Both the position numbers and the translations under genes were made by a program. DNA of 64,000 nt from Candidatus Omnitrophota bacterium (lineage in GTDB: Bacteria; Omnitrophota; Gorgyraeia; Zapsychrales; Fredricksoniimonadaceae), in contig CAWHFJ010000017.1 in NCBI GenBank assembly GCA_963828495.1, positions 84,342 to 148,341 of the forward strand, given 5' to 3'. Positions 1 to 64,000 of the stretch are shown here, in pieces. The notes under the pieces were generated by a model. The model saw only the letters and a program-made list of their open reading frames with translations, searched no databases and had not been told where the DNA came from. Within the stretch, counting starts at the first letter, position 1. Each line of letters begins with the position of its first letter.

Positions 1-2385
1 GAGATAGTCATCCCCGAACTCACCAAAGAAATCAACGAAGGCAAAAACTTCGCCCAACTGCGCCAAGTCTACAACAGCCTCATTTTAGCCACATGGTACA
101 AAAAGAAAATCAAAGACAGCATTTTAGCGCAAGTGTATGCCAATAAAAATAAAATTAAAGGAACAGAATATACACAGAGCATTTTACCCCAAAGCCAACC
201 TGGGGGCAGTTCTGCCAGACAGAACTGCCGCCAAGCCGGCTGCCAAGCAAACGAACCAATGAATGTGAAAGCGACCCAGAGGAACGAACCTAACGATGTG
301 GAACTCATCTATCAGCATTACCTCCAAGCCTTCAAAAAAGGCGTCTATAACTACGTCAAAGAAGAAATTGATCCTCTGACACAACAACCGATACCAAGGA
401 AATATTTTTCAGGTGGAATTAGATGGGACATGGCCATGCTGACAACGACATCCGAGAAACCTGTTCAGGAAGAAGGTTTGTTAAAGGTGTCGGTTGATTT
501 TGCGATGCAATCCGGCCAAGCAAAAAGCCCATCGAATTTCTCTGAAATGCTTAAACTGGAATTTGCGAAGAAAAAGAAACTCAAGGTCCTTGATCTGGGA
601 GCAGGGAGTTCCGATTTTTTAATAAATATGAAAACAATATTAAAAAAAGCGGGCTTCGAGCCTGAACTTACGGCTGTCGATCGAGTATGGGAATGGGTTA
701 AGCCTGATCAGGGATTTGCTTTAAATAATATTCAAACGATTACCGCAGATTTAGAGGAACCCGGAGTTGAGAAAAATTGGGGGAAATTTGACCTTGTTTT
801 TTTTAATGCTCCCACAGGTTTATTTTTCCATGACATAGCCAGACTTGCCAGGCATCTTCTTAGTGAGAATGGAATATTTATTTGTAGGTTTTGGGAACAG
901 GATTCCAAGGATATAGTCAGCTATTTGATCCCTGAGCTTAAAAATGAGGGGCTTCCTTTTATCCAGTTAAATCAGGACCTCAAAAATCTGCCTGAAGGAG
1001 GGGGAAATTTTAGAGGTTTAAGACCCCCTATTATTGTTAAGACAAATGGAGCTCATTTTAGCGAGGATATATGGCCGTTGGCTTTGCGTGTCCACTTGCC
1101 GGAGAATGATTCTGTCAAACCTCCCGAGCAAGGGCATTGGATTACCACAAAGCAAGTTCAAGATTTATTATTGGGCGATCGGTTATGGCAAGAATTAGAA
1201 GAGCTGGTGAATTCTCACCAGGGAGCATTGGATGACTGGATTAGGACTAATTTAGAGGAGAATCCGGAAGGGAAAAATGGCAACCTGGAGATTTCTATAG
1301 AAAACCCGGATCCCGATAAACCTCATTTTGCCGTGTTATACAAGGGAGTGCCGATGGTCGAGGTTAAACTTGTGCTCGAGGAGGGGTTTGGAGATCTGAA
1401 TGTTGTTTACCTTAACCCGGTATTAAGAAGCAACCAATGGGGGACGCGGTTTATTCTTAAGGCCATTGATTACTTTGAAAGTCGGGGTAAGACAAACATC
1501 CGTATAGCTGTTACAGATTATGAGAAAGGATATTGGTATAACAAGATAAAATTAGAGCCAACAGCCGATAATATGTACTCTATGGATACTGTGCGTAGCA
1601 AAATTCAGGAATATTTAAATAATGAAGCAGGGGCCGGCTTGCCATCGCCTGACCGGGATCGGGCCATGCTCAGTATGGCCGAGCCGCAATTGACTAAACA
1701 GAACCCTTATGCCAACGTTTTAAGACATTTTGTTGAGCATACCACACCGGAGAGTATCACAAGATTGGAATTGCTGCATAAGTTAGGCCCGGAGATTGAA
1801 AAGAAAGTGCGGGAAATCTTAGGGAAAGATGATGAATTAAAGATTGCTGTTCTTCCGATTGGCAGTACATTAATGGGTTATGCTGGGGCCTACAGTGATG
1901 TGGAGTACACCCTGTGTATACTGGCTGGAGGTGATAAAAGATGGGAGGGCGTGTTAAGTCAATCAAATAGGAAGCAGATATTTGAAGCCGTAAATCAAAT
2001 GATTGCCAAAGAGGGAAAGGGGATACCGGTAGAAAAAGAGTTGGAAGCCGGACTGCTGCATATGCAAATTTTTGATTATTCAAACATGGATCGGATTTCC
2101 GGGCGTCTCAGCTTTGAATGGGATGTAGCGTATGCCTTCCTGCCCGCAGTTTATGGGGATAGCGTGCTCATCGATCAAATGCGTAGGCATATTTTGTCGC
2201 ATATTTACGCAAAGGATGATCCTGAATTCTCTTGGGAAATAGTGCAGGAAGAATTTAGCGACATGACAACTCCCAATCCGGCCAAAACAACCATGACCTA
2301 TGACCAGGAACGTCAATTACCGGATTTGCCGGATATGCCTGAAGAATACCAAAATAAGGCGATGAAGGGCAGAGGACCGAATTGA
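1..2385 (+). CDS. 5'-truncated large multidomain hypothetical protein (conserved N-region, class-I SAM methyltransferase-like, GNAT-like and Pol-beta-type nucleotidyltransferase-like segments)
   Basis: Frame 1 is open from base 1 (EIVIPELTKEINEGKNFAQLRQVYNSLILATWYKKK... precedes the listed Met at 133), so the gene starts left of the window. Stop is TGA 2383-2385. Motifs read from the translation: KVLDLGAGSSDF (MTase motif I), FDLVFFNAP, RSNQWGTRFILKAIDYF (GNAT-like), IGSTLMGYAGAYSDVEY (GS-x10-DxE NTase signature). Domain calls are motif-level only. Confidence 0.6.
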   Translation, partial: EIVIPELTKEINEGKNFAQLRQVYNSLILATWYKKKIKDSILAQVYANKNKIKGTEYTQSILPQSQPGGSSARQNCRQAGCQANEPMNVKATQRNEPNDVELIYQHYLQAFKKGVYNYVKEEIDPLTQQPIPRKYFSGGIRWDMAMLTTTSEKPVQEEGLLKVSVDFAMQSGQAKSPSNFSEMLKLEFAKKKKLKVLDLGAGSSDFLINMKTILKKAGFEPELTAVDRVWEWVKPDQGFALNNIQTITADLEEPGVEKNWGKFDLVFFNAPTGLFFHDIARLARHLLSENGIFICRFWEQDSKDIVSYLIPELKNEGLPFIQLNQDLKNLPEGGGNFRGLRPPIIVKTNGAHFSEDIWPLALRVHLPENDSVKPPEQGHWITTKQVQDLLLGDRLWQELEELVNSHQGALDDWIRTNLEENPEGKNGNLEISIENPDPDKPHFAVLYKGVPMVEVKLVLEEGFGDLNVVYLNPVLRSNQWGTRFILKAIDYFESRGKTNIRIAVTDYEKGYWYNKIKLEPTADNMYSMDTVRSKIQEYLNNEAGAGLPSPDRDRAMLSMAEPQLTKQNPYANVLRHFVEHTTPESITRLELLHKLGPEIEKKVREILGKDDELKIAVLPIGSTLMGYAGAYSDVEYTLCILAGGDKRWEGVLSQSNRKQIFEAVNQMIAKEGKGIPVEKELEAGLLHMQIFDYSNMDRISGRLSFEWDVAYAFLPAVYGDSVLIDQMRRHILSHIYAKDDPEFSWEIVQEEFSDMTTPNPAKTTMTYDQERQLPDLPDMPEEYQNKAMKGRGPN

Positions 2386-2401
2386 TACCCGACGTAGGGG
2401 A

Positions 2402-3058
2402 GTGTTAGCAGGGCTTCTCGCTACAGCTGCTGTTGTCGGACTATCCCCTGAGAGTTTATTTTCTCTGCCTCAGGTCAGTTCTCATTATACGCAAGAAGAT
2501 ATAAAACAAATTAATGCGTATATCGAGGGTTTCCATGTTGGTTATTACGATTTTCAAGAATATGTGACGGGTAAGGATAAAGCCAAAGCCATGGGGTTCC
2601 TTATGGGAAATGGATTTATCGATTTTTATGATCAATTACGGTATCGGATCCATGAAAAAGTCCAGGTCACTAAACAAGAGTTTATGGCTATTGAGAATGA
2701 TATTGTAAAGGAAATGGCCAAAGGCAAAAATGTGTCCCCCTATCAACAACATGGAGTAGAAGGATTTTTTACAGGCATTTGGTCTGATTATATTGTGGCT
2801 TTAGCCAATAATCAGCCGGATTTGAAAATGATTACCCATGATTTAATTTATCAAGCGAAACAGCATTCGGCCGCATTGGGCGCTATGGTCAATAAAATGA
2901 CTTTAATGATCACTCCGGCAGCGAGTGATGATTCAAGAAATGATTTTTTGAAGGCATGGGGAAAGTTTAATGAAACTTATTTTATTCCTCAAAGATATTA
3001 CGTCGATATCAGAATGCAGGGTGTAGGGGAAGAAAAACAGGCCGGGTTATTTTGCTAA
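2402..3058 (+). CDS. hypothetical protein, possibly exported (twin-arginine-like segment lies just upstream of the listed GTG start)
   Basis: 218-aa ORF in frame 2. The frame is open from 2366 and reads RAEDRIDTRRRGVLAGLLATAAVVGLSPES. I recognise no family. Confidence 0.45.
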   Translation: MLAGLLATAAVVGLSPESLFSLPQVSSHYTQEDIKQINAYIEGFHVGYYDFQEYVTGKDKAKAMGFLMGNGFIDFYDQLRYRIHEKVQVTKQEFMAIENDIVKEMAKGKNVSPYQQHGVEGFFTGIWSDYIVALANNQPDLKMITHDLIYQAKQHSAALGAMVNKMTLMITPAASDDSRNDFLKAWGKFNETYFIPQRYYVDIRMQGVGEEKQAGLFC

Positions 3059-3071
3059 TGTTTATAAAATC

Positions 3072-4914
3072 ATGGATCCCGAATGGCGTGAAGTCAATGG
3101 AACAAATGTTTTGACCATTTATGGCCGTAAAATGGATCGGGTTTATTCGGCAGGAGATTTGGGCGATAGTGTGCTGGGGCAGAGACTTGTATTTATTGAT
3201 TTGGATGCCGTTGATGGGGAAGTTAATAAAATTATGGAGACACTCAGAGGCAAGAGTCCGTACTTTTTATTCAAGGGAAAACGACGGGTGGATGCCACAA
3301 AATTAGTCAAGAGAATATTCGCCGGCATGAATAAAAATGATATCCGTGAGCAATTTTTACATGGCACGCGCGCCCATGAATTTTTTCATCAGGCACAAGA
3401 TATGCTTCAGCTTCCGTATAAAGGAACAGATTATTTTGGTTTCTCTGCCAATATCTGGAAGGAGCGGGTGGCTCCTCAAGAGAGGGAATCTTTAGACCGC
3501 GAAACCGGCGCTATGCTTGCCCAAATCATTTCAGCTAAAGACCCCGGGTTAGAATTGTTTGATATATTTAAATTTGCTTTGTCCGGGCAAAACAATGCCT
3601 ATTATTTCGGGGCTCTGTGGATCATGAACCGTCTGGATGGCAGACCGGTCGATCAGTGGACAGATGGGCAGAATTTTGATGAGCTTATTAGGCAGTTTGA
3701 GCATATATATGAAATGGGGCCTGTGGGGATAAAAAATAGAGCTCAAAAATTAATGGAGGACAATTGGTCTAAGGAATTGTTGAAAGCCGTTGAAGGTGCT
3801 GATGCTGCCATGTTTTCCACACAGCGGATTGCGGAATACAAAAGAGCTTACAACAGATTTGTTAAGAATAAAAATCCAACGTTGAGTTTTATGGATTTCG
3901 TACTCGATCGATTGGTGAGAGAATCATTGGGTAATATTAAAGTTGATAAGGTTATTTATGGCGCATCGGGAGCGGATATTACCAATGTGCTTTTAAGTAC
4001 CCAGGCCAAGACGGTTTACATGGTTTCAGCTGACCAGAATTCAATAGATTATTTAAAAAAATACATTGAAGATGATTGGGATTCAGTGGATGGTTTAAAG
4101 CAGCAACGCACGTATGCCGCATTAAAATATAGTCAAGGTTGGCAGTATTTTTTTGTTAGCGCCAGTTTGATTTGGGCATCAGGTGTTGTGGCGGAATTAA
4201 AGACGTTAGGGCTCAAGAGAGAAGATCTAACTTTTGAAACAGCAGAAGATGGCAGGCCGTCCTTAACATTTAATCTGGATTTAGGTAATGGCATAAAGGA
4301 AAAAAAGAAACATTATCTTTATCCGTGCCAATTTGCTTAATCAACCTTTGAAGGGGGAGGCTGGGGGGCAACAGATTCAACGATTTTCTGAGGTAGATTT
4401 AGGTTTGGTAGACGGATATTATGAACGGGCGAGTATGCTCCTAAGGACTGAGAGGGATTCTTATTTGCCGGCTATCATCCATCGAATTAAGCCCGGGGGG
4501 TTTGCTATTATGAATAATCGTTCATCTGCGGATAAATATCCGCGTATTATTTTAGATCATTTTGAACAAGTTAATCCGTATAAGGCCATTACATATTTAA
4601 TCCTTAAACAATTGTGGGATTTTTTAAATGGTAAATTTAATGGTTATGGTTGGAAAATGCAAGTTTTTGTTAATTATAAACCGTCAGCGGATCAGGCGAT
4701 TAAGGCAGGAGAACCGGAAAGGGGAGGGATCGACCTAACTGCTGATCATATGAATTTGCAGGTTAAAAAAGAGATGGCTTCTCAAGGAATCAAATTTCAC
4801 CTTGACCCTGCTATGATCGTACAACTGCAAAATGCCACTGGTTTTGTGCCTGTGATTATTCATGTAGAGCCGCTCAAAAGCCTTCCGGAGTTTCTGGGAT
4901 TGGCCCAAAACTAA
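3072..4914 (+). CDS. hypothetical HExxH-motif plus methyltransferase-like protein with a C-terminal GGIDL...FLGL module; frame broken at the A7 tract 4300-4306
   Basis: ORFs 3072-4340 (frame 3) and 4333-4914 (frame 1) overlap. Frame 1 is already open from 4297 (RKKRNIIFIRANLLNQPL...), so the two join across the A7 run. Motifs: TRAHEFFHQ (HExxH), VIYGASGADITNV and IKPGGFAIMNN (MTase-like), and the terminal GGIDLTADHMNLQVKK...GFVPVIIHVEPLKSLPEFLGL. Confidence 0.5.
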
Positions 4915-4948
4915 GAAAATCCCTGATTATTTTTTTATATAAAGAGAA

Positions 4949-4976
4949 TTGACATTAGAAAAATCAGAAGTAAGAT
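4949..4976 (+). promoter_or_regulatory. sigma70-like promoter (TTGACA-16-TAAGAT)
   Basis: TTGACA at 4949-4954 and TAAGAT at 4971-4976 with 16-nt spacing. A GAGGGAG Shine-Dalgarno precedes the ATG at 5025. Confidence 0.45.
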
Positions 4977-5024
4977 AAAAGTATAAAGATTTTTATTAAC
5001 AATTTTATCGATTGAGGGAGAAAT

Positions 5025-5531
5025 ATGAAAAATCTGGTTCTGGTGCTGGTGGTGGTGTTTGCTCTAACGACATTCATTGGGTGTAACAAAAAGAAAAAAG
5101 ATGAAGCTGCTGAACTCAACGGAGTGGCCACGGAAAATGTCGTGTCAGTGAGCGATAATGCCATCCAGAATGCAGATACTAATGCTGTTCCTGTGGTTGT
5201 GGAAAATGCGGCTGCTGCGGCGAATGAAGCGACTGAGCCTGCGATGAACGCTGATATCGGCAAACCCACACCCAAGTTGATCCAGCAGGCTTTGAAGAAT
5301 GCCGGCCTTTATGACGGTAAAGTTGACGGTAATATCGGGCCAAGGACCAAAAAAGCCATCGAAGCTTTTCAGTCCCAGAATGGCCTGAAAGCGGATGGTA
5401 AGGTGGGCCGCAAAACATGGAAACTTTTATCCGCTTATTTGAATAAAAGCGCGGAAGTGACTAATCCGTCCGCCGATACCCAAGCGGTTGCAATAAACCA
5501 ACAAGAAATAAGGCGAATCAAGAGTCAATAA
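5025..5531 (+). CDS. lipoprotein with a peptidoglycan-binding domain (PG_binding_1-like)
   Basis: Signal peptide with lipobox LTTFIGC. C-terminal LIQQALKNAGLYDGKVDGNIGPRTKKAIEAFQSQNGLKADGKVGRKTW matches the PG-binding repeat pattern. Confidence 0.7.
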   Translation: MKNLVLVLVVVFALTTFIGCNKKKKDEAAELNGVATENVVSVSDNAIQNADTNAVPVVVENAAAAANEATEPAMNADIGKPTPKLIQQALKNAGLYDGKVDGNIGPRTKKAIEAFQSQNGLKADGKVGRKTWKLLSAYLNKSAEVTNPSADTQAVAINQQEIRRIKSQ

Positions 5532-5566
5532 GAAAAAGTTGTGCAACAAGAAGGAGGAACAAGGTA

Positions 5567-5769
5567 ATGGCCAAAGGTAAAGTCAAATGGTTCAATAATC
5601 AAAAAGGTTATGGTTTTATCACCCCGAAAACGGTAAAGATGTTTTTGTCCACCACACCGCAATCAAATCCGACGGTTACAGAACCTTGGAAGAAGGCCAG
5701 GAAGTTGAATTTGATATTCAACAAGGCCCCAAGGGCGAGCAAGCCGTGAACGTTACGAAGGCCACATAG
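5567..5769 (+). CDS. cspA: cold-shock protein (CspA family); frame broken in the C4 tract 5622-5625
   Basis: [20 protein letters not shown] in frame 2 continues in frame 1 as [47 protein letters not shown]. One extra C would restore a 67-aa Csp. A hairpin terminator follows. Confidence 0.85.
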
Positions 5770-5784
5770 AATCAAAGACATTCC

Positions 5785-5814
5785 AGGCCTGGTTGTAAAA
5801 CCAGGCCTATTTTT
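5785..5814 (+). terminator. rho-independent terminator after csp
   Basis: AGGCCTGGTT-GTAA-AACCAGGCCT forms a perfect 10-bp stem and is followed by ATTTTTGG. Confidence 0.8.
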
Positions 5815-5867
5815 GGAATTTTTTATGCCCAATGAACTGATACGAGAAAAATTAGAGCTCCCTGATC

Positions 5868-6439
5868 ATGCGAGAAAATACTTCTGCATTCCTGCTGTGC
5901 GCCATGTTCAGGGGAATTGATGGCAGCGATGTTAGCCTCCGGCATAGATTTTACCATTTTTTTATAATCCTAATATCTATCCTCGTCAAGAATATGATAT
6001 ACGCAAGAATGAAAATAGGCGTTATGCCGAAAAATACAATGTGCCTTTTGTGGATGCGGATTATGATACCTCAAACTGGTTGTCCCGTGTCAAAGGCCTG
6101 GAATTGGAACCTGAGCGTAGTGCGCGCTGCAGTATCTGCTTTGATGTGCGTTTTGAACGCACGGCCCTTTATGCCCATGAGCATGATTTTAAGGTGATCA
6201 CTTCGTCCTTAGGCATGTCACGCTGGAAAGATAGAGACCAGGTCAATAGTTGCGGTGTTCGTGCCGCTTCACGCTATGAAAATATGGTTTACTGGACGTA
6301 TAACTGGCGCAAATATGGCGGATCAGCGCGCATGGTTGAGATCGCCAAACGGGAAGGATTTTACCGGCAGCAATATTGCGGATGTGTTTATTCCTTAAGA
6401 AATGCCAATTTGAGGGGGAATTATGGTCCTTACACCTAG
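5868..6439 (+). CDS. queH: epoxyqueuosine reductase QueH (DUF208); two frame breaks
   Basis: MRE (frame 3) continues as [28 protein letters not shown] (frame 1), then [35 protein letters not shown]...QQYCGCVYS (frame 2). The breaks fall at the A4 run 5875-5878 and the T7 run 5957-5963. Confidence 0.8.
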
Positions 6440-6869
6440 AAAAGTTACGGTCTCCGCCGGCGGAGTTGTCATTAACCCGCAGGGACAAGTCTTGCTTGTC
6501 AATCAAAGGGGGACATCGTGGTCTTTACCTAAAGGGCATGTGGAGGCCGGTGAAGACCCCCTCCAAACGGCACAGCGTGAAATACTGGAAGAATCAGGAG
6601 TGACGAGCGTAAGCTTGGTACAAGTCTTAGGCGTGTATGGCCGTTATAAAATAGGCAAAAATGGCGGCGAAGACAAGAACGAATGGAAGATCATCCTCAT
6701 CTTTTTATTTAAAACCAAACAAAATGATGTGCACCCTCGAGACCCTTTGACCCCCCAAGCACGATGGAGCCATCCTGATGAAGTGGAAAGTGTATTAACC
6801 CACCCTAAAGACAAAGCTTTTTACCGGAGCATTCGTTGCCGGATCAATACAGGAGCCCTACCGGCATAA
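6423..6869 (+). CDS. NUDIX hydrolase
   Basis: Nudix box [23 protein letters not shown]. Confidence 0.8.
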
Positions 6870-6878
6870 ATATTTTTA

Positions 6879-6887
6879 TGCTATACT
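6879..6887 (+). promoter_or_regulatory. possible extended -10 promoter element (TGcTATACT)
   Basis: TGCTATACT sits 26 nt upstream of the ATG at 6913. There is no good -35. Confidence 0.3.
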
Positions 6888-6912
6888 TATATATAGAGAT
6901 AGGGCTTGAGCT

Positions 6913-7401
6913 ATGATTAAATATTTATTAAATATTTTGGTTGTATTTTTGATGTTATCTTCTTTTTGTTTTGCCAACAATGATGATAATGGTTTACAAA
7001 AAGAATACGGCACTGATCTGACCAAGGCGCCTTTTTTCTTACGTTTTAGTTTTTACAATACATATAAAAAAGATTGGGAAGAGTCTTCTTATGCGGAACG
7101 TAAAACTTTTATAATCAAGTACCAAAAAGATTTAATCGCAGATCAAAAAAAAGAACAAGCTGAAGCCAGGGCTAAAGCTCAAAAAGAAAGAGAACTTCTG
7201 CGTAAGAAGAGAGAAGAGGCGCGAGCAGAAAGACAAAGACTAAAAGACGAAGAAGCAGCAAAGAAAGCCGAAGAAAAAGCTGAAAAAGAACGCCAAAAAG
7301 CATTTGAGGAAACTGTGCATGAGGAGCAAAAAGCTTTGCAAAGCGAGCGACAACAATTCGAGCAAGAACGCCAACAACAACAGCAGCAGGGTCAACAATA
7401 A
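6913..7401 (+). CDS. secreted K/E/R/Q-rich coiled-coil protein
   Basis: N-terminal signal peptide (MIKYLLNILVVFLMLSSFCFA) followed by a low-complexity charged helix ending in a poly-Q run. Confidence 0.55.
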   Translation: MIKYLLNILVVFLMLSSFCFANNDDNGLQKEYGTDLTKAPFFLRFSFYNTYKKDWEESSYAERKTFIIKYQKDLIADQKKEQAEARAKAQKERELLRKKREEARAERQRLKDEEAAKKAEEKAEKERQKAFEETVHEEQKALQSERQQFEQERQQQQQQGQQ

Positions 7402-7435
7402 TCAGTGGCTGATTAAAAGCCCATCTTATTTCCCC

Positions 7436-8092
7436 ATGCATTTTAAAATTTCAACAGTTATTTTTGATATGGACGGTGTTATTACAGACACCATGCCGTA
7501 TCATTTTCGTGCCTGGAAATCTGTTTTGGCCTGTGCAGGCGTAGGCGTCAGCCATGAGGACATCTATAAACGGGAAGGGCAAAAGGGCATTGACAGCGTG
7601 CGCGAAATTTTTATGGAAAAAGGTAAAATGTATACGGATGCTGTAGGCCGCCAAATCCTTCAAAAAAAAGAAAAATTATTTAAAAGAATTTTTAAACGTA
7701 AATTTATTGCCGGGAGCAGGGCCTTTATTAAAAAACTTAAAGCCCGAGGGTTTAGACTGGCATTGGTCACCGGGACATCCCGCAGTGAAGCGCAAAAACT
7801 TCTGCCTCTTGATTTATGGCATTGTTTTGACGTAACAGTTTGCGGTTGTGATGTGCAAAATGGCAAGCCTCATCCGGAACCGTATTTAAAAGTCCTCCAA
7901 AAATTACATATAAAACCTGGCGATGCCATTGTGTTAGAAAATGCCCCATTAGGTATCCGTTCGGCCCAATCAGCAGGACTTGGGTGTCTGGCCTTGGAAA
8001 CATCCCTGCCGCGTGTTTTTTTAAAAGAGGCGGATGCGGTATTCTCTTCTTTTAAAGCCATGCAATCCAAGGTCACTTTTATCAAAACATAA
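7436..8092 (+). CDS. HAD-IA hydrolase, beta-phosphoglucomutase family
   Basis: VIFDMDGVITDT (DxDG motif I), LVTGTSR (motif II) and a GKPHPEPY segment. I chose ATG 7436 rather than the 7304 extension, which overlaps the previous gene. Confidence 0.75.
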   Translation: MHFKISTVIFDMDGVITDTMPYHFRAWKSVLACAGVGVSHEDIYKREGQKGIDSVREIFMEKGKMYTDAVGRQILQKKEKLFKRIFKRKFIAGSRAFIKKLKARGFRLALVTGTSRSEAQKLLPLDLWHCFDVTVCGCDVQNGKPHPEPYLKVLQKLHIKPGDAIVLENAPLGIRSAQSAGLGCLALETSLPRVFLKEADAVFSSFKAMQSKVTFIKT

Positions 8093-8094
8093 CA

Positions 8095-8953
8095 ATGAAT
8101 ATCCTTTTATTTTATAAAAACAGCACCTATGCCGGATACTTCTTAAGCGATCGCCGTCGTTTGGCCTTGTTAAAAGGGATGTTGAATTCCCAAGAAATCA
8201 ACGTTTCCGCCGCACCCATGACAATCATTTTTGGAGCCTGTCTTATGTGGAGACGGTCTTAAAAATGAGGAAATGTAAATTTACCAAAGCCTGTCGGGGC
8301 TCTTCTATTAATTACAACCGTTATGATTTGATCATTACGCTCGGAGGGGACGGCACTTTTTTGGAAGCCGCCCGGCATGTGGAAAATCAAATTGTTTTAG
8401 GGGTCAATTCAGATCCCGCCTGGAGTGTTGGGCGCTTTTGTTGGGCCCATCCTAAGAATTTTGAAAAATTGTTAGATAAAATTTTGGCAGGCCATTGGCG
8501 TATCAAAAAGTTTAACCGTTTACGCTTGTCCTTTAGCGACGGTACAAACCCCATGAATGTGCTTAACGATATTCTCGTCTGCCATGAAAACCCTGCGGCT
8601 ATGAGCCGTTATTATATAACTATCGGAAAAATCAAGGAAGAACAAAGGTCTTCCGGCATCTGGATTCCACAGCCGCAGGCTCTTCCGGAGGGATTCATTC
8701 CGCCGGTGGTAAGGTTTTGCCTCAGGAAGCGCAAACGTTTCAATATAAACCCAGGGAACTCTATAAAGGACAGCACGTGCATTACGTTCTTAAAGGAGCG
8801 GTACTCAAACCCTTTCAAAAAATCACCCTGACTTCTCTCATGCGGGAAGGCGTTGTTTTTGTGGATGGTTCTCATGTCTGTTTACCGTTTTCTTTTGCCG
8901 CTGAAATTCAAGTCACTCATTCTCCGAATCCTTTAAATATTGTTTATGCTTAA
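8095..8953 (+). CDS. nadK: NAD kinase; two frame breaks
   Basis: MNILLFYKNSTYAGYF...LNSQEI (frame 1) continues as QRFRRTHDNHF...ITLGGDGTFLEAAR...EQRSSGIWI (frame 3), then STAAGSSGGIHSAGGKVLPQEAQTFQYKPRELY... (frame 2). The GGDGT motif is present. Confidence 0.75.
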
Positions 8954-10004
8954 GCATTTTTCCCGTGATTTAATCCGCTGGTACACCAAGCATAAACGCG
9001 ACCTGCCTTGGCGCCGCACTCAAGACCCCTATAAAATTTGGATTTCCGAGATCATGTTGGCGCAGACCACGGTTCCTACGGTCATTGCGTATTATGAGCG
9101 CTGGATCAAAACTTTTCCGACGATCCATGATTTGGCCAGAGCTCCTTTACAGATGCTATTAAAACAATGGCAGGGGTTGGGGTATTATAACCGGGCCCGG
9201 AATTTGCATAAAACGGCTAAAATCCTCGTTAAAGAACATCAAGGCCGGATACCCCCTGATCCTTTGATTATTCGCCAATTACCCGGTTTTGGGCCTTATA
9301 CGACCGGTTCTGTTTTAAGCATTGCTTATGATATGCCATTACCGATCATTGACGCCAATATTCGACGGGTAGTCATGCGTTTATTAGCTTTGCAGGGGGA
9401 GGCGAACACCAAACAGGATTTGAGAGTACATGAATTTTTACTTAAAGTTTTGCCTTCCCAGGGGGCCGGGGATTTTAATCAGGCTTTGATGGAATTGGGG
9501 GCCTTGGTTTGCCGTAAAAATCCCCAGTGTAGCTTATGTCCGATTTCCCAATATTGTCATGCTTATCAACAGGGCATACAGGAGAAGATCCCGCGTCTAA
9601 AAAAGAAAATCATTAAAGATATTCAAGCTGTTATCGCAGTTATTCAGAAAGGTGATTATTATTTTATCCAAAAACGTCCTTCCCGGGGACTATTGGCGGA
9701 CTTATGGGAATTTCCCGGAGGAAAAATACAAAAAGGAGAGACCAAAAAACGAGCTCTGATTCGGGAATTAAAAGAGGAATTAGGCCTTCCATTAAAATCT
9801 GCACGACCATTATTTGAGGTGAAACATTTTTATACACAATTCCGGGTCCATTTATCCGTCTTCGCATGCTCCCTAGAGGGTCGACCCAAGGTTGATGCGA
9901 ACCATCAATGGGTCAGCTATAAAGATTTCTCACAATACCCCATGCCATCTGCCAGTAGCAAAATCATTAAAAAATTGTGTAATTTTCCTTTAATCTTGTT
10001 TTAA
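8946..10004 (+). CDS. mutY: A/G-specific adenine DNA glycosylase
   Basis: DLPWRRTQDPYKIWISEIMLAQTTV, the 4Fe-4S cysteines CRKNPQCSLCPISQYC, and a C-terminal NUDIX-like domain. Confidence 0.85.
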   Translation: MLKHFSRDLIRWYTKHKRDLPWRRTQDPYKIWISEIMLAQTTVPTVIAYYERWIKTFPTIHDLARAPLQMLLKQWQGLGYYNRARNLHKTAKILVKEHQGRIPPDPLIIRQLPGFGPYTTGSVLSIAYDMPLPIIDANIRRVVMRLLALQGEANTKQDLRVHEFLLKVLPSQGAGDFNQALMELGALVCRKNPQCSLCPISQYCHAYQQGIQEKIPRLKKKIIKDIQAVIAVIQKGDYYFIQKRPSRGLLADLWEFPGGKIQKGETKKRALIRELKEELGLPLKSARPLFEVKHFYTQFRVHLSVFACSLEGRPKVDANHQWVSYKDFSQYPMPSASSKIIKKLCNFPLILF

Positions 10005-10097
10005 TCAACTGTACAATATACTCAATTATTAATCATTTAACATGACCCGGCTGGAGCCATAGGGGGCAATAGTAGGTCAACAGAAGGAGAGATTCGT

Positions 10098-10388
10098 ATG
10101 AAAAAGATTTTGATCACGTTTTTATTCGGCGCTTTTATTTTAGCGGGGGTTAGTTTTGCTCAAACTCCACCGCCGGCAGCACCGGCAACACCGGTCACCA
10201 TGAAACCAAACGCTATGCATCATGAACATCATCCGGAGATTCATAAGGCTATGCGTAAGCTCAGAGGCGCTAAAGAAGATTTGGAAAAAGCTGCTCATGA
10301 CTACGCCGGACATCGTGTGAAGGCCATTGAAGCCATTGACCGGGCCTTGGAGGAATTAAGAGCAGCGTTGGCATCCGATCCAAAGTAA
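10098..10388 (+). CDS. small secreted His-rich protein
   Basis: GGAG Shine-Dalgarno, signal peptide ending SFA-Q, an HHEHHPEIH segment, and a terminator downstream. Confidence 0.55.
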   Translation: MKKILITFLFGAFILAGVSFAQTPPPAAPATPVTMKPNAMHHEHHPEIHKAMRKLRGAKEDLEKAAHDYAGHRVKAIEAIDRALEELRAALASDPK

Positions 10389-10416
10389 TAAAAAATAAGA
10401 AATAAACAGGTAAATA

Positions 10417-10467
10417 GGGACGTCTCCCATTTATTTAGATAAATGGAAGATGTCCTTATTTATTTTG
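10417..10467 (+). terminator. rho-independent terminator
   Basis: An 18-position stem (10417-10434 with 10439-10456; 17 paired including 2 G-U, 1 mismatch) followed by TATTTATTTTG. Confidence 0.6.
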
Positions 10468-10505
10468 TAGCTGTCACTATTTATTTATGTTAATATTATT
10501 TCCCT

Positions 10506-11114
10506 ATGAAAAAATTCTTTATCCACGTAGGCAGATATATCGTGCGGGGCCTCCTGGCTGTTATACCGCTCTTTTTATGTTTTGTGGCCATATGGTTTTT
10601 ACGCAAATTTATTGATAAACAAATAATCGAACATCTGCCCAAGTTTATCGATCAACATCAAATTCCGGGTTTAGGCATCTTACTGCTTTTAATCAGCTTA
10701 TATTTTATCGGCTTGATATTCAGTAATGTGTTGGGCCGCCAGATCCTTAAGTTTATCCATAGTGTTGCAGAACGAATCCCTGTCATTAATTTCATATACG
10801 GGATCGGCAAACAGCTTTCTGATACTCTCTCCGATACCGGTTTACAAAAACAGGCTTTCAAAAAAGCTGTTCTGGTTAATACCTTCAACGGCAATGGATG
10901 GATGCTGGGTTTCGTCGTGGGCAGTGTAAAGGACCAAAATGGTGAAGAACTGTTGAGGGTATTTGTGCCTTCTTCTCCGCATCCGTTAACAGGCATTATT
11001 TTTATTATTAAACCTTCTCAAGCTTTGGATTGCGGCTGGAGTGTGGAAGAAGCTCTCAAGATGGTTGTTTCCATCGGCATCATATCACCTGACGGAATCA
11101 AAAAAATATCCTAA
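10506..11114 (+). CDS. DUF502-family membrane protein
   Basis: Two N-terminal TM segments and a PSSPHPLTG motif typical of DUF502. Confidence 0.65.
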   Translation: MKKFFIHVGRYIVRGLLAVIPLFLCFVAIWFLRKFIDKQIIEHLPKFIDQHQIPGLGILLLLISLYFIGLIFSNVLGRQILKFIHSVAERIPVINFIYGIGKQLSDTLSDTGLQKQAFKKAVLVNTFNGNGWMLGFVVGSVKDQNGEELLRVFVPSSPHPLTGIIFIIKPSQALDCGWSVEEALKMVVSIGIISPDGIKKIS

Positions 11115-11120
11115 TTAATT

Positions 11121-12161
11121 ATGTTGACTGGGATGCGCCTGCAATGCCCTCTGTGTCCGCGTTGCTGCACGCTGAGTGAAGGCCAGCGGGGATTTTGTTT
11201 TGTGCGGCAGAATATCAGCGGACAAATAGTACTGACCACCTATGGACATTCCAGCGGGTTCTGCCTTGATCCCGTTGAAAAGAAACCGCTTAATCATTTT
11301 CTTCCGGGAACGGCAACTTTATCCTTTGGTACAGCCGGGTGCAATTTAGGATGTAAATTCTGCCAAAATTGGGACATCAGTAAATCCAAAGAATTCGACC
11401 GCCTGACCGAGGAAGCCAGCCCGCAGGACATTGCCCAAGCCGCCCATCGATTAAATGTCAAAAGCATTGCCTTTACTTATAATGATCCGGTCATTTTTGC
11501 CGAATATGCTATAGATACGGCGATAGAATGTCATAAACTGGGGGTCAAAACCATCGCCGTGACCGCCGGCTATATAACCCCGCAGGCCAGGGGAGAATTC
11601 TTCGCGCATATGGATGCCGCGAATGTGGACCTTAAAGGATTTTCAGAAGATTTCTATCATAAAATCACTTTAGGCCATTTACAGCCGGTTTTGGACACCC
11701 TGGTCTATTTAAAAAAAGAAACAAAGGTGTGGTTTGAAATCACTAATTTGATGATTCCGGGTCTTAATGACAAAAAATTTGAAATTGAAGATATGTGCCA
11801 ATGGATTGCCGATTATCTGGGGGTTGACGTACCTTTGCATTTTACGGCTTTTCATCCGGATTACAAAATGATGGATTATCCGCCAACACCTATAGAAACT
11901 CTGCAAAAGGCCCGTGATAGTGCATGATCCAAAGGGCTTCATTATGTTTATACCGGCAATGTGCATGACATGACGAATGCCAGCACCTGGTGCCCGTCTT
12001 GCAAAAAATTATTAATTCAACGTGATTGGTTTGTCCTAGGAGAATATAATTTAAAGGACAACCACTGTGGTTTTTGCGGATACCGCATCGCAGGCGTTTT
12101 TGAGAAAACCCCCGGCAATTGGGGAGGCAAAAGAGTCCCGGTTGTGATCAATCAGATATGA
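11121..12161 (+). CDS. amrS: AmmeMemoRadiSam-system radical SAM enzyme, interrupted by an in-frame TGA at 11925-11927
   Basis: CPLCPRCCTLSEGQRGFCFVRQN, GTAGCNLGCKFCQNWDISKS (CxxxCxxC), and a C-terminal CPSC...CGFCG. ORFs 11121-11927 and 11961-12161 share frame 3 and are separated only by the TGA. Confidence 0.75.
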
Positions 12162-12919
12162 AAATATTATCGTGGAATGTCAACGGAATACGCGCCATTG
12201 AAAAGAAAGGGTTCTTCGAATGGTTTCTCAAAGAATCCCCGGACATCCTTTGCCTGCAAGAGACCAAGGCCCATCCCGGGCAATTGACCGAAAAATTTAT
12301 TAAACCTCCTGGATACTATGCGTATTGGGCTTCGGCTGAAAAAAAAGGTTATAGCGGGGTGTGTATCTATACCAAAACCCAACCGAAATCTGTCAGCGAA
12401 GGTTTAGGTATTAAAGAATTTGATAGTGAAGGCCGCACGCTGGTGGCGGATTACGGCAATTTTATTTTGTTTAATATTTATTATCCTAACGGCGGGGCCG
12501 GCAATAAACGGGTCCCTTTTAAAATGAGATTTTATGACGCGTTTTTGAAAAAAGTTGAAAAATTACGCAAACAAAAAAGAAAAATAATCATCACCGGGGA
12601 CGTCAACACCGCTCACACGGAAATCGATTTGGCAAGACCTCAGGAAAATGTCAAAAATACGGGCTTTTTACCTCAAGAAAGGCAGTGGGTCACTCAATTT
12701 ATTGAATGCGGGTATGTGGACACTTTTCGTCATTTTACCAAAGAAGGCGGTCATTATACCTGGTGGGATTATTTTACCGCAGCACGTAAACGTGATGTCG
12801 GCTGGCGTATTGATTATTTTTTTGTGAGCGAAAACTTATTGCCCAAACTCAAAAATGCCTTTATATTAAAAGAAGTGATGGGCTCAGATCATTGCCCTGT
12901 GGGCATTGAATTAACATAG
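12158..12919 (+). CDS. xth: exodeoxyribonuclease III
   Basis: MKILSWNVNGIRA...LCLQETK...SDHCPV. Its ATG overlaps the upstream TGA (ATGA). Confidence 0.85.
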   Translation: MKILSWNVNGIRAIEKKGFFEWFLKESPDILCLQETKAHPGQLTEKFIKPPGYYAYWASAEKKGYSGVCIYTKTQPKSVSEGLGIKEFDSEGRTLVADYGNFILFNIYYPNGGAGNKRVPFKMRFYDAFLKKVEKLRKQKRKIIITGDVNTAHTEIDLARPQENVKNTGFLPQERQWVTQFIECGYVDTFRHFTKEGGHYTWWDYFTAARKRDVGWRIDYFFVSENLLPKLKNAFILKEVMGSDHCPVGIELT

Positions 12920-12934
12920 TCGGAGTCTTAGTCT

Positions 12935-13459
12935 ATGAAAATATTCGCTATCGTTCTGACAGGATGTTTGTGCCTTTCTCTAGTATCTTTAGCCGCCTGG
13001 GGGAAAAACGACCTTCAGTTGACCTGCGTATCCTTTCCAAACTATGGGGATATCCCTAAAAAATACACCTGCGAAGGAGAGGACATCAACCCGCCTTTGA
13101 CATGGGAAAATGTCCCTAAAAATGCTAAGAGCCTGGCTTTAACTGTTTCTGATCCGGATGCCCCTGAAGGGACATGGTCCCATTGGGTTGTTTATAATAT
13201 TTCTGCTAATCGAACGCGAATTATTAGAAATAGTAACCCCGGCACCGAGGGTCTTAATGATTTTGGAAAATATGCGTATGGCGGTCCCTGTCCTGTGGAT
13301 GAGAGGCCGCATCATTATATCTTTCGTCTCTATGCTCTGGATAGTTTTTTAATCATTAATGAAGGCCCTACGCTCAGTGAGGTTGAAAAAGCGATACAGA
13401 AACACATCATAGCGCAAACTGAAGTTATCGGCATCTATCAAAAATCAACTTCACCATGA
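12935..13459 (+). CDS. YbhB/YbcL (PEBP) family protein, secreted
   Basis: Signal peptide, then DPDAP...HW and HHYIFRLYALD motifs. Confidence 0.8.
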   Translation: MKIFAIVLTGCLCLSLVSLAAWGKNDLQLTCVSFPNYGDIPKKYTCEGEDINPPLTWENVPKNAKSLALTVSDPDAPEGTWSHWVVYNISANRTRIIRNSNPGTEGLNDFGKYAYGGPCPVDERPHHYIFRLYALDSFLIINEGPTLSEVEKAIQKHIIAQTEVIGIYQKSTSP

Positions 13460-13471
13460 CCATACAAATCT

Positions 13472-14740
13472 ATGAGTTCTAATCGACAAAATAATAAATT
13501 TTTAAAATTTTGTTTCTGTTTTTTTTGGTTTTTTTTACCCATGATAACTTGTGAATCCGTCTTAGCGCAAGAAGCTTATGATGCAAGGAAGGATTGGAAG
13601 GCAATTAATGCGGCAAGTAATTCAGCCTTTGATGCGCTACAACGAAAAGATTACGATACCGCTTCAACTTTTATTGACGAGATGCTCTCTCTTGACCCTC
13701 AAAATGGCGAAGCTTACTGTTTCAAAGCGATGTGTCTTATAAGCAAGGCAGACTACGACGCAGCACTTACAGCATTGCTTAAAAGTAAAGAGCTCGGGTA
13801 CAAACAACCAAATTTATATTTGGGATTAAGTATTGTGTACAGCAAAAAAGATATGCCGGAGCAAGCAGAAAGTTCTCTTTTAGACCTTCTTTCGTTAAAT
13901 CCGAATAATGCAGAAGCTTTATATGGGATGGCGTATCTAAAATATCGTTCCCAAAAGTATACGGAGAGTCTCGATTATCTCGATAAAGCAGAAGCGCAAG
14001 GGGTTTCAGACGATCTTGGGATAAGACAAAAAATCCGGGGTGCTCAAGAGAGCCATGTAACCGGTAAAGGGCTTGGGGATAATCTTATATTTCAAATATT
14101 GGCAGTCATTGTTATTTTTGGTCTTATAGCCGTATTGATTATCGTATTCGTGCCTGAGACCAAGAAGGAAGAAGTGCCAACTTCAAATATAGCATCGCCA
14201 CAGAGTAATGATTTACCACAAACCGTTACTTCTTCATTTATAAAGGCAGGCCCTAATAAAAGAGTATGTACGTACCTTATTGATTCGTTAGTTATAGGGT
14301 TGCCCAATTGGGGTTTGGGAGTATTAATTGGAACAGCATTTGGATGGATTTTACCCGGATTGTATTTTCTTTTTAAAGATGCGTTTAATGGACAAAGTAT
14401 TGGCAAGATGATAGTGGGTATTCAAGTCGTTAATGAAGACAATAGGGTGGCTCAGCCGGCAGAAGCTATAACACGAAACATTCCCTTAACAGTAGCACAG
14501 GTTGTTGGGGCTATGGGGCAATGGTTTCTCATAGTAGCCATTCTTGTTCCTATAATAGAATATTTTGTCATGGTTAATAGTAAGAATGGACAAAGGATCG
14601 GTGATAAAATTGCCCATACAAGGGTGCAGGATCTTAAGCCGCAAATTCATGACAATACTTTTCTCTTTATTTCTATTGCTATTTTTATTGCGTCTGTGAT
14701 TTTTATGAATGCACTTAAAATGATGTCTGGGGCGAAATAA
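13472..14740 (+). CDS. TPR-repeat plus RDD-domain membrane protein
   Basis: Signal sequence, TPR-like repeats (residues about 40-190), one TM, then a polytopic RDD-like segment (RVCTYLIDSLV...). Confidence 0.55.
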   Translation: MSSNRQNNKFLKFCFCFFWFFLPMITCESVLAQEAYDARKDWKAINAASNSAFDALQRKDYDTASTFIDEMLSLDPQNGEAYCFKAMCLISKADYDAALTALLKSKELGYKQPNLYLGLSIVYSKKDMPEQAESSLLDLLSLNPNNAEALYGMAYLKYRSQKYTESLDYLDKAEAQGVSDDLGIRQKIRGAQESHVTGKGLGDNLIFQILAVIVIFGLIAVLIIVFVPETKKEEVPTSNIASPQSNDLPQTVTSSFIKAGPNKRVCTYLIDSLVIGLPNWGLGVLIGTAFGWILPGLYFLFKDAFNGQSIGKMIVGIQVVNEDNRVAQPAEAITRNIPLTVAQVVGAMGQWFLIVAILVPIIEYFVMVNSKNGQRIGDKIAHTRVQDLKPQIHDNTFLFISIAIFIASVIFMNALKMMSGAK

Positions 14741-14823
14741 TTGAATTCTCCTACCCACCGTTCATCAATTGGCCCAAATCCCTTATAAGCCGCATTAACT
14801 TATAGTTTTCGAGGCCCTTTAAG

Positions 14824-14852
14824 TTGACGCCCTATGCAAACTATGTTAGAAT
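14824..14852 (+). promoter_or_regulatory. sigma70-like promoter (TTGACG-17-TAGAAT) for the heptose/KDO/Lpt operon
   Basis: TTGACG 14824-14829 and TAGAAT 14847-14852, within the only sizeable intergenic gap upstream of 14888. Confidence 0.6.
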
Positions 14853-14887
14853 GACCAGTTTCTAGGGGGGAAGGCCAGTTAATACCT

Positions 14888-15910
14888 ATGTCTAAATATA
14901 ACAATATTATAAGACGTTTTAAGGGCAAACGCCTGCTGGTTATCGGGGATGTCGTGCTTGACCAGTATATCAAGGGAACAGTATCGCGTATTTCTCCGGA
15001 AGCGCCGGTACCGGTTGTCCTTCAGGAAGAGGCGTTTTACACGCCCGGCGGGGCCGCTAATGTGGCCAATAACCTGAGCGCTTTAGGCGCGGATGTCACC
15101 CTGGTTAGCAAAATCGGGGATGATATTGAAGGCGGCATCCTCAAACGTGAACTTCATAATCGCCATATCCGCACCCACGGGATTTTTATAGACAAAAATA
15201 TAGATACAACTTTCAAAACGCGTATCATCGCCCAGCATCAGCAGGTTGTCCGTTTAGATAGGGAAAAAATAGCTTCTGGGGGCCAAGACCTTATTAAAGA
15301 AGACAAGATTTACCCGTTTTTACGTCGTCACATAAAAAGTTTTCACGCGGTCATTATTTCTGACTACGGCAAGGGGGTTATTGATTCAAAATTCTTAAGT
15401 CAGGTGCATGAATTAACTTCAGGCTTTAAATTGCCTGTCGTGGTGGACCCTAAATTGGAAGATTTGCGTGAGTACGGTCAAGTCACTTGCATTACGCCTA
15501 ATAAAAAAGAAGCTGAAAGTGCATTAAAAACTATTTCTGAAGAGACGCGCCTGGCCTTCGGCATACGCTCGACTAAATTAGACAGTAAAGAGGACATGGA
15601 ACATAATGGTTGCGGACTCTTAAATTATTTGGGCATTGAATCACTGTTGATTACGCTGGGAGAACACGGCATGTACTTGTTCCGACAAAATAAAAAACCC
15701 TATCCTATACCGACGATGGCAAGGCAGGTTTTTGATGTCTCCGGAGCAGGGGACACGGTCATATCCGTATTTGCTTTATGTTTGGCCGCGGGTGCCGATA
15801 AAATTCAGGCAGCCCAAATCGCCAATTACGCGGCCGGTATAGTCGTGGCCAAAATGGGCGCCGTGGCGGTTGGACTTGACGAGTTAAAAGAGGCGATTGG
15901 GGCAACTTAA
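14888..15910 (+). CDS. rfaE: D-glycero-beta-D-manno-heptose-7-phosphate kinase (RfaE/HldE domain I, PfkB family)
   Basis: RLLVIGDVVLDQYIKGTVSRISPEAPVPV and the C-terminal DVSGAGDT motif. Confidence 0.75.
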   Translation: MSKYNNIIRRFKGKRLLVIGDVVLDQYIKGTVSRISPEAPVPVVLQEEAFYTPGGAANVANNLSALGADVTLVSKIGDDIEGGILKRELHNRHIRTHGIFIDKNIDTTFKTRIIAQHQQVVRLDREKIASGGQDLIKEDKIYPFLRRHIKSFHAVIISDYGKGVIDSKFLSQVHELTSGFKLPVVVDPKLEDLREYGQVTCITPNKKEAESALKTISEETRLAFGIRSTKLDSKEDMEHNGCGLLNYLGIESLLITLGEHGMYLFRQNKKPYPIPTMARQVFDVSGAGDTVISVFALCLAAGADKIQAAQIANYAAGIVVAKMGAVAVGLDELKEAIGAT

Positions 15911-16654
15911 ATGAAAACCATAGGGGTCATTCCCGTACGCTTGGCATCCACACGTTTTCCTGCCAAGGTTTTGGCAAAAATCGACGGTAAGCCGTTGGTC
16001 CAGCATGTATGGGAAAAAGCCCGTTTGTGTAAAGAGTTGGATGGCGTCCTGATTGCCTGTGACCATCAGGACATTTTTAAGGCAGCCCAAAATTTCAAGG
16101 CACAGGTCGTTATGACAGGATCTCATCAGTCAGGTTCTGATCGTATTGCCGAGGCGGTTAAGGATTTGGATGTCGATATTGTAGTCAATATTCAAGGCGA
16201 TGAGCCTTTTATTGATCCCAAGACCATTGACGCCCTGGTTGTTCTTTTAAAAAAAGATTCCCAAGCTCTTATAGGGACGGTGATCAAAGAAATTACCAAT
16301 GAGGAGGATGCCCGCAATCCACATGTAGTTAAATGTGTGGTGGACGTCCAAGGCTATGCTTTGTATTTTTCCCGGGCGCCTATTCCCTATGACCGCGGTC
16401 ATGCCGCAGACAAAGTCAAACGCTATAAACATTTAGGCCTTTATGCGTACCGGAAAGATTTTTTGATGCAATATAAAAATTGGCCGAAGGGGATTTTGGA
16501 ATCAGCGGAAGAATTAGAGCAGTTGCGGGTATTGGAACAAGGGTTTAAAATAAAAACGACATTAACGGATTATGAATCGATGGCGGTGGACACACCGCAA
16601 GATTTACAGAAAGCCCAAGTATGGTGCGACAAATTAAAATTAACGACAAAGTAA
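15911..16654 (+). CDS. kdsB: 3-deoxy-manno-octulosonate cytidylyltransferase
   Basis: IGVIPVRLASTRFPAKVLAKIDGKPLVQHV and NIQGDEP. Confidence 0.9.
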   Translation: MKTIGVIPVRLASTRFPAKVLAKIDGKPLVQHVWEKARLCKELDGVLIACDHQDIFKAAQNFKAQVVMTGSHQSGSDRIAEAVKDLDVDIVVNIQGDEPFIDPKTIDALVVLLKKDSQALIGTVIKEITNEEDARNPHVVKCVVDVQGYALYFSRAPIPYDRGHAADKVKRYKHLGLYAYRKDFLMQYKNWPKGILESAEELEQLRVLEQGFKIKTTLTDYESMAVDTPQDLQKAQVWCDKLKLTTK

Positions 16655-17457
16655 TTTTCGGGGGTAACAAACCTCTGGTGCTGATTGCCGGTCCCTGTGT
16701 GATTGAATCTGCCCACGGAACACTCAAAATCGCCGAGGCCATTAAAAAAATCACTTCCAGGCTGAAGATGCCGTTTGTCTTTAAGGCCAGTTATGATAAA
16801 GCTAACCGCACCTCCATTCATTCTTTTCGCGGCCCCGGACTTTATGAAGGTTTAAAAATCCTCTCCCAGGTCAGGACCAAGCTGGAGATACCGGTTTTAT
16901 CTGATGTCCATGATGTCGCTCAGGCCAGAGTCGCCGGTGAAATCCTGGATATTATTCAGATTCCCGCGTTTTTATGCCGCCAAACAGATTTGATCGTCGC
17001 TGCCGCAAAAACAGGAAAAGTCGTCAATGTCAAAAAAGGACAGTTTATGGCGCCCTGGGACATTGAGGGTATTATTAAGAAAATGAAAGAGGCGGGTAAT
17101 CAAAAACTGCTTTTCACCGAACGCGGCGTGTCTTTTGGTTATAATAATCTGGTTTCTGATTTTCGTGCGTTGGCGATCATGCGCTCTTTAGGTTATCCGG
17201 TTGTTTTTGATGCCACACACAGCGTACAGAAACCGGGCGGTTTAGGCTCGTCTTCCGGAGGGGAAAGTCAATACATCCCGCTTTTGGCCCGCTGTGCGGT
17301 TGCCGCCGGAGTGGATGCCATTTTTTTGGAAACTCATCCTGACCCTAAAAAAGCCCTGTCCGATGGGCCCAATACATTGGCTTTAAGAAAGTTGGAAAAT
17401 TTATTGAAAGAATTAATAGCTATTGACCGTATTACGGATAAAGAAACTCATGCTTAA
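16621..17457 (+). CDS. kdsA: 2-dehydro-3-deoxyphosphooctonate aldolase (KDO8P synthase)
   Basis: LIAGPCVIES...FKASYDKANRTS...FDATHSVQ. Confidence 0.9.
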   Translation: MVRQIKINDKVIFGGNKPLVLIAGPCVIESAHGTLKIAEAIKKITSRLKMPFVFKASYDKANRTSIHSFRGPGLYEGLKILSQVRTKLEIPVLSDVHDVAQARVAGEILDIIQIPAFLCRQTDLIVAAAKTGKVVNVKKGQFMAPWDIEGIIKKMKEAGNQKLLFTERGVSFGYNNLVSDFRALAIMRSLGYPVVFDATHSVQKPGGLGSSSGGESQYIPLLARCAVAAGVDAIFLETHPDPKKALSDGPNTLALRKLENLLKELIAIDRITDKETHA

Positions 17458-18406
17458 ACGTGCTAAAAAGGTCTTAACTATCGAAGCCCGTGCGATCAAT
17501 GAAATGATGCGCTCTTTAGATCATCATTTTGAAGAGAGCGTGCAAATCATGGCTAAATGCAACGGTCACGTGATTGTTTGCGGTATGGGCAAAACCGGCA
17601 TTGTCGCCCGTAAAATAGCAGCCACTTTGTCTTCGACCGGAACCCCCAGTATTTTCCTGCACAGTGCCGAAGCAGTCCATGGGGATTTGGGCCAGATAAC
17701 GGCAGGGGATATCGTGATCATTATTTCTCAGAGTGGCGAGACCGAAGAAACCACTCTTCTTTTGCCTTTGGTTAAAAAAATCGGGGCCAAAATTATTGCC
17801 ATGACAGGTAATCCTAAATCAACTTTAGGCCGTCATGCGGATTTAATTTTAAATATTGCGGTTAAACATGAAGGGTGTCCTTTAGGCCTGGCACCCATGG
17901 CCTCAACAACTGTGGCCATGGCCATGGGGGATGCTTTGGCCGCCTGCCTGATTGACCGTAAAAAATTCAAGAAAGAAGATTTCGCTTTATATCATCCCGC
18001 AGGCACTTTGGGCCGACGCCTGTTATTAAAAGTGGAAGATATCATGCGTCGTGAAGGGTCCTTTGCCCGGGTGCGCGGGACAATGAAGGTCAAAGATGTC
18101 TTGTGGGCCATCACCAAGGCGCGTTGCGGTTGCGCCTGTGTGGTCGACGGCAAAGATAAACTGTTAGGTATTTTTACAGACGGAGATTTACGCCGGCATT
18201 TGGAGGAGAATAGCGCTATTTTGACCCGTGAGGTCCGTCAAGTGATGACTAAAAACCCGATGTCTATTGCCCATGATAAACTGGCGGCCCAGGCTTTTGA
18301 TATGTTGAAAACCAAGAAAATCGACGAATTACCGGTGGTGGATAAAAACGGCCGTGTGGTGGGACTTTTAGACGTTCAGGATTTGCTTAAGGCGGGGTTG
18401 GTTTGA
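17450..18406 (+). CDS. kdsD: arabinose-5-phosphate isomerase (SIS + CBS domains)
   Basis: VCGMGKTGIVARKIAATLSSTGTPS, followed by tandem CBS domains. The ATG at 17450 overlaps the kdsA stop. Confidence 0.85.
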   Translation: MLKRAKKVLTIEARAINEMMRSLDHHFEESVQIMAKCNGHVIVCGMGKTGIVARKIAATLSSTGTPSIFLHSAEAVHGDLGQITAGDIVIIISQSGETEETTLLLPLVKKIGAKIIAMTGNPKSTLGRHADLILNIAVKHEGCPLGLAPMASTTVAMAMGDALAACLIDRKKFKKEDFALYHPAGTLGRRLLLKVEDIMRREGSFARVRGTMKVKDVLWAITKARCGCACVVDGKDKLLGIFTDGDLRRHLEENSAILTREVRQVMTKNPMSIAHDKLAAQAFDMLKTKKIDELPVVDKNGRVVGLLDVQDLLKAGLV

Positions 18407-18921
18407 TGATCAACGACGGCGCGTTAAAAAAGATCAAAGTGTTGGCGATGGACGTGGACGGGGTGCTGACGGACGGGCGCATTATCGTTGACAGCCATGG
18501 GGTCGAAAGCAAAAATTTTGATGTGCAGGATGGTTTGGGAATCGTGCTTTTACAAAAATGCGCCATAAAGACCGCGTTCATCTCCGCCCGTGAGTCGGAT
18601 GTTGTCGCCCATCGCGCCAAAGATTTGAACATCGATAAAGTTTATGTGGGGGTGTATCCCAAACTTGGCGCTTATGAGAATATGTTGAAGGAATTCAACG
18701 TGCAAGATTCCCAGGTGTGTTTTATAGGTGATGATGTGGCCGATCTAGGTATTATGCGCAGATGTGCAGTGAGTGTGGCGGTGGCCAATGCGGTTGCCGA
18801 GGTCAAGCAAATCGCACATTATGTAACCGTCAAAAAAGGCGGCTATGGCGCGGTACGGGAAGTGGTGGAATTGATTTTAAAAGCCCAGGGACATTGGAGC
18901 CCGCAACTCTATGAACATTAA
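18403..18921 (+). CDS. kdsC: KDO-8-phosphate phosphatase (HAD-IIIA)
   Basis: AMDVDGVLTDGRI...GDDVAD. Confidence 0.85.
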   Translation: MMINDGALKKIKVLAMDVDGVLTDGRIIVDSHGVESKNFDVQDGLGIVLLQKCAIKTAFISARESDVVAHRAKDLNIDKVYVGVYPKLGAYENMLKEFNVQDSQVCFIGDDVADLGIMRRCAVSVAVANAVAEVKQIAHYVTVKKGGYGAVREVVELILKAQGHWSPQLYEH

Positions 18922-19774
18922 AATTTGTTTTTGTTTAATGGTTTTGGTTTTCAGTCCTCTCGTGTGCCGTGCGGATGAATCCACTGAATCTGCGCCTGCA
19001 TCACAGCAGCTGCAAGGGTTTAATCTCAACGGTTATAACAACACCGGCCAAAAGGCTTGGGATGTTAACGGTACCAAGGCTGATATCTCGGATACCAACG
19101 TTCAAATTACGAATGTGGACGCTAATTTTTACGGTAAGGAAAACACGAATTTAAAATCAGATCACGGCACCATTGACAAGACCAATGGGAATATCCATCT
19201 GCAAGACAATGTCGTTGTCACAGCGGACCGCGGCACTCAAATGACCACGGACACTTTAAATTGGAATCGCGATAAAGATTTGGTCACCACCCAAGACCCG
19301 GTCAAAATTGTGGACCAACAAGGTGTGGTTACAGGCCAGGGATTAAGCGCCCATCCGAACCTAAAAAAAGCGCAGATCAATAAGGATGTGAAAGCCGTTG
19401 TGAAGACTAATCCGGATGAGCCGGCCAATCCCCAGATAGTCACCATCACCTCAGATGGCCCCATGCAAATGGACCAGGTCAAAATGTACGCGGTATTTAA
19501 TGTCCATGTGGTGGCGATAGATCAATCCACCGGCCGCGAACTACACGCGGATAAAATGGAAATATGGTTTGACCAGGCGACTAAACATATCAAAAAAGCC
19601 ATATGCACCGGGCATGTCAAGGCCATTCAGGGCCCCAATGTCAGTTATTCGGATCAAATGATTTATATAGGGGACACTCAAGTTTTGACCATGATAGGCC
19701 GGCCCAAAATTGTTTTCGATACCGGCAGCACCAAGGGCAATGGGATGTTCCAGCCTATCGGTAACGGAAAATAG
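18911..19774 (+). CDS. periplasmic LPS-transport protein; apparent LptC-like and LptA (OstA_N)-like modules in one ORF
   Basis: Signal peptide, then two OstA-like beta-jellyroll-type segments. Sits between kdsC and lptB, where lptC and lptA normally lie. Confidence 0.6.
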   Translation: MNIKICFCLMVLVFSPLVCRADESTESAPASQQLQGFNLNGYNNTGQKAWDVNGTKADISDTNVQITNVDANFYGKENTNLKSDHGTIDKTNGNIHLQDNVVVTADRGTQMTTDTLNWNRDKDLVTTQDPVKIVDQQGVVTGQGLSAHPNLKKAQINKDVKAVVKTNPDEPANPQIVTITSDGPMQMDQVKMYAVFNVHVVAIDQSTGRELHADKMEIWFDQATKHIKKAICTGHVKAIQGPNVSYSDQMIYIGDTQVLTMIGRPKIVFDTGSTKGNGMFQPIGNGK

Positions 19775-19782
19775 GGACGGAC

Positions 19783-20505
19783 ATGCGTTTATTGGAAGCA
19801 AAAAATTTAGTCAAAATTTACGGCGGCCGCCGGGTGGTGGATAACCTGAGCATTACCGTTGGCCGTTCTGAAATTGTGGGACTTTTGGGTCCTAACGGTG
19901 CGGGAAAGACCACCAGTTTTTATATGGTGGTCGGTATCATTACTCCCGAAGAAGGCCAGGTGATTTTCGACCAGGACGATATTACTAAAAAGCCGATCCA
20001 TGAACGTTGCCGTTTGGGAATGGGCTATTTGGCACAGGAAAGCTCGATTTTTCGCAAACTGACTGTTGAGGAAAATATTCTGGCAGTTTTGGAAACCTTG
20101 AATATAGGCCCTATGGAACGCAAACGCCGTTTAGAGTCCCTACTCGAAGAGCTTAATATTTCACATTTGGCCAAATCTAAAGCGTATACGCTCTCCGGAG
20201 GAGAGCGACGCCGCCTGGAAATTACTAGGGCGTTGGTGACCAACCCTTCATTTTTACTTCTGGATGAGCCGTTTTCCGGTATTGATCCGATTGTGGTGGC
20301 CGAAGCCCAGGAAATCATCAAGGACTTGAAGAAAAAAGGGTTGGGGATTTTATTGACCGATCACAATGTGCGTGAGACGCTGTCGATTACCGACCGCGCG
20401 TATTTGGTGGCTGACGGGCGTGTGCTTATTTCCGGGACAGCCCAGGATTTGATCAATGATCCCAAGGCCAAAAAGATTTATCTGGGTGAAAAATTTACCA
20501 TGTAA
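19783..20505 (+). CDS. lptB: LPS export ABC transporter ATP-binding protein
   Basis: GPNGAGKTT, LSGGERRRLEI, LLLDEP. Confidence 0.9.
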   Translation: MRLLEAKNLVKIYGGRRVVDNLSITVGRSEIVGLLGPNGAGKTTSFYMVVGIITPEEGQVIFDQDDITKKPIHERCRLGMGYLAQESSIFRKLTVEENILAVLETLNIGPMERKRRLESLLEELNISHLAKSKAYTLSGGERRRLEITRALVTNPSFLLLDEPFSGIDPIVVAEAQEIIKDLKKKGLGILLTDHNVRETLSITDRAYLVADGRVLISGTAQDLINDPKAKKIYLGEKFTM

Positions 20506-20514
20506 AGGAGTGTC

Positions 20515-21453
20515 ATGAAAGTCGAAGTCAAGAAAATAGATGCGTTAAAACGTGAAATGAAGTTTGAGATCCCCCGCGAGCGGGTCAATCAGGTGATGGA
20601 TTCTGTTTATATCGAGATCGGTAAACATGCCAAGGTCAAAGGTTTTCGTCCGGGCAAAGTTCCCCGTCATATTTTAGTCCAATCCCATGGCCAGCTGGCC
20701 CACGATGAAACGATCAAAAAAATCATCCCCGAAGCTTATCATGAAGGTTTAGACCAACACCAGTTAAACCCTATTGATATGCCGGAAATCACCGACGTGA
20801 ATCTTAAAGACGGCCTATTGACTTTTACAGCCACCTTGGATGTCCGTCCGCAGGTTGAGGTGGGGGCCTATAAAGCCATCCAAGTCACCCGAAAATCAAG
20901 TGAAGTGACCGATGAAGAACTGCAAAAGACCCTGGATTTTTTTAAAAAAGGCCATGGGGGAGATAAAGAAGTCGCCATGGATGATGCTTTTGCCAAAGGC
21001 ATGGGGTTCCCCAGCCTGCAGGAATTTACAACAGCGCTTAAGCGTCAACTGGCATTTGACAAGGACCGCAACAACCGCATGGATGTAGAAAATCAAATTG
21101 TAGAAAATCTGCTTAAAAATGCTAAACTAATAGTTCCTCAATCCTTAGTCAAGCGTCAACTGCATTATCGCTTAAATGAGGCTTTGCACCGTCTTAAAAC
21201 TCAAGGGTTAAATGAAGAACAACTTAAAAAGAAAGAAGAAGAGTTACAAAAACAGCTGGAGCCTTTGGTAGAGAATGAAGTTAAGATCTATTTGATTTTG
21301 GAAGAAATCGGCAAGCTTGAGAATATACACCCCACCGACAATAAGGAAAGCGTGGGAAGTAAGGTGATGGCATTCTTACTTAAAGAAGCGACCTGGAAAG
21401 ACCAGGAAGGCCGCATTTCTAATACAGACACTAAGGAAGCGGCACAAATCTAG
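20515..21453 (+). CDS. tig: trigger factor, short form lacking the FKBP/PPIase domain
   Basis: The N-domain signature GFRPGKVP is present. The sequence goes from ...[15 protein letters not shown] directly into the C-terminal arm region. 312 aa; upstream of clpP. Confidence 0.8.
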
Positions 21454-21491
21454 TATTATTTGGAATAGCATTTCGATGGGAGGAGAATAAC

Positions 21492-22100
21492 ATGTCTAAC
21501 GCACAAATATTAGTCCCGATGGTCGTCGAAAAAACCAGTCATGGCGAACGCTCTTATGATATTTACTCCAGGCTTTTAAAAGAACGTATCGTTTTTTTGG
21601 GCATGGGTATCGATGATCATGTCGCCAATGTGGTAATCGCCCAACTTTTATTTTTACAATCTGAAGACAAAGAGAAGGACATCTTTTTGTATATCAACTC
21701 TCCGGGGGGTTCTGTGACCGCGGGGTTAGCGATTTATGATACGATCCAATATGTGAAACCGGATGTGGTCACCTGTTGTGTCGGTCAGGCCGCCAGTATG
21801 GGGGCTGTGTTGTTGACCGCCGGCGCCAAAGGCAAACGTTATGCGTTACCCAACGCACGCATCATGATCCATCAGCCTTGGGGAGGCGCACAGGGTACGG
21901 CCAGTGATATTTCCATACAGGCCGAGGAAATTTTACGGATGAAAGACGCAGTAAATAAAATTTTAGCCAATCACACAAATCAAGCATTGGAAAAAATAGT
22001 CAAAGACACCGACCGCGACTTCTTTATGTCCGCCCAAGAGGCGAAAGACTATGGTTTAGTCGACGGTGTCATCGCTCATTTCGGAGAAACTATAAAATGA
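21492..22100 (+). CDS. clpP: ATP-dependent Clp protease proteolytic subunit
   Basis: ERIVFLG...INSPGGSV...GQAASMG...MIHQP. Confidence 0.95.
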
Positions 22101-22148
22101 TTCTGACGCAATGTCAGAATCATCCTGAGCCTATAAGCGAAGGATCTT
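22098..22148 (+). repeat. intergenic hairpin-repeat element, copy 1 (starts at the clpP stop codon)
   Basis: TGA-TTCTGAC-GCAAT-GTCAGAA-T-CATCCTGAGCC-TATAA-GCGAAGGATCT. Confidence 0.6.
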
Positions 22149-22167
22149 ATACAGAAAGGTTAGAAAA

Positions 22168-23311
22168 ATGAAACGCAATTTGTTGTTAACTCCCGGCCCA
22201 ACTCAAGTACCTGCCAATCTGTGCGCGGCTTTAGGTAAGCCTATCATCCATCACCGCACGCCGCAATTTCAAAACAATATCAAACAGGTAGTGGAAGGTT
22301 TAAAAGATATCTTTCAGACTACCAATGACATTTATATTTTAACCTCTTCAGGTTCCGGCGGCATGGAAGCGGCCGTATCAAACCTGCTTTCCCCCAATGA
22401 TAAGGCCATTGCGGTCGATGGCGGAAAATTCGGCGAGCGCTGGGTGGAACTTTGCCAAACCTTTAAGGCTAATACGATTGTGTATAAGGTGGAATGGGGC
22501 AAAGCTCCCACTGCGGCAGAGATTAAATCGTTATTAAATGCCCATCCTGACACCAAGGCAGTATTTATCACCTTGGCAGAAACCTCGACAGGCGTGACTC
22601 CTGATGTCAAAGCTATCGGAGAGGTTGTTAAAAACACCCAGGCTGTTTTAGTGGTCGACGCGGTGTCGGGTCTGGCTGTTCAGGAAATTAAAACCGACGA
22701 GTGGCACTGCGATGTGGTGGTATCCGCCTCCCATAAGGGCCTGATGCTGCCGCCGGGCTTAAGTTTTGTCAGCGCCTCACCCAAAGCCATTGATTTGATC
22801 AATAAAAGCACAAACCCGCGTTACTATTTTGATTTGCGCGAATCCAAAAAGGCCATGGAAAAAATTGACACTCCTTTTACGCCGGCCATTGGCGTCCTTA
22901 TCGCTTTGGTGGACTCGCATCGAGATGATTAAAAAAGAGGGTCTTACCAATATGTTTGCCCGTTACGCGCTTTTAGCCCGTGCGGTACGTGCCGGCTGCA
23001 AGGCCATCGGCCTGGAATTATTTCCTGACCTTAGCTGTGCAACCAATGTGCTGACGGCCGTTAAGGTGCCTGCTAACATCGACGGAGAAAAGTTGACTAA
23101 AACCATGCGCGATACCTATGGCATTACTTTTGCCGGCGGACAAGACCTCCTTAAAGGTAAAGTCATCCGCATGGCGCATATGGGGGCCCTGGATGAATAT
23201 GATATTCTTACAGGACTGGCTTGCTTAGAAAAAGTCTTGCATCAAATGGGGCATAAATTTGAACTGGGCAGCGCATTAAGTGCCGCTCAAAAAGTTCTCA
23301 ACACAAATTGA
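22168..23311 (+). CDS. class V aminotransferase (serine-pyruvate / phosphoserine aminotransferase-like); one frame break near 22918
   Basis: LLTPGPTQVP...SHKGLMLPPG, then ...TPAIGVLIALVDS (frame 1) continues as IEMIKKEGL... (frame 2). Adjacent to serA. Confidence 0.75.
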
Positions 23312-23361
23312 CATCCGACGTAATGTCGGATGTCATCCTGAGCCAACTGGCGAAGGATCTC
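23309..23361 (+). repeat. intergenic hairpin-repeat element, copy 2 (starts at the aminotransferase stop codon)
   Basis: TGA-CATCCGAC-GTAAT-GTCGGATG-T-CATCCTGAGCC-AACTG-GCGAAGGATCT. Confidence 0.6.
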
Positions 23362-23379
23362 AATTAAAGGATTATAAAT

Positions 23380-24966
23380 ATGTTTAAGATTTTAGTTAGC
23401 GATAAATTGGAAAAAGAAGGCCTTGATATTTTAACGGCCGACGGCAACTTTACGGTCGATTGTAAATTCGGCATACCGCCGGATGAGTTAAAAAAAATCA
23501 TCAAGGATTATGATGCTTTAATCGTACGTTCCGGCACCCAGGTCACGGCAGAGATTATAGAGGCCGCGGATAAATTAAAAGTGATCGGACGCGCCGGGGT
23601 GGGGTTGGATAATGTGGATTTAATGGCCGCTACCCAAAAGGGGATTGTGGCCATGAACACCCCTGCGGGTAATACCACCTCTACCGCCGAGCATACCATG
23701 AGTATGATTATGGCCCTTTCACGCAATATCCCCCAGGCGGTTGCTTCCCTGAAATCCGGTAAGTGGGAGCGCTCCAAATTCACAGGGATTGAACTGCACG
23801 GCAAAATATTGGGCATTGTGGGTTTAGGCCGCATCGGTTCGACGGTCGCCAAGATGGCCCAGGCTTTCGGCATGGTCACTATCGGTTATGATCCTTATTT
23901 GTCCCTTGAAATTGCTGCTAAAAACGGTATCAAAATGGTTGAACTCAATGAAATTTATAAAACCGCGGATTATATCACGGTGCATATCCCGAAAACGGAT
24001 GAAACCACGCATATGATCTCCGCAGAACAAATAGCCTTGATGAAAAAAACGGTGAGGATCATCAATTGCGCCAGAGGCGGTATCGTCGACGAAGCCGCTT
24101 TGATTAAAGCTTTGCAGGAAAAACGTATTGCCGGTGCCGCTTTAGATGTTTATGAAACTGAACCGCCGGATTTTCAATCCCCATTGCTTAAATTAGATAA
24201 TTGTGTAGTGACACCGCATTTAGGGGCGTCCACCTCAGAGGCCCAGCTTAATGTGGCCATTGAAATTGCCAACGCCGTTAAAGATGCTTTGTCAGGTGCC
24301 GGCATACGCAATGCCGCCAATTTCCCGTCCTTGTCCGCCGAAGCTTTTAAAGCCATTGAACCGTACTTAAGTTTAGGGGAAAGTATGGGTAAATTTGCCG
24401 GCCAATTGGTACAGGGACGTATCCGGGAAGTGGTTATTACCTACAGCGGGGCCGTGGCCAAAGAGAAAGTGACGGCTGTAACCATGGCTTTAGCCAAAGG
24501 CATTTTGACACCGATATTAGAGGAAGGTGTAAATACTATTAATGCCTTGAATATGATGAAGGAACGCGGCATTAATATTAAAGAAATCATCTCCAGTGAG
24601 GAAGGCGAATATGTCAACGCGATTGCTTTGGATATAGCCACTGAAAAAGAACCCTTTTCTTTATTAGGGACTTTATCCAGCAATAAACAGCCGCGCATCG
24701 TTAAAATCAACAACGTTTATGTCGAAGCTTCACCTTCCGGGCATATGTTGTTTATCAATAATAATGATAAGCCCGGTATTGTGGGAGCTGTCGGTACGAT
24801 TTTGGCCTCGGCAAATATCAATATCGCCGGTATTACGTTAGGCCGCGAAAATGAGCAGAGAGTGGCGGTAAGTGTCGTTAATGTAGACAGCGAAATTCCT
24901 GAATCGGTCATTGAGAAATTACGCAAAACCAAGAATATTCTTTTTGTCAAAGCTATTAAAGTATAG
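23380..24966 (+). CDS. serA: D-3-phosphoglycerate dehydrogenase (long form with ACT domain)
   Basis: GLGRIGSTVA NAD-binding motif and a C-terminal ACT-like segment; 528 aa. Confidence 0.9.
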   Translation: MFKILVSDKLEKEGLDILTADGNFTVDCKFGIPPDELKKIIKDYDALIVRSGTQVTAEIIEAADKLKVIGRAGVGLDNVDLMAATQKGIVAMNTPAGNTTSTAEHTMSMIMALSRNIPQAVASLKSGKWERSKFTGIELHGKILGIVGLGRIGSTVAKMAQAFGMVTIGYDPYLSLEIAAKNGIKMVELNEIYKTADYITVHIPKTDETTHMISAEQIALMKKTVRIINCARGGIVDEAALIKALQEKRIAGAALDVYETEPPDFQSPLLKLDNCVVTPHLGASTSEAQLNVAIEIANAVKDALSGAGIRNAANFPSLSAEAFKAIEPYLSLGESMGKFAGQLVQGRIREVVITYSGAVAKEKVTAVTMALAKGILTPILEEGVNTINALNMMKERGINIKEIISSEEGEYVNAIALDIATEKEPFSLLGTLSSNKQPRIVKINNVYVEASPSGHMLFINNNDKPGIVGAVGTILASANINIAGITLGRENEQRVAVSVVNVDSEIPESVIEKLRKTKNILFVKAIKV

Positions 24967-24996
24967 CCCCTCAGGAGGGGCCAGATAGGTGGCTAG

Positions 24997-26930
<1,934 letters not shown>

Positions 26931-26944
26931 GGATGATTCATTGC

Positions 26945-26973
26945 TTGACTTTCATAAATGCCTGTGATAATTT
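26945..26973 (+). promoter_or_regulatory. possible sigma70-like promoter (TTGACT-17-TAATTT)
   Basis: Hexamers at 26945-26950 and 26968-26973 in the purA-ompA intergenic region. Confidence 0.35.
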
Positions 26974-26983
26974 GAGTTGTATA

Positions 26984-27087
26984 AGGAATTATTTTAAAAA
27001 GTAATATATATATGGAAGGCCGCCTCTCTAAGTTAAGGAAGCGGCACAAATCTAGGATTTATTTTAAAAAGTAATAATTATGGAAGG
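26984..27087 (+). repeat. 70-nt tandem duplication in the purA-ompA intergenic region
   Basis: AGGAATTATTTTAAAAAGTAATATATATATGGAAGG (26984-27019) versus AGGATTTATTTTAAAAAGTAATAATTATGGAAGG (27054-27087). Confidence 0.55.
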
Positions 27088-27095
27088 AGTCTGTA

Positions 27096-27734
27096 ATGCG
27101 TCCGAATAAAGTAGTTTTAATGAACATCACTTTAATCCTGATACTGGCTTTAGGGCTTTCCGGCTGTACGATTATTTTTCAAAAAGGCCGCCGTACAGAC
27201 ATTGAAAAAATTTCTAAATTAAAAAATGATATGAATGAGCTGCAGCGTGCCAAGGAGGAATTAGAAAAACGCCTCCAGGACGATATTAACAATAAACAGG
27301 TCAAAGTAGAAATGCAGTCAAAAGGGTTGGTCATTACCTTCGTATCGGAAGTTTTATTTGATTCCGGACGTGCCAAACTGCGTCCAGAATCCTTATCAAA
27401 ATTAGATAAAGTCGCCGGGGTGTTAAATACCACGGTCTCTGATTTAAACGTGGGTATTGAAGGTCATACGGATAACAGGCCGATTAAGAAATCCGGATGG
27501 AAATCTAATTGGGAATTGTCCACTGCCCGGGCGTTGTCTGTTTTGCATTATTTAAGCGAGAAAAACGTGGCTGAACCGCGATTGGCCGCCATCGGTTATG
27601 GGGAATATAAGCCTGTCGGTTCTAACGATACTAAAGAAGGACGTCAGAAAAACCGTCGGGTCGAAATCGTCATTCTGCCTAAAATCGAAAAAACCGGTAC
27701 GGATGCCTCTGCTAATCAACCGGAAACTAATTAA
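27096..27734 (+). CDS. OmpA/MotB-domain lipoprotein
   Basis: Lipobox LGLSGC, and an OmpA-like C-terminus (GHTDNRPI...NWELSTARA...NRRVEIVI). Confidence 0.8.
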   Translation: MRPNKVVLMNITLILILALGLSGCTIIFQKGRRTDIEKISKLKNDMNELQRAKEELEKRLQDDINNKQVKVEMQSKGLVITFVSEVLFDSGRAKLRPESLSKLDKVAGVLNTTVSDLNVGIEGHTDNRPIKKSGWKSNWELSTARALSVLHYLSEKNVAEPRLAAIGYGEYKPVGSNDTKEGRQKNRRVEIVILPKIEKTGTDASANQPETN

Positions 27735-27749
27735 GTTCAAGGATAGCTG

Positions 27750-28223
27750 ATGAGAGACATTATCTTAGTTATAGTTTTGTTAATCATGGTCGGTTTGTCC
27801 GTCTTGGTGGTGCGTTTCGGCGAAAAAGCTAATAAGGCTTCTAAAAACTTGGAAGAGGAACGCTATAGCCGTATGGTAGCTGAAGAAACCTTACAAAAGA
27901 ATGCCGCTAAATTGACCATCCTTTTCTCACAACTCAAAGAAGAACAAGACAAAATGGCTAAAATCGAGGACATCCTCGACCAGGAAAAAAACGAGAATGC
28001 GGATTTAAAGAAACAATATGACGCATTAGCCCAATCTAAGGCTGATCTTGAAGATAAATTGCGGTCTGCGCTTCAAGAGAAAACAAAGATAGCGGCACAG
28101 ATGCAGGCAGCCCAACAGTCACAACCTGCGGTCGCTAAAGTTGCGGCTGCGGTCGCTCAAGGCGCTGCGGGTGGCCCGTCGTCTGCCGTTGCGGGGGCCC
28201 AACCTGCCGCTGCGGGGCATTGA
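27750..28223 (+). CDS. membrane-anchored coiled-coil protein
   Basis: One N-terminal TM, a heptad-rich middle, and an Ala/Gln-rich tail. A terminator follows. Confidence 0.5.
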   Translation: MRDIILVIVLLIMVGLSVLVVRFGEKANKASKNLEEERYSRMVAEETLQKNAAKLTILFSQLKEEQDKMAKIEDILDQEKNENADLKKQYDALAQSKADLEDKLRSALQEKTKIAAQMQAAQQSQPAVAKVAAAVAQGAAGGPSSAVAGAQPAAAGH

Positions 28224-28275
28224 CCATGGGTAAGTAATTGTAAGCGTTTTGCGTTTGAGATTAAGGATTTTGACG

Positions 28276-28305
28276 ATGGGGGATTTAATATCCCCCATTT
28301 TATTT
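28276..28305 (+). terminator. rho-independent terminator
   Basis: ATGGGGGAT-TTAAT-ATCCCCCAT followed by TTTTATTT. Confidence 0.7.
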
Positions 28306-28319
28306 GGGAGTTTCCCATT

Positions 28320-29040
28320 ATGGAAAAAAATCAACTTCCCCGTCATGTAGCCATTATTATGGATGGTAATGGTCGTTGGGCCCGTGCCCGTGGATTAAGC
28401 CGTACGCAAGGCCACATGGAAGGGGTCAAACGGGTGGAAGAAATCATCAAAACCGCCCATGCCTTGGGGATAGAATTTTTGACCGTCTATGCTTTTTCGA
28501 CAGAAAATTGGAACAGGCCTTCTGACGAAGTGTCCATGATTATGCGTACATTCATCGCTGTTTTGGGACAAAAAGCCAAAGAACTGGGGGACAATGGTAT
28601 TCGCATTAATTTTATCGGACGCCGTTACGGCAGTACCTGCCGAAGTTCTAAAAGCCATGGATGAGGCTGCGCGTTTAACGATGGCCAATAAAACCATGAC
28701 ACTGAATATCGCATTTAATTATGGAGCGCGCGCAGAGATAGTGGATGCCGTTAAATCCATTGTTGTCAAGGCCCATGAAGGCAAAATAAAAGCCGATGCT
28801 ATTGATGAAGAGACAATCAGCTCCCATCTATATACTCAAGGCCAGCCGGACCCTGATTTTTTGATCCGTACCTCGGGTGAAGAACGAATCAGCAATTTTT
28901 TATTATGGCAGCTTTCTTACGCGGAGCTGTATTTTACAGATAAGTATTGGCCGGAATTTACCGAAGACCAGTTCCACAAAGCTTTGAGTACCTATGCCCA
29001 AAGAGAACGCCGTTGGGGCGCTGTTAAGGTTACAGGATAA
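28320..29040 (+). CDS. uppS: undecaprenyl-diphosphate synthase; one frame break near 28620-28636
   Basis: HVAIIMDGNGRWA...YAFSTENW (frame 3) continues as ...PAEVLKAMDEAARLT...LNIAFNYGAR...IRTSGEERISNFLLWQ (frame 1). Confidence 0.85.
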
Positions 29041-29046
29041 ATTTTT

Positions 29047-29880
29047 ATGTCTTGGCAGAGGTTTTTGTCATCCGTATTTATGATCACTCATAATAGCTGC
29101 GGCTATATTCAATAATATTCTGTTTATAGCGGTCGTGGTCCTTTTAACAGCCGGCGGCCTTTATGAATTCTTTTATATGGTGCGAAAGAAAGAAGTTCCA
29201 ATTTATATCTTACACTGGTATTCTGATAGGCGTTTTGATCCCTATTTCTATTTTTACCCATTTTGAACCGACTAAAAATTGGGAATTGTTATTTATTGTC
29301 ATAGGATTTCTTCTCATTTTATTCATGCAGTTCGCGCGTCGTGACAATCGTCACGCTATTTTAGGTTTATCAACGACACTGTTTGGAGTTTTGTATGTGG
29401 CGTGGTTCTTTCAGCTTTTTAGTCAAGATCCGTTTCATGCTTCCAGGCATAGACGGAATTAAGTTAGTGGGATTTATTCTTTTGGTGACCAAAAGTGCTG
29501 ATATTGGGGCATTACTGATAGGCAGCAGTTTCGGTAAACGTAAACATCCGCTTTTACCCAAAGTGAGCCCTAATAAATCCGTAGAAGGGACGGTCGGGGC
29601 CGTATTGTTGTCCGCATGCACGGCATTGGTTTTTCGTTCTTTTCTGCCGGCCGAATTGCATTTTCCCCTTTGGCAAATATTTTTCATAGGGGCCTTTTTC
29701 GGCGGCTTAGGACAACTGGGTGATTTGTCAGAATCTTTGATCAAGCGTGATTGCGGCGTCAAAGATTCCGGAAAATTTTTACCCGGAATGGGTGGGGTCT
29801 TGGATATTATTGACAGTTTGCTGTTCTCAGCACCTGCGTTTTATTTATACATAAGTTCGACACTGAAGACATTGCAATAA
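29047..29880 (+). CDS. cdsA: phosphatidate cytidylyltransferase; three frame breaks
   Basis: Frame 1 (MSWQRFLSSVFMI) continues in frame 2 (LIIAAAIFNN...LYEFFYMVRKKEVPIYI), then frame 3 (YTGILIGVLIPISIF...VLYVAWFF), then frame 1 (SFLVKIRF...TKSADIGALLIGSSFGKRK...SPNKSVEG). Confidence 0.75.
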
Positions 29881-31027
29881 TGAACCCTTGTCGTATAGCT
29901 ATTTTAGGTTCAACAGGCTCGATAGGCCTTAACACATTGAACGTCGTGGATCACAATCCCAAGCGCTTTCAAGTGGTGGCATTGACGGCTTACAATAATT
30001 TTAAACTGCTTGAACGGCAGATTAAAAAATATAAACCCAGTATGTGGCCGTAGGAGAGTCAGGGTTAGCTTATTTTAAAAATATCGCCATCAAAGGGATA
30101 AAATTTTATCCAGTCAGGGATTCTGCTCATATAGCATCTTTAAAAGAAGTAGACACCGTGATTATCGCCATGCGTTCAGCCGGTGCTTTGATGCCGTTTT
30201 TGGCGGCGGTACGCGCGGGGAAGGTGGTTGCCCCTGCGAACAAAGAAGCATTGGTCATGGCGGGCGATTTGATCATGAAGGAAGCGAGGGACTATCATGC
30301 GCGCATTATTCCTATTGACAGCGAGCAGAGCGCTATTTTTCAATGTCTGGACGGACAAACCTCAGAGGTGAGTTTTATTCATTTAACGGCTTCAGGGGGG
30401 CCTTTACGTAAGGTCGCGCCCAAAGATTTTAAACATATGACTGTCAAAAATATTCTCAATCACCCGCGTTGGAAAATGGGGCCTAAAATCACCGTGGATT
30501 CAGCCACCCTTATGAACAAAGGGTTTGAAGTCATTGAAGCCAAGCATTTGTTCGGCTTGAGGCATAATCAAATTAAGGTATTGATTCATCCGGAAGCTAT
30601 TATTCATTCCATGGTGGAATTTGCAGACGGTTCTTTTTTGGCCCAGTTAGGGATAACGGATATGCGTTTGCCCATTCAATATGCCTTGACATATCCTGAG
30701 CGTCTGCCGACGGGGCTTAAGAGGCTTGATTTAGCTCGATTAGGGTCGCTTCATTTTGAAAAACCGGACCTTAAAAGATTCCCTTTGTTGGACTTGGCCT
30801 ATGAAGCGGCTCGACGAGCAGGAACGCTGCCGTCAGTCCTCAATGCCGCGGATGAAGAAGCTGTGGAGGCCTTTTTAGCCGGAAAAATTAATTTTTTGAG
30901 TATTTATAAAGTCATTGAAAAAGTCATCGGCCGTCATACAACAGTCAAGGACCCCTCGCTTGAGGCCATTATACAAGCGGACGCATGGGCACGCCAAGAG
31001 GCGCGTAGAATTTTAGAAAATCTATGA
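29880..31027 (+). CDS. dxr: 1-deoxy-D-xylulose-5-phosphate reductoisomerase; one frame break near 30041
   Basis: [15 protein letters not shown]...KYKPS (frame 3) continues as YVAVGESG...ANKEALV...IDSEQSAIFQC...LTASGGP (frame 2). Confidence 0.85.
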
Positions 31028-32144
31028 CACTGATCGTTTTTATTTTTATATTGAGTATTTTAATTCTGGTGCATGAATGGGGCCATTATATCACCGCCCG
31101 AAAATGCCGGGTTAAAGTCGAACAATTTGCTTTAGGATTCGGCCCCAAATTATTCAGCTGGATGCATGATGACACTGAATTTTGTTGGTGCGCCATTCCT
31201 TTAGGCGGCTTTGTCAAAATGGCCGGTGATGAGCGTGATAAATGCACAGGGAAAAATGATGAGTTTTTTGCCAAATCCCATGGGCAACGGGCGCTTATTA
31301 TTTTAATGGGACCGGTCGTGAATTTGATTTTGGCCTACGTATGTTTTTGGTTTGTGTTCATGATTGGTTACGTCGACATGGACCTTTCCCAGCAGAAGAT
31401 GGCCCCGACAATCGACCAGATTTTGGATCATTCACCGGCCCAGCTGGCAGGTTTACAAACAGGAGACAAAATTCTAAGCATTGATGGTAAAACTATCGAC
31501 CATTGGTCGCAACTGCAAGATATGGTCACGACTTCAATCGGCGCCCAGATGATTTTTAACATCCAACGTGCCGGGCACACTCTCCGGGTTGTCATCACAC
31601 CCCAACAGCAAGACACCCAAGATATTTTTGGTCGGCACCATCAAACGCGTCGCATCGGGGTGGGGCCACGGCCGATTGGAATGCTAAAGACATTGTCGTC
31701 ACCCGTTATGGATTTTTTGAATCATTCGGCAAAGCAGGTGAAGAATTGGGAAACATTACTGTCAAAACTTATGCGGCCTTGTATGAAATGATTATTGGAG
31801 AACGCTCTCCTAAAGAAGCCATGGGTATCATAGGCATGTTTTTTGTGATTAAATTCGCCTTGACCATAGGCTTTGCTTTTGTATTACATATTGTAGGGAT
31901 TATCAGCGCTTCTTTGGCGATTTTTAATTTATTGCCTCTCATTCCTTTGGATGGCGGACATTTATTTCTAATCGGTTTGGAAAAATTACGCGGTAAGGCC
32001 TTATCGATCAAAACCGATCAGCTGATTGCCAAAGCCGGGTTTACGTTGATTATCCTGCTGGCTTTATTTGTGTTTTATTCGGATTTTGAGCGTATCGGGT
32101 TGATTGATAAAATGATCAAATTATTTAGAGGTACAGGGCTTTAA
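31024..32144 (+). CDS. rseP: RIP zinc metalloprotease RseP; one frame break near 31655-31672
   Basis: HEWGHY (HExxH) and a PDZ segment (SPAQLAGLQTGDKILSIDG). The C-terminal part (VVTRYGFFESFGKAGEELGNITVKTY...LPLIPLDGG) is in frame 3. Confidence 0.8.
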
Positions 32145-32164
32145 CTTGAACGAAGGGGGAAAAA

Positions 32165-33439
32165 ATGTCCGATTTCGAACAAAATGAAATTAAAGCGCGC
32201 ATTCATCATTATCTGATTTCCAAGACCAATTTTTTAGAGCTCAAAGATACCATGAATGAAGACCAGATGCGTGCTTTTGTCGATAGTGCCATCAATAAAC
32301 TCTGTCAGGACACAAAATTAACCGTGACTCTTGAAGAGCGGATATCTATCATGAAAGAATTGGCCATTTCCATAGTCAGCTTAGGGCCATTACGTTCTTT
32401 CGTTGAAGATCCATCGATATCTGAAATTATGGTCAATGGGGCTAAATCGGTGTACATCCAGCGTGGGGGAAAAATTGAGAAGGCGGATATCAACTTTGTA
32501 GACAATGCCCATTTAATGCATACGATCCAAAAAATCATATCCGCGTCAGGCTCCAGCCGCCGCGTGGACGAGTCTTCCCCGTATGTGGATTTTTCCATGT
32601 CTGACGGTTCGCGTGTCAATGTCATTTTACCGCCTTGTTCGCTGATTGGCCCTATTTTGACGATCCGGAAATTTTCACGTGAGTTAACGACTATTGACAA
32701 TTTAATAGATCACAAAAGCCTTAACAAACAAATGGCCGCCTTTTTGACCGCAGCGATCAAGGCCAAACTGAATATTGTTTTCTGCGGCTCCACCGGCAGC
32801 GGCAAAACAACCTTGCTCAATGTGCTCTCCCGTCATATTCCGGACCATGAACGTATTATCACCATTGAGGACACCTCCGAATTGCGCCTGATGCAGGAAC
32901 ATGTGGTTTCCCTGCAGGCTAAACCCGCTAACACGGAAGGTAAGGGTGAGGTGACCATTCGTGATTTGTTCATCAATTCTTTGCGTATGCGTCCGGACCG
33001 AATTATCATCGGTGAAGTCCGCGGCCATGAAATTTTGGATTTGGTGCAGTCCATTGCTTCCGGTCATGCCGGCGCTTTAGCCATTGTGCATGCGGATTCT
33101 CCGCAGGAATGTTTTAACCGCATGATCACCATGATGCTGATGTCCGGTATCCGTTTAAGCGGTGAACAGATACAAAAACAATTAGCCACTTCCATTGATT
33201 TAATTGTTTATGTGGAGCTTTTTATGGACGGCGTGCGCCGGATTACGAATATTACGGATTTGCGTTATACGAAAGAAAACGGCAACATTTCCCTGATGGA
33301 TATTTTTACTTTCAAACAGGAAAAGATCGACGAACAGTCTCGCGTTATAGGGGATTGGGTCATGAACCATCAAAGGCCGTCCTTTTATGAAAAGTTTATC
33401 AAACGTAATATTCAATTGCCGGCGGGCTTTTTTGAATGA
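32165..33439 (+). CDS. CpaF/TadA-type secretion ATPase (type II/IV secretion NTPase family)
   Basis: Walker A GSTGSGKTT, IITIEDTSEL, and the His box SGHAGALAIVHA. Confidence 0.8.
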   Translation: MSDFEQNEIKARIHHYLISKTNFLELKDTMNEDQMRAFVDSAINKLCQDTKLTVTLEERISIMKELAISIVSLGPLRSFVEDPSISEIMVNGAKSVYIQRGGKIEKADINFVDNAHLMHTIQKIISASGSSRRVDESSPYVDFSMSDGSRVNVILPPCSLIGPILTIRKFSRELTTIDNLIDHKSLNKQMAAFLTAAIKAKLNIVFCGSTGSGKTTLLNVLSRHIPDHERIITIEDTSELRLMQEHVVSLQAKPANTEGKGEVTIRDLFINSLRMRPDRIIIGEVRGHEILDLVQSIASGHAGALAIVHADSPQECFNRMITMMLMSGIRLSGEQIQKQLATSIDLIVYVELFMDGVRRITNITDLRYTKENGNISLMDIFTFKQEKIDEQSRVIGDWVMNHQRPSFYEKFIKRNIQLPAGFFE

Positions 33440-33450
33440 AGGGATAAAAC

Positions 33451-34681
33451 ATGTACTGGTCTAAATATTTCATCACCACATTAAAAGAAATCCCGACAGG
33501 CACCGAGGCCACAAGCCATCAGCTCTCCCTGCGTGCAGGATTGGTCCAGATGCTGACCTCCGGTGTCTATTCCTATTTGCCGCTGGGATTTAAAGTCTTA
33601 CAGAAGGTCGAAAATATTATCCGTCAGGAAATGAATGCCATTGCCTGCCAGGAACTTTTGATGCCGGCCCTGCATCCTATTGAAATTTGGAAAAAAACCG
33701 GCCGCGATGTGACCCTCAAAGACATCATGATTACTTTTGAAAATAACAAAGGTCAACGTATGTGCCTGGGGCCGACGCATGAGGAAGTCATTACGGACCT
33801 TGCCCGGCAATTCATCAAAAGCTACCGTCAGTTGCCCGTCGTCTTGTATCAGATACAGACCAAATTCCGAGACGAGATCCGCACGCGTTTCGGGATCGTG
33901 CGCGCCTGCGAGTTTATCATGAAAGACGCGTATAGTTTTGACCGTGATAGGGAGGGTTTGAAAAAAAATTATGATTTGCAACTGGGCGCCTATACCAAAA
34001 TTTTTAAACGCTGCGGGCTAAAGGCTATGGTTGTCAGCGCTGATAGCGGGGCCATGGGGGGAAGTGTTTCGCATGAATTTTTAGTAGCCGCCCCCATTGG
34101 TGAAGACATCGGTATGGGTCAATAAAAATGACGGGCAGATCATCAAGGAAGAAGAAGGGAAAACGCCTCAAGGCAACCATTGGCAACGCCTAGTCAGCCA
34201 TTGAATTGGGGCATATCTTTCAATTAGGCACTAAATATTCGGAAAGTTTAGGCGCCTCTATTTGGATGAAGATGGACGGCAAAAACCTATCATCATGGGC
34301 TGTTACGGTATTGGTGTCAGCCGTTTGATTGCCGCTATTATTGAAGTTAATAATGATGCCAATGGTATTATATGGCCCAAGGAAGTCGCCCCCTTTGATG
34401 TAGAAATTTTACCTGTACAAGCCTCTGATACAGCGGCGATGAGTTTAGCTGAAAAATATTATAAAGAACTTAACGCCGCAGGATTGGATGTGCTTCTGGA
34501 TGACCGTGATGAAAGTGCAGGACGTAAATTCAATGATGCGGATTTAATCGGCATTCCCCTGAGGATCATCATCGGCAAACGTATGCTGGCGCATAACCAG
34601 GTAGAAATTAAAATCCGCCGCGGCGGTCAGGTCATGGCAGTCAACAAAGATAACGTTAAAGAAGAGATTTTAAAATTATGA
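33451..34681 (+). CDS. proS: prolyl-tRNA synthetase (short form without a large INS domain); three frame breaks within 34105-34262
   Basis: SHQLSLRAGLV...FRDEIRTRFGIVRACEF (frame 1) continues as VWVNKNDGQ... (frame 2), then AIELGHIFQLGTKYSE (frame 3), then YLDEDGRQKPIIMGCYGIGVSRL (frame 2). Confidence 0.85.
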
Positions 34682-34703
34682 CTAATATAATAGCTATAAA
34701 ATT

Positions 34704-34973
34704 ATGACTATCGAAGATTTAAAACAAAAGATAGAGTTATTAGCCAAGAAGGCAGTTGAGGGGACAGGGGTAGATTTAATCGAATGTAAAGTCGCTGGAC
34801 GCATAAATGACGTGGTCATCCAAATCACAGCCGACAAACTTCCAGGTGGCATTACTGTAGGAGAATGTGTTATATTGAACAAAGCTTTAGTGGCCGCTAT
34901 CACGCAGGAAAATTTATTAACTCCCGGGACTTTTTCCCTGGAAGTATCTTCGCCGGGTATAGACGCTGGATAA
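34704..34973 (+). CDS. rimP: ribosome maturation factor RimP, N-terminal domain only (89 aa)
   Basis: Ends ...FSLEVSSPGIDAG*, immediately upstream of nusA. The usual C-terminal domain is absent. Confidence 0.6.
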   Translation: MTIEDLKQKIELLAKKAVEGTGVDLIECKVAGRINDVVIQITADKLPGGITVGECVILNKALVAAITQENLLTPGTFSLEVSSPGIDAG

Positions 34974-34999
34974 TACTGAATAAATAAGAAAGGGTTGGT

Positions 35000-36055
35000 A
35001 TGGACAGTGAATTAATGGCAATTTTGGAACAATTAGAACGGGATAAAGGCATTGATAAAGAGACTTTAATCGCGGCTGTAGAAGCTGCGGTGGCTTCTGC
35101 TGCGAAAAAAATATGGACTATCGACAAGGAAGAAGACATTAAAGTGACTTTGGACCGCAAAACAGGTAAAATCAAGGCTTGGGCCGCGGGGGAAGAAATT
35201 CACTCCAGTGAATTCGGCCGTATCGCTGCCCAGACCGCCAAACAGGTGGTCATTCAAAAAATCCGTGAAGCCGAAAAAGATGTGGTGTTCGGCGAATATA
35301 ATGCCCGCATCGGACAGATTATCAGCGGTAGTGTGTATCGCTTTGAGCGGGGCAACATCATTGTGGATTTAGGCAAATCCGAAGCTCTGATCCCCAAGAG
35401 CGAACAAAGCAATAAAGAAGAATTTCGCCAGGGGGAGCGTATCCGTGCCTATGTGCTGGAAGTAAGAAGAGAAAATCGCGGGCCGCAGGTCATCCTGTCA
35501 CGCGCCCACCCGAATTTTGTCAAACGTCTTTTTGAACTGGAAGTGCCTGAAATTTACGAAGGCATCATTGAAATCAAAGCGATCGCCCGGGATCCCGGTG
35601 AGCGCACTAAAATCGCCGTTTATTCCAAAGATGAAAAAATTGATTGTGTGGGGGCGTGTGTAGGCATGCGCGGCAGCCGTGTGAAAAACATCGTCACCGA
35701 ATTGCACGGTGAAAAAATCGATATCGTGCGTTATTCCGAAGACATCAAAGAATATATTCAGGCCTCCTTATCTCCGGCGGAAATTTCACAGATGCAATTG
35801 ATTGCCGATGAAAAGAGAGTTAATATTATTGTGGATGAAGATCAATTGTCGTTAGCCATCGGTAAATACGGTCAGAATGTGCGTTTGGCCAGTAAGTTGG
35901 TCGGCTGGGAATTGGATATTTATTCCGCCAAACAATGGGAAGAAAAACAAAAAACCGTAGAATCTGCGGAAGATTCTACAAAGATCCCGGAAAGTGCTTC
36001 CCCTGATACCATCCCTGCTGATGAGGACTCTAAAGAAGAAGAGGAACAGGAATAA
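35000..36055 (+). CDS. nusA: transcription termination/antitermination factor NusA
   Basis: N-domain, S1 (GQIISGSVYRFERGNIIVDLG) and KH1/KH2 (GACVGMRGSRV; AIGKYGQNVRLA), then an acidic tail. Confidence 0.9.
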   Translation: MDSELMAILEQLERDKGIDKETLIAAVEAAVASAAKKIWTIDKEEDIKVTLDRKTGKIKAWAAGEEIHSSEFGRIAAQTAKQVVIQKIREAEKDVVFGEYNARIGQIISGSVYRFERGNIIVDLGKSEALIPKSEQSNKEEFRQGERIRAYVLEVRRENRGPQVILSRAHPNFVKRLFELEVPEIYEGIIEIKAIARDPGERTKIAVYSKDEKIDCVGACVGMRGSRVKNIVTELHGEKIDIVRYSEDIKEYIQASLSPAEISQMQLIADEKRVNIIVDEDQLSLAIGKYGQNVRLASKLVGWELDIYSAKQWEEKQKTVESAEDSTKIPESASPDTIPADEDSKEEEEQE

Positions 36056-36056
36056 T

Positions 36057-38538
36057 ATGCATATAGCGGATTTAGCCAAAGAGTTAAAAATTACCGAAAG
36101 CTATGTTACAAAGAAAATCAAATCATTAAAACTGCGTTCTAAAGACAACGGCGAAATTACGGCTATTGTCGAAATGATTCTACGCGACGCTTTGGCGGAT
36201 GAAGGCATAGGCCAGCGTGTGGTCGAGGAACCCCCGCCGACTAAAAAATCCGTCAAAAAGACTACTACCCCTAAACCCAAGCCTACTGCGGCCAAGCCTA
36301 AAATAAAAACTGAAGAAGACAAAAAAGAGAAAAAAAAGCCGTCTGTCTCCAGAAAGAAAACAGCCCTGGAACCTGACGATGAGCCGCTGCCTAAAAAAGA
36401 GGCTCCCAAATCAATTTTACCCAAATCGGAAACTCCGAAAATTGAATCCGTGCCTCCCAGAAGATCGAACCCGTGCTTCCCAAGATTGAACCCGTGCATC
36501 CCAAAATTGAATCCGCGCTTCCCAAGATTGAACCCGTGCCTCCTAAACCGGTGATGCCGCAAATAGATGTTACCAAAATAGATATCCCCAAAGATATTCC
36601 GCCGCTGGAACCGCTCAAAAAGAAACTCCGTTATGATGAACCTTTTATATCGGTCAAGCCTTTAGCTAAAAAACGCAAACGGTCTTTTGAGGATACCGGC
36701 GGCTTAGGGCATGGACGGGACCATAAACCTTCTGCGTCTATTGCCGGTGCGGTCATTCCTGAAATACAACCTGCCGGACCGCTGGTAGATATTGAATTAC
36801 CTATTCCCATCAGCGTTAAAGATTTCGCCGTACATATCAATCAGAAGATGAATGTTGTGCTAAAGAAACTTCTGAACATGGGCGTATTTGCCAATATTAA
36901 CCAGAATCTGGGTGAAGAACTTGTCGGAAAATTAGCCAACTCTTTCGGCCTTAATGTCATTAAAAGCAAAACTCAGGAAGAAGAGCTCATCGATGTCCGC
37001 CAGCACAAAAAGATGATCCGGCTTCTTTAAAACCACGGGCACCGGTCGTCACCTTTATGGGCCATGTGGACCATGGTAAAACATCCCTGCTGGATAGTAT
37101 CCGTTCTGCCAAGGTCGCTGAAAGTGAACATGGGGGTATTACCCAGCATATCGGCGCTTATTTGGTAGCGACAGCCAACGGCAAAATTACATTTTTGGAT
37201 ACACCGGGTCATGAAGCTTTTACAGCCATGCGTGCCCGAGGTGCTCATATTACGGACATCGTGGTATTGGTCGTGGCTGCGGATGACGGTGTTATGCCTC
37301 AGACCCAGGAAGCCATTGCTCATGCCCGCGCGGCTAATGTGCCGATTGTCGTAGCCCTTAATAAAATAGATAAAAAAACCGCTGATCCTGACCGGGTTAA
37401 AAAACAGCTTTCCGAGCTTGATCTGATGTCAGAAGATTGGGGAGGGAAAATAGGGGTTGTGGAGGTATCTGCGCTGACAGGGAAGGGCATTGAAAAACTT
37501 CTGGACCGTATTTTACTGGAGGCGGAAATATTGGAATTAAAAGCCAATCCCGATAAAAAGGCATTAGGGATTGTCATTGAGGCCCATATGAGCAAGGGCA
37601 AGGGTGCCATTGCCTCTTTGATTGTGCAAAGCGGTACGTTGAACTTGTCGGATGCTCTTGTCATAGGCCCTCTGCATTGCAAAGTCAAGGCCATGTTTGA
37701 TGATCAGGGACGGCCTATCAAAGAAGCCGGACCGTCGACGCCTGTGGAAATTTTGGGGCTTTCCGAAGTCCCTGCAGCGGGTGAAATTTTTTACGCGGTA
37801 GAAGATGAAAAGACAGCCAAAGAAATCGCGGAGAACCGCCAGGAAAGATTAAAAAATGAGAAGCTTTCGGGCACGGCTAAAGTTTCTTTAGAAGAATTGT
37901 ATTCGCAAATTCAGCAAGGGGAAATCAAAGAACTGCGGGTCGTGATAAAAGGCGACGTGCAAGGCTCTCTGGAAGCGCTCAAAGAGTCACTGAGCAAAAT
38001 CCCCTCTGATGAAGTGAAATTACGTTTTATTCATACGGCGGTGGGGGATGTTAATGCTTCTGACGTGGTCTTGGCGCATGCCTCTAATGCCATTATCATT
38101 GCTTTTCAAGTGGGCGTTGATGATAAAGCCCGGCAGGAATTAGATAAAAATCCCGTAGATGTACGGGAGTACCGTATCATTTATGATGCTGTTGAAGATT
38201 TAAGAAAAGCCTTGGAGGGGTTACTCGCCCCCAAACTCAAGCGTCATTTCATCGGTCGTGTGGAAGTACGCAATGTGTTTAACTTAAGCCGTTCGGGGGT
38301 CGTAGCCGGTTGTTTTGTTCAAAAGGGCAAGGTCCGCAATAAAATTCAGGTTGAAGTTTTGCGCAACGGCGATGTTGTCCATACCGGGCATATCAGCACT
38401 TTGAAACGGTTTAAGGACGATGCCAAAGAAGTCACTGAAGGCTTTGAATGCGGGATTACAGTGTCCAATTTTGATACCATTGCTGTCGGGGACATCATTG
38501 AAGCGTTTGATATCGAATCCATTGCGCGCAAGCTATAA
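36057..38538 (+). CDS. infB: translation initiation factor IF-2; two frame breaks (36459-36460 and the A5 run 37007-37011)
   Basis: The N-terminal Lys/Pro-rich region (frame 3) continues through PKIEPVx repeats into frame 2, then [28 protein letters not shown]...DTPGHEAF...NKID in frame 1. Confidence 0.9.
36435..36541 (+). repeat. five tandem 21-nt (PKIE[PS][VA]x) repeats inside infB; unit 2 is 23 nt
   Basis: Units at 36435, 36456, 36479, 36500 and 36521. Unit 2 reads CCCAGAAGATCGAACCCGTGCTT, against CCCAAGATTGAACCCGTGCAT in its neighbours. Confidence 0.85.
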
Positions 38539-38541
38539 ATT

Positions 38542-39519
38542 ATGACCAAAACAGTTTATTCAGGGATGCGGCCGACCGGTAAATTGCACTTGGGGCATTT
38601 ATTGGGGGCCCTTAAAAATTGGGTTGCTCTGCAAAAAAATTACCAGTGCATCTTCGGCATCGCCGATTGGCATGCTCTGATGAGCGAGTATGAAAACAGC
38701 CGCCCGCTACGTGATTATGGGATAGACATGGCTATCGACTGGATGGCCTGCGGTCTTGATCCCGAAAAATCCATCATCTATGTTCAGTCTGATGTTCCCG
38801 AGCATCTGGAGCTACAGATGTTTTTATCCTGTCTGACACCCTTAGGCTGGCTGGAACGCAATCCCACTTACAAAGAGCAGCTGCGTGAAATTACCTCGAG
38901 AGATTTACAAACTTATGCGTTTTTAGGTTATCCGGTATTACAGGCAGCGGATATCCTTTTGTATAAGGCTGATGCCGTTCCCATCGGAGAAGACCAACTG
39001 CCTCATCTGGAATTATGCCGTGAAATCGCCCGGCGTTTTAACTCCTTATATAAAACCGATGTCTTTCATGACTGCCGCGCCATTTTAACAAAAACCCCAC
39101 GGCTTTTGGGAACAGATAACCGCAAGATGAGTAAAAGTTACGGCAATAGTATTAATTTGTCGGACGCCCAAGAAACCGTTGAGACCCAAGTTGTGTCGAT
39201 GATTACAGACCCTAAACGTATTCGTAAAACAGATCCCGGACATCCGGAAGAATGTAATGTGTATAGTTATTATCAGGTATTTGCGCCGCAACAAGCCGCT
39301 GAAGCCCATCAATGGTGTACTGGTGCCCTTAAAGGGTGTGTCGATTGCAAAAAGAATTTAAGCCGGCACATCAATCAAGAACTTGCGCCCATCCGGGAAA
39401 GAAGGGCCGAATTGGAAAAAGACAAAGACCGGATCAAGGATATTCTCAAAGAAGGCGCTAAAAAAGCGCGTGTCATAGCCTGTAAAACTATGGCAGAAGT
39501 CCGTCAGGCTGTTTTATGA
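38542..39519 (+). CDS. trpS: tryptophanyl-tRNA synthetase
   Basis: GMRPTGKLHLGHLLGAL and KMSKS. Confidence 0.9.
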   Translation: MTKTVYSGMRPTGKLHLGHLLGALKNWVALQKNYQCIFGIADWHALMSEYENSRPLRDYGIDMAIDWMACGLDPEKSIIYVQSDVPEHLELQMFLSCLTPLGWLERNPTYKEQLREITSRDLQTYAFLGYPVLQAADILLYKADAVPIGEDQLPHLELCREIARRFNSLYKTDVFHDCRAILTKTPRLLGTDNRKMSKSYGNSINLSDAQETVETQVVSMITDPKRIRKTDPGHPEECNVYSYYQVFAPQQAAEAHQWCTGALKGCVDCKKNLSRHINQELAPIRERRAELEKDKDRIKDILKEGAKKARVIACKTMAEVRQAVL

Positions 39520-40262
39520 ACTACAAAATTCATCTTGAAAAATTTGAAGGCCCTCTGGATCTTTTGCTCTATCTCATCAAAAAAAATGATATTGATATCT
39601 GCGATATCCCGATTGCGACGATCACCGATCAGTACATGGAATACATTAAAATGATGAAACTGCTCGATTTGGACATTGTCGGGGACTTTTTAGTCATGGC
39701 CGCGACTTTAATGCAGATAAAATCCAAGATGCTCCTGCCGCCTGACCCCTTGGCCGCCGCTGATGCGCCTGATCCCCGTCAGGAATTAGTTGATCGCCTG
39801 AAAGAATACGAACAGTTTAAGTCCATTGCCGCAGGGCTTAAAACCAAAGAATCCCAGCGCCAGAATTTATTCGGCCGTATCATTGATACGGAAAAAATGA
39901 ATGAAATCAAGGAAGATGCCCAGGAGGTTTTATTCGAGGCCACTCTTTTTGATTTGATTAATGCATTCTCTCAAGCCTTAAGCCATGTGTCCCAAAAAGA
40001 AGATTATCAGGTGTCACAGGCAGAATATACTGTTGATGATAAAATCCACAGCTTGCTGCATCTGTTGGTTGAACGTACACGTCTTTCATTGATGGAAATT
40101 TTTAAGCAGTCTTCTTGTAAGGCAGAAATCATTTGCACATTTATCGCGGTTTTAGAGTTAATCCGTCTTAAAGAAATTGTCGTCATCCAGCAGCGTCAAT
40201 TTGCGGACATTGAAATCTTGCGCAACATCACTAACGAGACGCCGGCGAAGCCGCCGGTTTAA
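39516..40262 (+). CDS. scpA: segregation and condensation protein A
   Basis: FEGPLDLLLYLIKKNDIDICDIPIATITDQY. Confidence 0.85.
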   Translation: MNYKIHLEKFEGPLDLLLYLIKKNDIDICDIPIATITDQYMEYIKMMKLLDLDIVGDFLVMAATLMQIKSKMLLPPDPLAAADAPDPRQELVDRLKEYEQFKSIAAGLKTKESQRQNLFGRIIDTEKMNEIKEDAQEVLFEATLFDLINAFSQALSHVSQKEDYQVSQAEYTVDDKIHSLLHLLVERTRLSLMEIFKQSSCKAEIICTFIAVLELIRLKEIVVIQQRQFADIEILRNITNETPAKPPV

Positions 40263-40268
40263 TACACT

Positions 40269-41324
40269 ATGGAAGAACTCAAGCGGATTGTTTTTAATCA
40301 GGAAAGCGAAGAGGACCAGGTCGTCAGCCTGTCCTTACGGCCGCAGCGTCTGGATGATTTTGTAGGGCAGCCGGATTTAGTCAAAGGTTTGCGGGTGGCG
40401 ATGGCAGCGGCCCAAAAGCGCAATGAACCTTTAGAGCATACGCTTTTTTCCGGTCCGCCGGGTTTAGGCAAAACATCCCTGGCCCATATCATTGCCAATG
40501 AAATGAACCATCGCATTACCATAACCTCGGGGCCTGCTATTGACCGTGCAGGGGACTTTATCGGCATTCTGACTAATTTGGAAAAAGGGGATGTGCTGTT
40601 TATTGATGAAATTCACCGGCTCTCCAAAACCGTTGAAGAATTCCTTTATCCGGCCATGGAAAATTTTAAAATTGATTTTATTGTGGATAAGGGCCCTTAT
40701 GCCAAAACTATTAATTTTAATTTGAAACCCTTTACCTTAATTGGAGCAACCACCCGCAGCGGCCTTTTGACCACACCCTTGCGGGACCGTTTTGGGATTT
40801 TTTATCATTTGGAATTTTACGCGGAAAGTGATTTGGCCAAGATTGTTTCGACTTCGGCCCAAAAACTCAATGTCCAAGTCGACGCTGATGCGTGTTTAGC
40901 CATGGCTCAACGTGCCCGCGGCACCCCGCGCATTGCTAACCGGCTGTTACGCCGCTGTCGTGACTATGCGCAGGTCAATGCGAACAAAAACCATATTGAT
41001 TTAAAAGTGGTGAATGAGGCTATGCAAGCGTTACGGATCGATGCTCATGGGCTGGATGAATTAGACCGCCGTTTACTGATGATTATTAAAACTCATTACA
41101 ACGGCGGCCCGGTGGGGATTGATGCTCTGGCGGCGACTTTAAACGAAGAAATAGATACCATTGAAGATGTCATTGAGCCCTATCTGTTAAAGATGGGATT
41201 TTTACGCCGTACGTCCAGGGGCAGGGAATTGACGCCTATGGCGATGGAGCATCTAAATGGGCGAACTTGGGTAAATCGATTATTGCCATCGGCATTGTTC
41301 TGGTCGTCGTTGGCGTTATTATAA
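40269..41324 (+). CDS. ruvB: Holliday junction DNA helicase RuvB (3' end uncertain)
   Basis: LRPQRLDDFVGQ, GPPGLGKTSLA, FIDEIHRL. The last ~20 codons overlap the next gene and look like out-of-frame hydrophobic sequence. Confidence 0.9.
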   Translation: MEELKRIVFNQESEEDQVVSLSLRPQRLDDFVGQPDLVKGLRVAMAAAQKRNEPLEHTLFSGPPGLGKTSLAHIIANEMNHRITITSGPAIDRAGDFIGILTNLEKGDVLFIDEIHRLSKTVEEFLYPAMENFKIDFIVDKGPYAKTINFNLKPFTLIGATTRSGLLTTPLRDRFGIFYHLEFYAESDLAKIVSTSAQKLNVQVDADACLAMAQRARGTPRIANRLLRRCRDYAQVNANKNHIDLKVVNEAMQALRIDAHGLDELDRRLLMIIKTHYNGGPVGIDALAATLNEEIDTIEDVIEPYLLKMGFLRRTSRGRELTPMAMEHLNGRTWVNRLLPSALFWSSLALL

Positions 41325-41473
41325 CGATGGCAGGGAAAATACCGGGAGTAGGAAAACTGCCCGGGGATATTTTTATTAAAAAAGACAACTTCAGCTTTTA
41401 TTTTCCCCTAACTACCTGTATTTTAGTAAGCATCATTTTCAGTGTGATTATGTATTGGATAGGAAAAAGATGA
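41267..41473 (+). CDS. DUF2905-family small membrane protein
   Basis: GKLPGDIFIKKDNFSFYFPLTTCILVSIIFSVI. The listed start is TTG 41267. An ATG at 41257 lies in frame 1 and is cut off by a GGG run. Confidence 0.6.
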   Translation: MGKSIIAIGIVLVVVGVIITMAGKIPGVGKLPGDIFIKKDNFSFYFPLTTCILVSIIFSVIMYWIGKR

Positions 41474-42684
41474 AAAGGCATACATTACTCGGCCTCATTT
41501 TAGTTTCAAGTGTCATCTGGATAGCTCATGTCCATGCCGATGATAAAATATCCTGGAAACCGCCGGAAATAGTGCGGGTGGCTATTGTGCGTGATTCCAG
41601 AGAAATGGTTTTAGCTATCCATGGGGCCTATCGTCTGCGTGATATGTCAACCGGCCATGTGATCGCCCGTGGATTAAGATTGCCTGAAAGCAAGGTGAGG
41701 CTTTTAGACCGCGGCATTCTAGTAGGCCTGGATGTTTATTCGGCTAAACGTGTGACTATTGAACCTGCCAAGGACGCTTCCATTATCATTAATGATCGTC
41801 CTTTTCGCGGGGAGGTGACCATTATCCGTACGTCGGACAACCGCATCACAGCCATCAATAGTATTAATGTCGAAGATTACATCAAAGGCGTGCTGTATCA
41901 TGAAGTGTCCCATCATTGGCCGATGGAAGCATTAAAAGCCCAGGCCGTGGCCGCCCGCACCTATGCGTTATATTCTCTGAATCCTGCAGGTAAAAACTAT
42001 GACGTGACGAATGATATTTATTCGCAGGTCTATGGAGGACGCGATTCCGAACGTTACCGTACGGATTTGGCTGTGGACCGTACCCGGGGAGAAGTGTTGA
42101 CGTATAACAATAAGATTATACCGACGTATTTTGATGCCACCTGTGGCGGCATGACCGAGGATGCGCGTGAATTATGGAACCTTCCGGACATCCCGCCGCT
42201 GCGCGGCGTGCCGTGTCCATTTTGCAAAAATTCACCGCACATGCACTGGACAAAAAATTTCCGGCTCAAAGACATTCAGGAGGTCCTTAACCGCCACGGC
42301 TATAAAATCGGTGCCATCAAGGATATCAGCATTGTTGACCGCAACCGCAGCGAGCGCATTGACCATTTAAAAATCACACCGGCCCAAGGCCCGGAACTAA
42401 TTATCAAAGGAAAAGATTTTCGCGATATCATGGGCCCCAATGTTCTTAAGAGCAATACTTATGAAATTGTCATGCGCGGCTATTTTGTGGATTTTGTCGG
42501 CCGTGGCTGGGGACATGGGGTAGGCATGTGCCAATGGGGCGCTTTAGGGATGGCCCAACAGCAATTTACCTATGAACAAATTTTAGCTTACTATTATCCA
42601 AGCTCCGTATTAATGAACTATCATGAACTCGAAAAATCTGAAACCATCAAAGATAACAAACCCCTCAAAACTCACGCCAAGTGA
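41470..42684 (+). CDS. SpoIID/LytB-domain protein
   Basis: Signal peptide from ATG 41470 (ATGA overlap). YIKGVLYHEV...EALKAQAVAARTYAL...YFDATCGG motifs. Confidence 0.8.
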   Translation: MKRHTLLGLILVSSVIWIAHVHADDKISWKPPEIVRVAIVRDSREMVLAIHGAYRLRDMSTGHVIARGLRLPESKVRLLDRGILVGLDVYSAKRVTIEPAKDASIIINDRPFRGEVTIIRTSDNRITAINSINVEDYIKGVLYHEVSHHWPMEALKAQAVAARTYALYSLNPAGKNYDVTNDIYSQVYGGRDSERYRTDLAVDRTRGEVLTYNNKIIPTYFDATCGGMTEDARELWNLPDIPPLRGVPCPFCKNSPHMHWTKNFRLKDIQEVLNRHGYKIGAIKDISIVDRNRSERIDHLKITPAQGPELIIKGKDFRDIMGPNVLKSNTYEIVMRGYFVDFVGRGWGHGVGMCQWGALGMAQQQFTYEQILAYYYPSSVLMNYHELEKSETIKDNKPLKTHAK

Positions 42685-43693
42685 TGTCTTTCAATTAGAG
42701 TCTTATTCTTATAGGCTGCCTGTAGAGCTGATTGCCCAACGGCCCCTTGAGCGTCGAGACCATGCCCGGCTTATGATACTTGACCGTGCTAGGGGCACCA
42801 TCCGTCACGATACCTTTAATCATCTCAATAATTATTTACCCAAGAGTTGTCTTTTTGTAGTCAATAACTCTCGTGTGATCCCGGCGCGTTTATTAGGCAA
42901 AAGAGCCACCGGTGCTGCTGTAGAGATATTTTTATTAAACCCTTTGGAAGACGGATATTCATTTGAGGTTTTGCTGCGGCCCTTAAAAAAAATCCGGGAA
43001 GGGGAAACCATTGATTTTGGCCACACAATCAGTACAGTCCTGACGAATAAAGACAAACGTATCGTACGTTTTAATAAAAAAAATATCGTTCGCTATCTAC
43101 AAGACATAGGCCACATGCCGTTGCCGCCCTATATCAAAAGGCCGGATACCATCCGCGACCGTGAAGATTATCAAACCGTATATGCCAAAAAACCGGGGTC
43201 CGTGGCCAGTCCTACGGCGGGGCTGCATTTTACCGATGATTTAATGACAGAACTTAAAAAACAGGGACATCAATTCTTAGAATTGACGCTGCATATTAAT
43301 TACGGAACATTTAAACCTGTTGAATGTGCGGATATACGTTCTCATGTGATGCATACGGAATATTACAGCCTCAAGCCTGCGGGGTATAAAAATATCCTGC
43401 GCTCAAAAGAGCAATCGAGACCCCTCGTGGCTGTGGGCACCACCGGTTGCCGTGTGCTTGAAACCGTCGCCCAGAGCGGAATTCTGCAAGGTCACAGTGA
43501 TATTTTTATTTATCCGGGTTATAAATTCCAAATGACGGATGTGCTGATAACCAATTTTCATTTGCCTTACAGTACGCTGTTGATGCTGGTATGCGCTTTC
43601 GGCGGATACGATTTGGTGATGAAGGCCTATCATGAAGCTATTCAAAGACGCTACCGTTTTTACAGCTATGGCGATGCCATGTTGATTCTTTAG
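42623..43693 (+). CDS. queA: S-adenosylmethionine:tRNA ribosyltransferase-isomerase
   Basis: YSYRLPVELIAQRPLERRDHARLM...GLHFT...VGTT. The only in-frame start I find (ATG 42623) overlaps the previous gene by 62 nt. Confidence 0.9.
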   Translation: MNSKNLKPSKITNPSKLTPSDVFQLESYSYRLPVELIAQRPLERRDHARLMILDRARGTIRHDTFNHLNNYLPKSCLFVVNNSRVIPARLLGKRATGAAVEIFLLNPLEDGYSFEVLLRPLKKIREGETIDFGHTISTVLTNKDKRIVRFNKKNIVRYLQDIGHMPLPPYIKRPDTIRDREDYQTVYAKKPGSVASPTAGLHFTDDLMTELKKQGHQFLELTLHINYGTFKPVECADIRSHVMHTEYYSLKPAGYKNILRSKEQSRPLVAVGTTGCRVLETVAQSGILQGHSDIFIYPGYKFQMTDVLITNFHLPYSTLLMLVCAFGGYDLVMKAYHEAIQRRYRFYSYGDAMLIL

Positions 43694-43719
43694 CTGTGAT
43701 ATGTTATCTTGCAGCATAG

Positions 43720-44907
<1,188 letters not shown>

Positions 44908-44915
44908 AGGTAACT

Positions 44916-45616
44916 ATGCTTCGTTTCGACATTATCACCATTTTCCCGGACATGTTTAAGCCGATACTTAACGAGTCCATCCTTAAACGTGCCCAGGAAA
45001 AAAAGAAAGTCGCTATCTACGTGCACGACCTGCGTGATTATACCGACGACAAGAAACACCGCAAAGTCGATGACCGGCCTTTTGGCGGAGGTCCGGGCAT
45101 GGTGTTAATGCCGCAACCTTTATTCGACGCGGTTAAAGCCATTAAAGGCAGACGCCGCGCCAAGGTGATTTACACTTGCCCCTCAGGAAAACCATTTTCT
45201 CAATTTCACGCAAAACGCTTGACCAGAGCTAAAAATTTGATTATTATCTGTGGCCATTACGAAGGGATCGATGAGCGTGTCCGCCGGCATCTGGTTGATG
45301 AAGAAATTTCAGTAGGGGACTATGTTTTAAGCGGAGGGGAAATCCCTGCCATGGTCATCATTGATGCCATAACACGTCTGGTTCCCGGCGTTTTAGGTAA
45401 AGAAGGAATCTTTGGTCCACGAATCATTTGAAAACAATTTATTAGAGGGGCCGCAGTATACCCGACCGGCAAATTTTCGTGGCAAAAAAGTACCTGATGT
45501 GTTATTATCTGGCAATCATAAAACAATAGCGACTTGGCGACAATGCACAAGCTCTGGCCAAGACTCAAGACCTCAGGCCTGATTTATTGTTAAAGAAAGG
45601 TAGGATTTGGACATGA
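44916..45616 (+). CDS. trmD: tRNA (guanine37-N1)-methyltransferase; two frame breaks (~45405, ~45544)
   Basis: [11 protein letters not shown]...GGGPGMV...YEGIDERV...GKE (frame 3) continues as [46 protein letters not shown] (frame 1), then [18 protein letters not shown] (frame 2). Confidence 0.85.
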
Positions 45617-45984
45617 CTGCGGGCAATATGGAAAAAATCGCCTCGGTGGGCGAAAAAAATATACGCAAGGATTTACCTGTATTTGACGTGGGCGACACTG
45701 TAAAAATGAAAATTAAGGTCAAGGAAGCCGATAAAGTCCGTATCCATCCTTTTGAGGGCACGGTGATCAAAAAGACCGGCATCGGCATGGGGTCTGCTTT
45801 TACCGTGCGTAAAATTTCTTTCGGTGAAGGTGTGGAGAGGACTTTTCCGCTTAATTCGCCGGTCATTGATAAAATCGAAGTCATTTCCAAGGGCGTTATT
45901 AAACGCGCGAAATTCTATTACCTGCGCGATCGTTTAGGTAAAAAAGCCCGCGTTCAAGTAGACCAAGGCGTAACCCCGGAGTAA
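45613..45984 (+). CDS. rplS: 50S ribosomal protein L19
   Basis: DLPVFDVGDTVKMKIKV...FEGTVI...RRAKFYYLRDRLGKKAR pattern. Confidence 0.9.
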   Translation: MTAGNMEKIASVGEKNIRKDLPVFDVGDTVKMKIKVKEADKVRIHPFEGTVIKKTGIGMGSAFTVRKISFGEGVERTFPLNSPVIDKIEVISKGVIKRAKFYYLRDRLGKKARVQVDQGVTPE

Positions 45985-46000
45985 TCAAGACAACTTTTCA

Positions 46001-46720
46001 ATGTCGAAGGTCCTCATGCCGGACACTCGCAGTTGCTCGCAATTGGGCCTTTTGTCTGCCCATGCCGCAGATATGCTTTATTATGAAACGCAAGCCTACC
46101 ATAAAGGCTTGCGTTTTATTTTAGGGCGTGGATGAAGCAGGCCGAGGGCCCTTGGCCGGCCCGGTGGTGGCTGCTGCGGTCTGTTTGCGGCAGTTCGACT
46201 TTCAATGTACCATCGACGATTCCAAAAAAATGAGGCCCAAAGCCCGTGAAGCCGCCTTTCACGAAATTTTTGAAAAAGCCTATGTCGGCATCGGCATAAT
46301 CAGTGAAACAGCTATTGATAGTATCAATATCCTTAACGCTTCCCATAGGGCGATGGAAATGGCCGTTAAAGCAATTGATCCACAGTATGCCGCAAGAAAT
46401 CACATCGGGGACGCTTTCGCTCGTCAGGTGATGCTTTTAGTCGATGGCAATATTTTCAGGTCTCAATTGACTTACTCATATCAGACGATCATTGGAGGGG
46501 ACGGGAAATCATTATCCATTGCCTGTGCTTCCATCATAGCCAAAGTTTATCGTGACCATATTTTAAACGCTTATGATAAAATATTCCCGCAATATGGGTT
46601 TGCTCAACATAAAGGTTATCCCACCTAAGGCTCATCGATCGGCCATCAAAAAGCATGGGGCATGCCATGATCCATCGCAGAAGTTTTCAGGGAGCATTGT
46701 ATGATTACGGACAGCATTGA
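46001..46720 (+). CDS. rnhB: ribonuclease HII; three frame breaks (~46127, ~46626, ~46666)
   Basis: MSKVLMPD...YHKGLRFILG (frame 2) continues as VDEAGRGPLAGPVVAAAV...HKGYPT (frame 3), then KAHRSAIKKHG (frame 1), then IHRRSFQGAL (frame 2). Confidence 0.8.
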
Positions 46721-47159
46721 TCATTTAAGGCGTTATGCAGTACCCAAAACCGAAGAAATCCTCAAATTTATTGCTGAGCATGATTGTGCCCATTTGCCGG
46801 ACGGGGAAATAGAAATTGAAGGCCGGCAATTGTTTGTGCGCATCATGAGTTATCAACCCAAGAAGGCCTCGGCGAACCGTTTTGAAATACATCGTATTTA
46901 CGCGGATGTGCAGTATGTCGTAAGTGGGACAGAACTGATGCAAACCGCCCGTATGGAGGATTTGGTTGCGTTGACGGATTATGACCCCAAAGGTGATTAT
47001 CATTTTTTTAAAATGTCCGGTGATGCCACCACGGACTTGATTGTAAGACCCAATGAATTCGCGGTCTTTTACCCTCAAGAAGCCCATCGCCCGTCCTGTT
47101 TGTATAAGGGCTATAAGGGTTTGGTCAAAAAGCTTGTTTTTAAAATTAAAATTAATTAG
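46701..47159 (+). CDS. YhcH/YjgK/YiaL (DUF386) family protein
   Basis: GEIEIEGRQLFVRIMSY...HRIYADVQYVVSGTE...FAVFYPQEAHRP. Confidence 0.7.
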   Translation: MITDSIDHLRRYAVPKTEEILKFIAEHDCAHLPDGEIEIEGRQLFVRIMSYQPKKASANRFEIHRIYADVQYVVSGTELMQTARMEDLVALTDYDPKGDYHFFKMSGDATTDLIVRPNEFAVFYPQEAHRPSCLYKGYKGLVKKLVFKIKIN

Positions 47160-47169
47160 AGGGAGAAGA

Positions 47170-47664
47170 ATGAATATTTTCGTAGGCAATTTGTCATTTT
47201 CAGCCACTGAACAGGACGTCAAAATTCTTTTTGAAACTTTTGGCGTTGTAGCTTCCGTTAATATCAAAAAAAGATCAGGCAAGAATTCGCGGGGTTTTGG
47301 TTTTGTGCATATGCCCGATGAAGCCCAAGCCCAAGCGGCCATCAGCGCTTTACAGGACAAAGAGTTTATGGGGCGAACTTTAAGTGTGAGCGTTGAGCGT
47401 CCCAAAGCTGTTAGGCCCAAAAAAAATTATAAGGAAATCCAAAGACTACGCTTGGAAGCCAACAATAAACTCCCGGCTGTTTTTGCCGCTCCCACTATTC
47501 CTGAGAAAAAAGATAACCCTCGCAGAAAGTTCCGCCAAGATGCTAAGAAATTTGCGCAACCTGCCGGGGCCCAGGCCTGGGAGAAAAGAAAAGGCAGAGG
47601 CACTTCCAAACCTTGGAAGAAGAAACCGGGTGGCGTGAATAAAAAATTTAAATATGCGCGATGA
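47170..47664 (+). CDS. RRM-type RNA-binding protein with a basic C-terminal tail
   Basis: NIFVGNLSF (RNP-2) and RGFGFVHM (RNP-1). GGAG Shine-Dalgarno before the ATG at 47170. Confidence 0.8.
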
Positions 47665-48172
47665 TCTCATAGAAGTTAAAATCGGTGACATTACCCAGGA
47701 ACAGGTGGATGCCATCGTCAATGCCGCCAATACCGGTCTTTTAGGCGGTGGCGGGGTTGATGGAGCCATCCATCTGGCTGCGGGGCCCCAGCTTTTGGCA
47801 GAATGCATCACATTACGCGGCTGCAAAACAGGGGAAGCTAAAATAACCAAAGGCTACAATCTTCCTGCCAAATTTGTTATTCATACGGTTGGGCCTGTAT
47901 GGCATGGGGGGAGCCGCAATGAGGACCAGCTGCTGGCTAATTGCTATCGCCATTCATTAAAGGTTGCCCAAGACAATCAAATCCGCACGATTGCGTTCCC
48001 GGCGATCAGTACAGGTGTTTACCGTTTTCCCATCGACCGCGCCGCACACATCGCCGTCAAAACAGTCAAAGAAAATTTAGTCGGATCAGGGATCAAAAAA
48101 CTCATCTTTGTTTGTTTCAATGAAATTATTTATAAAGCTTACACTGCAATCCTTAAAAAAGAGGGGATATGA
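47654..48172 (+). CDS. macro-domain protein (O-acetyl-ADP-ribose deacetylase-like)
   Basis: [30 protein letters not shown]...[11 protein letters not shown]. Confidence 0.85.
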
Positions 48173-49086
48173 ACACCGCTAAAGAAAAACCCGGCATCCC
48201 TGAAGAGTTTTTACGGCGTCAAGCATGGAAATATTACGCTGTACTATTAGCATGGCCGATATATATGTTTTTTTTGCCCTGGGTTTGGAGGCAGAATGTC
48301 CCCTTGGGATTGGCTTTGATGGTATTTCCGGGGGTCTACTTATTTACATGGATGGGGTTTTTGATGCACGAATGCTGGCATCACTATGTGCCGAATGTGC
48401 CCAACAATTTCTTCTACCAAATTTTTTCCTGGTTGCTTTTAACTGACCCGCAGATTTATCGTCTGCTCCATGGTTATCATCATGCTCAGGTCCATTCCTG
48501 GGCAGATTGGGAGTTTCATCCGTTTGGAGAGATAAAAACGCGCTCATGGCGCATCTTACTGAATATGGCCGAATTAGTTTTTGGCATAGCCGCCCTGGTT
48601 GTGGTCCAGACATTGACGATGATGAGCAATGCGCATTTTCGGGGCAAATTCAGCCTTAAGAGTTTGCTTATGGCCATCTTCATGTGGAGTGCCTATTTGG
48701 TCTTGATCGGTTGGGCCGCTCAAAGGGCTTTTTCTATTCCTGTCAGCGGCATTGTTGTCCCGTATGTGTTAACTTTCTGGTTTGGGTCATTAGTATTACA
48801 TCACTCGCAATTAATTGAACATGGCAACCTTATTGTTGGCGGCAATTGGAATGAGCGTAATATAAAAACACGTAATTTAGCAGCTCATGGGTGGGCAGAA
48901 AAACTTTTTATCTTTCTTACCCATGGGGATTCCCATGAACATGTGCTTCATCACGTACTACCTGCAGTCCATTCCCGTATAGTTCCCGGCAAGATGCCTT
49001 TACCGCAGAATTCAGTCATGATTACGTTACGTGAATATAGGAGCATTATTCTTGATATGGTTTTAGGTCGAATATCAACACGATAA
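48169..49086 (+). CDS. membrane fatty-acid-desaturase-family protein
   Basis: Histidine boxes [15 protein letters not shown] and HVLHH in a polytopic protein. Confidence 0.7.
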
Positions 49087-49095
49087 CCTCAATAA

Positions 49096-50730
49096 ATGAC
49101 CGATCAAACTAAACAAAATAAAATATTTTTCGACTCCAAGCTTGTGCCTTGGGGGCTTTGGGCTCTGCTCATAGGTGAATATCTATTTATATTTTTGTTT
49201 TTGCTGAATTATTATTTTGCATTCATGCATCATGAGAATTTCTTGACCCATAAGTGGATATTGAGCAATGGTAAAAACTGGCATTGGGAAGATTTAGGCA
49301 GGTCTTTGAATGTTGATGTTTTGGAAGGATACCCTGATAGAATTGCCCGTCCTCTATCCAACCTTTTACAAGTGATTGATGTCAAATTTCGGGCATTTTG
49401 CTGGAACTTTATACCGCCGCATCCGTCCTTGTCTTGTTATTGGCCGTTATTTTTCTTAGGCACGCCATTTTTTTTGTTTAAATTTTTTAAGAACATGGGT
49501 TGTTATCCGGCCATGGCTTTTGGCGGTATGTGCTTATATGTGGCTTCGATCGGCTTTTTAGGTCCTTTGGTCATGTTTTTTCATCCGGCTAAGAATCTTG
49601 TGAATTTTTTTACGGTGCTGAGTCTCTTTTTAGGGTCACGGATCTATGCAAAGACGGTGACCTTGCCTTGGAATTCTTCCGTGAAAGAAATACCTCACTT
49701 TTGGCGGCAATTTATTTTATTTTGGTTGGCTATTTTTGTAGGTTTTTTTTGTGATGAGACGGGATTATTTATTTACATCACGGCTACGGCCATGCTCTAT
49801 CCTATTTTAATTTTATTTAAAGAGAGGCGTGTCGTTTTAGGTGTTTATCTATTGTTACCTATGGCCTATGGGTGTGTCATTGATTTTTTACTGCCTTTTG
49901 TCCATCTTTGCGTGAGAGGGCGTCATGTCAGTCTGGCACACTGCCATTTACTGCCGCAACTAGATAAAATTTCTTGGGGAGGCATTAAGACCAATGGTAT
50001 ATGGTTATTGGCTGATCATCCTCATATGCAATTGAATATCCCCGATTTGTTGCCGTATAATCCGGTGCTTTTTTCATTACAATTAATCTATACCTTGAGC
50101 ATGTGTTTTGTGTTATGCCTATTCATTAAGACTCTCTGTCAGGAGCATTCCCGTCTAAGGATCAAACAGCTTATATCTTGCATTGGCCTATTATTTTTAT
50201 TTGTCATTTTTCAATCTTTCTTATTTTTAGGGTTACCTTTCCAATCTTGGGGAGTTAAAGCGTGGGGAGTCTGGTGGTACGGAAGCCTGTTTTCCTTATT
50301 ATTTTTTATTGGGCTGACATTTGTTTTACAGTTAATAGCAGAGGGGAAGTATCATTCATTATTTAGACATTTTTTTGTGGCTATTATTCTCTTGGGAGTC
50401 CTTCAAGGTTTGGTTTTCGGCGTTTACCGTGTAGATATTATCGAAGGTGATCGCCAAGGCTATGAGACATCAAAGGGCAATGACGGCGGATATACCCTTG
50501 AACAAATTTTTAACGGCCGGATAGGCCCCTATTATAAATCTCTTAATTGGCTTGATGTTGTTAAAATAAGTGAATGCCGTCGTCTGGTGACAGTTAATGT
50601 ATGGAGTAAGGTCAAACACAAAAATATTAGTCCTCCGATTGCGCCAAAGGAGTTGGCTTATTGTGATCAAGTATTATCCTCTGATCGCTCTTTTGTTGCT
50701 GAGGCGGAGTATTTGTCGGTAGAGTTATAG
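49096..50730 (+). CDS. large polytopic membrane protein, unknown function
   Basis: 544 aa with 10 or more hydrophobic segments and a soluble C-terminal part of about 100 aa. I recognise no family. Confidence 0.5.
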   Translation: MTDQTKQNKIFFDSKLVPWGLWALLIGEYLFIFLFLLNYYFAFMHHENFLTHKWILSNGKNWHWEDLGRSLNVDVLEGYPDRIARPLSNLLQVIDVKFRAFCWNFIPPHPSLSCYWPLFFLGTPFFLFKFFKNMGCYPAMAFGGMCLYVASIGFLGPLVMFFHPAKNLVNFFTVLSLFLGSRIYAKTVTLPWNSSVKEIPHFWRQFILFWLAIFVGFFCDETGLFIYITATAMLYPILILFKERRVVLGVYLLLPMAYGCVIDFLLPFVHLCVRGRHVSLAHCHLLPQLDKISWGGIKTNGIWLLADHPHMQLNIPDLLPYNPVLFSLQLIYTLSMCFVLCLFIKTLCQEHSRLRIKQLISCIGLLFLFVIFQSFLFLGLPFQSWGVKAWGVWWYGSLFSLLFFIGLTFVLQLIAEGKYHSLFRHFFVAIILLGVLQGLVFGVYRVDIIEGDRQGYETSKGNDGGYTLEQIFNGRIGPYYKSLNWLDVVKISECRRLVTVNVWSKVKHKNISPPIAPKELAYCDQVLSSDRSFVAEAEYLSVEL

Positions 50731-50734
50731 ATTT

Positions 50735-50762
50735 TTGATTTCACAACACTCTATGATACAAT
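50735..50762 (+). promoter_or_regulatory. sigma70-like promoter (TTGATT-16-TACAAT)
   Basis: Hexamers at 50735-50740 and 50757-50762, upstream of the PilZ gene. Confidence 0.5.
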
Positions 50763-50787
50763 CTATTCTATACGGAGATCCTATCAT

Positions 50788-51126
50788 ATGAAAGACATGT
50801 TTAACGACAAGCGGCGGCATCAACGTAAAAAAATGCCGGCTGGGGTCTATTATAAGGATGAAAAAAAGCAATCCTTCGATGGTTGTATAGCCAAAGACGT
50901 TAGCGAAAGCGGGGTATGCATTAGACTCAAAGAGTTTTTCCCTATAGGGACTGTTTTGGATTTACAATTTAAATTGCCGTTATCGTTATCGGCCATATAT
51001 GTTAAAGGCAAAATAAGATGGATTAATAAAATGTCTTATAACGAAGAATGGGAAGCAGGGCTGGAAATATTCATGGATAAGCACTACATGGAACTTGTTC
51101 AAAAATATATTAATTCGGAAAATTAA
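50788..51126 (+). CDS. PilZ-domain protein
   Basis: RRHQR (RxxxR) and DVSESG (DxSxxG) at the canonical spacing. Confidence 0.7.
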   Translation: MKDMFNDKRRHQRKKMPAGVYYKDEKKQSFDGCIAKDVSESGVCIRLKEFFPIGTVLDLQFKLPLSLSAIYVKGKIRWINKMSYNEEWEAGLEIFMDKHYMELVQKYINSEN

Positions 51127-51163
51127 ACATCGTTATCCTGAACACATCTGCTGGTCGATCCTC

Positions 51164-51335
51164 TAATCAACATTAAGGTAACGGCCCCTTTCTAGAAACA
51201 AATAAATATGAAAAAAGTATTTTTAGAGACCTACGGCTGGCCGTCTTTCCTTAAATTAACATTGAGGAAACGGCACTACCTATATGTCTTTTCTGGAGGT
51301 AAATTTTGAAAATATTTTTGGAGACATATGGCTGC
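51164..51335 (+). repeat. diverged tandem duplication (~90-nt period) of the miaB leader plus its first codons
   Basis: Copy A (51164-51239) reads ...AACATTAAGGTAACGGC...ATGAAAAAAGTATTTTTAGAGACCTACGGCTG. Copy B (51252-51333) reads ...AACATTGAGGAAACGGC...TTGAAAATATTTTTGGAGACATATGGCTG. Confidence 0.55.
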
Positions 51336-52625
51336 CAAATGAACGAATACGATTCCGAACTCGTGCGTTCAATTCTTGAAAAAGAGAACTTTGAATTTGT
51401 GGCTGACGAGCTAGAGGCGGACATTATTTTACTCAACACCTGTGCGGTACGCGAGCATGCCCAGCGCAAGGTCTTTGGCCGGGTGCATAACATTCGTCAT
51501 ACACGCGGTACAGATAAGCCCGTCATAATCGGCATTTTAGGCTGTATGGCCACCAATTTGCGCCAGAATTTACTGGAAGACCGCAGTTTGAAAATTGATT
51601 TTATTGCAGGACCTGACAGCTACAAGCGCCTGGCGCAATTGATCCATGAAGCCTCCGACAAGGGACAAAAGCCGTATGACGTCACCTTGTCCGAATTTGA
51701 AACTTATGCCGACATACAACCCCGCCGCAGCCAGGGCGTCAATGCCTGGATTGCGGTGATGAGGGGGTGTAATAATTTTTGCACCTTTTGTGTGGTGCCT
51801 TATACACGCGGCCGCGAACGCAGCCGCAGCCCGCAAAATGTCATAGATGAAGCACGACGTCTGGTGGCCGAAGGCTTTAAGCAAGTCACTCTTCTTGGCC
51901 AAAACGTGAATTCTTACCATTATGACAATCATGATTTTGCCTATCTGATGGATGAAGTAAGCCGCATCAAAGCCATTGAGCGCATCCGTTTTACCTCACC
52001 GCATCCTAAAGATTTCCCCGAACGTTTACTGGATTTAATGACGGTTAATCCCAAAATTTGCAAACATATTCATCTGCCTTTGCAGGCGGGCAATAACCGC
52101 GTGCTGGATATGATGAATAGGACTTACACCCAAGAAGAATTCCTGGCATTAGTGGACAAAATACGTTCCAAAATACCCGACATAGCGCTAACAACAGATA
52201 TTATTGTCGGTTTTCCGACTGAAACAGACGCGGAATTTGAAGACACTCTTAAAGTTATCACTCAAGTCCAGTTTGATTCAGCCTTTAGCTTCAAATACTC
52301 CGAGCGTCAGGGGACCATCGCTGCCAAAAAATACCCGGATGATGTGCCCGAGGCTGTTAAAACCCAACGCATCATGCGCTTAAATAAAATTCAAAATGAC
52401 ATCACCCTGAAGAAAAACCAGGCCCATATCGGCCAGACGTATGAAATTTTGATTGAACCGGCAGCCAAAAAGAAATCTTCCCAAAATGCTGTAGGCCGTG
52501 CGGACAACAACAAATTAGTCATCCTGCAAGGCGCTCCTGGCTTGCCGCAAATAGGAGATATCGTCAAGGTCAAGATCACCCAGGCAACGCCTCATGCCCT
52601 CAAAGGCGAAGTTTTGGTAAAATAG
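51306..52625 (+). CDS. miaB: tRNA-2-methylthio-N6-dimethylallyladenosine synthase
   Basis: FLETYGCQMNEYDS, the radical-SAM motif CNNFCTFCVVP, and a TRAM C-terminus. TTG start preceded by GGAGG. Confidence 0.9.
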   Translation: MKIFLETYGCQMNEYDSELVRSILEKENFEFVADELEADIILLNTCAVREHAQRKVFGRVHNIRHTRGTDKPVIIGILGCMATNLRQNLLEDRSLKIDFIAGPDSYKRLAQLIHEASDKGQKPYDVTLSEFETYADIQPRRSQGVNAWIAVMRGCNNFCTFCVVPYTRGRERSRSPQNVIDEARRLVAEGFKQVTLLGQNVNSYHYDNHDFAYLMDEVSRIKAIERIRFTSPHPKDFPERLLDLMTVNPKICKHIHLPLQAGNNRVLDMMNRTYTQEEFLALVDKIRSKIPDIALTTDIIVGFPTETDAEFEDTLKVITQVQFDSAFSFKYSERQGTIAAKKYPDDVPEAVKTQRIMRLNKIQNDITLKKNQAHIGQTYEILIEPAAKKKSSQNAVGRADNNKLVILQGAPGLPQIGDIVKVKITQATPHALKGEVLVK

Positions 52626-52627
52626 GT

Positions 52628-52655
52628 GTAACTTTTGGGGTTTTTCCGCGTTTAA
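52628..52655 (+). promoter_or_regulatory. ECF-type promoter candidate (GTAACTT-N14-CGTTTAA)
   Basis: AAC and CGT are separated by 16 nt, 28 nt upstream of the ECF sigma gene. This matches the general AAC-N16-CGT pattern of autoregulated ECF promoters. Confidence 0.45.
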
Positions 52656-52682
52656 AGGTTAGAGAGAGACGAGAGAAGACGA

Positions 52683-53276
52683 ATGGCCATAGAAGACAGC
52701 AATGATGAAGAGTTGATCCGCCGGTTCTATGAAGCGGATGAGGAGGCGCTCAAAGTGATTTTCAAGCGTCATAAAGAAGGCCTATTTAATTTTGCCCTGC
52801 GGTTTGCTGGTAATCGAGCCGATGCCGAAGATGCGGTCAGTCACACGTTTATGATGGTTTGTGAAAAACGTTATACCATCAAACCGGGGGCAAGCTTTAA
52901 AACTTGGGCTTATACAGTAGCCCGCAATGTCTGCCTTTCTAAATTACGCAGCCAGAATAGGTTCTTTCCTTTATGGTCGCCCAAAAAGGATTCAGAGCAA
53001 GAAGAGTCCATTGATGTGATTGACCCAAAAGAAATAGCTAGGGATCAGCTGAATCAAAAAGAGATCATGGCCATCGTTCAAAAAGCGATCCATCAACTCC
53101 CTGAAGAACAAAAAGAAGCCCTGATCCTACGGGAATATCAAGGTTTTAATTACGAAGAAATTGCCCAGGTTTTAAATTGCTCATTGGATAAGGTGAAGGT
53201 GCTGATTTTCCGGGCCCGCAATCACCTCAAAGATGTGCTTCCGCCTGTTTTATTAGAGGGGGAGGGAATAAAATGA
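52683..53276 (+). CDS. ECF (sigma-70 family) RNA polymerase sigma factor
   Basis: Region 2 (FKTWAYTVARN) and region 4 (LILREYQGFNYEEIAQVLNCSLDKVK). Confidence 0.85.
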   Translation: MAIEDSNDEELIRRFYEADEEALKVIFKRHKEGLFNFALRFAGNRADAEDAVSHTFMMVCEKRYTIKPGASFKTWAYTVARNVCLSKLRSQNRFFPLWSPKKDSEQEESIDVIDPKEIARDQLNQKEIMAIVQKAIHQLPEEQKEALILREYQGFNYEEIAQVLNCSLDKVKVLIFRARNHLKDVLPPVLLEGEGIK

Positions 53277-54623
53277 CACACGAAGAAATCAAAATCCTCA
53301 TATCAGCGTACATAGATGGTGAAGTGAATCCATCGGAAAAGAATATTGTTGAAGAACATTTAAGCACATGTCCTGCATGTCAAAAGGACTATCAACATGT
53401 ATAGGGCCATATCGTCTTCTCTCTCGAAGTGGTCAGATGAAACTCTCTCTCCGGATGAAGCAATTAAACTTGAAAAACGTTTTGAACAAAGGAGAGAACC
53501 TATGTTTACCAAACGCACATTAATGACTTTAGGCACAACTTTAGCCTTAACCATCATTATTGGTTCTGTAGTCCAATTACAGGTCAAAAAAGGGGTCCAA
53601 GGGATATTAAAATCGTCAACCGATGATATGGGAGATCAGTATTCGAATGCTAATACCTCACAATTTCAGGCCCGAGCAAGCGGCACAGCGGGTTATATGG
53701 CACAGCCAACAAGTATGAGGATGGCCAAAAGTAGTTATGCTATGGCCCATGGGCCTATGTATAACAGAACCCTTGGCACCGGATTAGTGGCTAATCAATT
53801 TATGGCTGGGGCTCCTCTCCCGGTCAGGGCCAATTTTCAAAACTCCTCTTATTCGGTTAATGCAGCCAGACTTAAGGCGCCGGCCTTTGGGGGGCTTGCG
53901 GCTTCTTATGAGACTGTCCCTTCCGTTAACTATGACCGTAAGATTATCAGAAATGCGCAAATAACGCTTAAAGTCAAAAATGCCCAGAAGACCCAAAGTG
54001 CCCTGGAAGATCTTGTAGGCAGGTACAATGGCACGGTCAATAGCTTAAATATGGATAAATTAGATGATACTTCAAGAAGGGGAGTGATGGTTTTTAGTGT
54101 TCCCCCTCAATCATTAGATAAGGTTTTAGCGGAAATCAGAACATTGGGCGAAGTGGATTCTGAAAACCAGGCCGGATCAGATGTGACCAATCAGTACGCT
54201 TACGTGCAGGCCCGGTTGGCTAATTATGAGACGCAAAGAGGACGTTTACAAAAAATTCTTAAGAAAAATGCTAATGATGTTGACAATAATGTGTATATTG
54301 AAGGACAAATTGCGAATATCGAAGACAATATGAATAGTTTACAAAATACCCTTAAAGAGCTTGATAAGCAGTCCTTTATGGCGACGGTGATAGTTAATTT
54401 TTACGATACGGCTCCCGTTGTCGCTCCCAAAGAAGAAAGCCTGAAGGATAAGACACTCGCGACTTTGAAGAATAATTTAAAATCCACCTTGGTGACTTGT
54501 TACTATATAGGTGTTAATTCTTTTAGCGGGATTATCATCGTCTTATCATTTCTCCTCCAAATTGGATTATGGGCTCTTTTGTTCTGGGGGATATATCTTA
54601 TAGTCAGAAAGTTTATAAAATAA
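53273..54623 (+). CDS. anti-sigma factor (zf-HC2) with a DUF4349-like C-terminal domain; one frame break near 53396
   Basis: MTHEEIKILISAYIDGEV...HLSTCPACQKDYQ (frame 2; its ATG overlaps the sigma stop) continues as MYRAISSSL..., one TM, a coiled-coil domain and a C-terminal TM (frame 3). Confidence 0.65.
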
Positions 54624-54640
54624 TTGAAATAAGTTGCTTG

Positions 54641-54680
54641 ATACGGCTCCGTTTAAAAAAACGGAGCCGTATTATTTTGA
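54641..54680 (+). terminator. rho-independent terminator
   Basis: A perfect 14-bp stem (ATACGGCTCCGTTT / AAACGGAGCCGTAT) with an A4 loop, then TATTTTG. Confidence 0.85.
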
Positions 54681-54695
54681 CCGTTGAACCTTTTC

Positions 54696-54724
54696 TTGAT
54701 AAATTCGGCGATTAGGTATATATT
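54696..54724 (+). promoter_or_regulatory. sigma70-like promoter (TTGATA-17-TATATT) directly upstream of nadA
   Basis: Hexamers at 54696-54701 and 54719-54724. The -10 ends 9 nt before the ATG at 54734. Confidence 0.5.
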
Positions 54725-54733
54725 TATTAACCT

Positions 54734-55756
54734 ATGTTAAAGACACAGATGACAGCCGCGCAACTGTACGAAAAGCTTAAAAATATCAAGCTGGGGGCGT
54801 CTGTGTGCCAATATTCCCTGCGCAAATGTGAAGAATTAATCCCTATCATCAATGAAATCAACGAACTTAAGGAAGAGAAAAACGCCGTTATCCTGGCGCA
54901 TTCTTATATCAGCCCGGAAATCATCTATGGCGTGTCGGACTTTGTAGGGGATTCTTATAAATTAAGCCGTGATGCTTTAGCTACGAGTGCCTCAACCATT
55001 GTCTTTGTGGCGGTGCGTTTCATGGGGGAGACAGCTAAAATTCTCAATCCTGAAAAAGAAGTATTGATCCCGGCCGTTTTAGACGGCTGCACACTGGCAG
55101 ATTCTATTAAGCCTCAGGATGTACGCAAGCTGCGTCGCCAATACCCGGACCATACGTTTATTTGCTACATCAATACCAGCGCCCAAGTCAAGGCTGAATG
55201 CGACATAACGGTCACATCCGGCAATGTGTACAAAGTCGCCAGCAATATCCCTAATGACAAAATTTATTTTCTGCCGGACAAATTCATGGGGCAAAATCTT
55301 AAAAATTATATGCAGCACCAGGGGATCAAAAAGGACATTCAATTTTATTCCGGCACCTGCTATGTTCATGAAGAGTATGGCATGGATGATATTCTTAAAG
55401 TCAGGCTTGAGTATCCCGATGCCAAAATTGTCAGCCATCCGGAATGTAATGCGGCCATCATAGATAATTCGGACTTCGTGGGTAGTACCGAACAAATGTT
55501 AAGCTATATGCGTAAGACCACCTCCAAGCAATTTTTGATGCTGACCGAATGCGGGCTTTCGGCGCGCCTGCAATCGGAGTTTCCCGACAAGCAATTAGTC
55601 GGCAGTTGTACCATGTGCAAATACATGAAATCCAATACCCTGCAAGACATCTTACGTGCCCTCAAAAACCCCTTGTCCCGTGACCGGGTGACTTTAGACG
55701 AGCCCACACGCCTGCAAGCACTCAAAACCATTGAAGCCATGTTCCGCTGGGCGTAA
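54734..55756 (+). CDS. nadA: quinolinate synthase
   Basis: ILAHSYISPEI...FVGDS...VRFMGETAKIL...TECG. Confidence 0.9.
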   Translation: MLKTQMTAAQLYEKLKNIKLGASVCQYSLRKCEELIPIINEINELKEEKNAVILAHSYISPEIIYGVSDFVGDSYKLSRDALATSASTIVFVAVRFMGETAKILNPEKEVLIPAVLDGCTLADSIKPQDVRKLRRQYPDHTFICYINTSAQVKAECDITVTSGNVYKVASNIPNDKIYFLPDKFMGQNLKNYMQHQGIKKDIQFYSGTCYVHEEYGMDDILKVRLEYPDAKIVSHPECNAAIIDNSDFVGSTEQMLSYMRKTTSKQFLMLTECGLSARLQSEFPDKQLVGSCTMCKYMKSNTLQDILRALKNPLSRDRVTLDEPTRLQALKTIEAMFRWA

Positions 55757-55783
55757 TAGCGGGGTTAGATGCCTTTTGGTGAC

Positions 55784-56041
55784 TTATTTATTAATATCAA
55801 GAGATTGAATAGACTTGCCCAAATCCTCCAGCTGGCCTATAAACACGCATTGACTGATATTAGAATCATACAAATAAATTTTGCCGTTGCTCTGATCAAA
55901 AAAACCAAAACGGTCGCCCGATGTGGCAAAAGGAACGACCCCCGAAAAACTTTTACCGCTGGCTTTGCTTTGTGTCGCCATCAAAAGTCCGCAACTTAAA
56001 ACAGCAATAACAATTAACAGTAAAGAAGCTTTTTTATTCAT
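55784..56041 (-). CDS. small secreted hypothetical protein (the only minus-strand gene called)
   Basis: Signal peptide MNKKASLLLIVIAVLSCGLLMATQSKA, a GGGGG Shine-Dalgarno-like run, and a strong minus-strand promoter upstream. Confidence 0.5.
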   Translation of the reverse strand: MNKKASLLLIVIAVLSCGLLMATQSKASGKSFSGVVPFATSGDRFGFFDQSNGKIYLYDSNISQCVFIGQLEDLGKSIQSLDINK

Positions 56042-56059
56042 AGATTTCCCCCTCGTTGA

Positions 56060-56068
56060 TGGTATAAT
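56060..56068 (+). promoter_or_regulatory. possible extended -10 element (TGgTATAAT) for the oxidoreductase gene
   Basis: TGGTATAAT at 56060-56068. The -35 is weak. Confidence 0.35.
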
Positions 56069-56076
56069 TTTCCCTA

Positions 56077-56106
56077 ATTATACATGAAGGCAACGCTCAA
56101 TTTCAA
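56077..56106 (-). promoter_or_regulatory. sigma70-like promoter on the minus strand (TTGAAA-18-TATAAT)
   Basis: The reverse complement reads TTGAAA (56106-56101), 18 nt, TATAAT (56082-56077), upstream of the ATG at 56041. Confidence 0.5.
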
Positions 56107-56131
56107 AAAATAATGGCGAAGGGACTATTGA

Positions 56132-57325
56132 ATGAAAAAGTATGACTTTTTAATTATCGGTTCAGGCATCATCGGCTTGACACTCGCGCACGCCATCCAA
56201 AAACGTAAGCCCCAGGCCCGTATTTTAGTTTTAGATAAAGAAGCTGGGGAGGCTCAGCATGCTTCCGGCCGCAACAGCGGTGTTTTACACGCGGGTTTTT
56301 ATTATACGGCAGATAGTCTCAAAGCCAAGTTTACCGTTGACGGCAGCCGTGCCATGAAGGCCTATGTGAGATCCAAAAACCTGGCCATTAATGAATGCGG
56401 CAAATTAGTCGTGGCCCAAAATGAACATGAGTTAAAACAGTTAGACGAGCTTTTGGCCCGCGGCCAACACAATGGTTCCAATGTCCGTCTCATTAATGAA
56501 GCAGAAGTCCTGGAAATAGCCCCCAATGTCAAAACTTTCAAACGGGCCCTGTATTCTCCCAACACCGCCAGTGTAGACCCCCAAGAGGTCTGTCGTGTTC
56601 TTAAAGAAGATTTACTTCAAGCGGGTGTGACATTTTCTTTTAATACAAAATATTTAGGCCGCAGGGGGGATATTGTCAAAACCAATCAAGGCGATTTCCA
56701 GGCCGACAAAATCATTAATTGTGCCGGGCTTTATGCGGACCGTGTCGCTGCAGATTTTGGTTTCGGCTTAAAATACACCATGATCCCTTTCAAAGGTCTG
56801 TATTTAAAATATACCAAGAACACAACCGACATCAATATCAACGTTTATCCGGTGCCTAATTTAAATAATCCCTTTCTAGGCGTTCACTTCACGAAAACCG
56901 TGACAGGGGCAATTAAAATCGGTCCCACGGCCATTCCGGCATTCTGGCGGGAAAATTATAATTTACATCATGGATTTTCTGTTAATGAACTTGCGGAAAT
57001 CCTTTTTTTCGAATCCCAATTATATTGGAGTAATGCGTTTAATTTCCGTTTGCTGGCCCATGAAGAAATACATAAATACCACAGGCCCTATTTTGTTTCC
57101 CTGGCCGCAGCCATGGTCAAATCCATTGACCCCAAAGGTTTTACCGAATGGACCAAGCCCGGGATCAGGGCTCAGTTACTGGACAAAAAAACGCTGAGTC
57201 TTGTCCAGGATTTTGTGATAGAGGCAGATCGCAAAAGCGTCCATGTCCTTAATGCCGTATCTCCGGCGTTTACCTGTGCGTTCCCGTTTTCCCAATACGT
57301 GGTTGACCAGTATGTACTCATTTAA
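56132..57325 (+). CDS. FAD-dependent oxidoreductase, L-2-hydroxyglutarate oxidase (LhgO)-like
   Basis: YDFLIIGSGIIGLTLA (GxGxxG) and GRNSGVLHAGFYY. Confidence 0.7.
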   Translation: MKKYDFLIIGSGIIGLTLAHAIQKRKPQARILVLDKEAGEAQHASGRNSGVLHAGFYYTADSLKAKFTVDGSRAMKAYVRSKNLAINECGKLVVAQNEHELKQLDELLARGQHNGSNVRLINEAEVLEIAPNVKTFKRALYSPNTASVDPQEVCRVLKEDLLQAGVTFSFNTKYLGRRGDIVKTNQGDFQADKIINCAGLYADRVAADFGFGLKYTMIPFKGLYLKYTKNTTDININVYPVPNLNNPFLGVHFTKTVTGAIKIGPTAIPAFWRENYNLHHGFSVNELAEILFFESQLYWSNAFNFRLLAHEEIHKYHRPYFVSLAAAMVKSIDPKGFTEWTKPGIRAQLLDKKTLSLVQDFVIEADRKSVHVLNAVSPAFTCAFPFSQYVVDQYVLI

Positions 57326-58703
57326 AATTGCTTGCCGTTCGAGCCCCCTGGCTTGTTGCCAAGTCGATGAAGTCATTCAAAGCCTAAAAACTAAAGGCAT
57401 TGCGGTCAATTATGAAATCCTTAAATACGCAACTGCGGGTGACAAGGATAAGACCACACCATTAACGGCAAGCCCTGATAATTTTTTTACCGATGCCATT
57501 GATCAAGCCTTGCTGAATGGCAAGGCTGACATAGCCGTACACAGCGCCAAAGACCTGCCGCAAAATTGCCCCGAGGGTTTAGAAATCTTTGCCTTAACTC
57601 AATGCCTTGATAATAAAGACGCCTGGGTGGGACGCAAGTCCTGGAGCCAATTAGGACCCCAGCCCCAAGTCGGCACCAGCAGCCTTTTGCGTCAACAACA
57701 AATTCTGCAATTACGTCCGGATGTCCGTATCGTGCCTATACGCGGCAGCATCGCTGAGCGTCTAGCGTTGGTTAAGACAGGCCAAGTTGACGGTATTGTA
57801 GTGGCTGTCTGCGCGCTGAAACGCCTCAAACTTGGAAGGCAGATCAAAGATATTTTTCCCTGGGAAGGGCAGCCTCTGCAAGGGCAATTGGCTGTGGTAG
57901 GCCGCAAAAATGATCAGGAATTAAGAAATTTATTTAGTATTATTGATGTGCGCCGCGCCAAAATACTTTTGCATTGCGGTACGCACCCGGAAATGTATAA
58001 CCATTTGGGTCAAATTATCCATTGGCCTATGATTGACATCAAGCCCGTAGCCTTCAATGGGCCTTGCCAAAAACAACTCCTGCAAGCCTTGGAAATGGCA
58101 GACATCATTATATTCACCAGCGGGTTTGCCGTTGAACATTTTTTCCATGTTATTGCGAAGCCTACTTCCAGTGTCATTGCGAGCGACGGTTCTTCCAGTG
58201 TCATTGCGAGCGACGGTTCTTCCAGTGTCATTGCGAGCGAAGCGAAGCAATCTCTTAAAGAACGATTTAAAGACAAAATCTTTGCCGTCATAGGCCAACA
58301 AACTAAGAGAGCATTACAAAAATTCAATATTGAAGCCCTCATTGTTCCCCAGGAAGAAACAGCCCAAGGACTTTGTCAAGCTATAACCAAGCATATGAAC
58401 GTAGAGGGTCGACATATTTTGTTGCCACGCTCATCAGTGCCTAATCCGTTTTTAAAAGAGGCTTTATCTACTCTCGGCGCCATCGTCACAGAAATCACTG
58501 TGTACGCAAATACCAAGCCTGCCCAACGTCCTTTACCGGACTTGAATATTACGGGAGTCATTTTTACAAGCCCCTCAACAGTGCGGAATTTTTTAATAGA
58601 TTATGCTACAATACCCGAACATTGGCACATCCTGGCCCGTGGTCCGGTGACTTTAAAAGTTTTACAAGACAAAGGGTATCCTCATGCCACATCGTTATCG
58701 TAG
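57312..58703 (+). CDS. fusion of porphobilinogen deaminase (HemC domains 1-2 only) with uroporphyrinogen-III synthase (HemD)
   Basis: HemC-like: FKIACRSSPLA...ADIAVHSAKDLP...GTSSLLRQ...RGSIAERL...PLQGQLAV. This runs straight into HemD-like sequence (KILLHCGTHPEMY...IIIFTSGFAV...GVIFTSPSTV). Confidence 0.75.
   Translation: MYSFKIACRSSPLACCQVDEVIQSLKTKGIAVNYEILKYATAGDKDKTTPLTASPDNFFTDAIDQALLNGKADIAVHSAKDLPQNCPEGLEIFALTQCLDNKDAWVGRKSWSQLGPQPQVGTSSLLRQQQILQLRPDVRIVPIRGSIAERLALVKTGQVDGIVVAVCALKRLKLGRQIKDIFPWEGQPLQGQLAVVGRKNDQELRNLFSIIDVRRAKILLHCGTHPEMYNHLGQIIHWPMIDIKPVAFNGPCQKQLLQALEMADIIIFTSGFAVEHFFHVIAKPTSSVIASDGSSSVIASDGSSSVIASEAKQSLKERFKDKIFAVIGQQTKRALQKFNIEALIVPQEETAQGLCQAITKHMNVEGRHILLPRSSVPNPFLKEALSTLGAIVTEITVYANTKPAQRPLPDLNITGVIFTSPSTVRNFLIDYATIPEHWHILARGPVTLKVLQDKGYPHATSLS
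58166..58254 (+). repeat. in-frame 27-nt tandem repeat (2.8 units) ending in a GTCATTGCGAGCGAAGCGAAGCAATCTC element, inside the hemD-like half
   Basis: TTCCAGTGTCATTGCGAGCGACGGTTC occurs at 58166 and 58193. The third unit (58220) switches after ...GCGAGCGA to AGCGAAGCAATCTC. Translation: SSVIASDGS SSVIASDGS SSVIASEAKQSL. Confidence 0.9.
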
Positions 58704-59652
58704 GTTAAGAGCCACCTCAACAATCAGACATTTTGTACGCGAAACCCATGTAACCCCCTACGATTTGTTACAACCTTTTTTTATCATTGAGGGCAAAAAT
58801 AAAAAAGAAGCCATTGCCTCCATGCCCGGGATATACCGTTTGTCATCTGATCTGTTGCTCAAAAACATCGAAGCCTACGTACGTTGCGGCGGCAGGGGAG
58901 GCATATTTTTCGGGGTCTCCCGTCATAAAGATGCCAGCGGCCAATATGCCTATGCCTCTAATAATCCTGTGGTGAAAGCCATCAAAGCCGTCAAAAAATC
59001 CTTCCCGGATTTTTTGATCGTCACCGATGTCTGTTTATGCGCCTATATGAGCCACGGCCACTGCGGTGTCGTGGAAAACCAAAAAATCAATAATGATAAA
59101 ACCTTGGCCCTACTCGCCAGGATGGCCCTGGCGCATGCCGCCGCAGGAGCTGATATGGTGGCTCCGTCCGGCATGATGGACTTTCAAGTAATGGCCCTCC
59201 GCCAGGCCCTTAACAAAGAGCATTGGGAAGATGTAGGCATTTTATCTTATGCCGTTAAATACGCCTCGGATTTCTACGGTCCTTTTCGTGAGGCGGCACA
59301 TTCTGGCGCAAAATTCGGTGACCGCAAAACCTATCAAATGGACCCAGCCAACAGCCGTGAAGCTCTCAAAGAAGCCCGCCGGGATGTGAAAGAAGGGGCA
59401 GACATGATCATGGTCAAACCCGCACTCGCTTATTTGGACATCGTGGCCATGCTGCGCCGTGAACTGACCGTGCCCATCGTCGCTTACAATGTCAGCGGGG
59501 AGTACAGCATGGTCAAAGCCGCGGCCCAAAAAGGCTGGGTGGATGAAAAATCTATCGTCTTGGAAACGTTGACGGCTATCAAACGCGCCGGAGCGGATAT
59601 TATTATTTCTTATCACGCGCAGGATGCACTTAAATGGCTTCAACATGAATAA
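58684..59652 (+). CDS. hemB: porphobilinogen synthase (delta-aminolevulinate dehydratase)
   Basis: RRLRATSTIRHFVRET...SGMMD...VKPAL...YNVSGEY. Confidence 0.9.
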   Translation: MPHRYRRLRATSTIRHFVRETHVTPYDLLQPFFIIEGKNKKEAIASMPGIYRLSSDLLLKNIEAYVRCGGRGGIFFGVSRHKDASGQYAYASNNPVVKAIKAVKKSFPDFLIVTDVCLCAYMSHGHCGVVENQKINNDKTLALLARMALAHAAAGADMVAPSGMMDFQVMALRQALNKEHWEDVGILSYAVKYASDFYGPFREAAHSGAKFGDRKTYQMDPANSREALKEARRDVKEGADMIMVKPALAYLDIVAMLRRELTVPIVAYNVSGEYSMVKAAAQKGWVDEKSIVLETLTAIKRAGADIIISYHAQDALKWLQHE

Positions 59653-59655
59653 CTG

Positions 59656-60942
59656 ATGACAACCAACCGTTCAAAACAACTATTTTCCCAAGCCCAAAAA
59701 ATCATGGTGGGTGGAGTCAACAGCCCGGTGCGATCATTTAAGGCTGTCGGCGGCTCTCCTGTGATTATGCAACGGGCACGTGGTAATAAACTTTTTGACG
59801 TTGACGGAAACTCTTACACAGATTATTGCCTCTCCTGGGGGGCCTTGATTTTAGGGCACAACCATCCTGATGTGAGCTATGCGGCTAAAACAGCCATTAG
59901 CTTAGGCATCAGTTTCGGCACCACGACAAAGCCTGAAATTGAAATAGCCCGGTTTATCGTCAGCCATGTGCCTTCTATCGAAATGATACGCTTCGTTAAT
60001 TCCGGGACAGAAGCCACCATGAGCGCTGTTCGTTTGGCACGAGGTTTTACCAAACGTCATAAAATCATTAAATTCGACGGTTGTTATCACGGCCATTACG
60101 ACGATTTTTTGACTATGTCCGGTTCAGGATTAGCTTTTTTGCCGACTTCATCAAGTAAAGGAGTCCCCGGCGCGCATATTAAAGACACCTTAAGTCTGCC
60201 GTTTAACAATATAACAGCCTTGCATAATGCTATCCAACGCTATCATGCCGATATTGCCTGTGTTATTATAGAACCGGTGGCCGGGAATATGGGTGTTGTT
60301 ACCCCGCAGAAAGATTTTCTGAAGGCCCTGCGGGCCGTAACTCAGAAATACCATATCGTATTAATTTTTGATGAAGTGATGAGCGGTTTTCGCACCAATT
60401 TAGGTTGTGCCCAGACGGATTTGGGGATTATTCCGGACATGACGTGTCTGGGCAAAATTATAGGCGGGGGATTTCCGGTAGGGGCTTATGGCGGCAGGCG
60501 TGACATTATGAAGCATTTGGCTCCTTTAGGGGGCGTTTACCAGGCCGGAACATTCTCAGGCACCCCGGTGGTCATGCGTGCCGGTTTAGCTGTGTTAAAA
60601 AATCTCACTGCGCCAACTTATAAAAAATTAAACACCCTGGCGGAACAATTTACCGTCGATACTAACCACATGTTAGCCGTACATAAAGTCAATGCGCATC
60701 TGACCGGTTACAAATCCATGCTCAGCTTGGGCTGGCAAAGCCAACCGGTTGGCAATTACACGGAGGCTAAGGCCGCCTCTGACAAGGCGCTTTACAGTCA
60801 ACTTTTTCACTATTTATTAAACAAAGGCATTTATTGGCCGCCGGCAGGTTTGGAAGCCTTTTTTCTTTCCACTTGCCATAACATCAAGGACCTGAATGTT
60901 CTCCAAAAAGCCCTTAAAGACTTTTTTATTTCCGGCCGCTAA
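59656..60942 (+). CDS. hemL: glutamate-1-semialdehyde 2,1-aminomutase
   Basis: GGVNSPVRSF...FDEVMSGFR...LGKIIGGGFPVGAYGG. Confidence 0.9.
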   Translation: MTTNRSKQLFSQAQKIMVGGVNSPVRSFKAVGGSPVIMQRARGNKLFDVDGNSYTDYCLSWGALILGHNHPDVSYAAKTAISLGISFGTTTKPEIEIARFIVSHVPSIEMIRFVNSGTEATMSAVRLARGFTKRHKIIKFDGCYHGHYDDFLTMSGSGLAFLPTSSSKGVPGAHIKDTLSLPFNNITALHNAIQRYHADIACVIIEPVAGNMGVVTPQKDFLKALRAVTQKYHIVLIFDEVMSGFRTNLGCAQTDLGIIPDMTCLGKIIGGGFPVGAYGGRRDIMKHLAPLGGVYQAGTFSGTPVVMRAGLAVLKNLTAPTYKKLNTLAEQFTVDTNHMLAVHKVNAHLTGYKSMLSLGWQSQPVGNYTEAKAASDKALYSQLFHYLLNKGIYWPPAGLEAFFLSTCHNIKDLNVLQKALKDFFISGR

Positions 60943-61564
60943 TATTATCGTCGGCTTACTGTTGATCGGCTGTTTTACTTTTCTTGTCTATCATATCCTG
61001 CAATCTGTGCGCGTAGCACGTTTTGTGGGTTTAGAAACCTTGCAACCGGCCCCCACAGATTATCTTTGGGAAACCAATATGCGGGAGGCCGCTATAGATA
61101 AAAATCTCATCCGCTCGTGGGCGGATTATTATGAAAATTTACTGCAAGTATTTCCTGAATTCGCCGATGCGTACGGTATTTTGGGTTATTGCTATCATTA
61201 TTTAGGCAATGACATGAAGGCCGAAGCCTTTTTCAAAAAAGCCATCGACGGAAAGCCTGACTATTTCTGGTATTCTTATGACCTGGCTATTTTATATATC
61301 AAGGACCGTCATTATCATGAAAGCCAGGTCCTGTTACAAAAGGCCATCCAATTAGACCCGCAAGCCAGTCTTAAGGATTTGGTTTCTTCCGCCATCCTGT
61401 ATCGCTTATTACCCCCGGGGGCATCCTTGCAAGATATAGCCATGCATATCGGGCAAGCGTATAAACAAAGTTTCTTTTTATTAAAGGTATTCAATCCGAC
61501 TTTACCGCAGGGCAAGGCGGATGCTATCATAAAACAATTAAAATTAGAGCTTTATGTTTTCTAA
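60896..61564 (+). CDS. membrane-anchored TPR-like protein
   Basis: One N-terminal TM (IIVGLLLIGCFTFLVY), then TPR-like helices (AYGILGYCYHYLGNDMKAEAFFKKAIDGKPDY...). Confidence 0.5.
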   Translation: MFSKKPLKTFLFPAANIIVGLLLIGCFTFLVYHILQSVRVARFVGLETLQPAPTDYLWETNMREAAIDKNLIRSWADYYENLLQVFPEFADAYGILGYCYHYLGNDMKAEAFFKKAIDGKPDYFWYSYDLAILYIKDRHYHESQVLLQKAIQLDPQASLKDLVSSAILYRLLPPGASLQDIAMHIGQAYKQSFFLLKVFNPTLPQGKADAIIKQLKLELYVF

Positions 61565-62690
61565 AAACAGTCAAAATTTAGGCCTTTCTTTACTGCTATG
61601 GATAACCCTGCTGTGGGTGGGATTTCAGCTATCTGAGCGTAAAGTCCTTTGGATCGACGAAGTCTACACCCAAAAATACACCATTGACAACCGTTCTTAC
61701 CGGGATATTTTGACTTTAAATCTGCCTGAAGGTAATAAAAGTCCGCTTTTTTATATTTTTCAAAAAATCGCTTCCGATATAGGTTCATTCCGAATAGCGG
61801 TCGCAACGACCAAAGGGCTGATCTTCTTTCATGATAAACGATCCCAGATCATCATGCGTATTCCTTCCAACATCTACATGTCTTTGGGCCTTGCGCTCCT
61901 ATTCTATTTTTTTACCTGCCGGTTCTCCTTATGGACAGGATTATATGCCTTGAGTCTAGGATTAGCGGCACCGATGGTTTGGCTATACTGGGTGGAGGCC
62001 AGGCCCTATTCATTATGGTTTTTACTGACAAGCATGCAACTATGTCTGACGTACATGGCCATTACTCCCAAGGGGACATCCACAACGCTCATCCAAAGGC
62101 TCCTGCTATTGACCCATGTTCTGCTGGCCTTAACAACCATCGGCTCTATAGTCCAAATTGTTATTGTTTCTTTTATGCTTTGGTGTCAGGGATTTTATAA
62201 AAAACAATGGCTTTGGATTTTGCCCATCGGTATTACACTTTTTTACTATTGGGCCGCTCCCGGCTTTTCCACCAAAGCTTACTTTTTCTGGCCGCATTTA
62301 CTCGAATCGGTCCTGCCCGAACACTTACTTGTTTATGTGCTCTACGGACTGATGCTCTGTTACTTCTCTTTAAAAAAGAAACCTGCCGGAAATACTTTCT
62401 TTTTCCTGATCTTTTTGTTATTCTTAGCCAGTACCTGTTTCATGCTCTATGTTCTTTCACTGAAAAAAACGTCTCAGTTTGGATTTTTTACCCGTTATTT
62501 CATCTATATGGTATCCGCTGATATTATCATGATGACCGTCGCCAGTCGCGACCTTATGCAATGGGCCAAAAAAAATACCGGGGTGTGGATCAATACGGGG
62601 ATTCTTTTAGGCGGCCTGCTGGCGTGCCGAGCCTTATGGATCTACACCTATATGCTGGCTTTAGGGACCTATTCACATACGCCGGGTTAA
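61554..62690 (+). CDS. polytopic membrane protein, GT-C-like (possible glycosyl/arabinosyl-transferase fold)
   Basis: About 10 TM segments. An early loop motif LWIDEVYT resembles the DE-x-x-Y loop of ArnT/PMT-type enzymes. Motif-level guess only. Confidence 0.45.
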   Translation: MFSKNSQNLGLSLLLWITLLWVGFQLSERKVLWIDEVYTQKYTIDNRSYRDILTLNLPEGNKSPLFYIFQKIASDIGSFRIAVATTKGLIFFHDKRSQIIMRIPSNIYMSLGLALLFYFFTCRFSLWTGLYALSLGLAAPMVWLYWVEARPYSLWFLLTSMQLCLTYMAITPKGTSTTLIQRLLLLTHVLLALTTIGSIVQIVIVSFMLWCQGFYKKQWLWILPIGITLFYYWAAPGFSTKAYFFWPHLLESVLPEHLLVYVLYGLMLCYFSLKKKPAGNTFFFLIFLLFLASTCFMLYVLSLKKTSQFGFFTRYFIYMVSADIIMMTVASRDLMQWAKKNTGVWINTGILLGGLLACRALWIYTYMLALGTYSHTPG

Positions 62691-62725
62691 AACTAAAAGT
62701 TGACCAGGGTGAATTTTTTTATAAA

Positions 62726-63082
62726 ATGGAAGGGATGCTTATGATCAACCCGATGGGCAATAATGAACAACGCAGGGACCCGCGCGTCAGCTCGGAGTTT
62801 CCGGTCAAAATCAGCGTTGGTTCGCAAATAACCGTGCAAGGCCAGCTCAGAGACCTTTCCCTAAACAGCGCCTTTATCAAAATCAAAAACAACATCTTTT
62901 TAAATACCGGCGATGAGGTAGGATTTGCCATTGAATCCTCCCCGGAAGACAACACGATCATCATGCAAGGGTCAGCGCGCCTTTCCCGCATCGTGCCGGG
63001 AGAAGGATTTGCTATTTATTTTTCACACATGGATGATGAATCCTTAAAATACCTTAAAAAGCTTCTGCCCAAAAAAGAATAG
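62726..63082 (+). CDS. PilZ-domain protein (slightly degenerate motif)
   Basis: RRDPR (RxxxR) and DLSLNS (DxSxxS in place of DxSxxG). I chose ATG 62726 because the upstream extension overlaps the membrane protein gene. Confidence 0.6.
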   Translation: MEGMLMINPMGNNEQRRDPRVSSEFPVKISVGSQITVQGQLRDLSLNSAFIKIKNNIFLNTGDEVGFAIESSPEDNTIIMQGSARLSRIVPGEGFAIYFSHMDDESLKYLKKLLPKKE

Positions 63083-63093
63083 GAGATTAAAAA

Positions 63094-64000
63094 ATGAAAC
63101 GACACAATTTACATGCGGGGTTGGTCCTCATAGGAGGATTATTATTAAGCACCGGCGTTTATGCACAGACAGCCCAAGACTATTTTCACAATGGCAACGC
63201 CTATAACAGGCAAGGCAAATTATCTCAAGCCATTGTTGAGTTTACCAAAGCCATTGCCATCAATCCCAACTTTGCCAAGGCCTATAATGACCGGGGGGTC
63301 GCTTATGCTAAGCAAGGCCAATTGGCCAAAGCCATCGCTGACTACACCAAGGCCATTGACATCAATCCTAAAGATGTAGCGGCCTATAACAACCGCGGCA
63401 ATGCCTACAACATGCAGGGCAATCTACCCAAAGCCATTGCTGATTTTACCAAAGCTATCCAAATAAAGCCTGACTATGCAGGGGCCTATAACAACCGCGG
63501 GAATACCTACAATATGCAAGCCAACTGGCCTCAAGCCATTGCTGATTTTTCTAAAGCCATTGACCTAAACCCTAATGTGGCCGGAGCCTATCATAACCGG
63601 GGGAATGTCTACTACAAGCAAGGCAATTGGCCTCAAGCCATTGCTGATTTTACCAAAGCCATTACTTTAAAACCCAATTTAAAAGAGGCCTATATAAGTC
63701 GGGGGCTTGTCTATTACAGGCAAGGCATGTGGCCTCAAGCCATTTTTGACTTTACCAAAGCCATTGAAATAAACCCTAATATGGCAGAGGCTTATGGCAA
63801 CCGAGGCAATGCCTTCTTCAAGGAAGGTAATTTATCCCAAGCTATTGCCGACTATACGAGGGTCATTGCCATTAATCCTCTCTATGCAAGGATTTATAAC
63901 AACCGTGGGCTGGCCTATTATAGTGCCAAAAACTACGCCAAAGCTTGGGCCGATGTGCATCAAGCAGAAAAATTAGGGAGTCCTGTTAACGGTGACTTTA
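63094..64000 (+). CDS. secreted TPR-repeat protein, 3'-truncated by the window edge
   Basis: Absent from the ORF track because no stop occurs before 64000. ATG 63094, signal peptide ending VYA-Q, then at least 8 consecutive 34-aa TPR units (A.YNNRGNAY...G....AIADFTKAI.I.P). Confidence 0.8.
   Translation, partial: MKRHNLHAGLVLIGGLLLSTGVYAQTAQDYFHNGNAYNRQGKLSQAIVEFTKAIAINPNFAKAYNDRGVAYAKQGQLAKAIADYTKAIDINPKDVAAYNNRGNAYNMQGNLPKAIADFTKAIQIKPDYAGAYNNRGNTYNMQANWPQAIADFSKAIDLNPNVAGAYHNRGNVYYKQGNWPQAIADFTKAITLKPNLKEAYISRGLVYYRQGMWPQAIFDFTKAIEINPNMAEAYGNRGNAFFKEGNLSQAIADYTRVIAINPLYARIYNNRGLAYYSAKNYAKAWADVHQAEKLGSPVNGDF

Follow-up and report, generated by a model that had tools for sequence, protein, structure and literature searches.

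Genome decay in host-restricted bacteria is exemplified by Mycobacterium leprae and Sodalis glossinidius. In Buchnera and Blochmannia, transcriptional slippage at poly(A) tracts rescues frameshifted genes, and programmed frameshifts are found in prfB and dnaX. Frame breaks can also enter a sequence during its assembly. Indels in long-read consensus sequences lead to frameshifts below roughly 40x depth (PMC9262707), and the truncated or split open reading frames (ORFs) that consensus indels leave behind are the problem targeted by the IDEEL test and by proovframe (proovframe preprint, 10.1101/2021.08.23.457338). For metagenomes, the assembler metaFlye merges strains at 98-99% identity, and indels and frameshifts result when each strain is covered at low depth (PMC8302730).

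Here we describe frame breaks in a 64-kb stretch of DNA (the window, meaning the whole stretch analysed) that is part of a metagenome-derived contig of 232,791 bp, public in NCBI/ENA. Like the decaying genomes of M. leprae and Sodalis, the window has many frameshifted genes in one region; unlike them, it is hit in essential translation and envelope genes, its genes bear the marks of purifying selection, and conspecifics have the same genes intact. Slippage in Buchnera and Blochmannia and the frameshifts of prfB and dnaX resemble the window in that the frame changes lie in genes that need to be expressed, but the window's sites mostly lack long homopolymers or slippery motifs and are not conserved in relatives. 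Residual indels of long-read assemblies (nanopore, PacBio CLR) are likewise private, 1-2 nt long and apt to split conserved genes into adjacent ORFs in different frames; they are also alike in their density of about 0.6/kb, in their absence from accurate assemblies of the organism, and in that a second noisy assembly is hit elsewhere (PMC9262707; 10.1101/2021.08.23.457338). The window departs from typical long-read errors in that its indels are mostly not changes of homopolymer length and, instead of being evenly spread, occur only in islands where strains diverge. A strain-collapsed metagenome consensus, as produced by metaFlye, similarly alternates between error-free stretches and divergent-haplotype islands rich in errors (PMC8302730); for the window, two strains would have to co-occur in the source sample, and a simple model in which both alleles were kept did not fit.

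Results

About 40 small indels, located by DNA alignment, HMM matches and tblastn/blastn, break the frame of sixteen genes in the window; one further gene carries a stop codon. The references for the alignments were an outgroup contig, L023, and short Logan contigs (k-mer assemblies) of six ENA runs, chosen for encoding proteins that match the window's intact proteins exactly. The runs are ERR10755936, ERR11523654, ERR11523656, ERR11748453, ERR11571142 and ERR11630400. An exact-protein look-up of four ORFs returned no reference, leaving 17.4-19.7, 21.9-23.3 and 58.2-64 kb uncovered; these matches were likely missed through start-codon choice or private variants. The region at 46.04-46.72 kb has no near-identity reference, and the events in rnhB were called by using RnhB from L023, L024 and L030 (JGI contigs) as tblastn queries and by blastn against L023, with positions accurate to within a few nucleotides. 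The sites are as follows (+1 and -1 denote nucleotides gained or lost by the window).

2367, + strand: giant 1872-aa ORF; +1 (extra G); L007, the sole reference, reads through
3033, + strand: giant 1872-aa ORF; +1 (A5 vs A4); L007
4300, + strand: giant 1872-aa ORF; +1 (A7 vs A6); L007 only
5621, + strand: csp (cold-shock protein); -1 (C4 vs C5); L007, L008 and L009 all against the window
5784 and 5809, + strand: intergenic, csp-queH; -1 and -3 (in a T-run), respectively; alignment
5870, 5955 and 5962, + strand: queH; -1 each; alignment to near-identical contigs
8090..8092, + strand: HAD phosphatase; CAA to TAA, about 5 aa lost; C in 4/4 references
8198, + strand: nadK; -1; 4/4 references against the window
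8665, + strand: nadK; -1; alignment
11925..11927, + strand: AmmeMemoRadiSam radical SAM gene; in-frame TGA; L008 is the sole covering reference
14865, + strand: intergenic; +1 (G6 vs G5); alignment
22915..22918, + strand: class-V aminotransferase; net +1; abutting HMM coordinates, DNA reference absent
26931, + strand: intergenic, directly after the purA stop codon; +1; 3/3 references against the window
28633, 28682 and 28687, + strand: uppS; +1 at 28633, then a compensated pair (-1 at 28682, +1 at 28687); 4/4 references against the window
29088, 29207 and 29412, + strand: cdsA; +1 each; 4/4 references, from four runs
30038, + strand: dxr; -1; 3/3 references
31677 and 31680, + strand: rseP; two +1 events 3 nt apart, net +2; 3/3 references
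34111, 34197 and 34257, + strand: proS (ProRS); +1, +1 and -1, respectively; 3/3 references
36459..36460, + strand: infB; +2 (AG); absent from L002, L003 and the outgroup L023
37007..37008, + strand: infB; +2 (A5 vs A3); alignment to near-identical contigs and L023
41264, + strand: ruvB; +1, ten nt 5' of the stop codon; absent from L002, L003, L004 and L023
45402 and 45539, + strand: trmD; +1 each; L015 and L023
46124, 46371, 46405-6, 46632 and 46667, + strand: rnhB; five frame-breaking events, +1 each except +2 at 46405-6 (then -3 at 46410)
47166, + strand: intergenic; -1; L012 and L023
53390, + strand: zf-HC2 anti-sigma factor gene; +1; L016 and L017

Each of the breaks listed in the first-pass annotation is present within about 10 nt of the coordinate given there, and about ten further frame-breaking events lie inside genes, including those at 2367, 3033 and 41264 and hidden events in uppS and rnhB; three of the sites listed previously are two events apiece. 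The positions 2367 and 3033 had been taken for gene boundaries, a reading that fails in L007, where a single ORF of 1872 aa, broken in the window by these two events and the one at 4300, runs through continuously. Both queH breaks that had been placed at 5876 and 5960 exist, the second as two -1 events (5955 and 5962) rather than one. The rnhB events at about 46371 and 46405 form a compensated pair absent from the earlier list. The CAA to TAA change at 8090 and the intergenic indels at 5784, 5809, 14865, 26931 and 47166 are likewise new. Insertion at 41264, a new site, rewrites the final three codons of ruvB and lengthens the ORF to 351 aa; it is also the one exception among the intervals that had been described as reading cleanly (12.2-22.9, 23.4-28.3, 37.1-45.4 and 53.5-64 kb).

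Insertions outnumber deletions among in-gene events by 24 to 9, in agreement with the insertion bias seen earlier. Of the eight breaks previously tallied as net -1, three are +2 (the two 2-nt insertions in infB and the adjacent pair of 1-nt insertions in rseP). Direction varies by region, with deletions only at 5.6-8.7 kb and mostly insertions elsewhere. Over the 48.2 kb that can be compared with the references there are about 0.64 frame-breaking indels/kb, a rate far above that of accurate bacterial sequence, and normally essential genes are struck several times each. A hand count of events gave 28 whose length is not a multiple of three, with 24 coding and four intergenic, a split that is about what coding density alone would give, taking that density as an estimate rather than a computed value; the indels thus bear no trace of selection.

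Homopolymers account for few of the sites, and most insertions do not alter the length of one. No 3-mer or 4-mer, GATC-like methylation motifs among those tested, was significantly enriched around the indels after multiple-testing correction. The site contexts and the k-mer test thus bear out the first-pass view that homopolymers are few and a common motif is lacking, which argues against a programmed mechanism. Scans of the whole window with Rfam (gathering threshold) and for tRNAs were empty.

The independent assemblies hold the affected genes in one piece. At 98.9-100% DNA identity to the window, the contigs of the other runs have intact csp, queH (205 aa in L007, L008 and L009), nadK (286 aa in L008 and L009), uppS (239 aa), cdsA (276 aa), dxr (382 aa), rseP (372 aa), proS (413/414 aa), infB (825 aa), ruvB, trmD (230 aa) and anti-sigma factor (449 aa in L016 and L017) genes. 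At each indel, all covering runs agree with one another against the window, up to 4/4. The window's indels are private to it, being absent from all six other runs. The outgroup L023, at about 91% DNA identity, is without every window-private coding indel, and its remaining coding indels relative to the window have lengths of 9, 3, 3, 3 and 3, each a multiple of three. Orthologues at 70-100% identity are single uninterrupted ORFs with no shift site conserved. In HMM matches to the fragments, the halves of UppS match profile positions 17-118 and 119-251, those of TrmD 2-160 and 159-210, and the aminotransferase ORF pair positions 3-256 and 256-385 of 395 (NF045640).

One of the references is itself noisy. 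L007 (ENA, contig_188633) differs by 39 SNPs and 12 indels at 7.5-9.1 kb, where the window matches the other runs; the private indels of L007 lie at 7.6-10.4 kb, and at the window's own sites it sides with the references. That a second noisy assembly of the same population is broken at other positions supports a consensus-error reading. Searching the contigs of GTDB genomes with the MutY-like protein gave only relatives at 35% identity, a literature search by run and sample accessions gave nothing relevant, and an assembly of the window's exact strain was not found among the assemblies compared.

Substitutions private to the window fall in the same places as the indels. Within intact frames, 82 are synonymous, 54 nonsynonymous and three create stops; the synonymous to nonsynonymous ratio is 8:3 in cdsA, 8:4 in infB and 7:4 in proS, and the changes in trmD are also mostly synonymous. 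The window has the outgroup allele at 37 of 86 polarisable private substitutions. These substitutions look genuine, judging from their pattern, and the synonymous bias and the outgroup alleles together indicate that the genes evolved as functional in their unbroken frame, the one now disrupted by the indels. Of the indels, 90% have one or more private SNPs within 100 bp, and the mean number of private SNPs near an indel is 2.5 against 0.74 expected, a value that none of 5000 permutations reached. Outside the islands, kilobases are identical to the other assemblies, with zero differences. Within the islands, on these comparisons, the window's strain is to all appearances a genuinely distinct haplotype, so that the clustering noted previously is not only real but coincides with islands of genuine strain divergence. 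Some SNP islands, as at 41.5-42.9 kb, have no indels.

We considered retention of both SNP alleles in the consensus as the source of the insertions and found it unsupported; of the 16 SNPs that this model implies, 4 are synonymous, where the null gives 5.1 on average. A rejected candidate concerns the in-frame TGA that had been reported at 11925, which is indeed present and sits within the SNP island at 11.35-11.93 kb. Were it a selenocysteine codon, Cys or Sec would be expected in orthologues, and the near-identical L008 has CGA (Arg).

Discussion

We conclude that the frame breaks are very probably consensus errors in the deposited contig, arising where strains differ, and not decay or recoding, because the independent assemblies of six other runs, together with more distant relatives, have the affected genes intact, because the indels occur in the window alone and ignore the multiple-of-three rule of this lineage's natural coding indels, and because the surrounding private substitutions show purifying selection in the unbroken frame. 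Local consensus error had been the default explanation from the outset, and it is now supported by comparison with independent assemblies, not by reads. The same comparisons show that in the organism itself the genes concerned, among them uppS, cdsA, dxr, rseP, proS, infB, trmD and rnhB, are unbroken and subject to purifying selection.

We propose that noisy reads, in all likelihood long ones, underlie the consensus. Stretches in which the population is uniform would yield an essentially perfect consensus, and islands in which the contig's strain differs would retain 1-2-nt insertions and deletions, either because fewer reads represented the chosen haplotype there or because polishing failed as reads disagreed. 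Such residual indels would be random with respect to genes, shattering whichever gene happens to lie in the island. We note that non-homopolymer insertions are atypical of a polished nanopore consensus.

Genuine recent pseudogenisation, in a strain from a decaying lineage that is, for example, newly host-restricted or a hypermutator, is very unlikely. The strain appears to be a real, distinct haplotype in the very islands that hold the indels, which could formally be its own; the lesions, however, are found in none of the six other runs, and L007 is affected in the same way but elsewhere. Moreover, decay would have to account for 16 frame-broken genes and one nonsense mutation, with infB, proS, trmD, dxr, cdsA and uppS among the casualties and several of them hit repeatedly. 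Private changes in the broken genes are biased towards synonymous ones, which is not the dN/dS near 1 of relaxed selection; given this bias, decay must be extremely recent, yet there is about one indel for every five SNPs. It is also extremely unlikely that the indels are real in another sense, belonging to a natural strain with islands imported by recombination, in which mutagenic repair generated many frameshifts in essential genes that are tolerated or corrected in expression.

We regard as very low the probability of large-scale recoding, in which real frameshifts would be mended in expression by ribosomal frameshifting or transcriptional slippage. Slippage is known at A/T tracts in endosymbionts, and a few of the window's sites do lie in A/T runs (A7 at 4300, A5 at 37007 and T7 at 5962); most, however, have neither a homopolymer nor a slippery sequence, no k-mer is enriched among them, +1 and +2 events are mixed with -1 events, and relatives that are near-identical or 70-91% identical have uninterrupted frames without a conserved site. 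Finally, the references rather than the window might be wrong, as chimeric k-mer assemblies or contigs of another species, and the Logan contigs are indeed short and break at 21.9-23.3 and 46.04-46.72 kb, both affected regions, but there is next to no chance of this, since errors destroy ORFs and do not restore them, and the references, whose long ORFs are unbroken and match HMMs over the full length, agree across four to six runs and with the outgroup.

Consensus error on this scale is a quality flag for a public 232.8-kb contig that has, in places, about 0.6 frame-breaking indels/kb. For 17 of the approximately 70 genes in the window (a hand count of + strand ORFs), gene calls, pseudogene counts, completeness estimates and derived proteins are unreliable. 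For the polishing of metagenomes, real strain divergence marks the islands where residual errors are to be expected. A cluster of frameshifts is not, on its own, evidence of genome decay. The frame breaks described here are very probably not a real biological feature; the organism's genes are intact.

Gene content of the window

The window is a housekeeping gene region of ~44% GC, with all substantial ORFs on the + strand. The genes are listed here in order, divided into six blocks for convenience.

Blocks of genes in the window (+ strand)
Block 1: giant ORF, csp, queH, NUDIX gene, HAD phosphatase, nadK, mutY
Block 2: AmmeMemoRadiSam radical SAM gene
Block 3: kdsB, kdsA, kdsD, kdsC, lptC/A, lptB, short trigger-factor-like protein (312 aa), clpP
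Block 4: aminotransferase, serA, purA, uppS, cdsA, dxr, rseP
Block 5: TadA-like ATPase, proS, rimP, nusA, infB, trpS, scpA, ruvB, spoIID, queA, tgt, trmD, rplS, rnhB
Block 6: ECF sigma/anti-sigma pair, nadA, hemC/D, hemB, hemL

Scans of the window for tRNA genes and Rfam families returned no match. Two genes are apparent fusions with full-length domain coverage, LptC-LptA-like (18911-19774, 287 aa) and HemC-HemD (57243-58703, 486 aa). In the region 32165-34681, a TadA/CpaF-like secretion ATPase gene (424 aa) lies between rseP and proS, and ProRS is of the short form (413 aa); the long bacterial model matched it in two stretches, indicating that the editing insertion domain is absent. The proS-rimP spacer (34679-34709) is hypervariable among runs, with 6-nt indels and several SNPs, and the position of the proS stop varies among runs, giving 413 or 414 aa. 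Within the covered parts of the window, the sole minus-strand gene called on reference contigs (L016 and L017) is an 85-aa ORF at 55784-56041 (-), for which we found no Pfam match.

Frame breaks are private to the window

Exact-sequence look-up of the window's intact proteins retrieved identical proteins on independently assembled contigs of six ENA runs (ERR10755936, ERR11523654, ERR11523656, ERR11748453, ERR11571142 and ERR11630400) and two ENA assemblies. These reference contigs, 98.9-100% identical to the window where they align, jointly cover positions 1-17406, 19741-21926, 23331-46038 and 46724-58194. With Tgt as query, JGI metagenomes yielded 29 further related loci; the JGI contig L023, our outgroup, has ~91% DNA identity over 34.4-48.2 kb, and several other relatives have 70-83%. 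On the reference contigs, queH (205 aa), nadK (286 aa), uppS (239 aa), cdsA (276 aa), dxr (382 aa), rseP (372 aa), the ProRS gene (413/414 aa), infB (825 aa), ruvB (334 aa), trmD (230 aa) and the anti-sigma gene (449 aa) are each a single full-length ORF. The first-pass annotation had proposed about 24 frame breaks, and base-level alignment revealed a private indel, absent from the compared contigs, at each of these sites that has reference coverage, with every covering run concordant against the window (up to 4/4).

Private indels at the proposed break sites (+ strand)
5621: csp
5870, 5955, 5962: queH
8198, 8665: nadK
28633: uppS
29088, 29207, 29412: cdsA
30038: dxr
31677 with 31680: rseP
34111, 34197, 34257: proS
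36459-60, 37007-8: infB
45402, 45539: trmD
53390: anti-sigma gene

The aminotransferase and rnhB regions lack a near-identical reference, and here the proposed breaks are borne out at the protein level: at ~22916, two ORFs match adjoining parts of a single 395-position profile (3-256 and 256-385), and RnhB of three JGI relatives aligns to the window in frames 2, 3, 1 and 2 in succession. The same three proteins expose an extra short out-of-frame excursion at 46371-46405 in which no stop codon is met. The TGA noted in frame at 11925 is present, and the single covering reference has CGA (Arg). Stretches described as clean that have no DNA reference showed full-length Pfam coverage.

The edges of the reference gaps at 21926-23331 and 46038-46724 are contig ends in several independent runs, and the genes at the gaps are the frameshifted aminotransferase and rnhB, the most heavily damaged gene. 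They are probably strain-variable hot spots that break k-mer assemblies too.

Alignment also revealed events that had been missed: indels at 2367 and 3033, which together with 4300 break one ORF of 1872 aa, uninterrupted in L007, a second noisy assembly of the same population; an indel at 41264 that rewrites the end of ruvB; a compensated pair at 28682/28687 in uppS; CAA>TAA at 8090; and five intergenic indels. The tally is ~33 frame-breaking events inside 16 genes (24 insertions and 9 deletions), with a nonsense codon in a seventeenth gene. The giant ORF occupies 1899-7517 of L007, and window positions 1-4914 hold its C-terminal ~1640 codons in four pieces; a Pfam search of it found no domain, only a sub-threshold methyltransferase match at residues 427-531. 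All ten events at 5600-8700 are deletions and insertions predominate from 22.9 kb onward (22900-53400), a regional difference that may reflect strand-specific read errors. Purines make up 17/22 single inserted bases (10 G, 7 A).

Private substitutions are real and surround the indels

Scored in the intact reference frame, private coding SNPs comprise 82 synonymous, 54 nonsynonymous and 3 stop-creating changes; random error would give ~25% synonymous. When polarised with L023, 37 of 86 private SNPs carry the outgroup allele; random error would produce such a match no more than a few per cent of the time. The window is therefore a genuine, distinct haplotype whose private substitutions are real, and purifying selection acted on its genes in the very frames that the indels disrupt. 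For ninety per cent of indels, one or more private SNPs lie no further than 100 bp away, and the mean number within that distance is 2.5, as compared to 0.74 expected (0/5000 permutations reached 2.5). Outside these islands of private SNPs, kilobases of the window are without one difference from other assemblies.

Two dense islands, 11355-13290 (~35 private SNPs) and 41480-42860 (~22), have no frame-breaking indel. Their SNPs are mostly synonymous; several alleles in the second are those of the outgroup, and the first lies outside outgroup coverage. Both look like a recombination mosaic in a natural population. Relative to the compared contig L008, the AmmeMemoRadiSam radical SAM gene has an in-frame 6-nt insertion close to its start (GGGATG, 11130-11135), probably a genuine length polymorphism.

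The indels do not resemble natural variation

Among 28 events relative to run-derived contigs with lengths that are not multiples of three, 24 are coding and 4 intergenic, a split that we estimate to be close to the expectation from coding density alone. Essential genes sustain repeated breaks (three each in cdsA and proS, two in infB and five in rnhB). An internal control is given by L023: every coding indel between it and the window, private ones excepted, has a length divisible by three (9, 3, 3, 3, 3). L007 (ENA assembly ERZ25039473, record contig_188633) has an island of its own: at 7.5-9.1 kb in window coordinates, its HAD, nadK and mutY genes are split by differences that number 39 SNPs and 12 indels (window 7500-9200 corresponds to about 10100-11800 of L007). 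There the window has the sequence of the other runs, and at the window's own indel sites L007 does. The indels are private to this assembly, blind to selection and confined to strain-variable islands, and the population carries intact versions of the affected genes.

Origin of the frame breaks

Judged from these comparisons, the frame breaks are almost certainly consensus errors rather than a biological feature. Local consensus error had been the default explanation from the outset; it is upheld and can be sharpened, since the errors concentrate where strains truly diverge. Failures of this kind are documented: avoiding frameshifts from indels in a long-read consensus takes ~40x depth or short-read polishing (PMC9262707), and strains at 98-99% identity are collapsed by metaFlye, with ORF-breaking indels arising when the depth of each strain is low (PMC8302730). 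We propose that the contig consensus was built from noisy reads and that, within islands, the chosen haplotype may have had less effective read support, leaving residual indels; alternatively, polishing may have been confounded by strain disagreement. A more specific model, in which each insertion is a SNP site with both alleles kept, did not fit the data.

Genuine decay, programmed recoding and faulty references are, even taken together, very improbable. Decay, in which the breaks are real lesions, would mean that infB, proS, trmD, dxr, cdsA and uppS had acquired many of them at once, yet selection on the substitutions is not relaxed and six other runs have no trace of the lesions. Recoding of the frameshifts would be expected to leave motifs and conservation, and neither is seen; no programmed mechanism is visible, no motif is common to the indel sites, and most of them fall outside homopolymers. 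Faulty references, with the window correct, are excluded, since the reference ORFs are intact, full-length and mutually concordant. Attributing the frame breaks to consensus error serves to flag the quality of this public contig and to caution users about the places in which metagenome consensus sequences accumulate errors.

Follow-up and report, generated by a model that had tools for sequence, protein, structure and literature searches.

Probable CGTC-tagged REP-kind repeats, fused to a stop-codon hairpin, in an operon of a Candidatus Omnitrophota bacterium

Introduction

In the window, i.e. the whole stretch of 64,000 nucleotides of a Candidatus Omnitrophota contig analysed here, the gene of a class V aminotransferase is bracketed by two copies of one structured element, each beginning exactly at the stop codon of the gene upstream. 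This raises the questions of what the element is, how the copies came to their sites and whether the bracketing has a meaning. A sequence-only reading had pointed out the two-copy architecture and the abutment to the stop codons, and the DNA indeed reads as it claimed. In our judgement, at a probability of about 0.75, the window elements are recently inserted palindromic repeats of the kind known as the CGTC-tagged REP superfamily (Di Nocera, De Gregorio and Rocco, BMC Genomics 2013; PMC3733652), fused to a hairpin at the stop codon. According to the text of that survey, the superfamily takes in Neisseria dRS3 and Rickettsia RPE-4 and RPE-6. The module is thus of a known kind; the composite version, in which a hairpin provides the stop codon of the upstream gene, has not been described before.

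Anatomy of the two copies and their neighbours

Both copies consist of a perfect first hairpin (hairpin 1) followed by a putative REP module, and are arranged among the genes of the operon as follows.

21492..22100, + strand: clpP, whose stop TGA (22098-22100) is the first triplet of copy 1
22098..22122, + strand: hairpin 1 of copy 1, a 10-bp perfect stem TGATTCTGAC / GTCAGAATCA with loop GCAAT
22118..22148, + strand: putative REP module of copy 1, including tag and tail; CATCCTGAGCC-TATAA-GCGAAGGATCT occupies 22121-22147
22168..23311, + strand: class V aminotransferase gene, whose stop TGA (23309-23311) is the first triplet of copy 2
23309..23335, + strand: hairpin 1 of copy 2, an 11-bp perfect stem TGACATCCGAC / GTCGGATGTCA with loop GTAAT
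23331..23361, + strand: putative REP module of copy 2, including tag and tail; core 23334-23360
23380..24966, + strand: serA (phosphoglycerate dehydrogenase), starting 19 nt past copy 2

The module of copy 1 is composed, in this order, of the tag AATC (a variant of YGTC), ATCCT, GA, GC(C), the loop TATAA, GC, GA, AGGAT and the tail CTT, and that of copy 2 of the tag TGTC, ATCCT, GA, GCC, the loop AACT, GGC, GA, AGGAT and the tail CTC. Both are single elements, not dimers, with five Watson-Crick pairs, two G.A pairs and two to three further Watson-Crick pairs below a loop of 4-6 nt. Two exact 11-mers occur twice each in the window in the same relative arrangement, the arithmetical expectation for an exact 11-mer being ~0.03 in 128 kb of both strands, and hairpin 1 alone has no other occurrence within the window. 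The two copies fold with energies of -21 and -29.4 kcal/mol (z = -4.4 and -6.2), a stability reached by none of 200 shuffles. After each copy the next gene begins 19-20 nt on, ~70 nt past the TGA. In the window, a single extra C at 22918 breaks the aminotransferase gene in two. Assemblies break at copies of the element, and the ends of two Logan contigs coincide exactly with copy 2.

Searching of the whole window against Rfam gave no match at the gathering score; at a relaxed E-value, the region 22000-23450 gave nothing beyond a match to AgrB at chance level (E = 0.6). Literature searches with DNA strings of the element returned chance primer matches only, and those with its peptide strings returned nothing.

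Insertion polymorphism among relatives

The relatives L295, L296 and L297 have the same tig-clpP-aminotransferase-serA gene order without the elements, with TAA stops and with spacers of 31/26/22 nt and 37/14/11 nt. The closest of them is L295, with an aminotransferase 97% identical to that of the window. Another relative, L249, has an element at the junction of clpP and the aminotransferase gene only, and L251 at that of tig and clpP only. Since the spacers of sister genomes are either empty or filled at other junctions, the window copies are to be seen as recent insertions and not as boundaries of a cassette; as judged from orthologous loci, both of them, as well as the copy in hemC-hemD described below, are evidently insertions. 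The junction of clpP and the aminotransferase gene is filled in the window and in the more distant L249 and empty in the closest relative L295, a pattern that calls for two independent insertions at this one site or else for a precise loss. That the aminotransferase gene is bracketed would be a coincidence of two independent insertions and has no special meaning, the same gene order being found in relatives that lack or shift the elements.

A third copy in the hemC-hemD linker

The third core that the sequence-only reading had noticed in hemD was located at 58227-58254, in frame within the hemC-hemD fusion ORF (57243-58703), where it is translated as VIASEAKQS. It is preceded by tandem repeats that the same reading had not mentioned.

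58149..58226, + strand: tandem partial units before copy 3, each made of the 5' half GTCATTGCGAGCGA and 13 nt of flank
58227..58254, + strand: copy 3, GTCATTGCGAGCGAAGCGAAGCAATCTC, with an ATTGC/GCAAT stem variant and a GC-GAA-GC mini-hairpin, without hairpin 1

The units comprise a diverged older one of 24 nt (58149-58172) and two identical ones of 27 nt (58173-58199 and 58200-58226), all in frame, and a perfect 27-bp tandem repeat of 2.8 copies spans 58165-58240. Other loci, too, often have partial copies of the 5' half in tandem. The orthologues of hemCD contain 4, 3 or 1 units, or other variants of the family in frame; with linker copies in the window, L299, L301 (a 72-nt heterodimer) and L302, the hemC-hemD linker has been hit several times, in different lineages. 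In-frame insertion at permissive linkers of housekeeping proteins is also a feature of the Rickettsia palindromic elements (RPE). These overlap with the present family and do not represent a separate kind, RPE-4 and RPE-6 being themselves counted as CGTC REPs in the text of the survey (PMC3733652); RPE-1 differs from the window element by being longer.

The module as a member of a widespread family

The layout of the module is YGTC/AT-NNN-GA-(GC-rich mini-hairpin)-GA(A)-N'N'N'-AT/C, the slashes setting off the YGTC tag and the tail from a 5-bp stem that opens with A-T and T-A pairs, followed by two sheared G.A pairs and a GC-rich apical hairpin. Scanning of a viral and of a genome collection yielded more than 120 loci with the module in each, the record titles in the latter coming from at least 16 phyla. 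The carriers are MAGs, isolates and phage contigs; named isolates bear the module on plasmids, Novosphingobium at no fewer than 40 places, and the core was also found on Nostocales plasmids.

With the arms left unconstrained in the search, the stems covary: TCT is answered by AGA in 40 of 43 cases, CCC by GGG in 11 of 12, TCC by GGA in 9 of 9, GCT by AGC in 8 of 8 and TTC by GAA in 5 of 5, and G.T wobbles are commoner than C.A mismatches. The YGTC tag is present in 450 of 484 family members, as TGTC in 340 and as CGTC in 110; within the window, copies 2 and 3 have TGTC and copy 1 has AATC. All three window copies open with AT and close with AT, while in the wider sets the A-T start of the stem was part of the search patterns and is not independent evidence. 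The tail of the collected modules is mostly CTC, which was partly forced by the ATCT contained in one search pattern, and Novosphingobium copies with the exact sequence of copy 3 end in CCAG, the published CCA type. Among the cases with a GC-NNN-GC apex, the loop is GNA in 175 of 211, the 3-nt loop being the commonest form. Dimers have their tags outside in 82 cases versus inside in 23, the inverted doublets lying 10-45 nt apart. It is clear that the family to which the module belongs is very large and extends across many phyla and phages, with co-varying stems and mostly tags-out dimers.

Among very small hairpin repeats, the small dispersed repeats (SDR) of Nostoc, reportedly 21-27 nt mobile hairpins with no known enzyme (Elhai et al. 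2008), are similar in kind to the present core. With the CGTC-tagged REPs, the module was compared at the level of the superfamily (PMC3733652), its four families CGTC-1 to -4 being taken together. In that text, the CGTC REPs have a terminal CGTC tag, often TGTC (also CCTC), situated outside the REP stem, complementary A and T at stem positions 1-2, a short unpaired tail (consensus CCA) and an overall length of ~25-30 nt. Head-to-head dimers with the tags outside dominate over the rare tail-to-tail ones, dimer spacers are 20-100 nt or shorter, and heterodimers are included. The repeats lie mostly after ORFs, are unevenly distributed among close relatives, and have in-frame intragenic copies adding ~9 residues, or 20-30 in the case of dimers (PMC3733652). 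The module shares these features in kind, apart from the CCA consensus of the tail, which is matched by the Novosphingobium copies.

Some differences from the published description are also evident. Stems of 8-9 bp and loops of 4-5 nt are given there (PMC3733652), with which the module agrees only if the G.A pairs are counted as stem; in the module these two pairs interrupt the stem and the commonest loop is the 3-nt GNA. Furthermore, its tail is mostly CTC instead of CCA, its 5' half is frequently repeated in partial tandem copies, and the range of at least 16 phyla and phage contigs exceeds the five phyla of the 2013 survey (PMC3733652). Among the roles that the sequence-only reading had listed for the element, a REP-like repeat was the right filing, and the strings whose function it had called undescribed are of a described kind as regards the module, which fits the superfamily as defined in the text of 2013 (PMC3733652).

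The composite and the stop codon

Between 43 and 46 copies of the composite were obtained from metagenomes, where 47 loci were matched; they come probably from Omnitrophota. Here a second, perfect hairpin is fused to the 5' side of the module, and because hairpin 1 pairs with the tag (TGAC...GTCA), the composite starts with TGA. The tag is thus not free, as it is in the CGTC REPs of the survey text (PMC3733652), but paired within the extra 5' hairpin.

The compensatory change that the sequence-only reading had recognised in the first stem is seen between the two window copies and recurs in the 41 distinct metagenome copies of the hairpin-1 alignment and in five more that were found by a covariance model, an approach which that reading had itself proposed. 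In the alignment, 97% of the cells are paired and changes on both sides affect 5 of the 11 pairs of hairpin 1, with none of 500 shuffles reaching the observed score. The five model-found copies, being free of the search pattern, bring new compensatory variants. The composite is a family in its own right, with strong compensatory change in hairpin 1.

The proposed association with stop codons was borne out as well: a long ORF ends with the TGA in 31 of 44 copies, or at 26 of 38 independent sites. The remaining 13 copies lie at most ~14 nt after a stop, or upstream of an ORF. The downstream ORF is on the same strand in every copy, its start being 53-113 nt past the TGA across the metagenome copies, and in at least six copies an inverted partner of the ATTCT type is situated 13-14 nt downstream. 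Nearly all composite copies have an A-rich 5' flank. As regards a target-site duplication, (C)TAA comes after GGATCT in 15 of 43. In the window, an ancestral TAAAGG may persist just past copy 2, the flanks being too diverged for the boundaries to be fixed.

A possible role at the RNA level

When inserted between co-transcribed genes, the element would itself be transcribed and would form two adjacent stable hairpins from the stop codon onwards. By analogy with the REPs of E. coli, these hairpins would block 3' exonucleases and stabilise the upstream segment of the mRNA, and a hairpin located within 15 nt of the stop would hinder the terminating ribosome, so that expression of the upstream gene would be lowered or tuned; REPs at most 15 nt from a stop codon stall ribosomes, as cited in the text of PMC12306157. 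The transcribed double hairpin is therefore likely, on this analogy, to act on mRNA stability or on translation termination.

A different matter is whether the composite is chiefly a selected, cis-acting intercistronic RNA device and not selfish DNA, by which translation termination of the upstream gene would be coupled to the processing or decay of the mRNA or to translation downstream, with hairpin 1 being melted by the ribosome at the stop codon. That all 44 copies are oriented with the operon, the 13 non-stop copies included, that the T-G-A / T-C-A pairs of hairpin 1 are invariant while their neighbours co-vary freely, that orthologous copies differ by compensatory pairs (L253 versus L278 and L269 versus L274) and that G.T wobbles outnumber C.A mismatches in the module stems would all agree with selection on an RNA. 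The invariance of the TGA, however, is also explained by its pairing with the conserved GTCA of the tag, and the co-orientation could result from stop-codon-directed insertion with purifying selection. Moreover, the closest relatives have no element at the same junctions, and in other lineages different junctions of the operon are occupied, so the operon can function without the element. Relative to genes, the copies of the wider family are oriented at a ratio of only ~2:1, and the sequence family as a whole is consequently not constrained to act as RNA of one orientation. A primarily regulatory nature of the composite thus seems rather unlikely.

A little less credence still is given to the idea that the composite is a stop-codon-seeking repeat that would serve as a termination-coupled RNA switch, its point of insertion being precisely where the final sense codon of a gene meets the native stop. 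Such a repeat would carry its own TGA within the hairpin, have no transposase of its own and target genes inside operons. If this were true, the near-identity of the module across at least 16 phyla and phages would imply a conserved activity, of host or phage origin, by which a mini-hairpin of single-stranded DNA containing tandem G.A pairs is recognised.

Means of spread

Returning to the insertion of REP-kind repeats, the copies would spread as non-autonomous mobile DNA, probably via a single-stranded hairpin form. Whether they are REPINs in the strict sense, moved by a RAYT or another Y1 enzyme of the IS200/IS605 type with the tag as guide or target, appears improbable. Their format with a 4-nt tag 5' of an imperfect hairpin and inverted doublets 10-45 nt apart is that of REPINs, and a single-stranded DNA form is suggested by both the apical GC-GNA-GC loop and the tandem G.A pairs. 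The GC-GNA-GC loop gives an unusually stable DNA mini-hairpin, and tandem G.A pairs are stabilising in the Y-GA-R context; if the DNA form of GTCATCCTGAGCGAAGCGAAGGATC were much more stable than the RNA form, action as single-stranded DNA would be favoured. The tag, however, is YGTC and not GTAG (GTRG). Using E. coli RayT as query, phmmer found no homologue at E<=10 among the 13,038 ORFs of all element-bearing loci (~2.3 Mb), and comparison of ten ORFs of 124-175 aa flanked by inverted elements with Pfam revealed one HicB-like antitoxin and no Y1_Tnp or other transposase match. An all-against-all BLASTP of 1,778 genes in search of recurrent neighbours gave only phage portal, major head and tape-measure modules, which are common to ~37 related viral contigs. 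The transposase searches are weak negatives since only one copy of such a gene would be expected in each genome, and the text of the 2013 survey likewise links no transposase to CGTC repeats (PMC3733652). The REP of Nostoc punctiforme that is associated with a RAYT is another sequence, GTTGGGTTTCGTTCCTCAACCCAAC.

The GTAG-type REPs, BIMEs and REPINs of E. coli and Pseudomonas resemble the window element in being tagged imperfect hairpins, in having inverted doublets that can form one long hairpin and in lying just after stop codons. They differ from it in the tag and in their RAYT, none of which was found in the loci analysed here. To our knowledge, the sequences of GTAG REPs are mostly confined to one species or genus, whereas nearly the same sequence is kept across phyla in the family of the window element. 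GTAG termini often supply a TAG stop, as stated in the survey text (PMC3733652), and a role in mRNA stabilisation has been proposed for GTAG REPs, with the stalling of ribosomes within 15 nt of the stop (text of PMC12306157) as a further likeness.

Terminators, cassette sites and SECIS elements

Transcription termination, either forward without a U-tract or antisense with the T-rich run that follows hairpin 1 on the minus strand, has very little probability. A consensus scan does list both hairpins as terminator-like on the minus strand, and an A-rich 5' flank accompanies nearly all copies. Yet at the junction of clpP and the aminotransferase gene this flank is coding sequence that is kept where the element is absent, clpP of L295 ending in ...ATT AAG TAA; the conserved module would not be needed for termination; and the next gene follows the window copies after 19-20 nt in an operon whose genes are closely packed in relatives. 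On the plus strand there is no U-tract or T-run behind either hairpin, so the view of the sequence-only reading that these are not canonical terminators is upheld.

An integron attC-like role of the two copies as recombination sites of a mobile cassette, by which direct repeats of a structured site around a single gene, each immediately 3' of an ORF and in its orientation, would explain the bracketing, can be practically dismissed, as the position of the aminotransferase gene is unchanged in L295, L296, L297 and L249, which have one element or none, no RYYYAAC / GTTRRRY core sites are present in the sequence, no integrase was seen among the window ORFs examined, and other composite copies flank unrelated housekeeping genes. 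A bacterial SECIS element was rejected because the frame stops again at once after the TGA (TGA TTC TGA in copy 1 and TGA CAT CCG ACG TAA in copy 2) and homologues end at the same residue with TAA.

Significance

The core was said by the sequence-only reading to recur in many MAGs and to give characteristic peptides in spurious ORFs, which was confirmed, the window itself containing RLLRFARND, DCFASLAMT and SVIASEAKQS. The repeat family is the source of the strings VILSEAKDL, VIASEAKQS, RLLRFARND and DCFASLAMT, which occur in real proteins as well as in spurious ORFs, and a recurrent nuisance of metagenome annotation is thereby explained. The range of the little-studied CGTC REP superfamily grows from five phyla to at least 16 and now takes in phage genomes, and a variant is added in which the upstream gene receives its stop codon from the element. 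If the association with stop codons reflects targeting or function, the family would offer a simple natural system for studying hairpins at termination codons and the mobility of DNA elements of less than 60 nt.

Copies of the element in the window

Each full copy consists of hairpin 1, a first perfect stem beginning with TGA, and a second, REP-like part called the module; the two together form the composite. The copies and the genes they adjoin are:

21492-22100, + strand: clpP ORF, with the TGA that begins copy 1 as its stop
22098-22148, + strand: copy 1, hairpin 1 with the module directly 3'
Ending at 23311, + strand: aminotransferase gene, with the TGA that begins copy 2 as its stop
23309-23361, + strand: copy 2, hairpin 1 with the module directly 3'
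58227-58254, + strand: copy 3, core GTCATTGCGAGCGAAGCGAAGCAATCTC, in frame within a hemC-hemD fusion ORF

The sequence of copies 1 and 2 was exactly as the sequence-only reading had described it, including their start at the stop codons of clpP and the aminotransferase gene. Hairpin 1 is TGATTCTGAC-GCAAT-GTCAGAATCA in copy 1 and TGACATCCGAC-GTAAT-GTCGGATGTCA in copy 2 (perfect stems of 10 or 11 bp), and is followed immediately by the module, CATCCTGAGCC-N4-5-GCGAAGGATCT; the downstream gene starts 19-20 nt past the element in both cases. Predicted RNA folding energies, compared with shuffles, were -21 kcal/mol (z = -4.4) for copy 1 and -29.4 kcal/mol (z = -6.2) for copy 2. Two exact 11-mers of the module each occur twice and no more within the 64-kb window, over which an Rfam search returned no family for copies 1-3. 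Two independent short-read assemblies (Logan loci L001 and L003) break off precisely on the final base of copy 2 (...GCGAAGGATCT; window 23360), as is expected if the module is repeated within the sample.

One extra C at window 22918 (GACTCGCATCG versus GACTCGATCG) breaks the aminotransferase gene into ORFs 22168-22932 and 22829-23311; this is an assembly error or else marks a strain-specific pseudogene. Four same-species Logan contigs (99.6-100% identical) carry an intact 380-aa aminotransferase, and the 254-aa fragment has also been recorded for the source contig (P0240). Elsewhere in the window, a 21-nt tandem unit (CTCCCAAAATTGAACCCGTGC; 5.4 copies, 78% match) at 36433-36547 can also be read with a 42-nt period, and a 102-nt unit, matching a 34-residue repeat (TPR, for example) in length, occurs six times (69% match) at 63199-63814, reaching the window end. 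Two further strong inverted repeats, unrelated in sequence to the element, lie at 10411-10462 (24-nt arms, 88% complementarity, 4-nt gap) and 54641-54672 (14-nt perfect arms, 4-nt gap).

The composite as a family

Together, hairpin and module form a distinct family, of which scanning metagenomes with the pattern GACGYAATGTC-N5-6-CATCCTGAGC found 47 loci. Their layout runs from an A-rich flank through TGA, C/T, 3-4 variable bases, GAC-GTAAT-GTC, those variable bases in complement and G/A to TCATCCTGAGCC-AACT-GGCGAAGGATCT. When 41 distinct copies were aligned, 97% of cells were paired, falling to 26-43% when the partner was slid by 1-3 columns. The compensatory change proposed earlier for the first stem was borne out, with both-sided changes at 5 of the 11 pairs of hairpin 1 (one pair being UA in 15, CG in 12, AU in 7 and GC in 3), a covariation reached by none of 500 shuffles. 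A covariance model, which the sequence-only reading had proposed, was built from this alignment and detected five further full copies that the search pattern could not have forced; these carry new compensatory variants, with AAC...GTT replacing GAC...GTC, other loops and an ATCCC/GGGAT module stem. The foot pairs of hairpin 1 (T-A, G-C and A-T) are invariant and their 3' partners are the TCA of the tag, the 4 nt 5' of the module stem, so that the initial TGA of the composite is the complement of the conserved tag.

The proposed association with stop codons holds at most sites of the family. In 31 of 44 composite copies the TGA at the start closes, in frame, an ORF of 60 codons or more; counted by independent site, this is so at 26 of 38. 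For most of the remaining copies the end of a long ORF lies 3-14 nt upstream. Across the copies, a same-strand long ORF starts 53-113 nt past the TGA, and no composite in opposite orientation was found among the copies examined. This placement could reflect targeting, or survival only of those insertions that correctly end the upstream protein, which the built-in TGA makes possible.

Insertion history

Comparison with relatives, in which the tig-clpP-aminotransferase-serA block is syntenic, shows that the window copies are insertions. In three related loci, clpP and the aminotransferase both end at the same residue as in the window, with TAA, whereas in the window the stop is the element's TGA and both spacers are 67-68 nt.

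Aminotransferase (AT) identity to the window and intergenic spacers in relatives
L295: AT identity 97%; clpP-AT 31 nt; AT-serA 37 nt
L296: AT identity 86%; clpP-AT 26 nt; AT-serA 14 nt
L297: AT identity 87%; clpP-AT 22 nt; AT-serA 11 nt

A further relative, L249 (proteins 87-90% identical), has a composite at the clpP/aminotransferase junction only, and L251 has one at the tig/clpP junction only, where the window has none. The bracketing of the aminotransferase gene, to which the sequence-only reading had drawn attention, is thus the outcome of two separate insertions in one operon and not a cassette, the same gene order being present without elements in L295-L297. The L249 composite (reverse strand, ~4937-5023) retains hairpin 1 together with the module's 5' half; in place of the 3' half stands ...GGCCCAATTGCTTCG..., in which the 3' arm of the ATTGC variant (variants are named by the 5' stem arm) occurs as its reverse complement. 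This copy may have been rearranged or be a hybrid.

Of 43 copies, 15 have (C)TAA following the element, and an ancestral TAAAGG may have been kept right after copy 2, the flanks being too diverged to define the element boundaries. An E. coli RayT query found no match among 13,038 ORFs in ~2.3 Mb of loci, and the small ORFs flanked by inverted elements were not Y1 transposases; these negatives, and that of the 2013 survey described below, are weak, since a genome would hold just one copy of such a gene.

The copy within hemCD

Tandem repeats comprising the 5' half of copy 3 and 13 nt of flanking sequence stand in front of it: two identical 27-nt units and one older 24-nt unit. The array has three units in an 82%-identical homologue; a 76%-identical one has only the diverged unit that stands first, and most other homologues compared lack the array. 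At the same HemD linker, the orthologue L302:1501-2823 carries in frame a single 27-nt copy of another family variant, CGTCATCCTGAGCTAAACGAAGGATCT, and the orthologue L301:1501-2913 an in-frame 72-nt heterodimer of the ATCCT and ATTCT variants in HH arrangement (an inverted pair with tags outside). The L301 and L302 insertions are independent of each other; they may mark a hot spot or simply the one place that tolerates them.

The wider module family

At least 120 loci each were found in a scan of viral contigs, with the stem arms left free, and in a search for the ATCCT/AGGAT variant through genomes taken one per species. Among the genome matches listed, the titles (MAGs or isolates) include Chloroflexota, Acidobacteriota, Bacteroidota (including Hymenobacter isolates), Bacillota, Planctomycetota, Omnitrophota, two candidate-phyla-radiation groups, Cyanobacteriota, Pseudomonadota, Gemmatimonadota, Nitrospirota, Nitrospinota, Bdellovibrionota, Fibrobacterota, Verrucomicrobiota and a "delta proteobacterium". 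The module is also found on plasmids of cultured Novosphingobium, Methylobacterium, Methylosinus and Nostocales, and in Novosphingobium at 40 or more places on one replicon.

One related phage group, which has the portal, the major head gene and further structural genes in common, accounts for about 37 of the 120 viral loci listed, with the element between these genes. Its loci include L006, L010, L014, L017, L041, L045 and about 30 others, with the ATTGC variant between many structural genes, and its contigs often have several ATTGC-variant copies in one orientation (e.g. L007, L080 and L118). Four head-to-tail 33-bp copies in the viral contig L022 (2695-2819) and three copies spaced by 238 nt inside a longer repeat in L103 (442-944) add clustered arrangements to the singles and dimers.

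The module consensus is YGTC / AT-NNN / GA / GC-rich stem-loop / GA(A) / N'N'N'-AT / C + 2 nt. Counted with the arms unconstrained, the variable bases covary, the non-complementary cases being mainly T.G wobbles.

Module stem arms with the complementary partner
TCT with AGA: 40/43
CCC with GGG: 11/12
TCC with GGA: 9/9
GCT with AGC: 8/8
TTC with GAA: 5/5

The commonest apex is GC-GNA-GC, the triloops GAA, GCA, GTA and GGA making up 175 of 211, and it is flanked by 5'-GA/3'-AG mismatches in a Y-GA-R context, presumably the motif known as an unusually stable DNA mini-hairpin. About half of 491 module members have a partner within 250 nt, with tags outward in 82 pairs versus inward in 23 and spacers mainly of 10-45 nt. 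By crude ORF calls, single modules share the direction of neighbouring long ORFs about twice as often as they oppose it, and partial tandem copies of the 5' half precede a full copy at many loci, as in the window hemCD.

Relation to CGTC-tagged REPs and proposed function

An unpaired tag at the terminus, GTAG or CGTC, defines two superfamilies of REPs (Di Nocera, De Gregorio and Rocco 2013, PMC3733652). In that survey, CGTC repeats, which include Neisseria dRS3 and Rickettsia RPE-4 and RPE-6, carry the tag CGTC, often TGTC, and a stem of 8-9 bp that opens with complementary A and T at its first two positions, have short unpaired tails, predominantly form HH dimers, lie near ORF 3' ends with some in-frame intragenic copies, are uneven among close relatives and have no associated transposase (PMC3733652). 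The module agrees with this definition in its tag (TGTC or CGTC in 450 of 484 members), in the dominance of HH dimers and in its intragenic copies; moreover, Novosphingobium copies with the exact copy-3 sequence are HH dimers with a CCA-type tail. It differs in a stem broken by two G.A pairs, in a commonest loop of 3 nt against the published 4-5 nt (PMC3733652) and in a tail that is mostly CTC in the sets collected here. On the survey's definition, the element is a member of this known, little-studied superfamily in a new composite form.

The element lacks the defining features of an SECIS, of an integron-like element and of a terminator, the last as the sequence-only reading had judged for canonical intrinsic terminators. 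It would be transcribed within the operon, and the transcript would form two adjacent stable hairpins starting at the stop codon. REPs shield upstream mRNA against 3' exonucleases. They also stall ribosomes when placed within 15 nt of a stop codon, as cited in PMC12306157. By analogy, both effects would be the likeliest consequences here. The element is not needed for operon function, since the nearest relatives do without it. The family keeps a moderate interest through its breadth across phyla and phages and its association with stop codons.

Follow-up and report, generated by a model that had tools for sequence, protein, structure and literature searches.

REP, BIME and REPIN elements are short hairpins with a GTAG tag that are mobilised by RAYT (Y1) HUH transposases. 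A second superfamily, the CGTC-tagged REPs, was described by Di Nocera, De Gregorio and Rocco (2013, BMC Genomics 14:522; PMC3733652) and includes dRS3 of Neisseria and RPE-4 and RPE-6 of Rickettsia. In-frame intragenic copies are a documented minority among CGTC-tagged REPs, head-to-head dimers are frequent, and tandem reiteration of REPs together with flanking DNA is described in the GTAG-family section of the same paper (PMC3733652). By its own account, that survey was escaped by REP classes with short or bulged stems, and the mechanism by which CGTC-tagged REPs are mobilised was an open question in 2013 (PMC3733652). The Ssn-related motifs and NTS are bound by small GIY-YIG single-strand nucleases, exemplified by SsnA (Chenal et al. 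2025, Nat Commun 16:2388; PMC11893778), which cuts ssDNA a few nucleotides upstream of the hairpin and tolerates loop extensions and stems made of two halves. Ssn has been described as restricting transforming ssDNA, not as acting in transposition, and an insertion-sequence-like origin of the motifs is offered as a hypothesis only (PMC11893778). The words "tandem", "intragenic" and "in-frame" have 0 occurrences in that article, which does not discuss such copies. Palindromic elements within protein-coding genes are known as RPEs (Ogata et al. 2000, as summarised in PMC10969869).

Here, a tandem array in a fused hemC-hemD gene of an Omnitrophota bacterium was analysed within a 64-kb stretch of DNA (the window). 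With a probability of roughly 0.75, the array arose by local amplification of part of a small palindromic repeat and is a tolerated passenger, multiplied by slippage, that keeps the reading frame within a permissive HemD loop exposed to solvent.

The array and its host protein

Positions 58173 to 58254 of the window consist of two perfect 27-nt units followed by one complete 28-nt hairpin element, GTCATTGCGAGCGAAGCGAAGCAATCTC (Table 1). Tandem Repeats Finder reported 58165 to 58240 with a period of 27, 2.8 copies, 100% matches and a score of 152, and the units that the initial annotation had placed at 58166, 58193 and 58220 are a cyclic permutation of this array. The tag and arm GTCATTGCGAGCGA is found exactly at 58173, 58200 and 58227; at ≤2 mismatches it gave 4 matches against 0.29 expected, and 0 of 100 shuffles reached 4. 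The chance expectation of the 28-mer at 58227 to 58254 is 0. Only the 5' half of the hairpin, together with a spacer of 13 nt, is repeated, and not the whole element. The proposed in-frame expansion of an intergenic-type element is supported, with the correction that what expanded is a half-element with its spacer, an arrangement found intergenically elsewhere too.

As had been claimed, the array is in frame within the hemD coding region, in ORF 57243 to 58703 (annotated start 57312), the product of which includes HVIAKPTSSVIASDGSSSVIASDGSSSVIASEAKQSLKERFK. The antisense ORFs reported at 57930 to 58301 and 58010 to 58342 likewise exist, and for annotation it matters that the repeats account for such spurious antisense ORFs (…LLRFARND…, …CFASLAMT…). 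The 27-nt unit equals nine codons and the frame is kept in all variants, so changes in copy number never shift it. The array has neither the unit length indivisible by three nor the promoter position of phase-variable contingency repeats. The hairpin element is open in five of the six reading frames.

The array is preceded by a degenerate 24-nt 5' half-unit, which is homologous to the 24-nt GTCATTGCAAGGCCCACTTCCAGT half-units of locus L002 and to copies between genes at L206 and L209. This unit was considered as native HemD codons, because it has a K-P in common with the canonical loop, and the idea was rejected because near-identical 24-nt units precede elements in the intergenic loci L206 and L209 and in L244. 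The spacer CGGTTCTTCCAGT of the 27-nt units is no simple derivative of the spacer of the 24-nt unit, so the first 27-nt unit needs more than a local duplication.

Table 1. Coordinates, within the window, of the host gene, the parts of the array and the intergenic relatives
Feature	Position	Strand	Description
Fused hemC-hemD	57312-58703	+	Hydroxymethylbilane synthase + uroporphyrinogen-III synthase; ORF open from 57243; Pfam, P0001
Degenerate 24-nt 5' half-unit GTTATTGCGAAGCCTACTTCCAGT	58149-58172	+	Encodes VIAKPTSS; read from sequence
27-nt half-unit 1	58173-58199	+	Tag/arm GTCATTGCGAGCGA + spacer CGGTTCTTCCAGT; encodes VIASDGSSS
27-nt half-unit 2	58200-58226	+	Identical to half-unit 1
Complete hairpin GTCATTGCGAGCGAAGCGAAGCAATCTC	58227-58254	+	Encodes VIASEAKQS; stem ATTGC/GCAAT, centre GCGAAGC
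Intergenic relative, 22.1 kb	22100-22148	+	Hairpin (ATTCTGAC-GCAAT-GTCAGAAT), then ATC-tagged CATCCTGAGCCTATAAGCGAAGGATCT; just past clpP-like stop
Intergenic relative, 23.3 kb	23311-23361	+	Upstream hairpin (ACATCCGAC-GTAAT-GTCGGATGT) overlaps tag of GTCATCCTGAGCCAACTGGCGAAGGATCTC; just past stop codon

The host protein is a 100% match to a database protein of 463 aa (P0001, start 57312). Porphobilinogen deaminase and uroporphyrinogen-III synthase domains are both present, according to Pfam (PF01379, E=1e-50, residues 28-228; PF02602, E=4e-33, residues 256-481) and to a Foldseek search with the AF2 model, which returned 2ypn and 1pda for HemC and 3mw8, 1jr2 and 3re1 for HemD. Against the sequences of solved structures, the HemD half gave nothing at E≤0.001, its matches coming from the fold search. 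The structure prediction that the initial annotation had called for was made for the insert-bearing protein: the model has a mean pLDDT of 81, with values <50 at exactly residues 286-310, SSVIASDGSSSVIASDGSSSVIASE, and confidence throughout the rest. The prediction is of a disordered (SSVIASDGS)n peptide in an otherwise normally folded enzyme. In the model, the insert follows helix 271-282 and precedes strand 323-326. This places it some 65 residues into the HemD part and not between the two halves of HemD as first proposed. From the known HemD fold, it presumably lies inside one of the two alpha/beta domains. The peptide would have no function of its own and would be tolerated because of its place, where helix leads into strand in an alpha/beta unit, away from the HemD cleft that is formed by the C-termini of the strands.

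The repeat family and its hairpins

The core of the element, with the covarying stems ATTCT/AGAAT, ATCCT/AGGAT, ATTGC/GCAAT and ATGCT/AGCAT, was found in 82 viral and 133 genomic matches from many phyla, the AT...AT stem ends in these 215 matches having been fixed by the search pattern. The exact 28-mer is present in many phyla and in phage contigs, in unrelated contexts. Copies of the family are mostly intergenic, after stop codons and often as convergent dimers (>200 loci), and HemD orthologues without the segment exist, in agreement with the view that an intergenic-type repeat has colonised hemD. Other in-frame copies occur in genuine enzymes (a sigma-54 activator, TatD, RsmE and IspG), which were accepted only with Pfam support because elements in "long ORFs" are overcounted through spurious ORFs of GC-rich genomes. 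Among 203 unrelated full elements, about 10 have 5' half-units upstream, a number that rises to 12 if two tandem complete elements are included, and only 3 half-units lie downstream. Half-units also precede full elements in L206, L209, L234 and L244; as unrelated contigs, L206 and L209 show the composite of half-unit and full element to be dispersed. A full-text literature search for the element sequence and its translated peptides returned nothing, and the family was traced by keyword instead. No Rfam match was obtained at the gathering threshold over the whole window, and no curated RNA family covers the element.

The hemD element pairs through five Watson-Crick pairs, followed by GA/AG mismatches, two G-C pairs and a GAA loop, and its centre, GCGAAGC, matches the stable DNA mini-hairpin d(GCGAAGC). 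The fold between ATTGC and GCAAT that had been suggested for the terminal element exists, but it is weak, reaching -2.7 kcal/mol as DNA with nearest-neighbour energies, which is no better than shuffled sequence, and the whole array is less structured than its shuffles (z = +2.5). The evidence for structure in the element is covariation, which palindrome-internal repair could also maintain. Three family members lie within the window, two of them intergenic and just past stop codons. A core common to both intergenic copies had been reported; this holds for the 23.3-kb copy, where GTCATCCTGAGCCAACTGGCGAAGGATCTC at 23332-23361 has its tag, stem logic and tail in common with the hemD element, but the 22.1-kb copy has ATC in place of GTC and ends in CTT. 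As DNA, 23311-23361 folds at -14 kcal/mol (z = -4.8) and 22100-22148 at -9.1 kcal/mol (z = -3.3).

Allelic series at the HemD loop

The alignment of orthologues, also suggested in the initial annotation, identifies the segment as an insertion, since the canonical loop has 15 residues in most of 120 HemD homologues. P0003, P0007, P0020 and P0024 are without the segment, and a single element is present at the same site in P0012, P0017 and P0021. The occurrence of the element at this position in several HemD lineages might suggest an ancestral HemD loop that resembles the repeat by chance. Such a coincidence is scarcely credible, because the exact 28-mer recurs in unrelated contexts in many phyla and phages, an unrelated loop of 15 residues is found in most homologues, among them the sister sequence P0004, and the canonical loop DNA of L245 has no element.

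At the DNA level, one element directly follows ...TTTCGT in L005 and L006, and L002 has two 24-nt half-units and a full element. The window has one 24-nt unit, two 27-nt units and a full element, and L001, whose sequence runs collinear with that of the window over 16 kb (97-98.3% nucleotide identity), has one 24-nt unit, four 27-nt units and a full element. L001 resembles an error-prone long-read assembly, with many split or frameshifted genes. The series shows that related lineages have one complete hairpin at this position as their basal state. The youngest layer is formed by the two perfect 27-nt units, their number being two versus four between two 98%-identical populations, a difference between two assemblies in which a short-read assembler could have collapsed the array of the window. 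Proneness to copy-number change had been predicted for the array, and the 98%-identical relative agrees with it. Since a single element at the loop is common to several HemD lineages, only the 27-nt amplification is specific to the lineage of the window. The locus therefore offers a natural series (no element, one element, half-units plus element, two versus four perfect units) from which repeat dynamics can be read.

Perfect short tandem repeats readily collapse or expand in assemblies, many genes of L001 are frameshifted, and a metagenome scan for TTCCAGTGTCATTGCGAGCGA returned 27 loci, of which only one was hemD (L221, of the L002 type), with no further 27-nt array alleles. An array or copy number produced by misassembly is nevertheless highly improbable, because the array occupies the same place with identical flanks in two independent assemblies, and related architectures are found in other samples (L002/L221 and L244). 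In addition, the 81-nt array is shorter than a typical read, and an exact gain of 54 nt is untypical as a long-read error. In the slippage-amplified passenger that is preferred here, replication slippage, or unequal recombination between identical units, would generate the perfect 27-nt units and alter their number, and the strand-specific hairpin may help by stalling replication.

At least 15 of the 120 HemD homologues have element-derived loops of various subfamilies and orientations, which are scattered among canonical loops on a neighbour-joining (NJ) tree whose poor resolution makes the number of independent gains uncertain. Across Omnitrophota lineages, the same HemD loop bears hairpins of the ATTGC, ATCCT and NTS types in both orientations, and in L244 half-units of the ATTGC type are joined to a terminal hairpin of the NTS type. 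Repeated occupancy of one loop by elements speaks against a mere passenger and hints at targeting or conversion, and its recurrence with different subfamilies makes the HemD loop a concrete case in which site preference or conversion can be tested.

The insert may also have been co-opted, either as a selected flexible linker, (SSVIASDGS)n, or as a regulatory hairpin acting in pausing, in mRNA processing or as a recombination or transformation signal. This would fit the frame preserved in all variants, the persistence of element-bearing loops in several lineages and the modulation of transformation by NTS repeats in Neisseria (PMC11893778). Co-option is very unlikely, however, because the loop ranges from 7 to 44 residues among HemD homologues, varies widely in sequence and has lost the segment in close relatives such as P0003. 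The inserted residues also have pLDDT <50, SsnA does not bind RNA (PMC11893778) and, as described above, the whole array is less structured than shuffles. Preservation of the frame is expected from survivorship, with five of six frames open.

Ssn nucleases and comparison with described repeats

Small GIY-YIG ORFs were flanked by family hairpins in 14 of 14 cases examined, which agrees with PMC11893778; the association of GIY-YIG genes with hairpins is already published there and is not new here. The link was found by a targeted jackhmmer search. All-versus-all BLAST of the genes neighbouring viral and genomic matches yielded phage structural proteins and common families, with no enriched family, and no transposase near family elements stood out in the neighbour clustering. 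A GIY-YIG search in the viral contigs gave one locus only, which was already known. The ssn homologue matches PF01541 (E=6e-18), and that of Omnitrophota is 52% identical to the gonococcal orthologue. Copies of the hemD-element subfamily flank ssn homologues in L094, L076, L181, L106 and L234 (Planktothrix), as Ssn-related motifs do with small single-domain ssn genes of the GIY-YIG class cd10448, and half-unit arrays adjoin ssn genes in L234, L094 and L076. No ssn (GIY-YIG) ORF lies within the 64-kb window, and none was seen in L001. With no ssn gene and only three family members in the window, activity of the Ssn system in this genome is hypothetical. Should the genome encode a GIY-YIG nuclease of the Ssn type, that enzyme might act on the complete hairpin in its single-stranded form.

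The array and the loop occupancy could accordingly be seen as products of an active Ssn system and not of passive slippage, with the HemD loop as a preferred site of integration or conversion. Any 5' half-unit could pair with the single 3' arm, cuts would fall at 27-nt steps, and repair would add or remove units. The cutting of SsnA upstream of hairpins and its tolerance of loop extensions and split stems (PMC11893778) are consistent with this, as are the half-unit arrays next to ssn genes, the composites dispersed in the unrelated loci L206 and L209, the mixed subfamilies and orientations in at least 15 of 120 HemD loops and the mixed loop of L244. Active Ssn involvement is still rather unlikely, because neither the window nor L001 showed an ssn gene, the poorly resolved NJ tree leaves the count of independent gains uncertain, perfect 27-nt repeats vary by slippage without any nuclease, and the known role of Ssn is the restriction of transforming ssDNA (PMC11893778). 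More generally, it is conceivable, though unlikely, that half-unit arrays are footprints of how CGTC-tagged REPs and Ssn-related motifs move or turn over, through Ssn cuts upstream of any 5' arm that pairs with the single 3' arm and through repair by which units are duplicated, deleted or replaced, and occupied sites such as the HemD loop may then become preferred for re-insertion or conversion by other subfamilies. If true, this would provide a mobilisation mechanism for "orphan" CGTC REPs and would explain why hairpins of the ATTGC, ATCCT and NTS types, facing either way, occur at one HemD loop in different Omnitrophota lineages.

The hemD element belongs to the superfamily of CGTC/TGTC-tagged REPs, which have a second description as Ssn-related motifs. 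TGTC stands directly 5' of its stem (58226-58229), and CGTC-tagged REPs allow CGTC, TGTC and CCTC; the tag is TGTC in the 23.3-kb copy and AATC in the 22.1-kb copy. Like those of CGTC-tagged REPs, the stem ATTGC...GCAAT begins with A-T and T-A, a short unpaired tail is common to both, and the family as a whole is dispersed in multiple copies, intergenic downstream of ORFs and in head-to-head dimers. In contrast, the element has five Watson-Crick pairs versus the 8-9 bp stem and 4-5 nt loop of CGTC-1 to -4, the phyla of CGTC-tagged REPs in PMC3733652 do not include Omnitrophota, and arrays of 5' half-elements as in hemD are not described for CGTC-tagged REPs in that paper. The initial annotation regarded the event as unusual, but it is not highly so, since in-frame intragenic copies and tandem reiteration are already published for REPs (PMC3733652).

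As in Ssn-related motifs, which are oriented by such flanking nucleotides, GTC precedes the palindrome ATTGC...GCAAT of the hemD element and C directly follows it. The published SRM string, HGTCWYN(0-2)YYVSBRHN(0-5)WNVSBRGN(0-2)RNCYNB (PMC11893778), fails on the hemD-element subfamily, with 0 matches in the window, including the hemD element and the 22- and 23-kb copies, and none in the ssn-flanking copies of Planktothrix; Neisseria- and Azospirillum-type sequences, used as positive controls, matched. Ssn-associated hairpins therefore include a pan-bacterial, phage-borne subfamily missed by the string, and current motif censuses underestimate them. What appears to go beyond PMC3733652 and PMC11893778 is a subfamily with a 5-bp stem and a GAGCGAAGCGAAG centre that fails the published string, the recurrence in unrelated loci of 5' half-unit arrays ending in a full hairpin, and a single HemD loop bearing different subfamilies and orientations in different lineages.

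The family resembles REP, BIME and REPIN elements in being composed of hairpin repeats with an unpaired tetranucleotide, in forming inverted doublets and in flanking a single-copy gene for an ssDNA-specific enzyme. It differs from them in its tag, which is CGTC and not GTAG, and in the enzyme, which is a GIY-YIG nuclease and not an HUH/Y1 transposase. The hemD array is also like the coding-region VNTRs that vary by slipped-strand mispairing, since close strains differ in how many perfect tandem units they have, but with its 27-nt unit it is no on/off switch of phase variation.

By analogy with the Rickettsia RPEs, the array seems to be DNA of the same selfish or passenger type, carried within a protein-coding gene. 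As these are summarised in PMC10969869, RPEs and the hemD element are both in-frame palindromic insertions in housekeeping genes, which are unrelated to one another in the case of RPEs, with an encoded peptide that fits the fold; the hemD segment is in frame, absent from orthologues and located in a disordered loop between a helix and a strand. According to the same summary, RPE-1 is about 100-150 bp long and found in Rickettsia (PMC10969869), whereas the hemD element has 28 nt and occurs in many phyla. The hemD insert is, unlike RPEs, partly amplified in tandem, and the tie between the two runs only through RPE-4 and RPE-6, which belong to the CGTC superfamily (PMC3733652). The hemD locus would thus add another selfish palindromic DNA tolerated in a housekeeping enzyme, now in the little-studied Omnitrophota.

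An in-frame array in a hemC-hemD fusion gene

A period-27 array at 58165-58240 of the window (Tandem Repeats Finder score, 152; 100% matches; 2.8 copies) lies wholly in frame within ORF 57243-58703, which confirms the perfect tandem array that the initial annotation had placed inside hemD; the two antisense ORFs that it had listed are both present. Exact copies of the 14-mer GTCATTGCGAGCGA are at 58173, 58200, and 58227, and at up to 2 mismatches the 14-mer has 4 matches against 0.29 expected, a count reached in 0 of 100 shuffles. The full 28-mer GTCATTGCGAGCGAAGCGAAGCAATCTC has no second near-copy anywhere else in the window. Read in register, each repeated piece proves to be a half-unit that joins the hairpin's 5' tag and 5' arm to a 13-nt spacer; the element is not repeated whole.

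The host ORF contains the domains PF01379 (porphobilinogen deaminase) and PF02602 (HemD) and is followed by hemB-like and hemL-like ORFs. The nearest database relatives of its protein bear the names Omnitrophica or Omnitrophota. An AlphaFold2 model with 22 homologues as input (mean pLDDT, 81) matches solved HemC and HemD structures in Foldseek. The pLDDT falls below 50 only at residues 286 to 310 (SSVIASDGSSSVIASDGSSSVIASE), between helix 271-282 and strand 323-326, so that the insert is predicted to lie at a helix-to-strand connection some 65 residues past the start of the HemD part rather than between the HemD halves as first described. Judged by how such domains are generally built, it would be inside one of the two alpha/beta domains, probably on the side facing away from the substrate cleft. 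In the HemC part (57312-57960), the N-terminal PF01379 is the sole HemC domain family detected and Foldseek aligned a solved HemC over about 217 of its roughly 294 residues; the C-terminal domain that normally binds the cofactor therefore seems to be absent from the fusion. At the HemC-HemD junction, the cysteine C222 (in LHCGTHP) is nearly invariant in the homologue alignment.

When 22 close homologues are aligned, P0003, P0007, P0020, P0024, and other HemD proteins lack the segment, which agrees with the earlier view of it as an insertion relative to relatives. Across 120 homologues, the commonest loop at the site has 15 residues (consensus K.LLSIKP.V.F..K), and the DNA of L245, a canonical relative, contains no element. 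The hemD segment is thus an insertion, and the alternative that it is an ancestral HemD loop is the most improbable of those considered.

Other repeats occur in the window. A tandem repeat at 36433-36547 (21/42 nt, 5.4 copies) encodes PKIEP-type repeats at the junction of the overlapping same-strand ORFs 35994-36554 and 36473-37030, which resemble a single gene broken by a shift of frame within the repeat. Another at 63199-63814 has a 102-nt period (6 copies, 69% matches), and the 34-codon period suggests TPR repeats; the homologous stretch of L001, a close relative's contig, gave only faint TPR Pfam matches.

Copy number and recurrent occupancy of the HemD loop

Array units in the window and composition of the HemD loop at related loci
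Feature or locus	Position	Strand	Composition	Basis
Degenerate 24-nt unit	58149-58172	+	GTTATTGCGAAGCCTACTTCCAGT	Sequence read in register
27-nt unit, two copies	58173-58199 and 58200-58226	+	GTCATTGCGAGCGACGGTTCTTCCAGT	Sequence read in register
Complete hairpin element	58227-58254	+	GTCATTGCGAGCGAAGCGAAGCAATCTC	Sequence read in register
L005 (HemD homologue P0012)			Single complete hairpin right after ...TTTCGT, short-centre form	
L006 (HemD homologue P0017)			Single complete hairpin right after ...TTTCGT, longer-centre form GTCATTGCGAGGAGTGAAACGACGAAGCAATCTC	
L002 (protein identity, 84%)			24-nt half-unit x2, then full element	
Window			24-nt unit x1 + 27-nt unit x2 + full element	
L001			24-nt unit x1 + 27-nt unit x4 + full element	
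L003			24-nt half-unit alone; full element and codons after it lost	

L001 (ENA ERZ25039473 contig_19317) is collinear with the window over 16 kb at 97 to 98.3% nucleotide identity. It has four 27-nt units against two in the window, so that two populations of the same species differ in copy number, as expected of an array described initially as prone to such change, with the caveats that L001 looks like an error-prone long-read assembly and that the window's array may have been collapsed in short-read assembly. NadA, ALAD, an aminotransferase, and a radical-SAM gene are in fragments in L001 and intact in the window, which suggests indel errors as in long-read assembly and bears on the trust given to its four-unit array. 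That the array or its copy number is an assembly artefact is very improbable. No further alleles of the 27-nt array were found in the metagenome scan.

Element-derived loops are present in at least 15 of 120 HemD homologues. These include forward long-centre copies (P0023, P0027, P0042, P0054, and P0068), reverse copies (P0032 and P0051; DNA in L246), an inverted dimer of the ATCCT type (P0016/L007), and an ATTGC-type half-unit in two copies followed by an NTS-type hairpin (P0010/L244). In L244 (2570-2650), which encodes a CysG-HemC-HemD protein, 24-nt ATTGC-type half-units (GTCCTTGCGAGG...) are joined to the Neisseria-NTS-type hairpin GTCATTCCCGCGAAAGCGGGAATCCAG, and it looks as if the terminal hairpin alone had been swapped. 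On a rough neighbour-joining tree, occupied loops are scattered among canonical ones in two-domain and three-domain fusion clades alike, which points to several gains or replacements, the number being left unstated because the tree is poorly resolved.

In-frame copies also occur in other genuine enzymes (a sigma-54 activator, TatD, RsmE, and IspG), and metagenomic ORFs provide further SSVIASEAKQS cases. Such copies are tolerated because five of the six reading frames of the element are open on direct translation. Co-option of the insert is improbable.

The element family and dispersed half-unit arrays

The family pattern GTCAT-NNN-GAGCGAAGCGAAG-N(2-3)-TCTC matched 78 stretches in viral contigs and at least 120 loci in one-genome-per-species contigs. 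Taxa among the latter matches listed include Acidobacteriota, Chloroflexota, Nitrospirales, Omnitrophota, Planctomycetota, Bacteroidales, Alphaproteobacteria, Saccharimonadales, Verrucomicrobiota, Clostridia, Calothrix, Helicobacter, Pedobacter, and Sphingopyxis. Nearest-neighbour energies indicate no unusual stability of a single element, so the case for structure rests on the free stem positions, which covary across family matches. Among the genomic matches listed, the stems are ATTCT/AGAAT (47), ATCCT/AGGAT (36), ATTGC/GCAAT (28), ATGCT/AGCAT (5), and rarer compensated types; copies typically lie just past stop codons, and convergent doublets 15 to 40 nt apart are very frequent.

Only three family members lie within the window's 64 kb. 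The intergenic ones, at 22100-22148 and 23311-23361, each have an extra upstream hairpin (ATTCTGAC-GCAAT-GTCAGAAT and ACATCCGAC-GTAAT-GTCGGATGT, respectively) whose 3' arm runs into the element tag. The stems of these hairpins are unlike each other yet complementary in both, and the regions fold well as DNA (z = -3.3 and -4.8, respectively). Classical terminators were ruled out, as there is no T-run.

A GTCAT-plus-arm copy lies at most 45 nt upstream of 12 of the 203 nonredundant full elements among the matches listed, compared with 3 downstream. Of the 12, about ten are genuine half-units spaced 19 to 28 nt, several of them in two copies; in the other two cases, complete elements stand in tandem. 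At the loci L206 and L209, intergenic elements are preceded by near-identical 24-nt units, and the 23-nt half-unit GTCATTCTGAGTTCTCCTGTGCT occurs about three times ahead of a full hairpin beside a Planktothrix ssn gene. The presence of half-unit arrays at unrelated loci shows that the half-unit plus full element composite is a dispersed architecture, and a recent local origin is required for the perfect 27-nt units alone.

We favor, at a probability of roughly three in four, a passenger element that would sit in a permissive HemD loop, its perfect 27-nt units being added and removed by replication slippage or unequal recombination and the encoded peptide itself having no function. The core of the initial interpretation, that an intergenic-type repeat colonized hemD and expanded in frame, is supported.

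Relationship to CGTC-tagged REPs and Ssn-related motifs

CGTC-tagged REPs, to which Neisseria dRS3 belongs, have an unpaired CGTC (often TGTC) tag and stems starting with A-T pairs; they are mainly head-to-head dimers downstream of ORFs, with intragenic copies, Rickettsia RPE-4/-6 among them, in the minority (Di Nocera et al. 2013, PMC3733652). REPs reiterated in tandem with flanking DNA are reported in the GTAG-family sections, and for CGTC-tagged REPs the authors found "no dedicated transposase" (PMC3733652). Ssn proteins are small single-domain GIY-YIG nucleases (cd10448) flanked by NTS or Ssn-related motif (SRM) hairpins (Chenal et al. 2025, PMC11893778). The hairpin must be single-stranded DNA for Neisseria SsnA to bind it, and the enzyme's cut falls a few nucleotides upstream; the Ssn/NTS system modulates natural transformation, and the NTS-ssnA-NTS layout has been likened to an insertion sequence (PMC11893778).

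The GIY-YIG/hairpin association was reached independently here and is that of PMC11893778. Among the matches listed (roughly 200 loci), all four GIY-YIG ORFs have an element at most 35 nt from the stop codon. GTCAT-hairpins flank all 10 diverse plasmid or chromid GIY-YIG homologues retrieved, their types including the Neisseria NTS type, a rhizobial type, and the window's exact subfamily (Planktothrix). The Omnitrophota GIY-YIG homologue shares 52% identity with its gonococcal counterpart; the 64-kb window contains no ssn gene. In the main rival reading, Ssn would cut upstream of one or another of the alternative 5' arms, and the cutting and later repair together could drive the array and the recurrent loop occupancy. 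This fits the published properties of SsnA (PMC11893778) and is unlikely; co-option, artefact, and an ancestral loop are less likely than both it and the slippage reading.

On Planktothrix agardhii plasmid p1 (L234; NZ_LR882964.1, 18450-19513), an ssn homologue lies between an MmeI-type restriction-modification gene and DISARM drmA, flanked by window-subfamily hairpins, including the 23-nt half-unit array. In a Planctomycetota MAG (L094, about 4900-5600), an ssn (GIY-YIG) cassette between inverted hairpins is bracketed by a direct duplication of >70 nt of the pheT 5' end, and in a viral contig (L042, about 3720-3830) a duplicated ribosome-binding site and gene start stand on either side of a solo element. 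Such long target duplications are not as slippage or simple transposition would yield.

Like CGTC-tagged REPs, the hemD element has a TGTC tag and an AT-start stem, but it lacks the 8- to 9-bp stem and 4- to 5-nt loop of the four described CGTC families. Like SRMs, it has a C after the palindrome and its subfamily flanks ssn genes, but it falls outside the published degenerate SRM string, which has 0 matches in the window and does match the Neisseria and Azospirillum controls. Across the window and loci L234-L243, the string misses the subfamily entirely, even copies directly flanking ssn genes. From these sequence features, we file the element as a superfamily member in a subfamily outside the published search definitions; censuses using the published string will undercount these motifs.

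The initial annotation had called the event unusual, but the phenomenon is of a described kind, intragenic CGTC-tagged REP or Ssn-related hairpins, and RPEs are the classic analogue. As we read PMC3733652 and PMC11893778, the recurrence of half-unit arrays, the occupancy of the HemD loop by varied subfamilies, and the in-frame copies in the other enzymes go beyond them, intragenic copies as such being known (PMC3733652). The value of the case lies in its locus-level series, a subfamily missed by the published motif, and a possible site preference.
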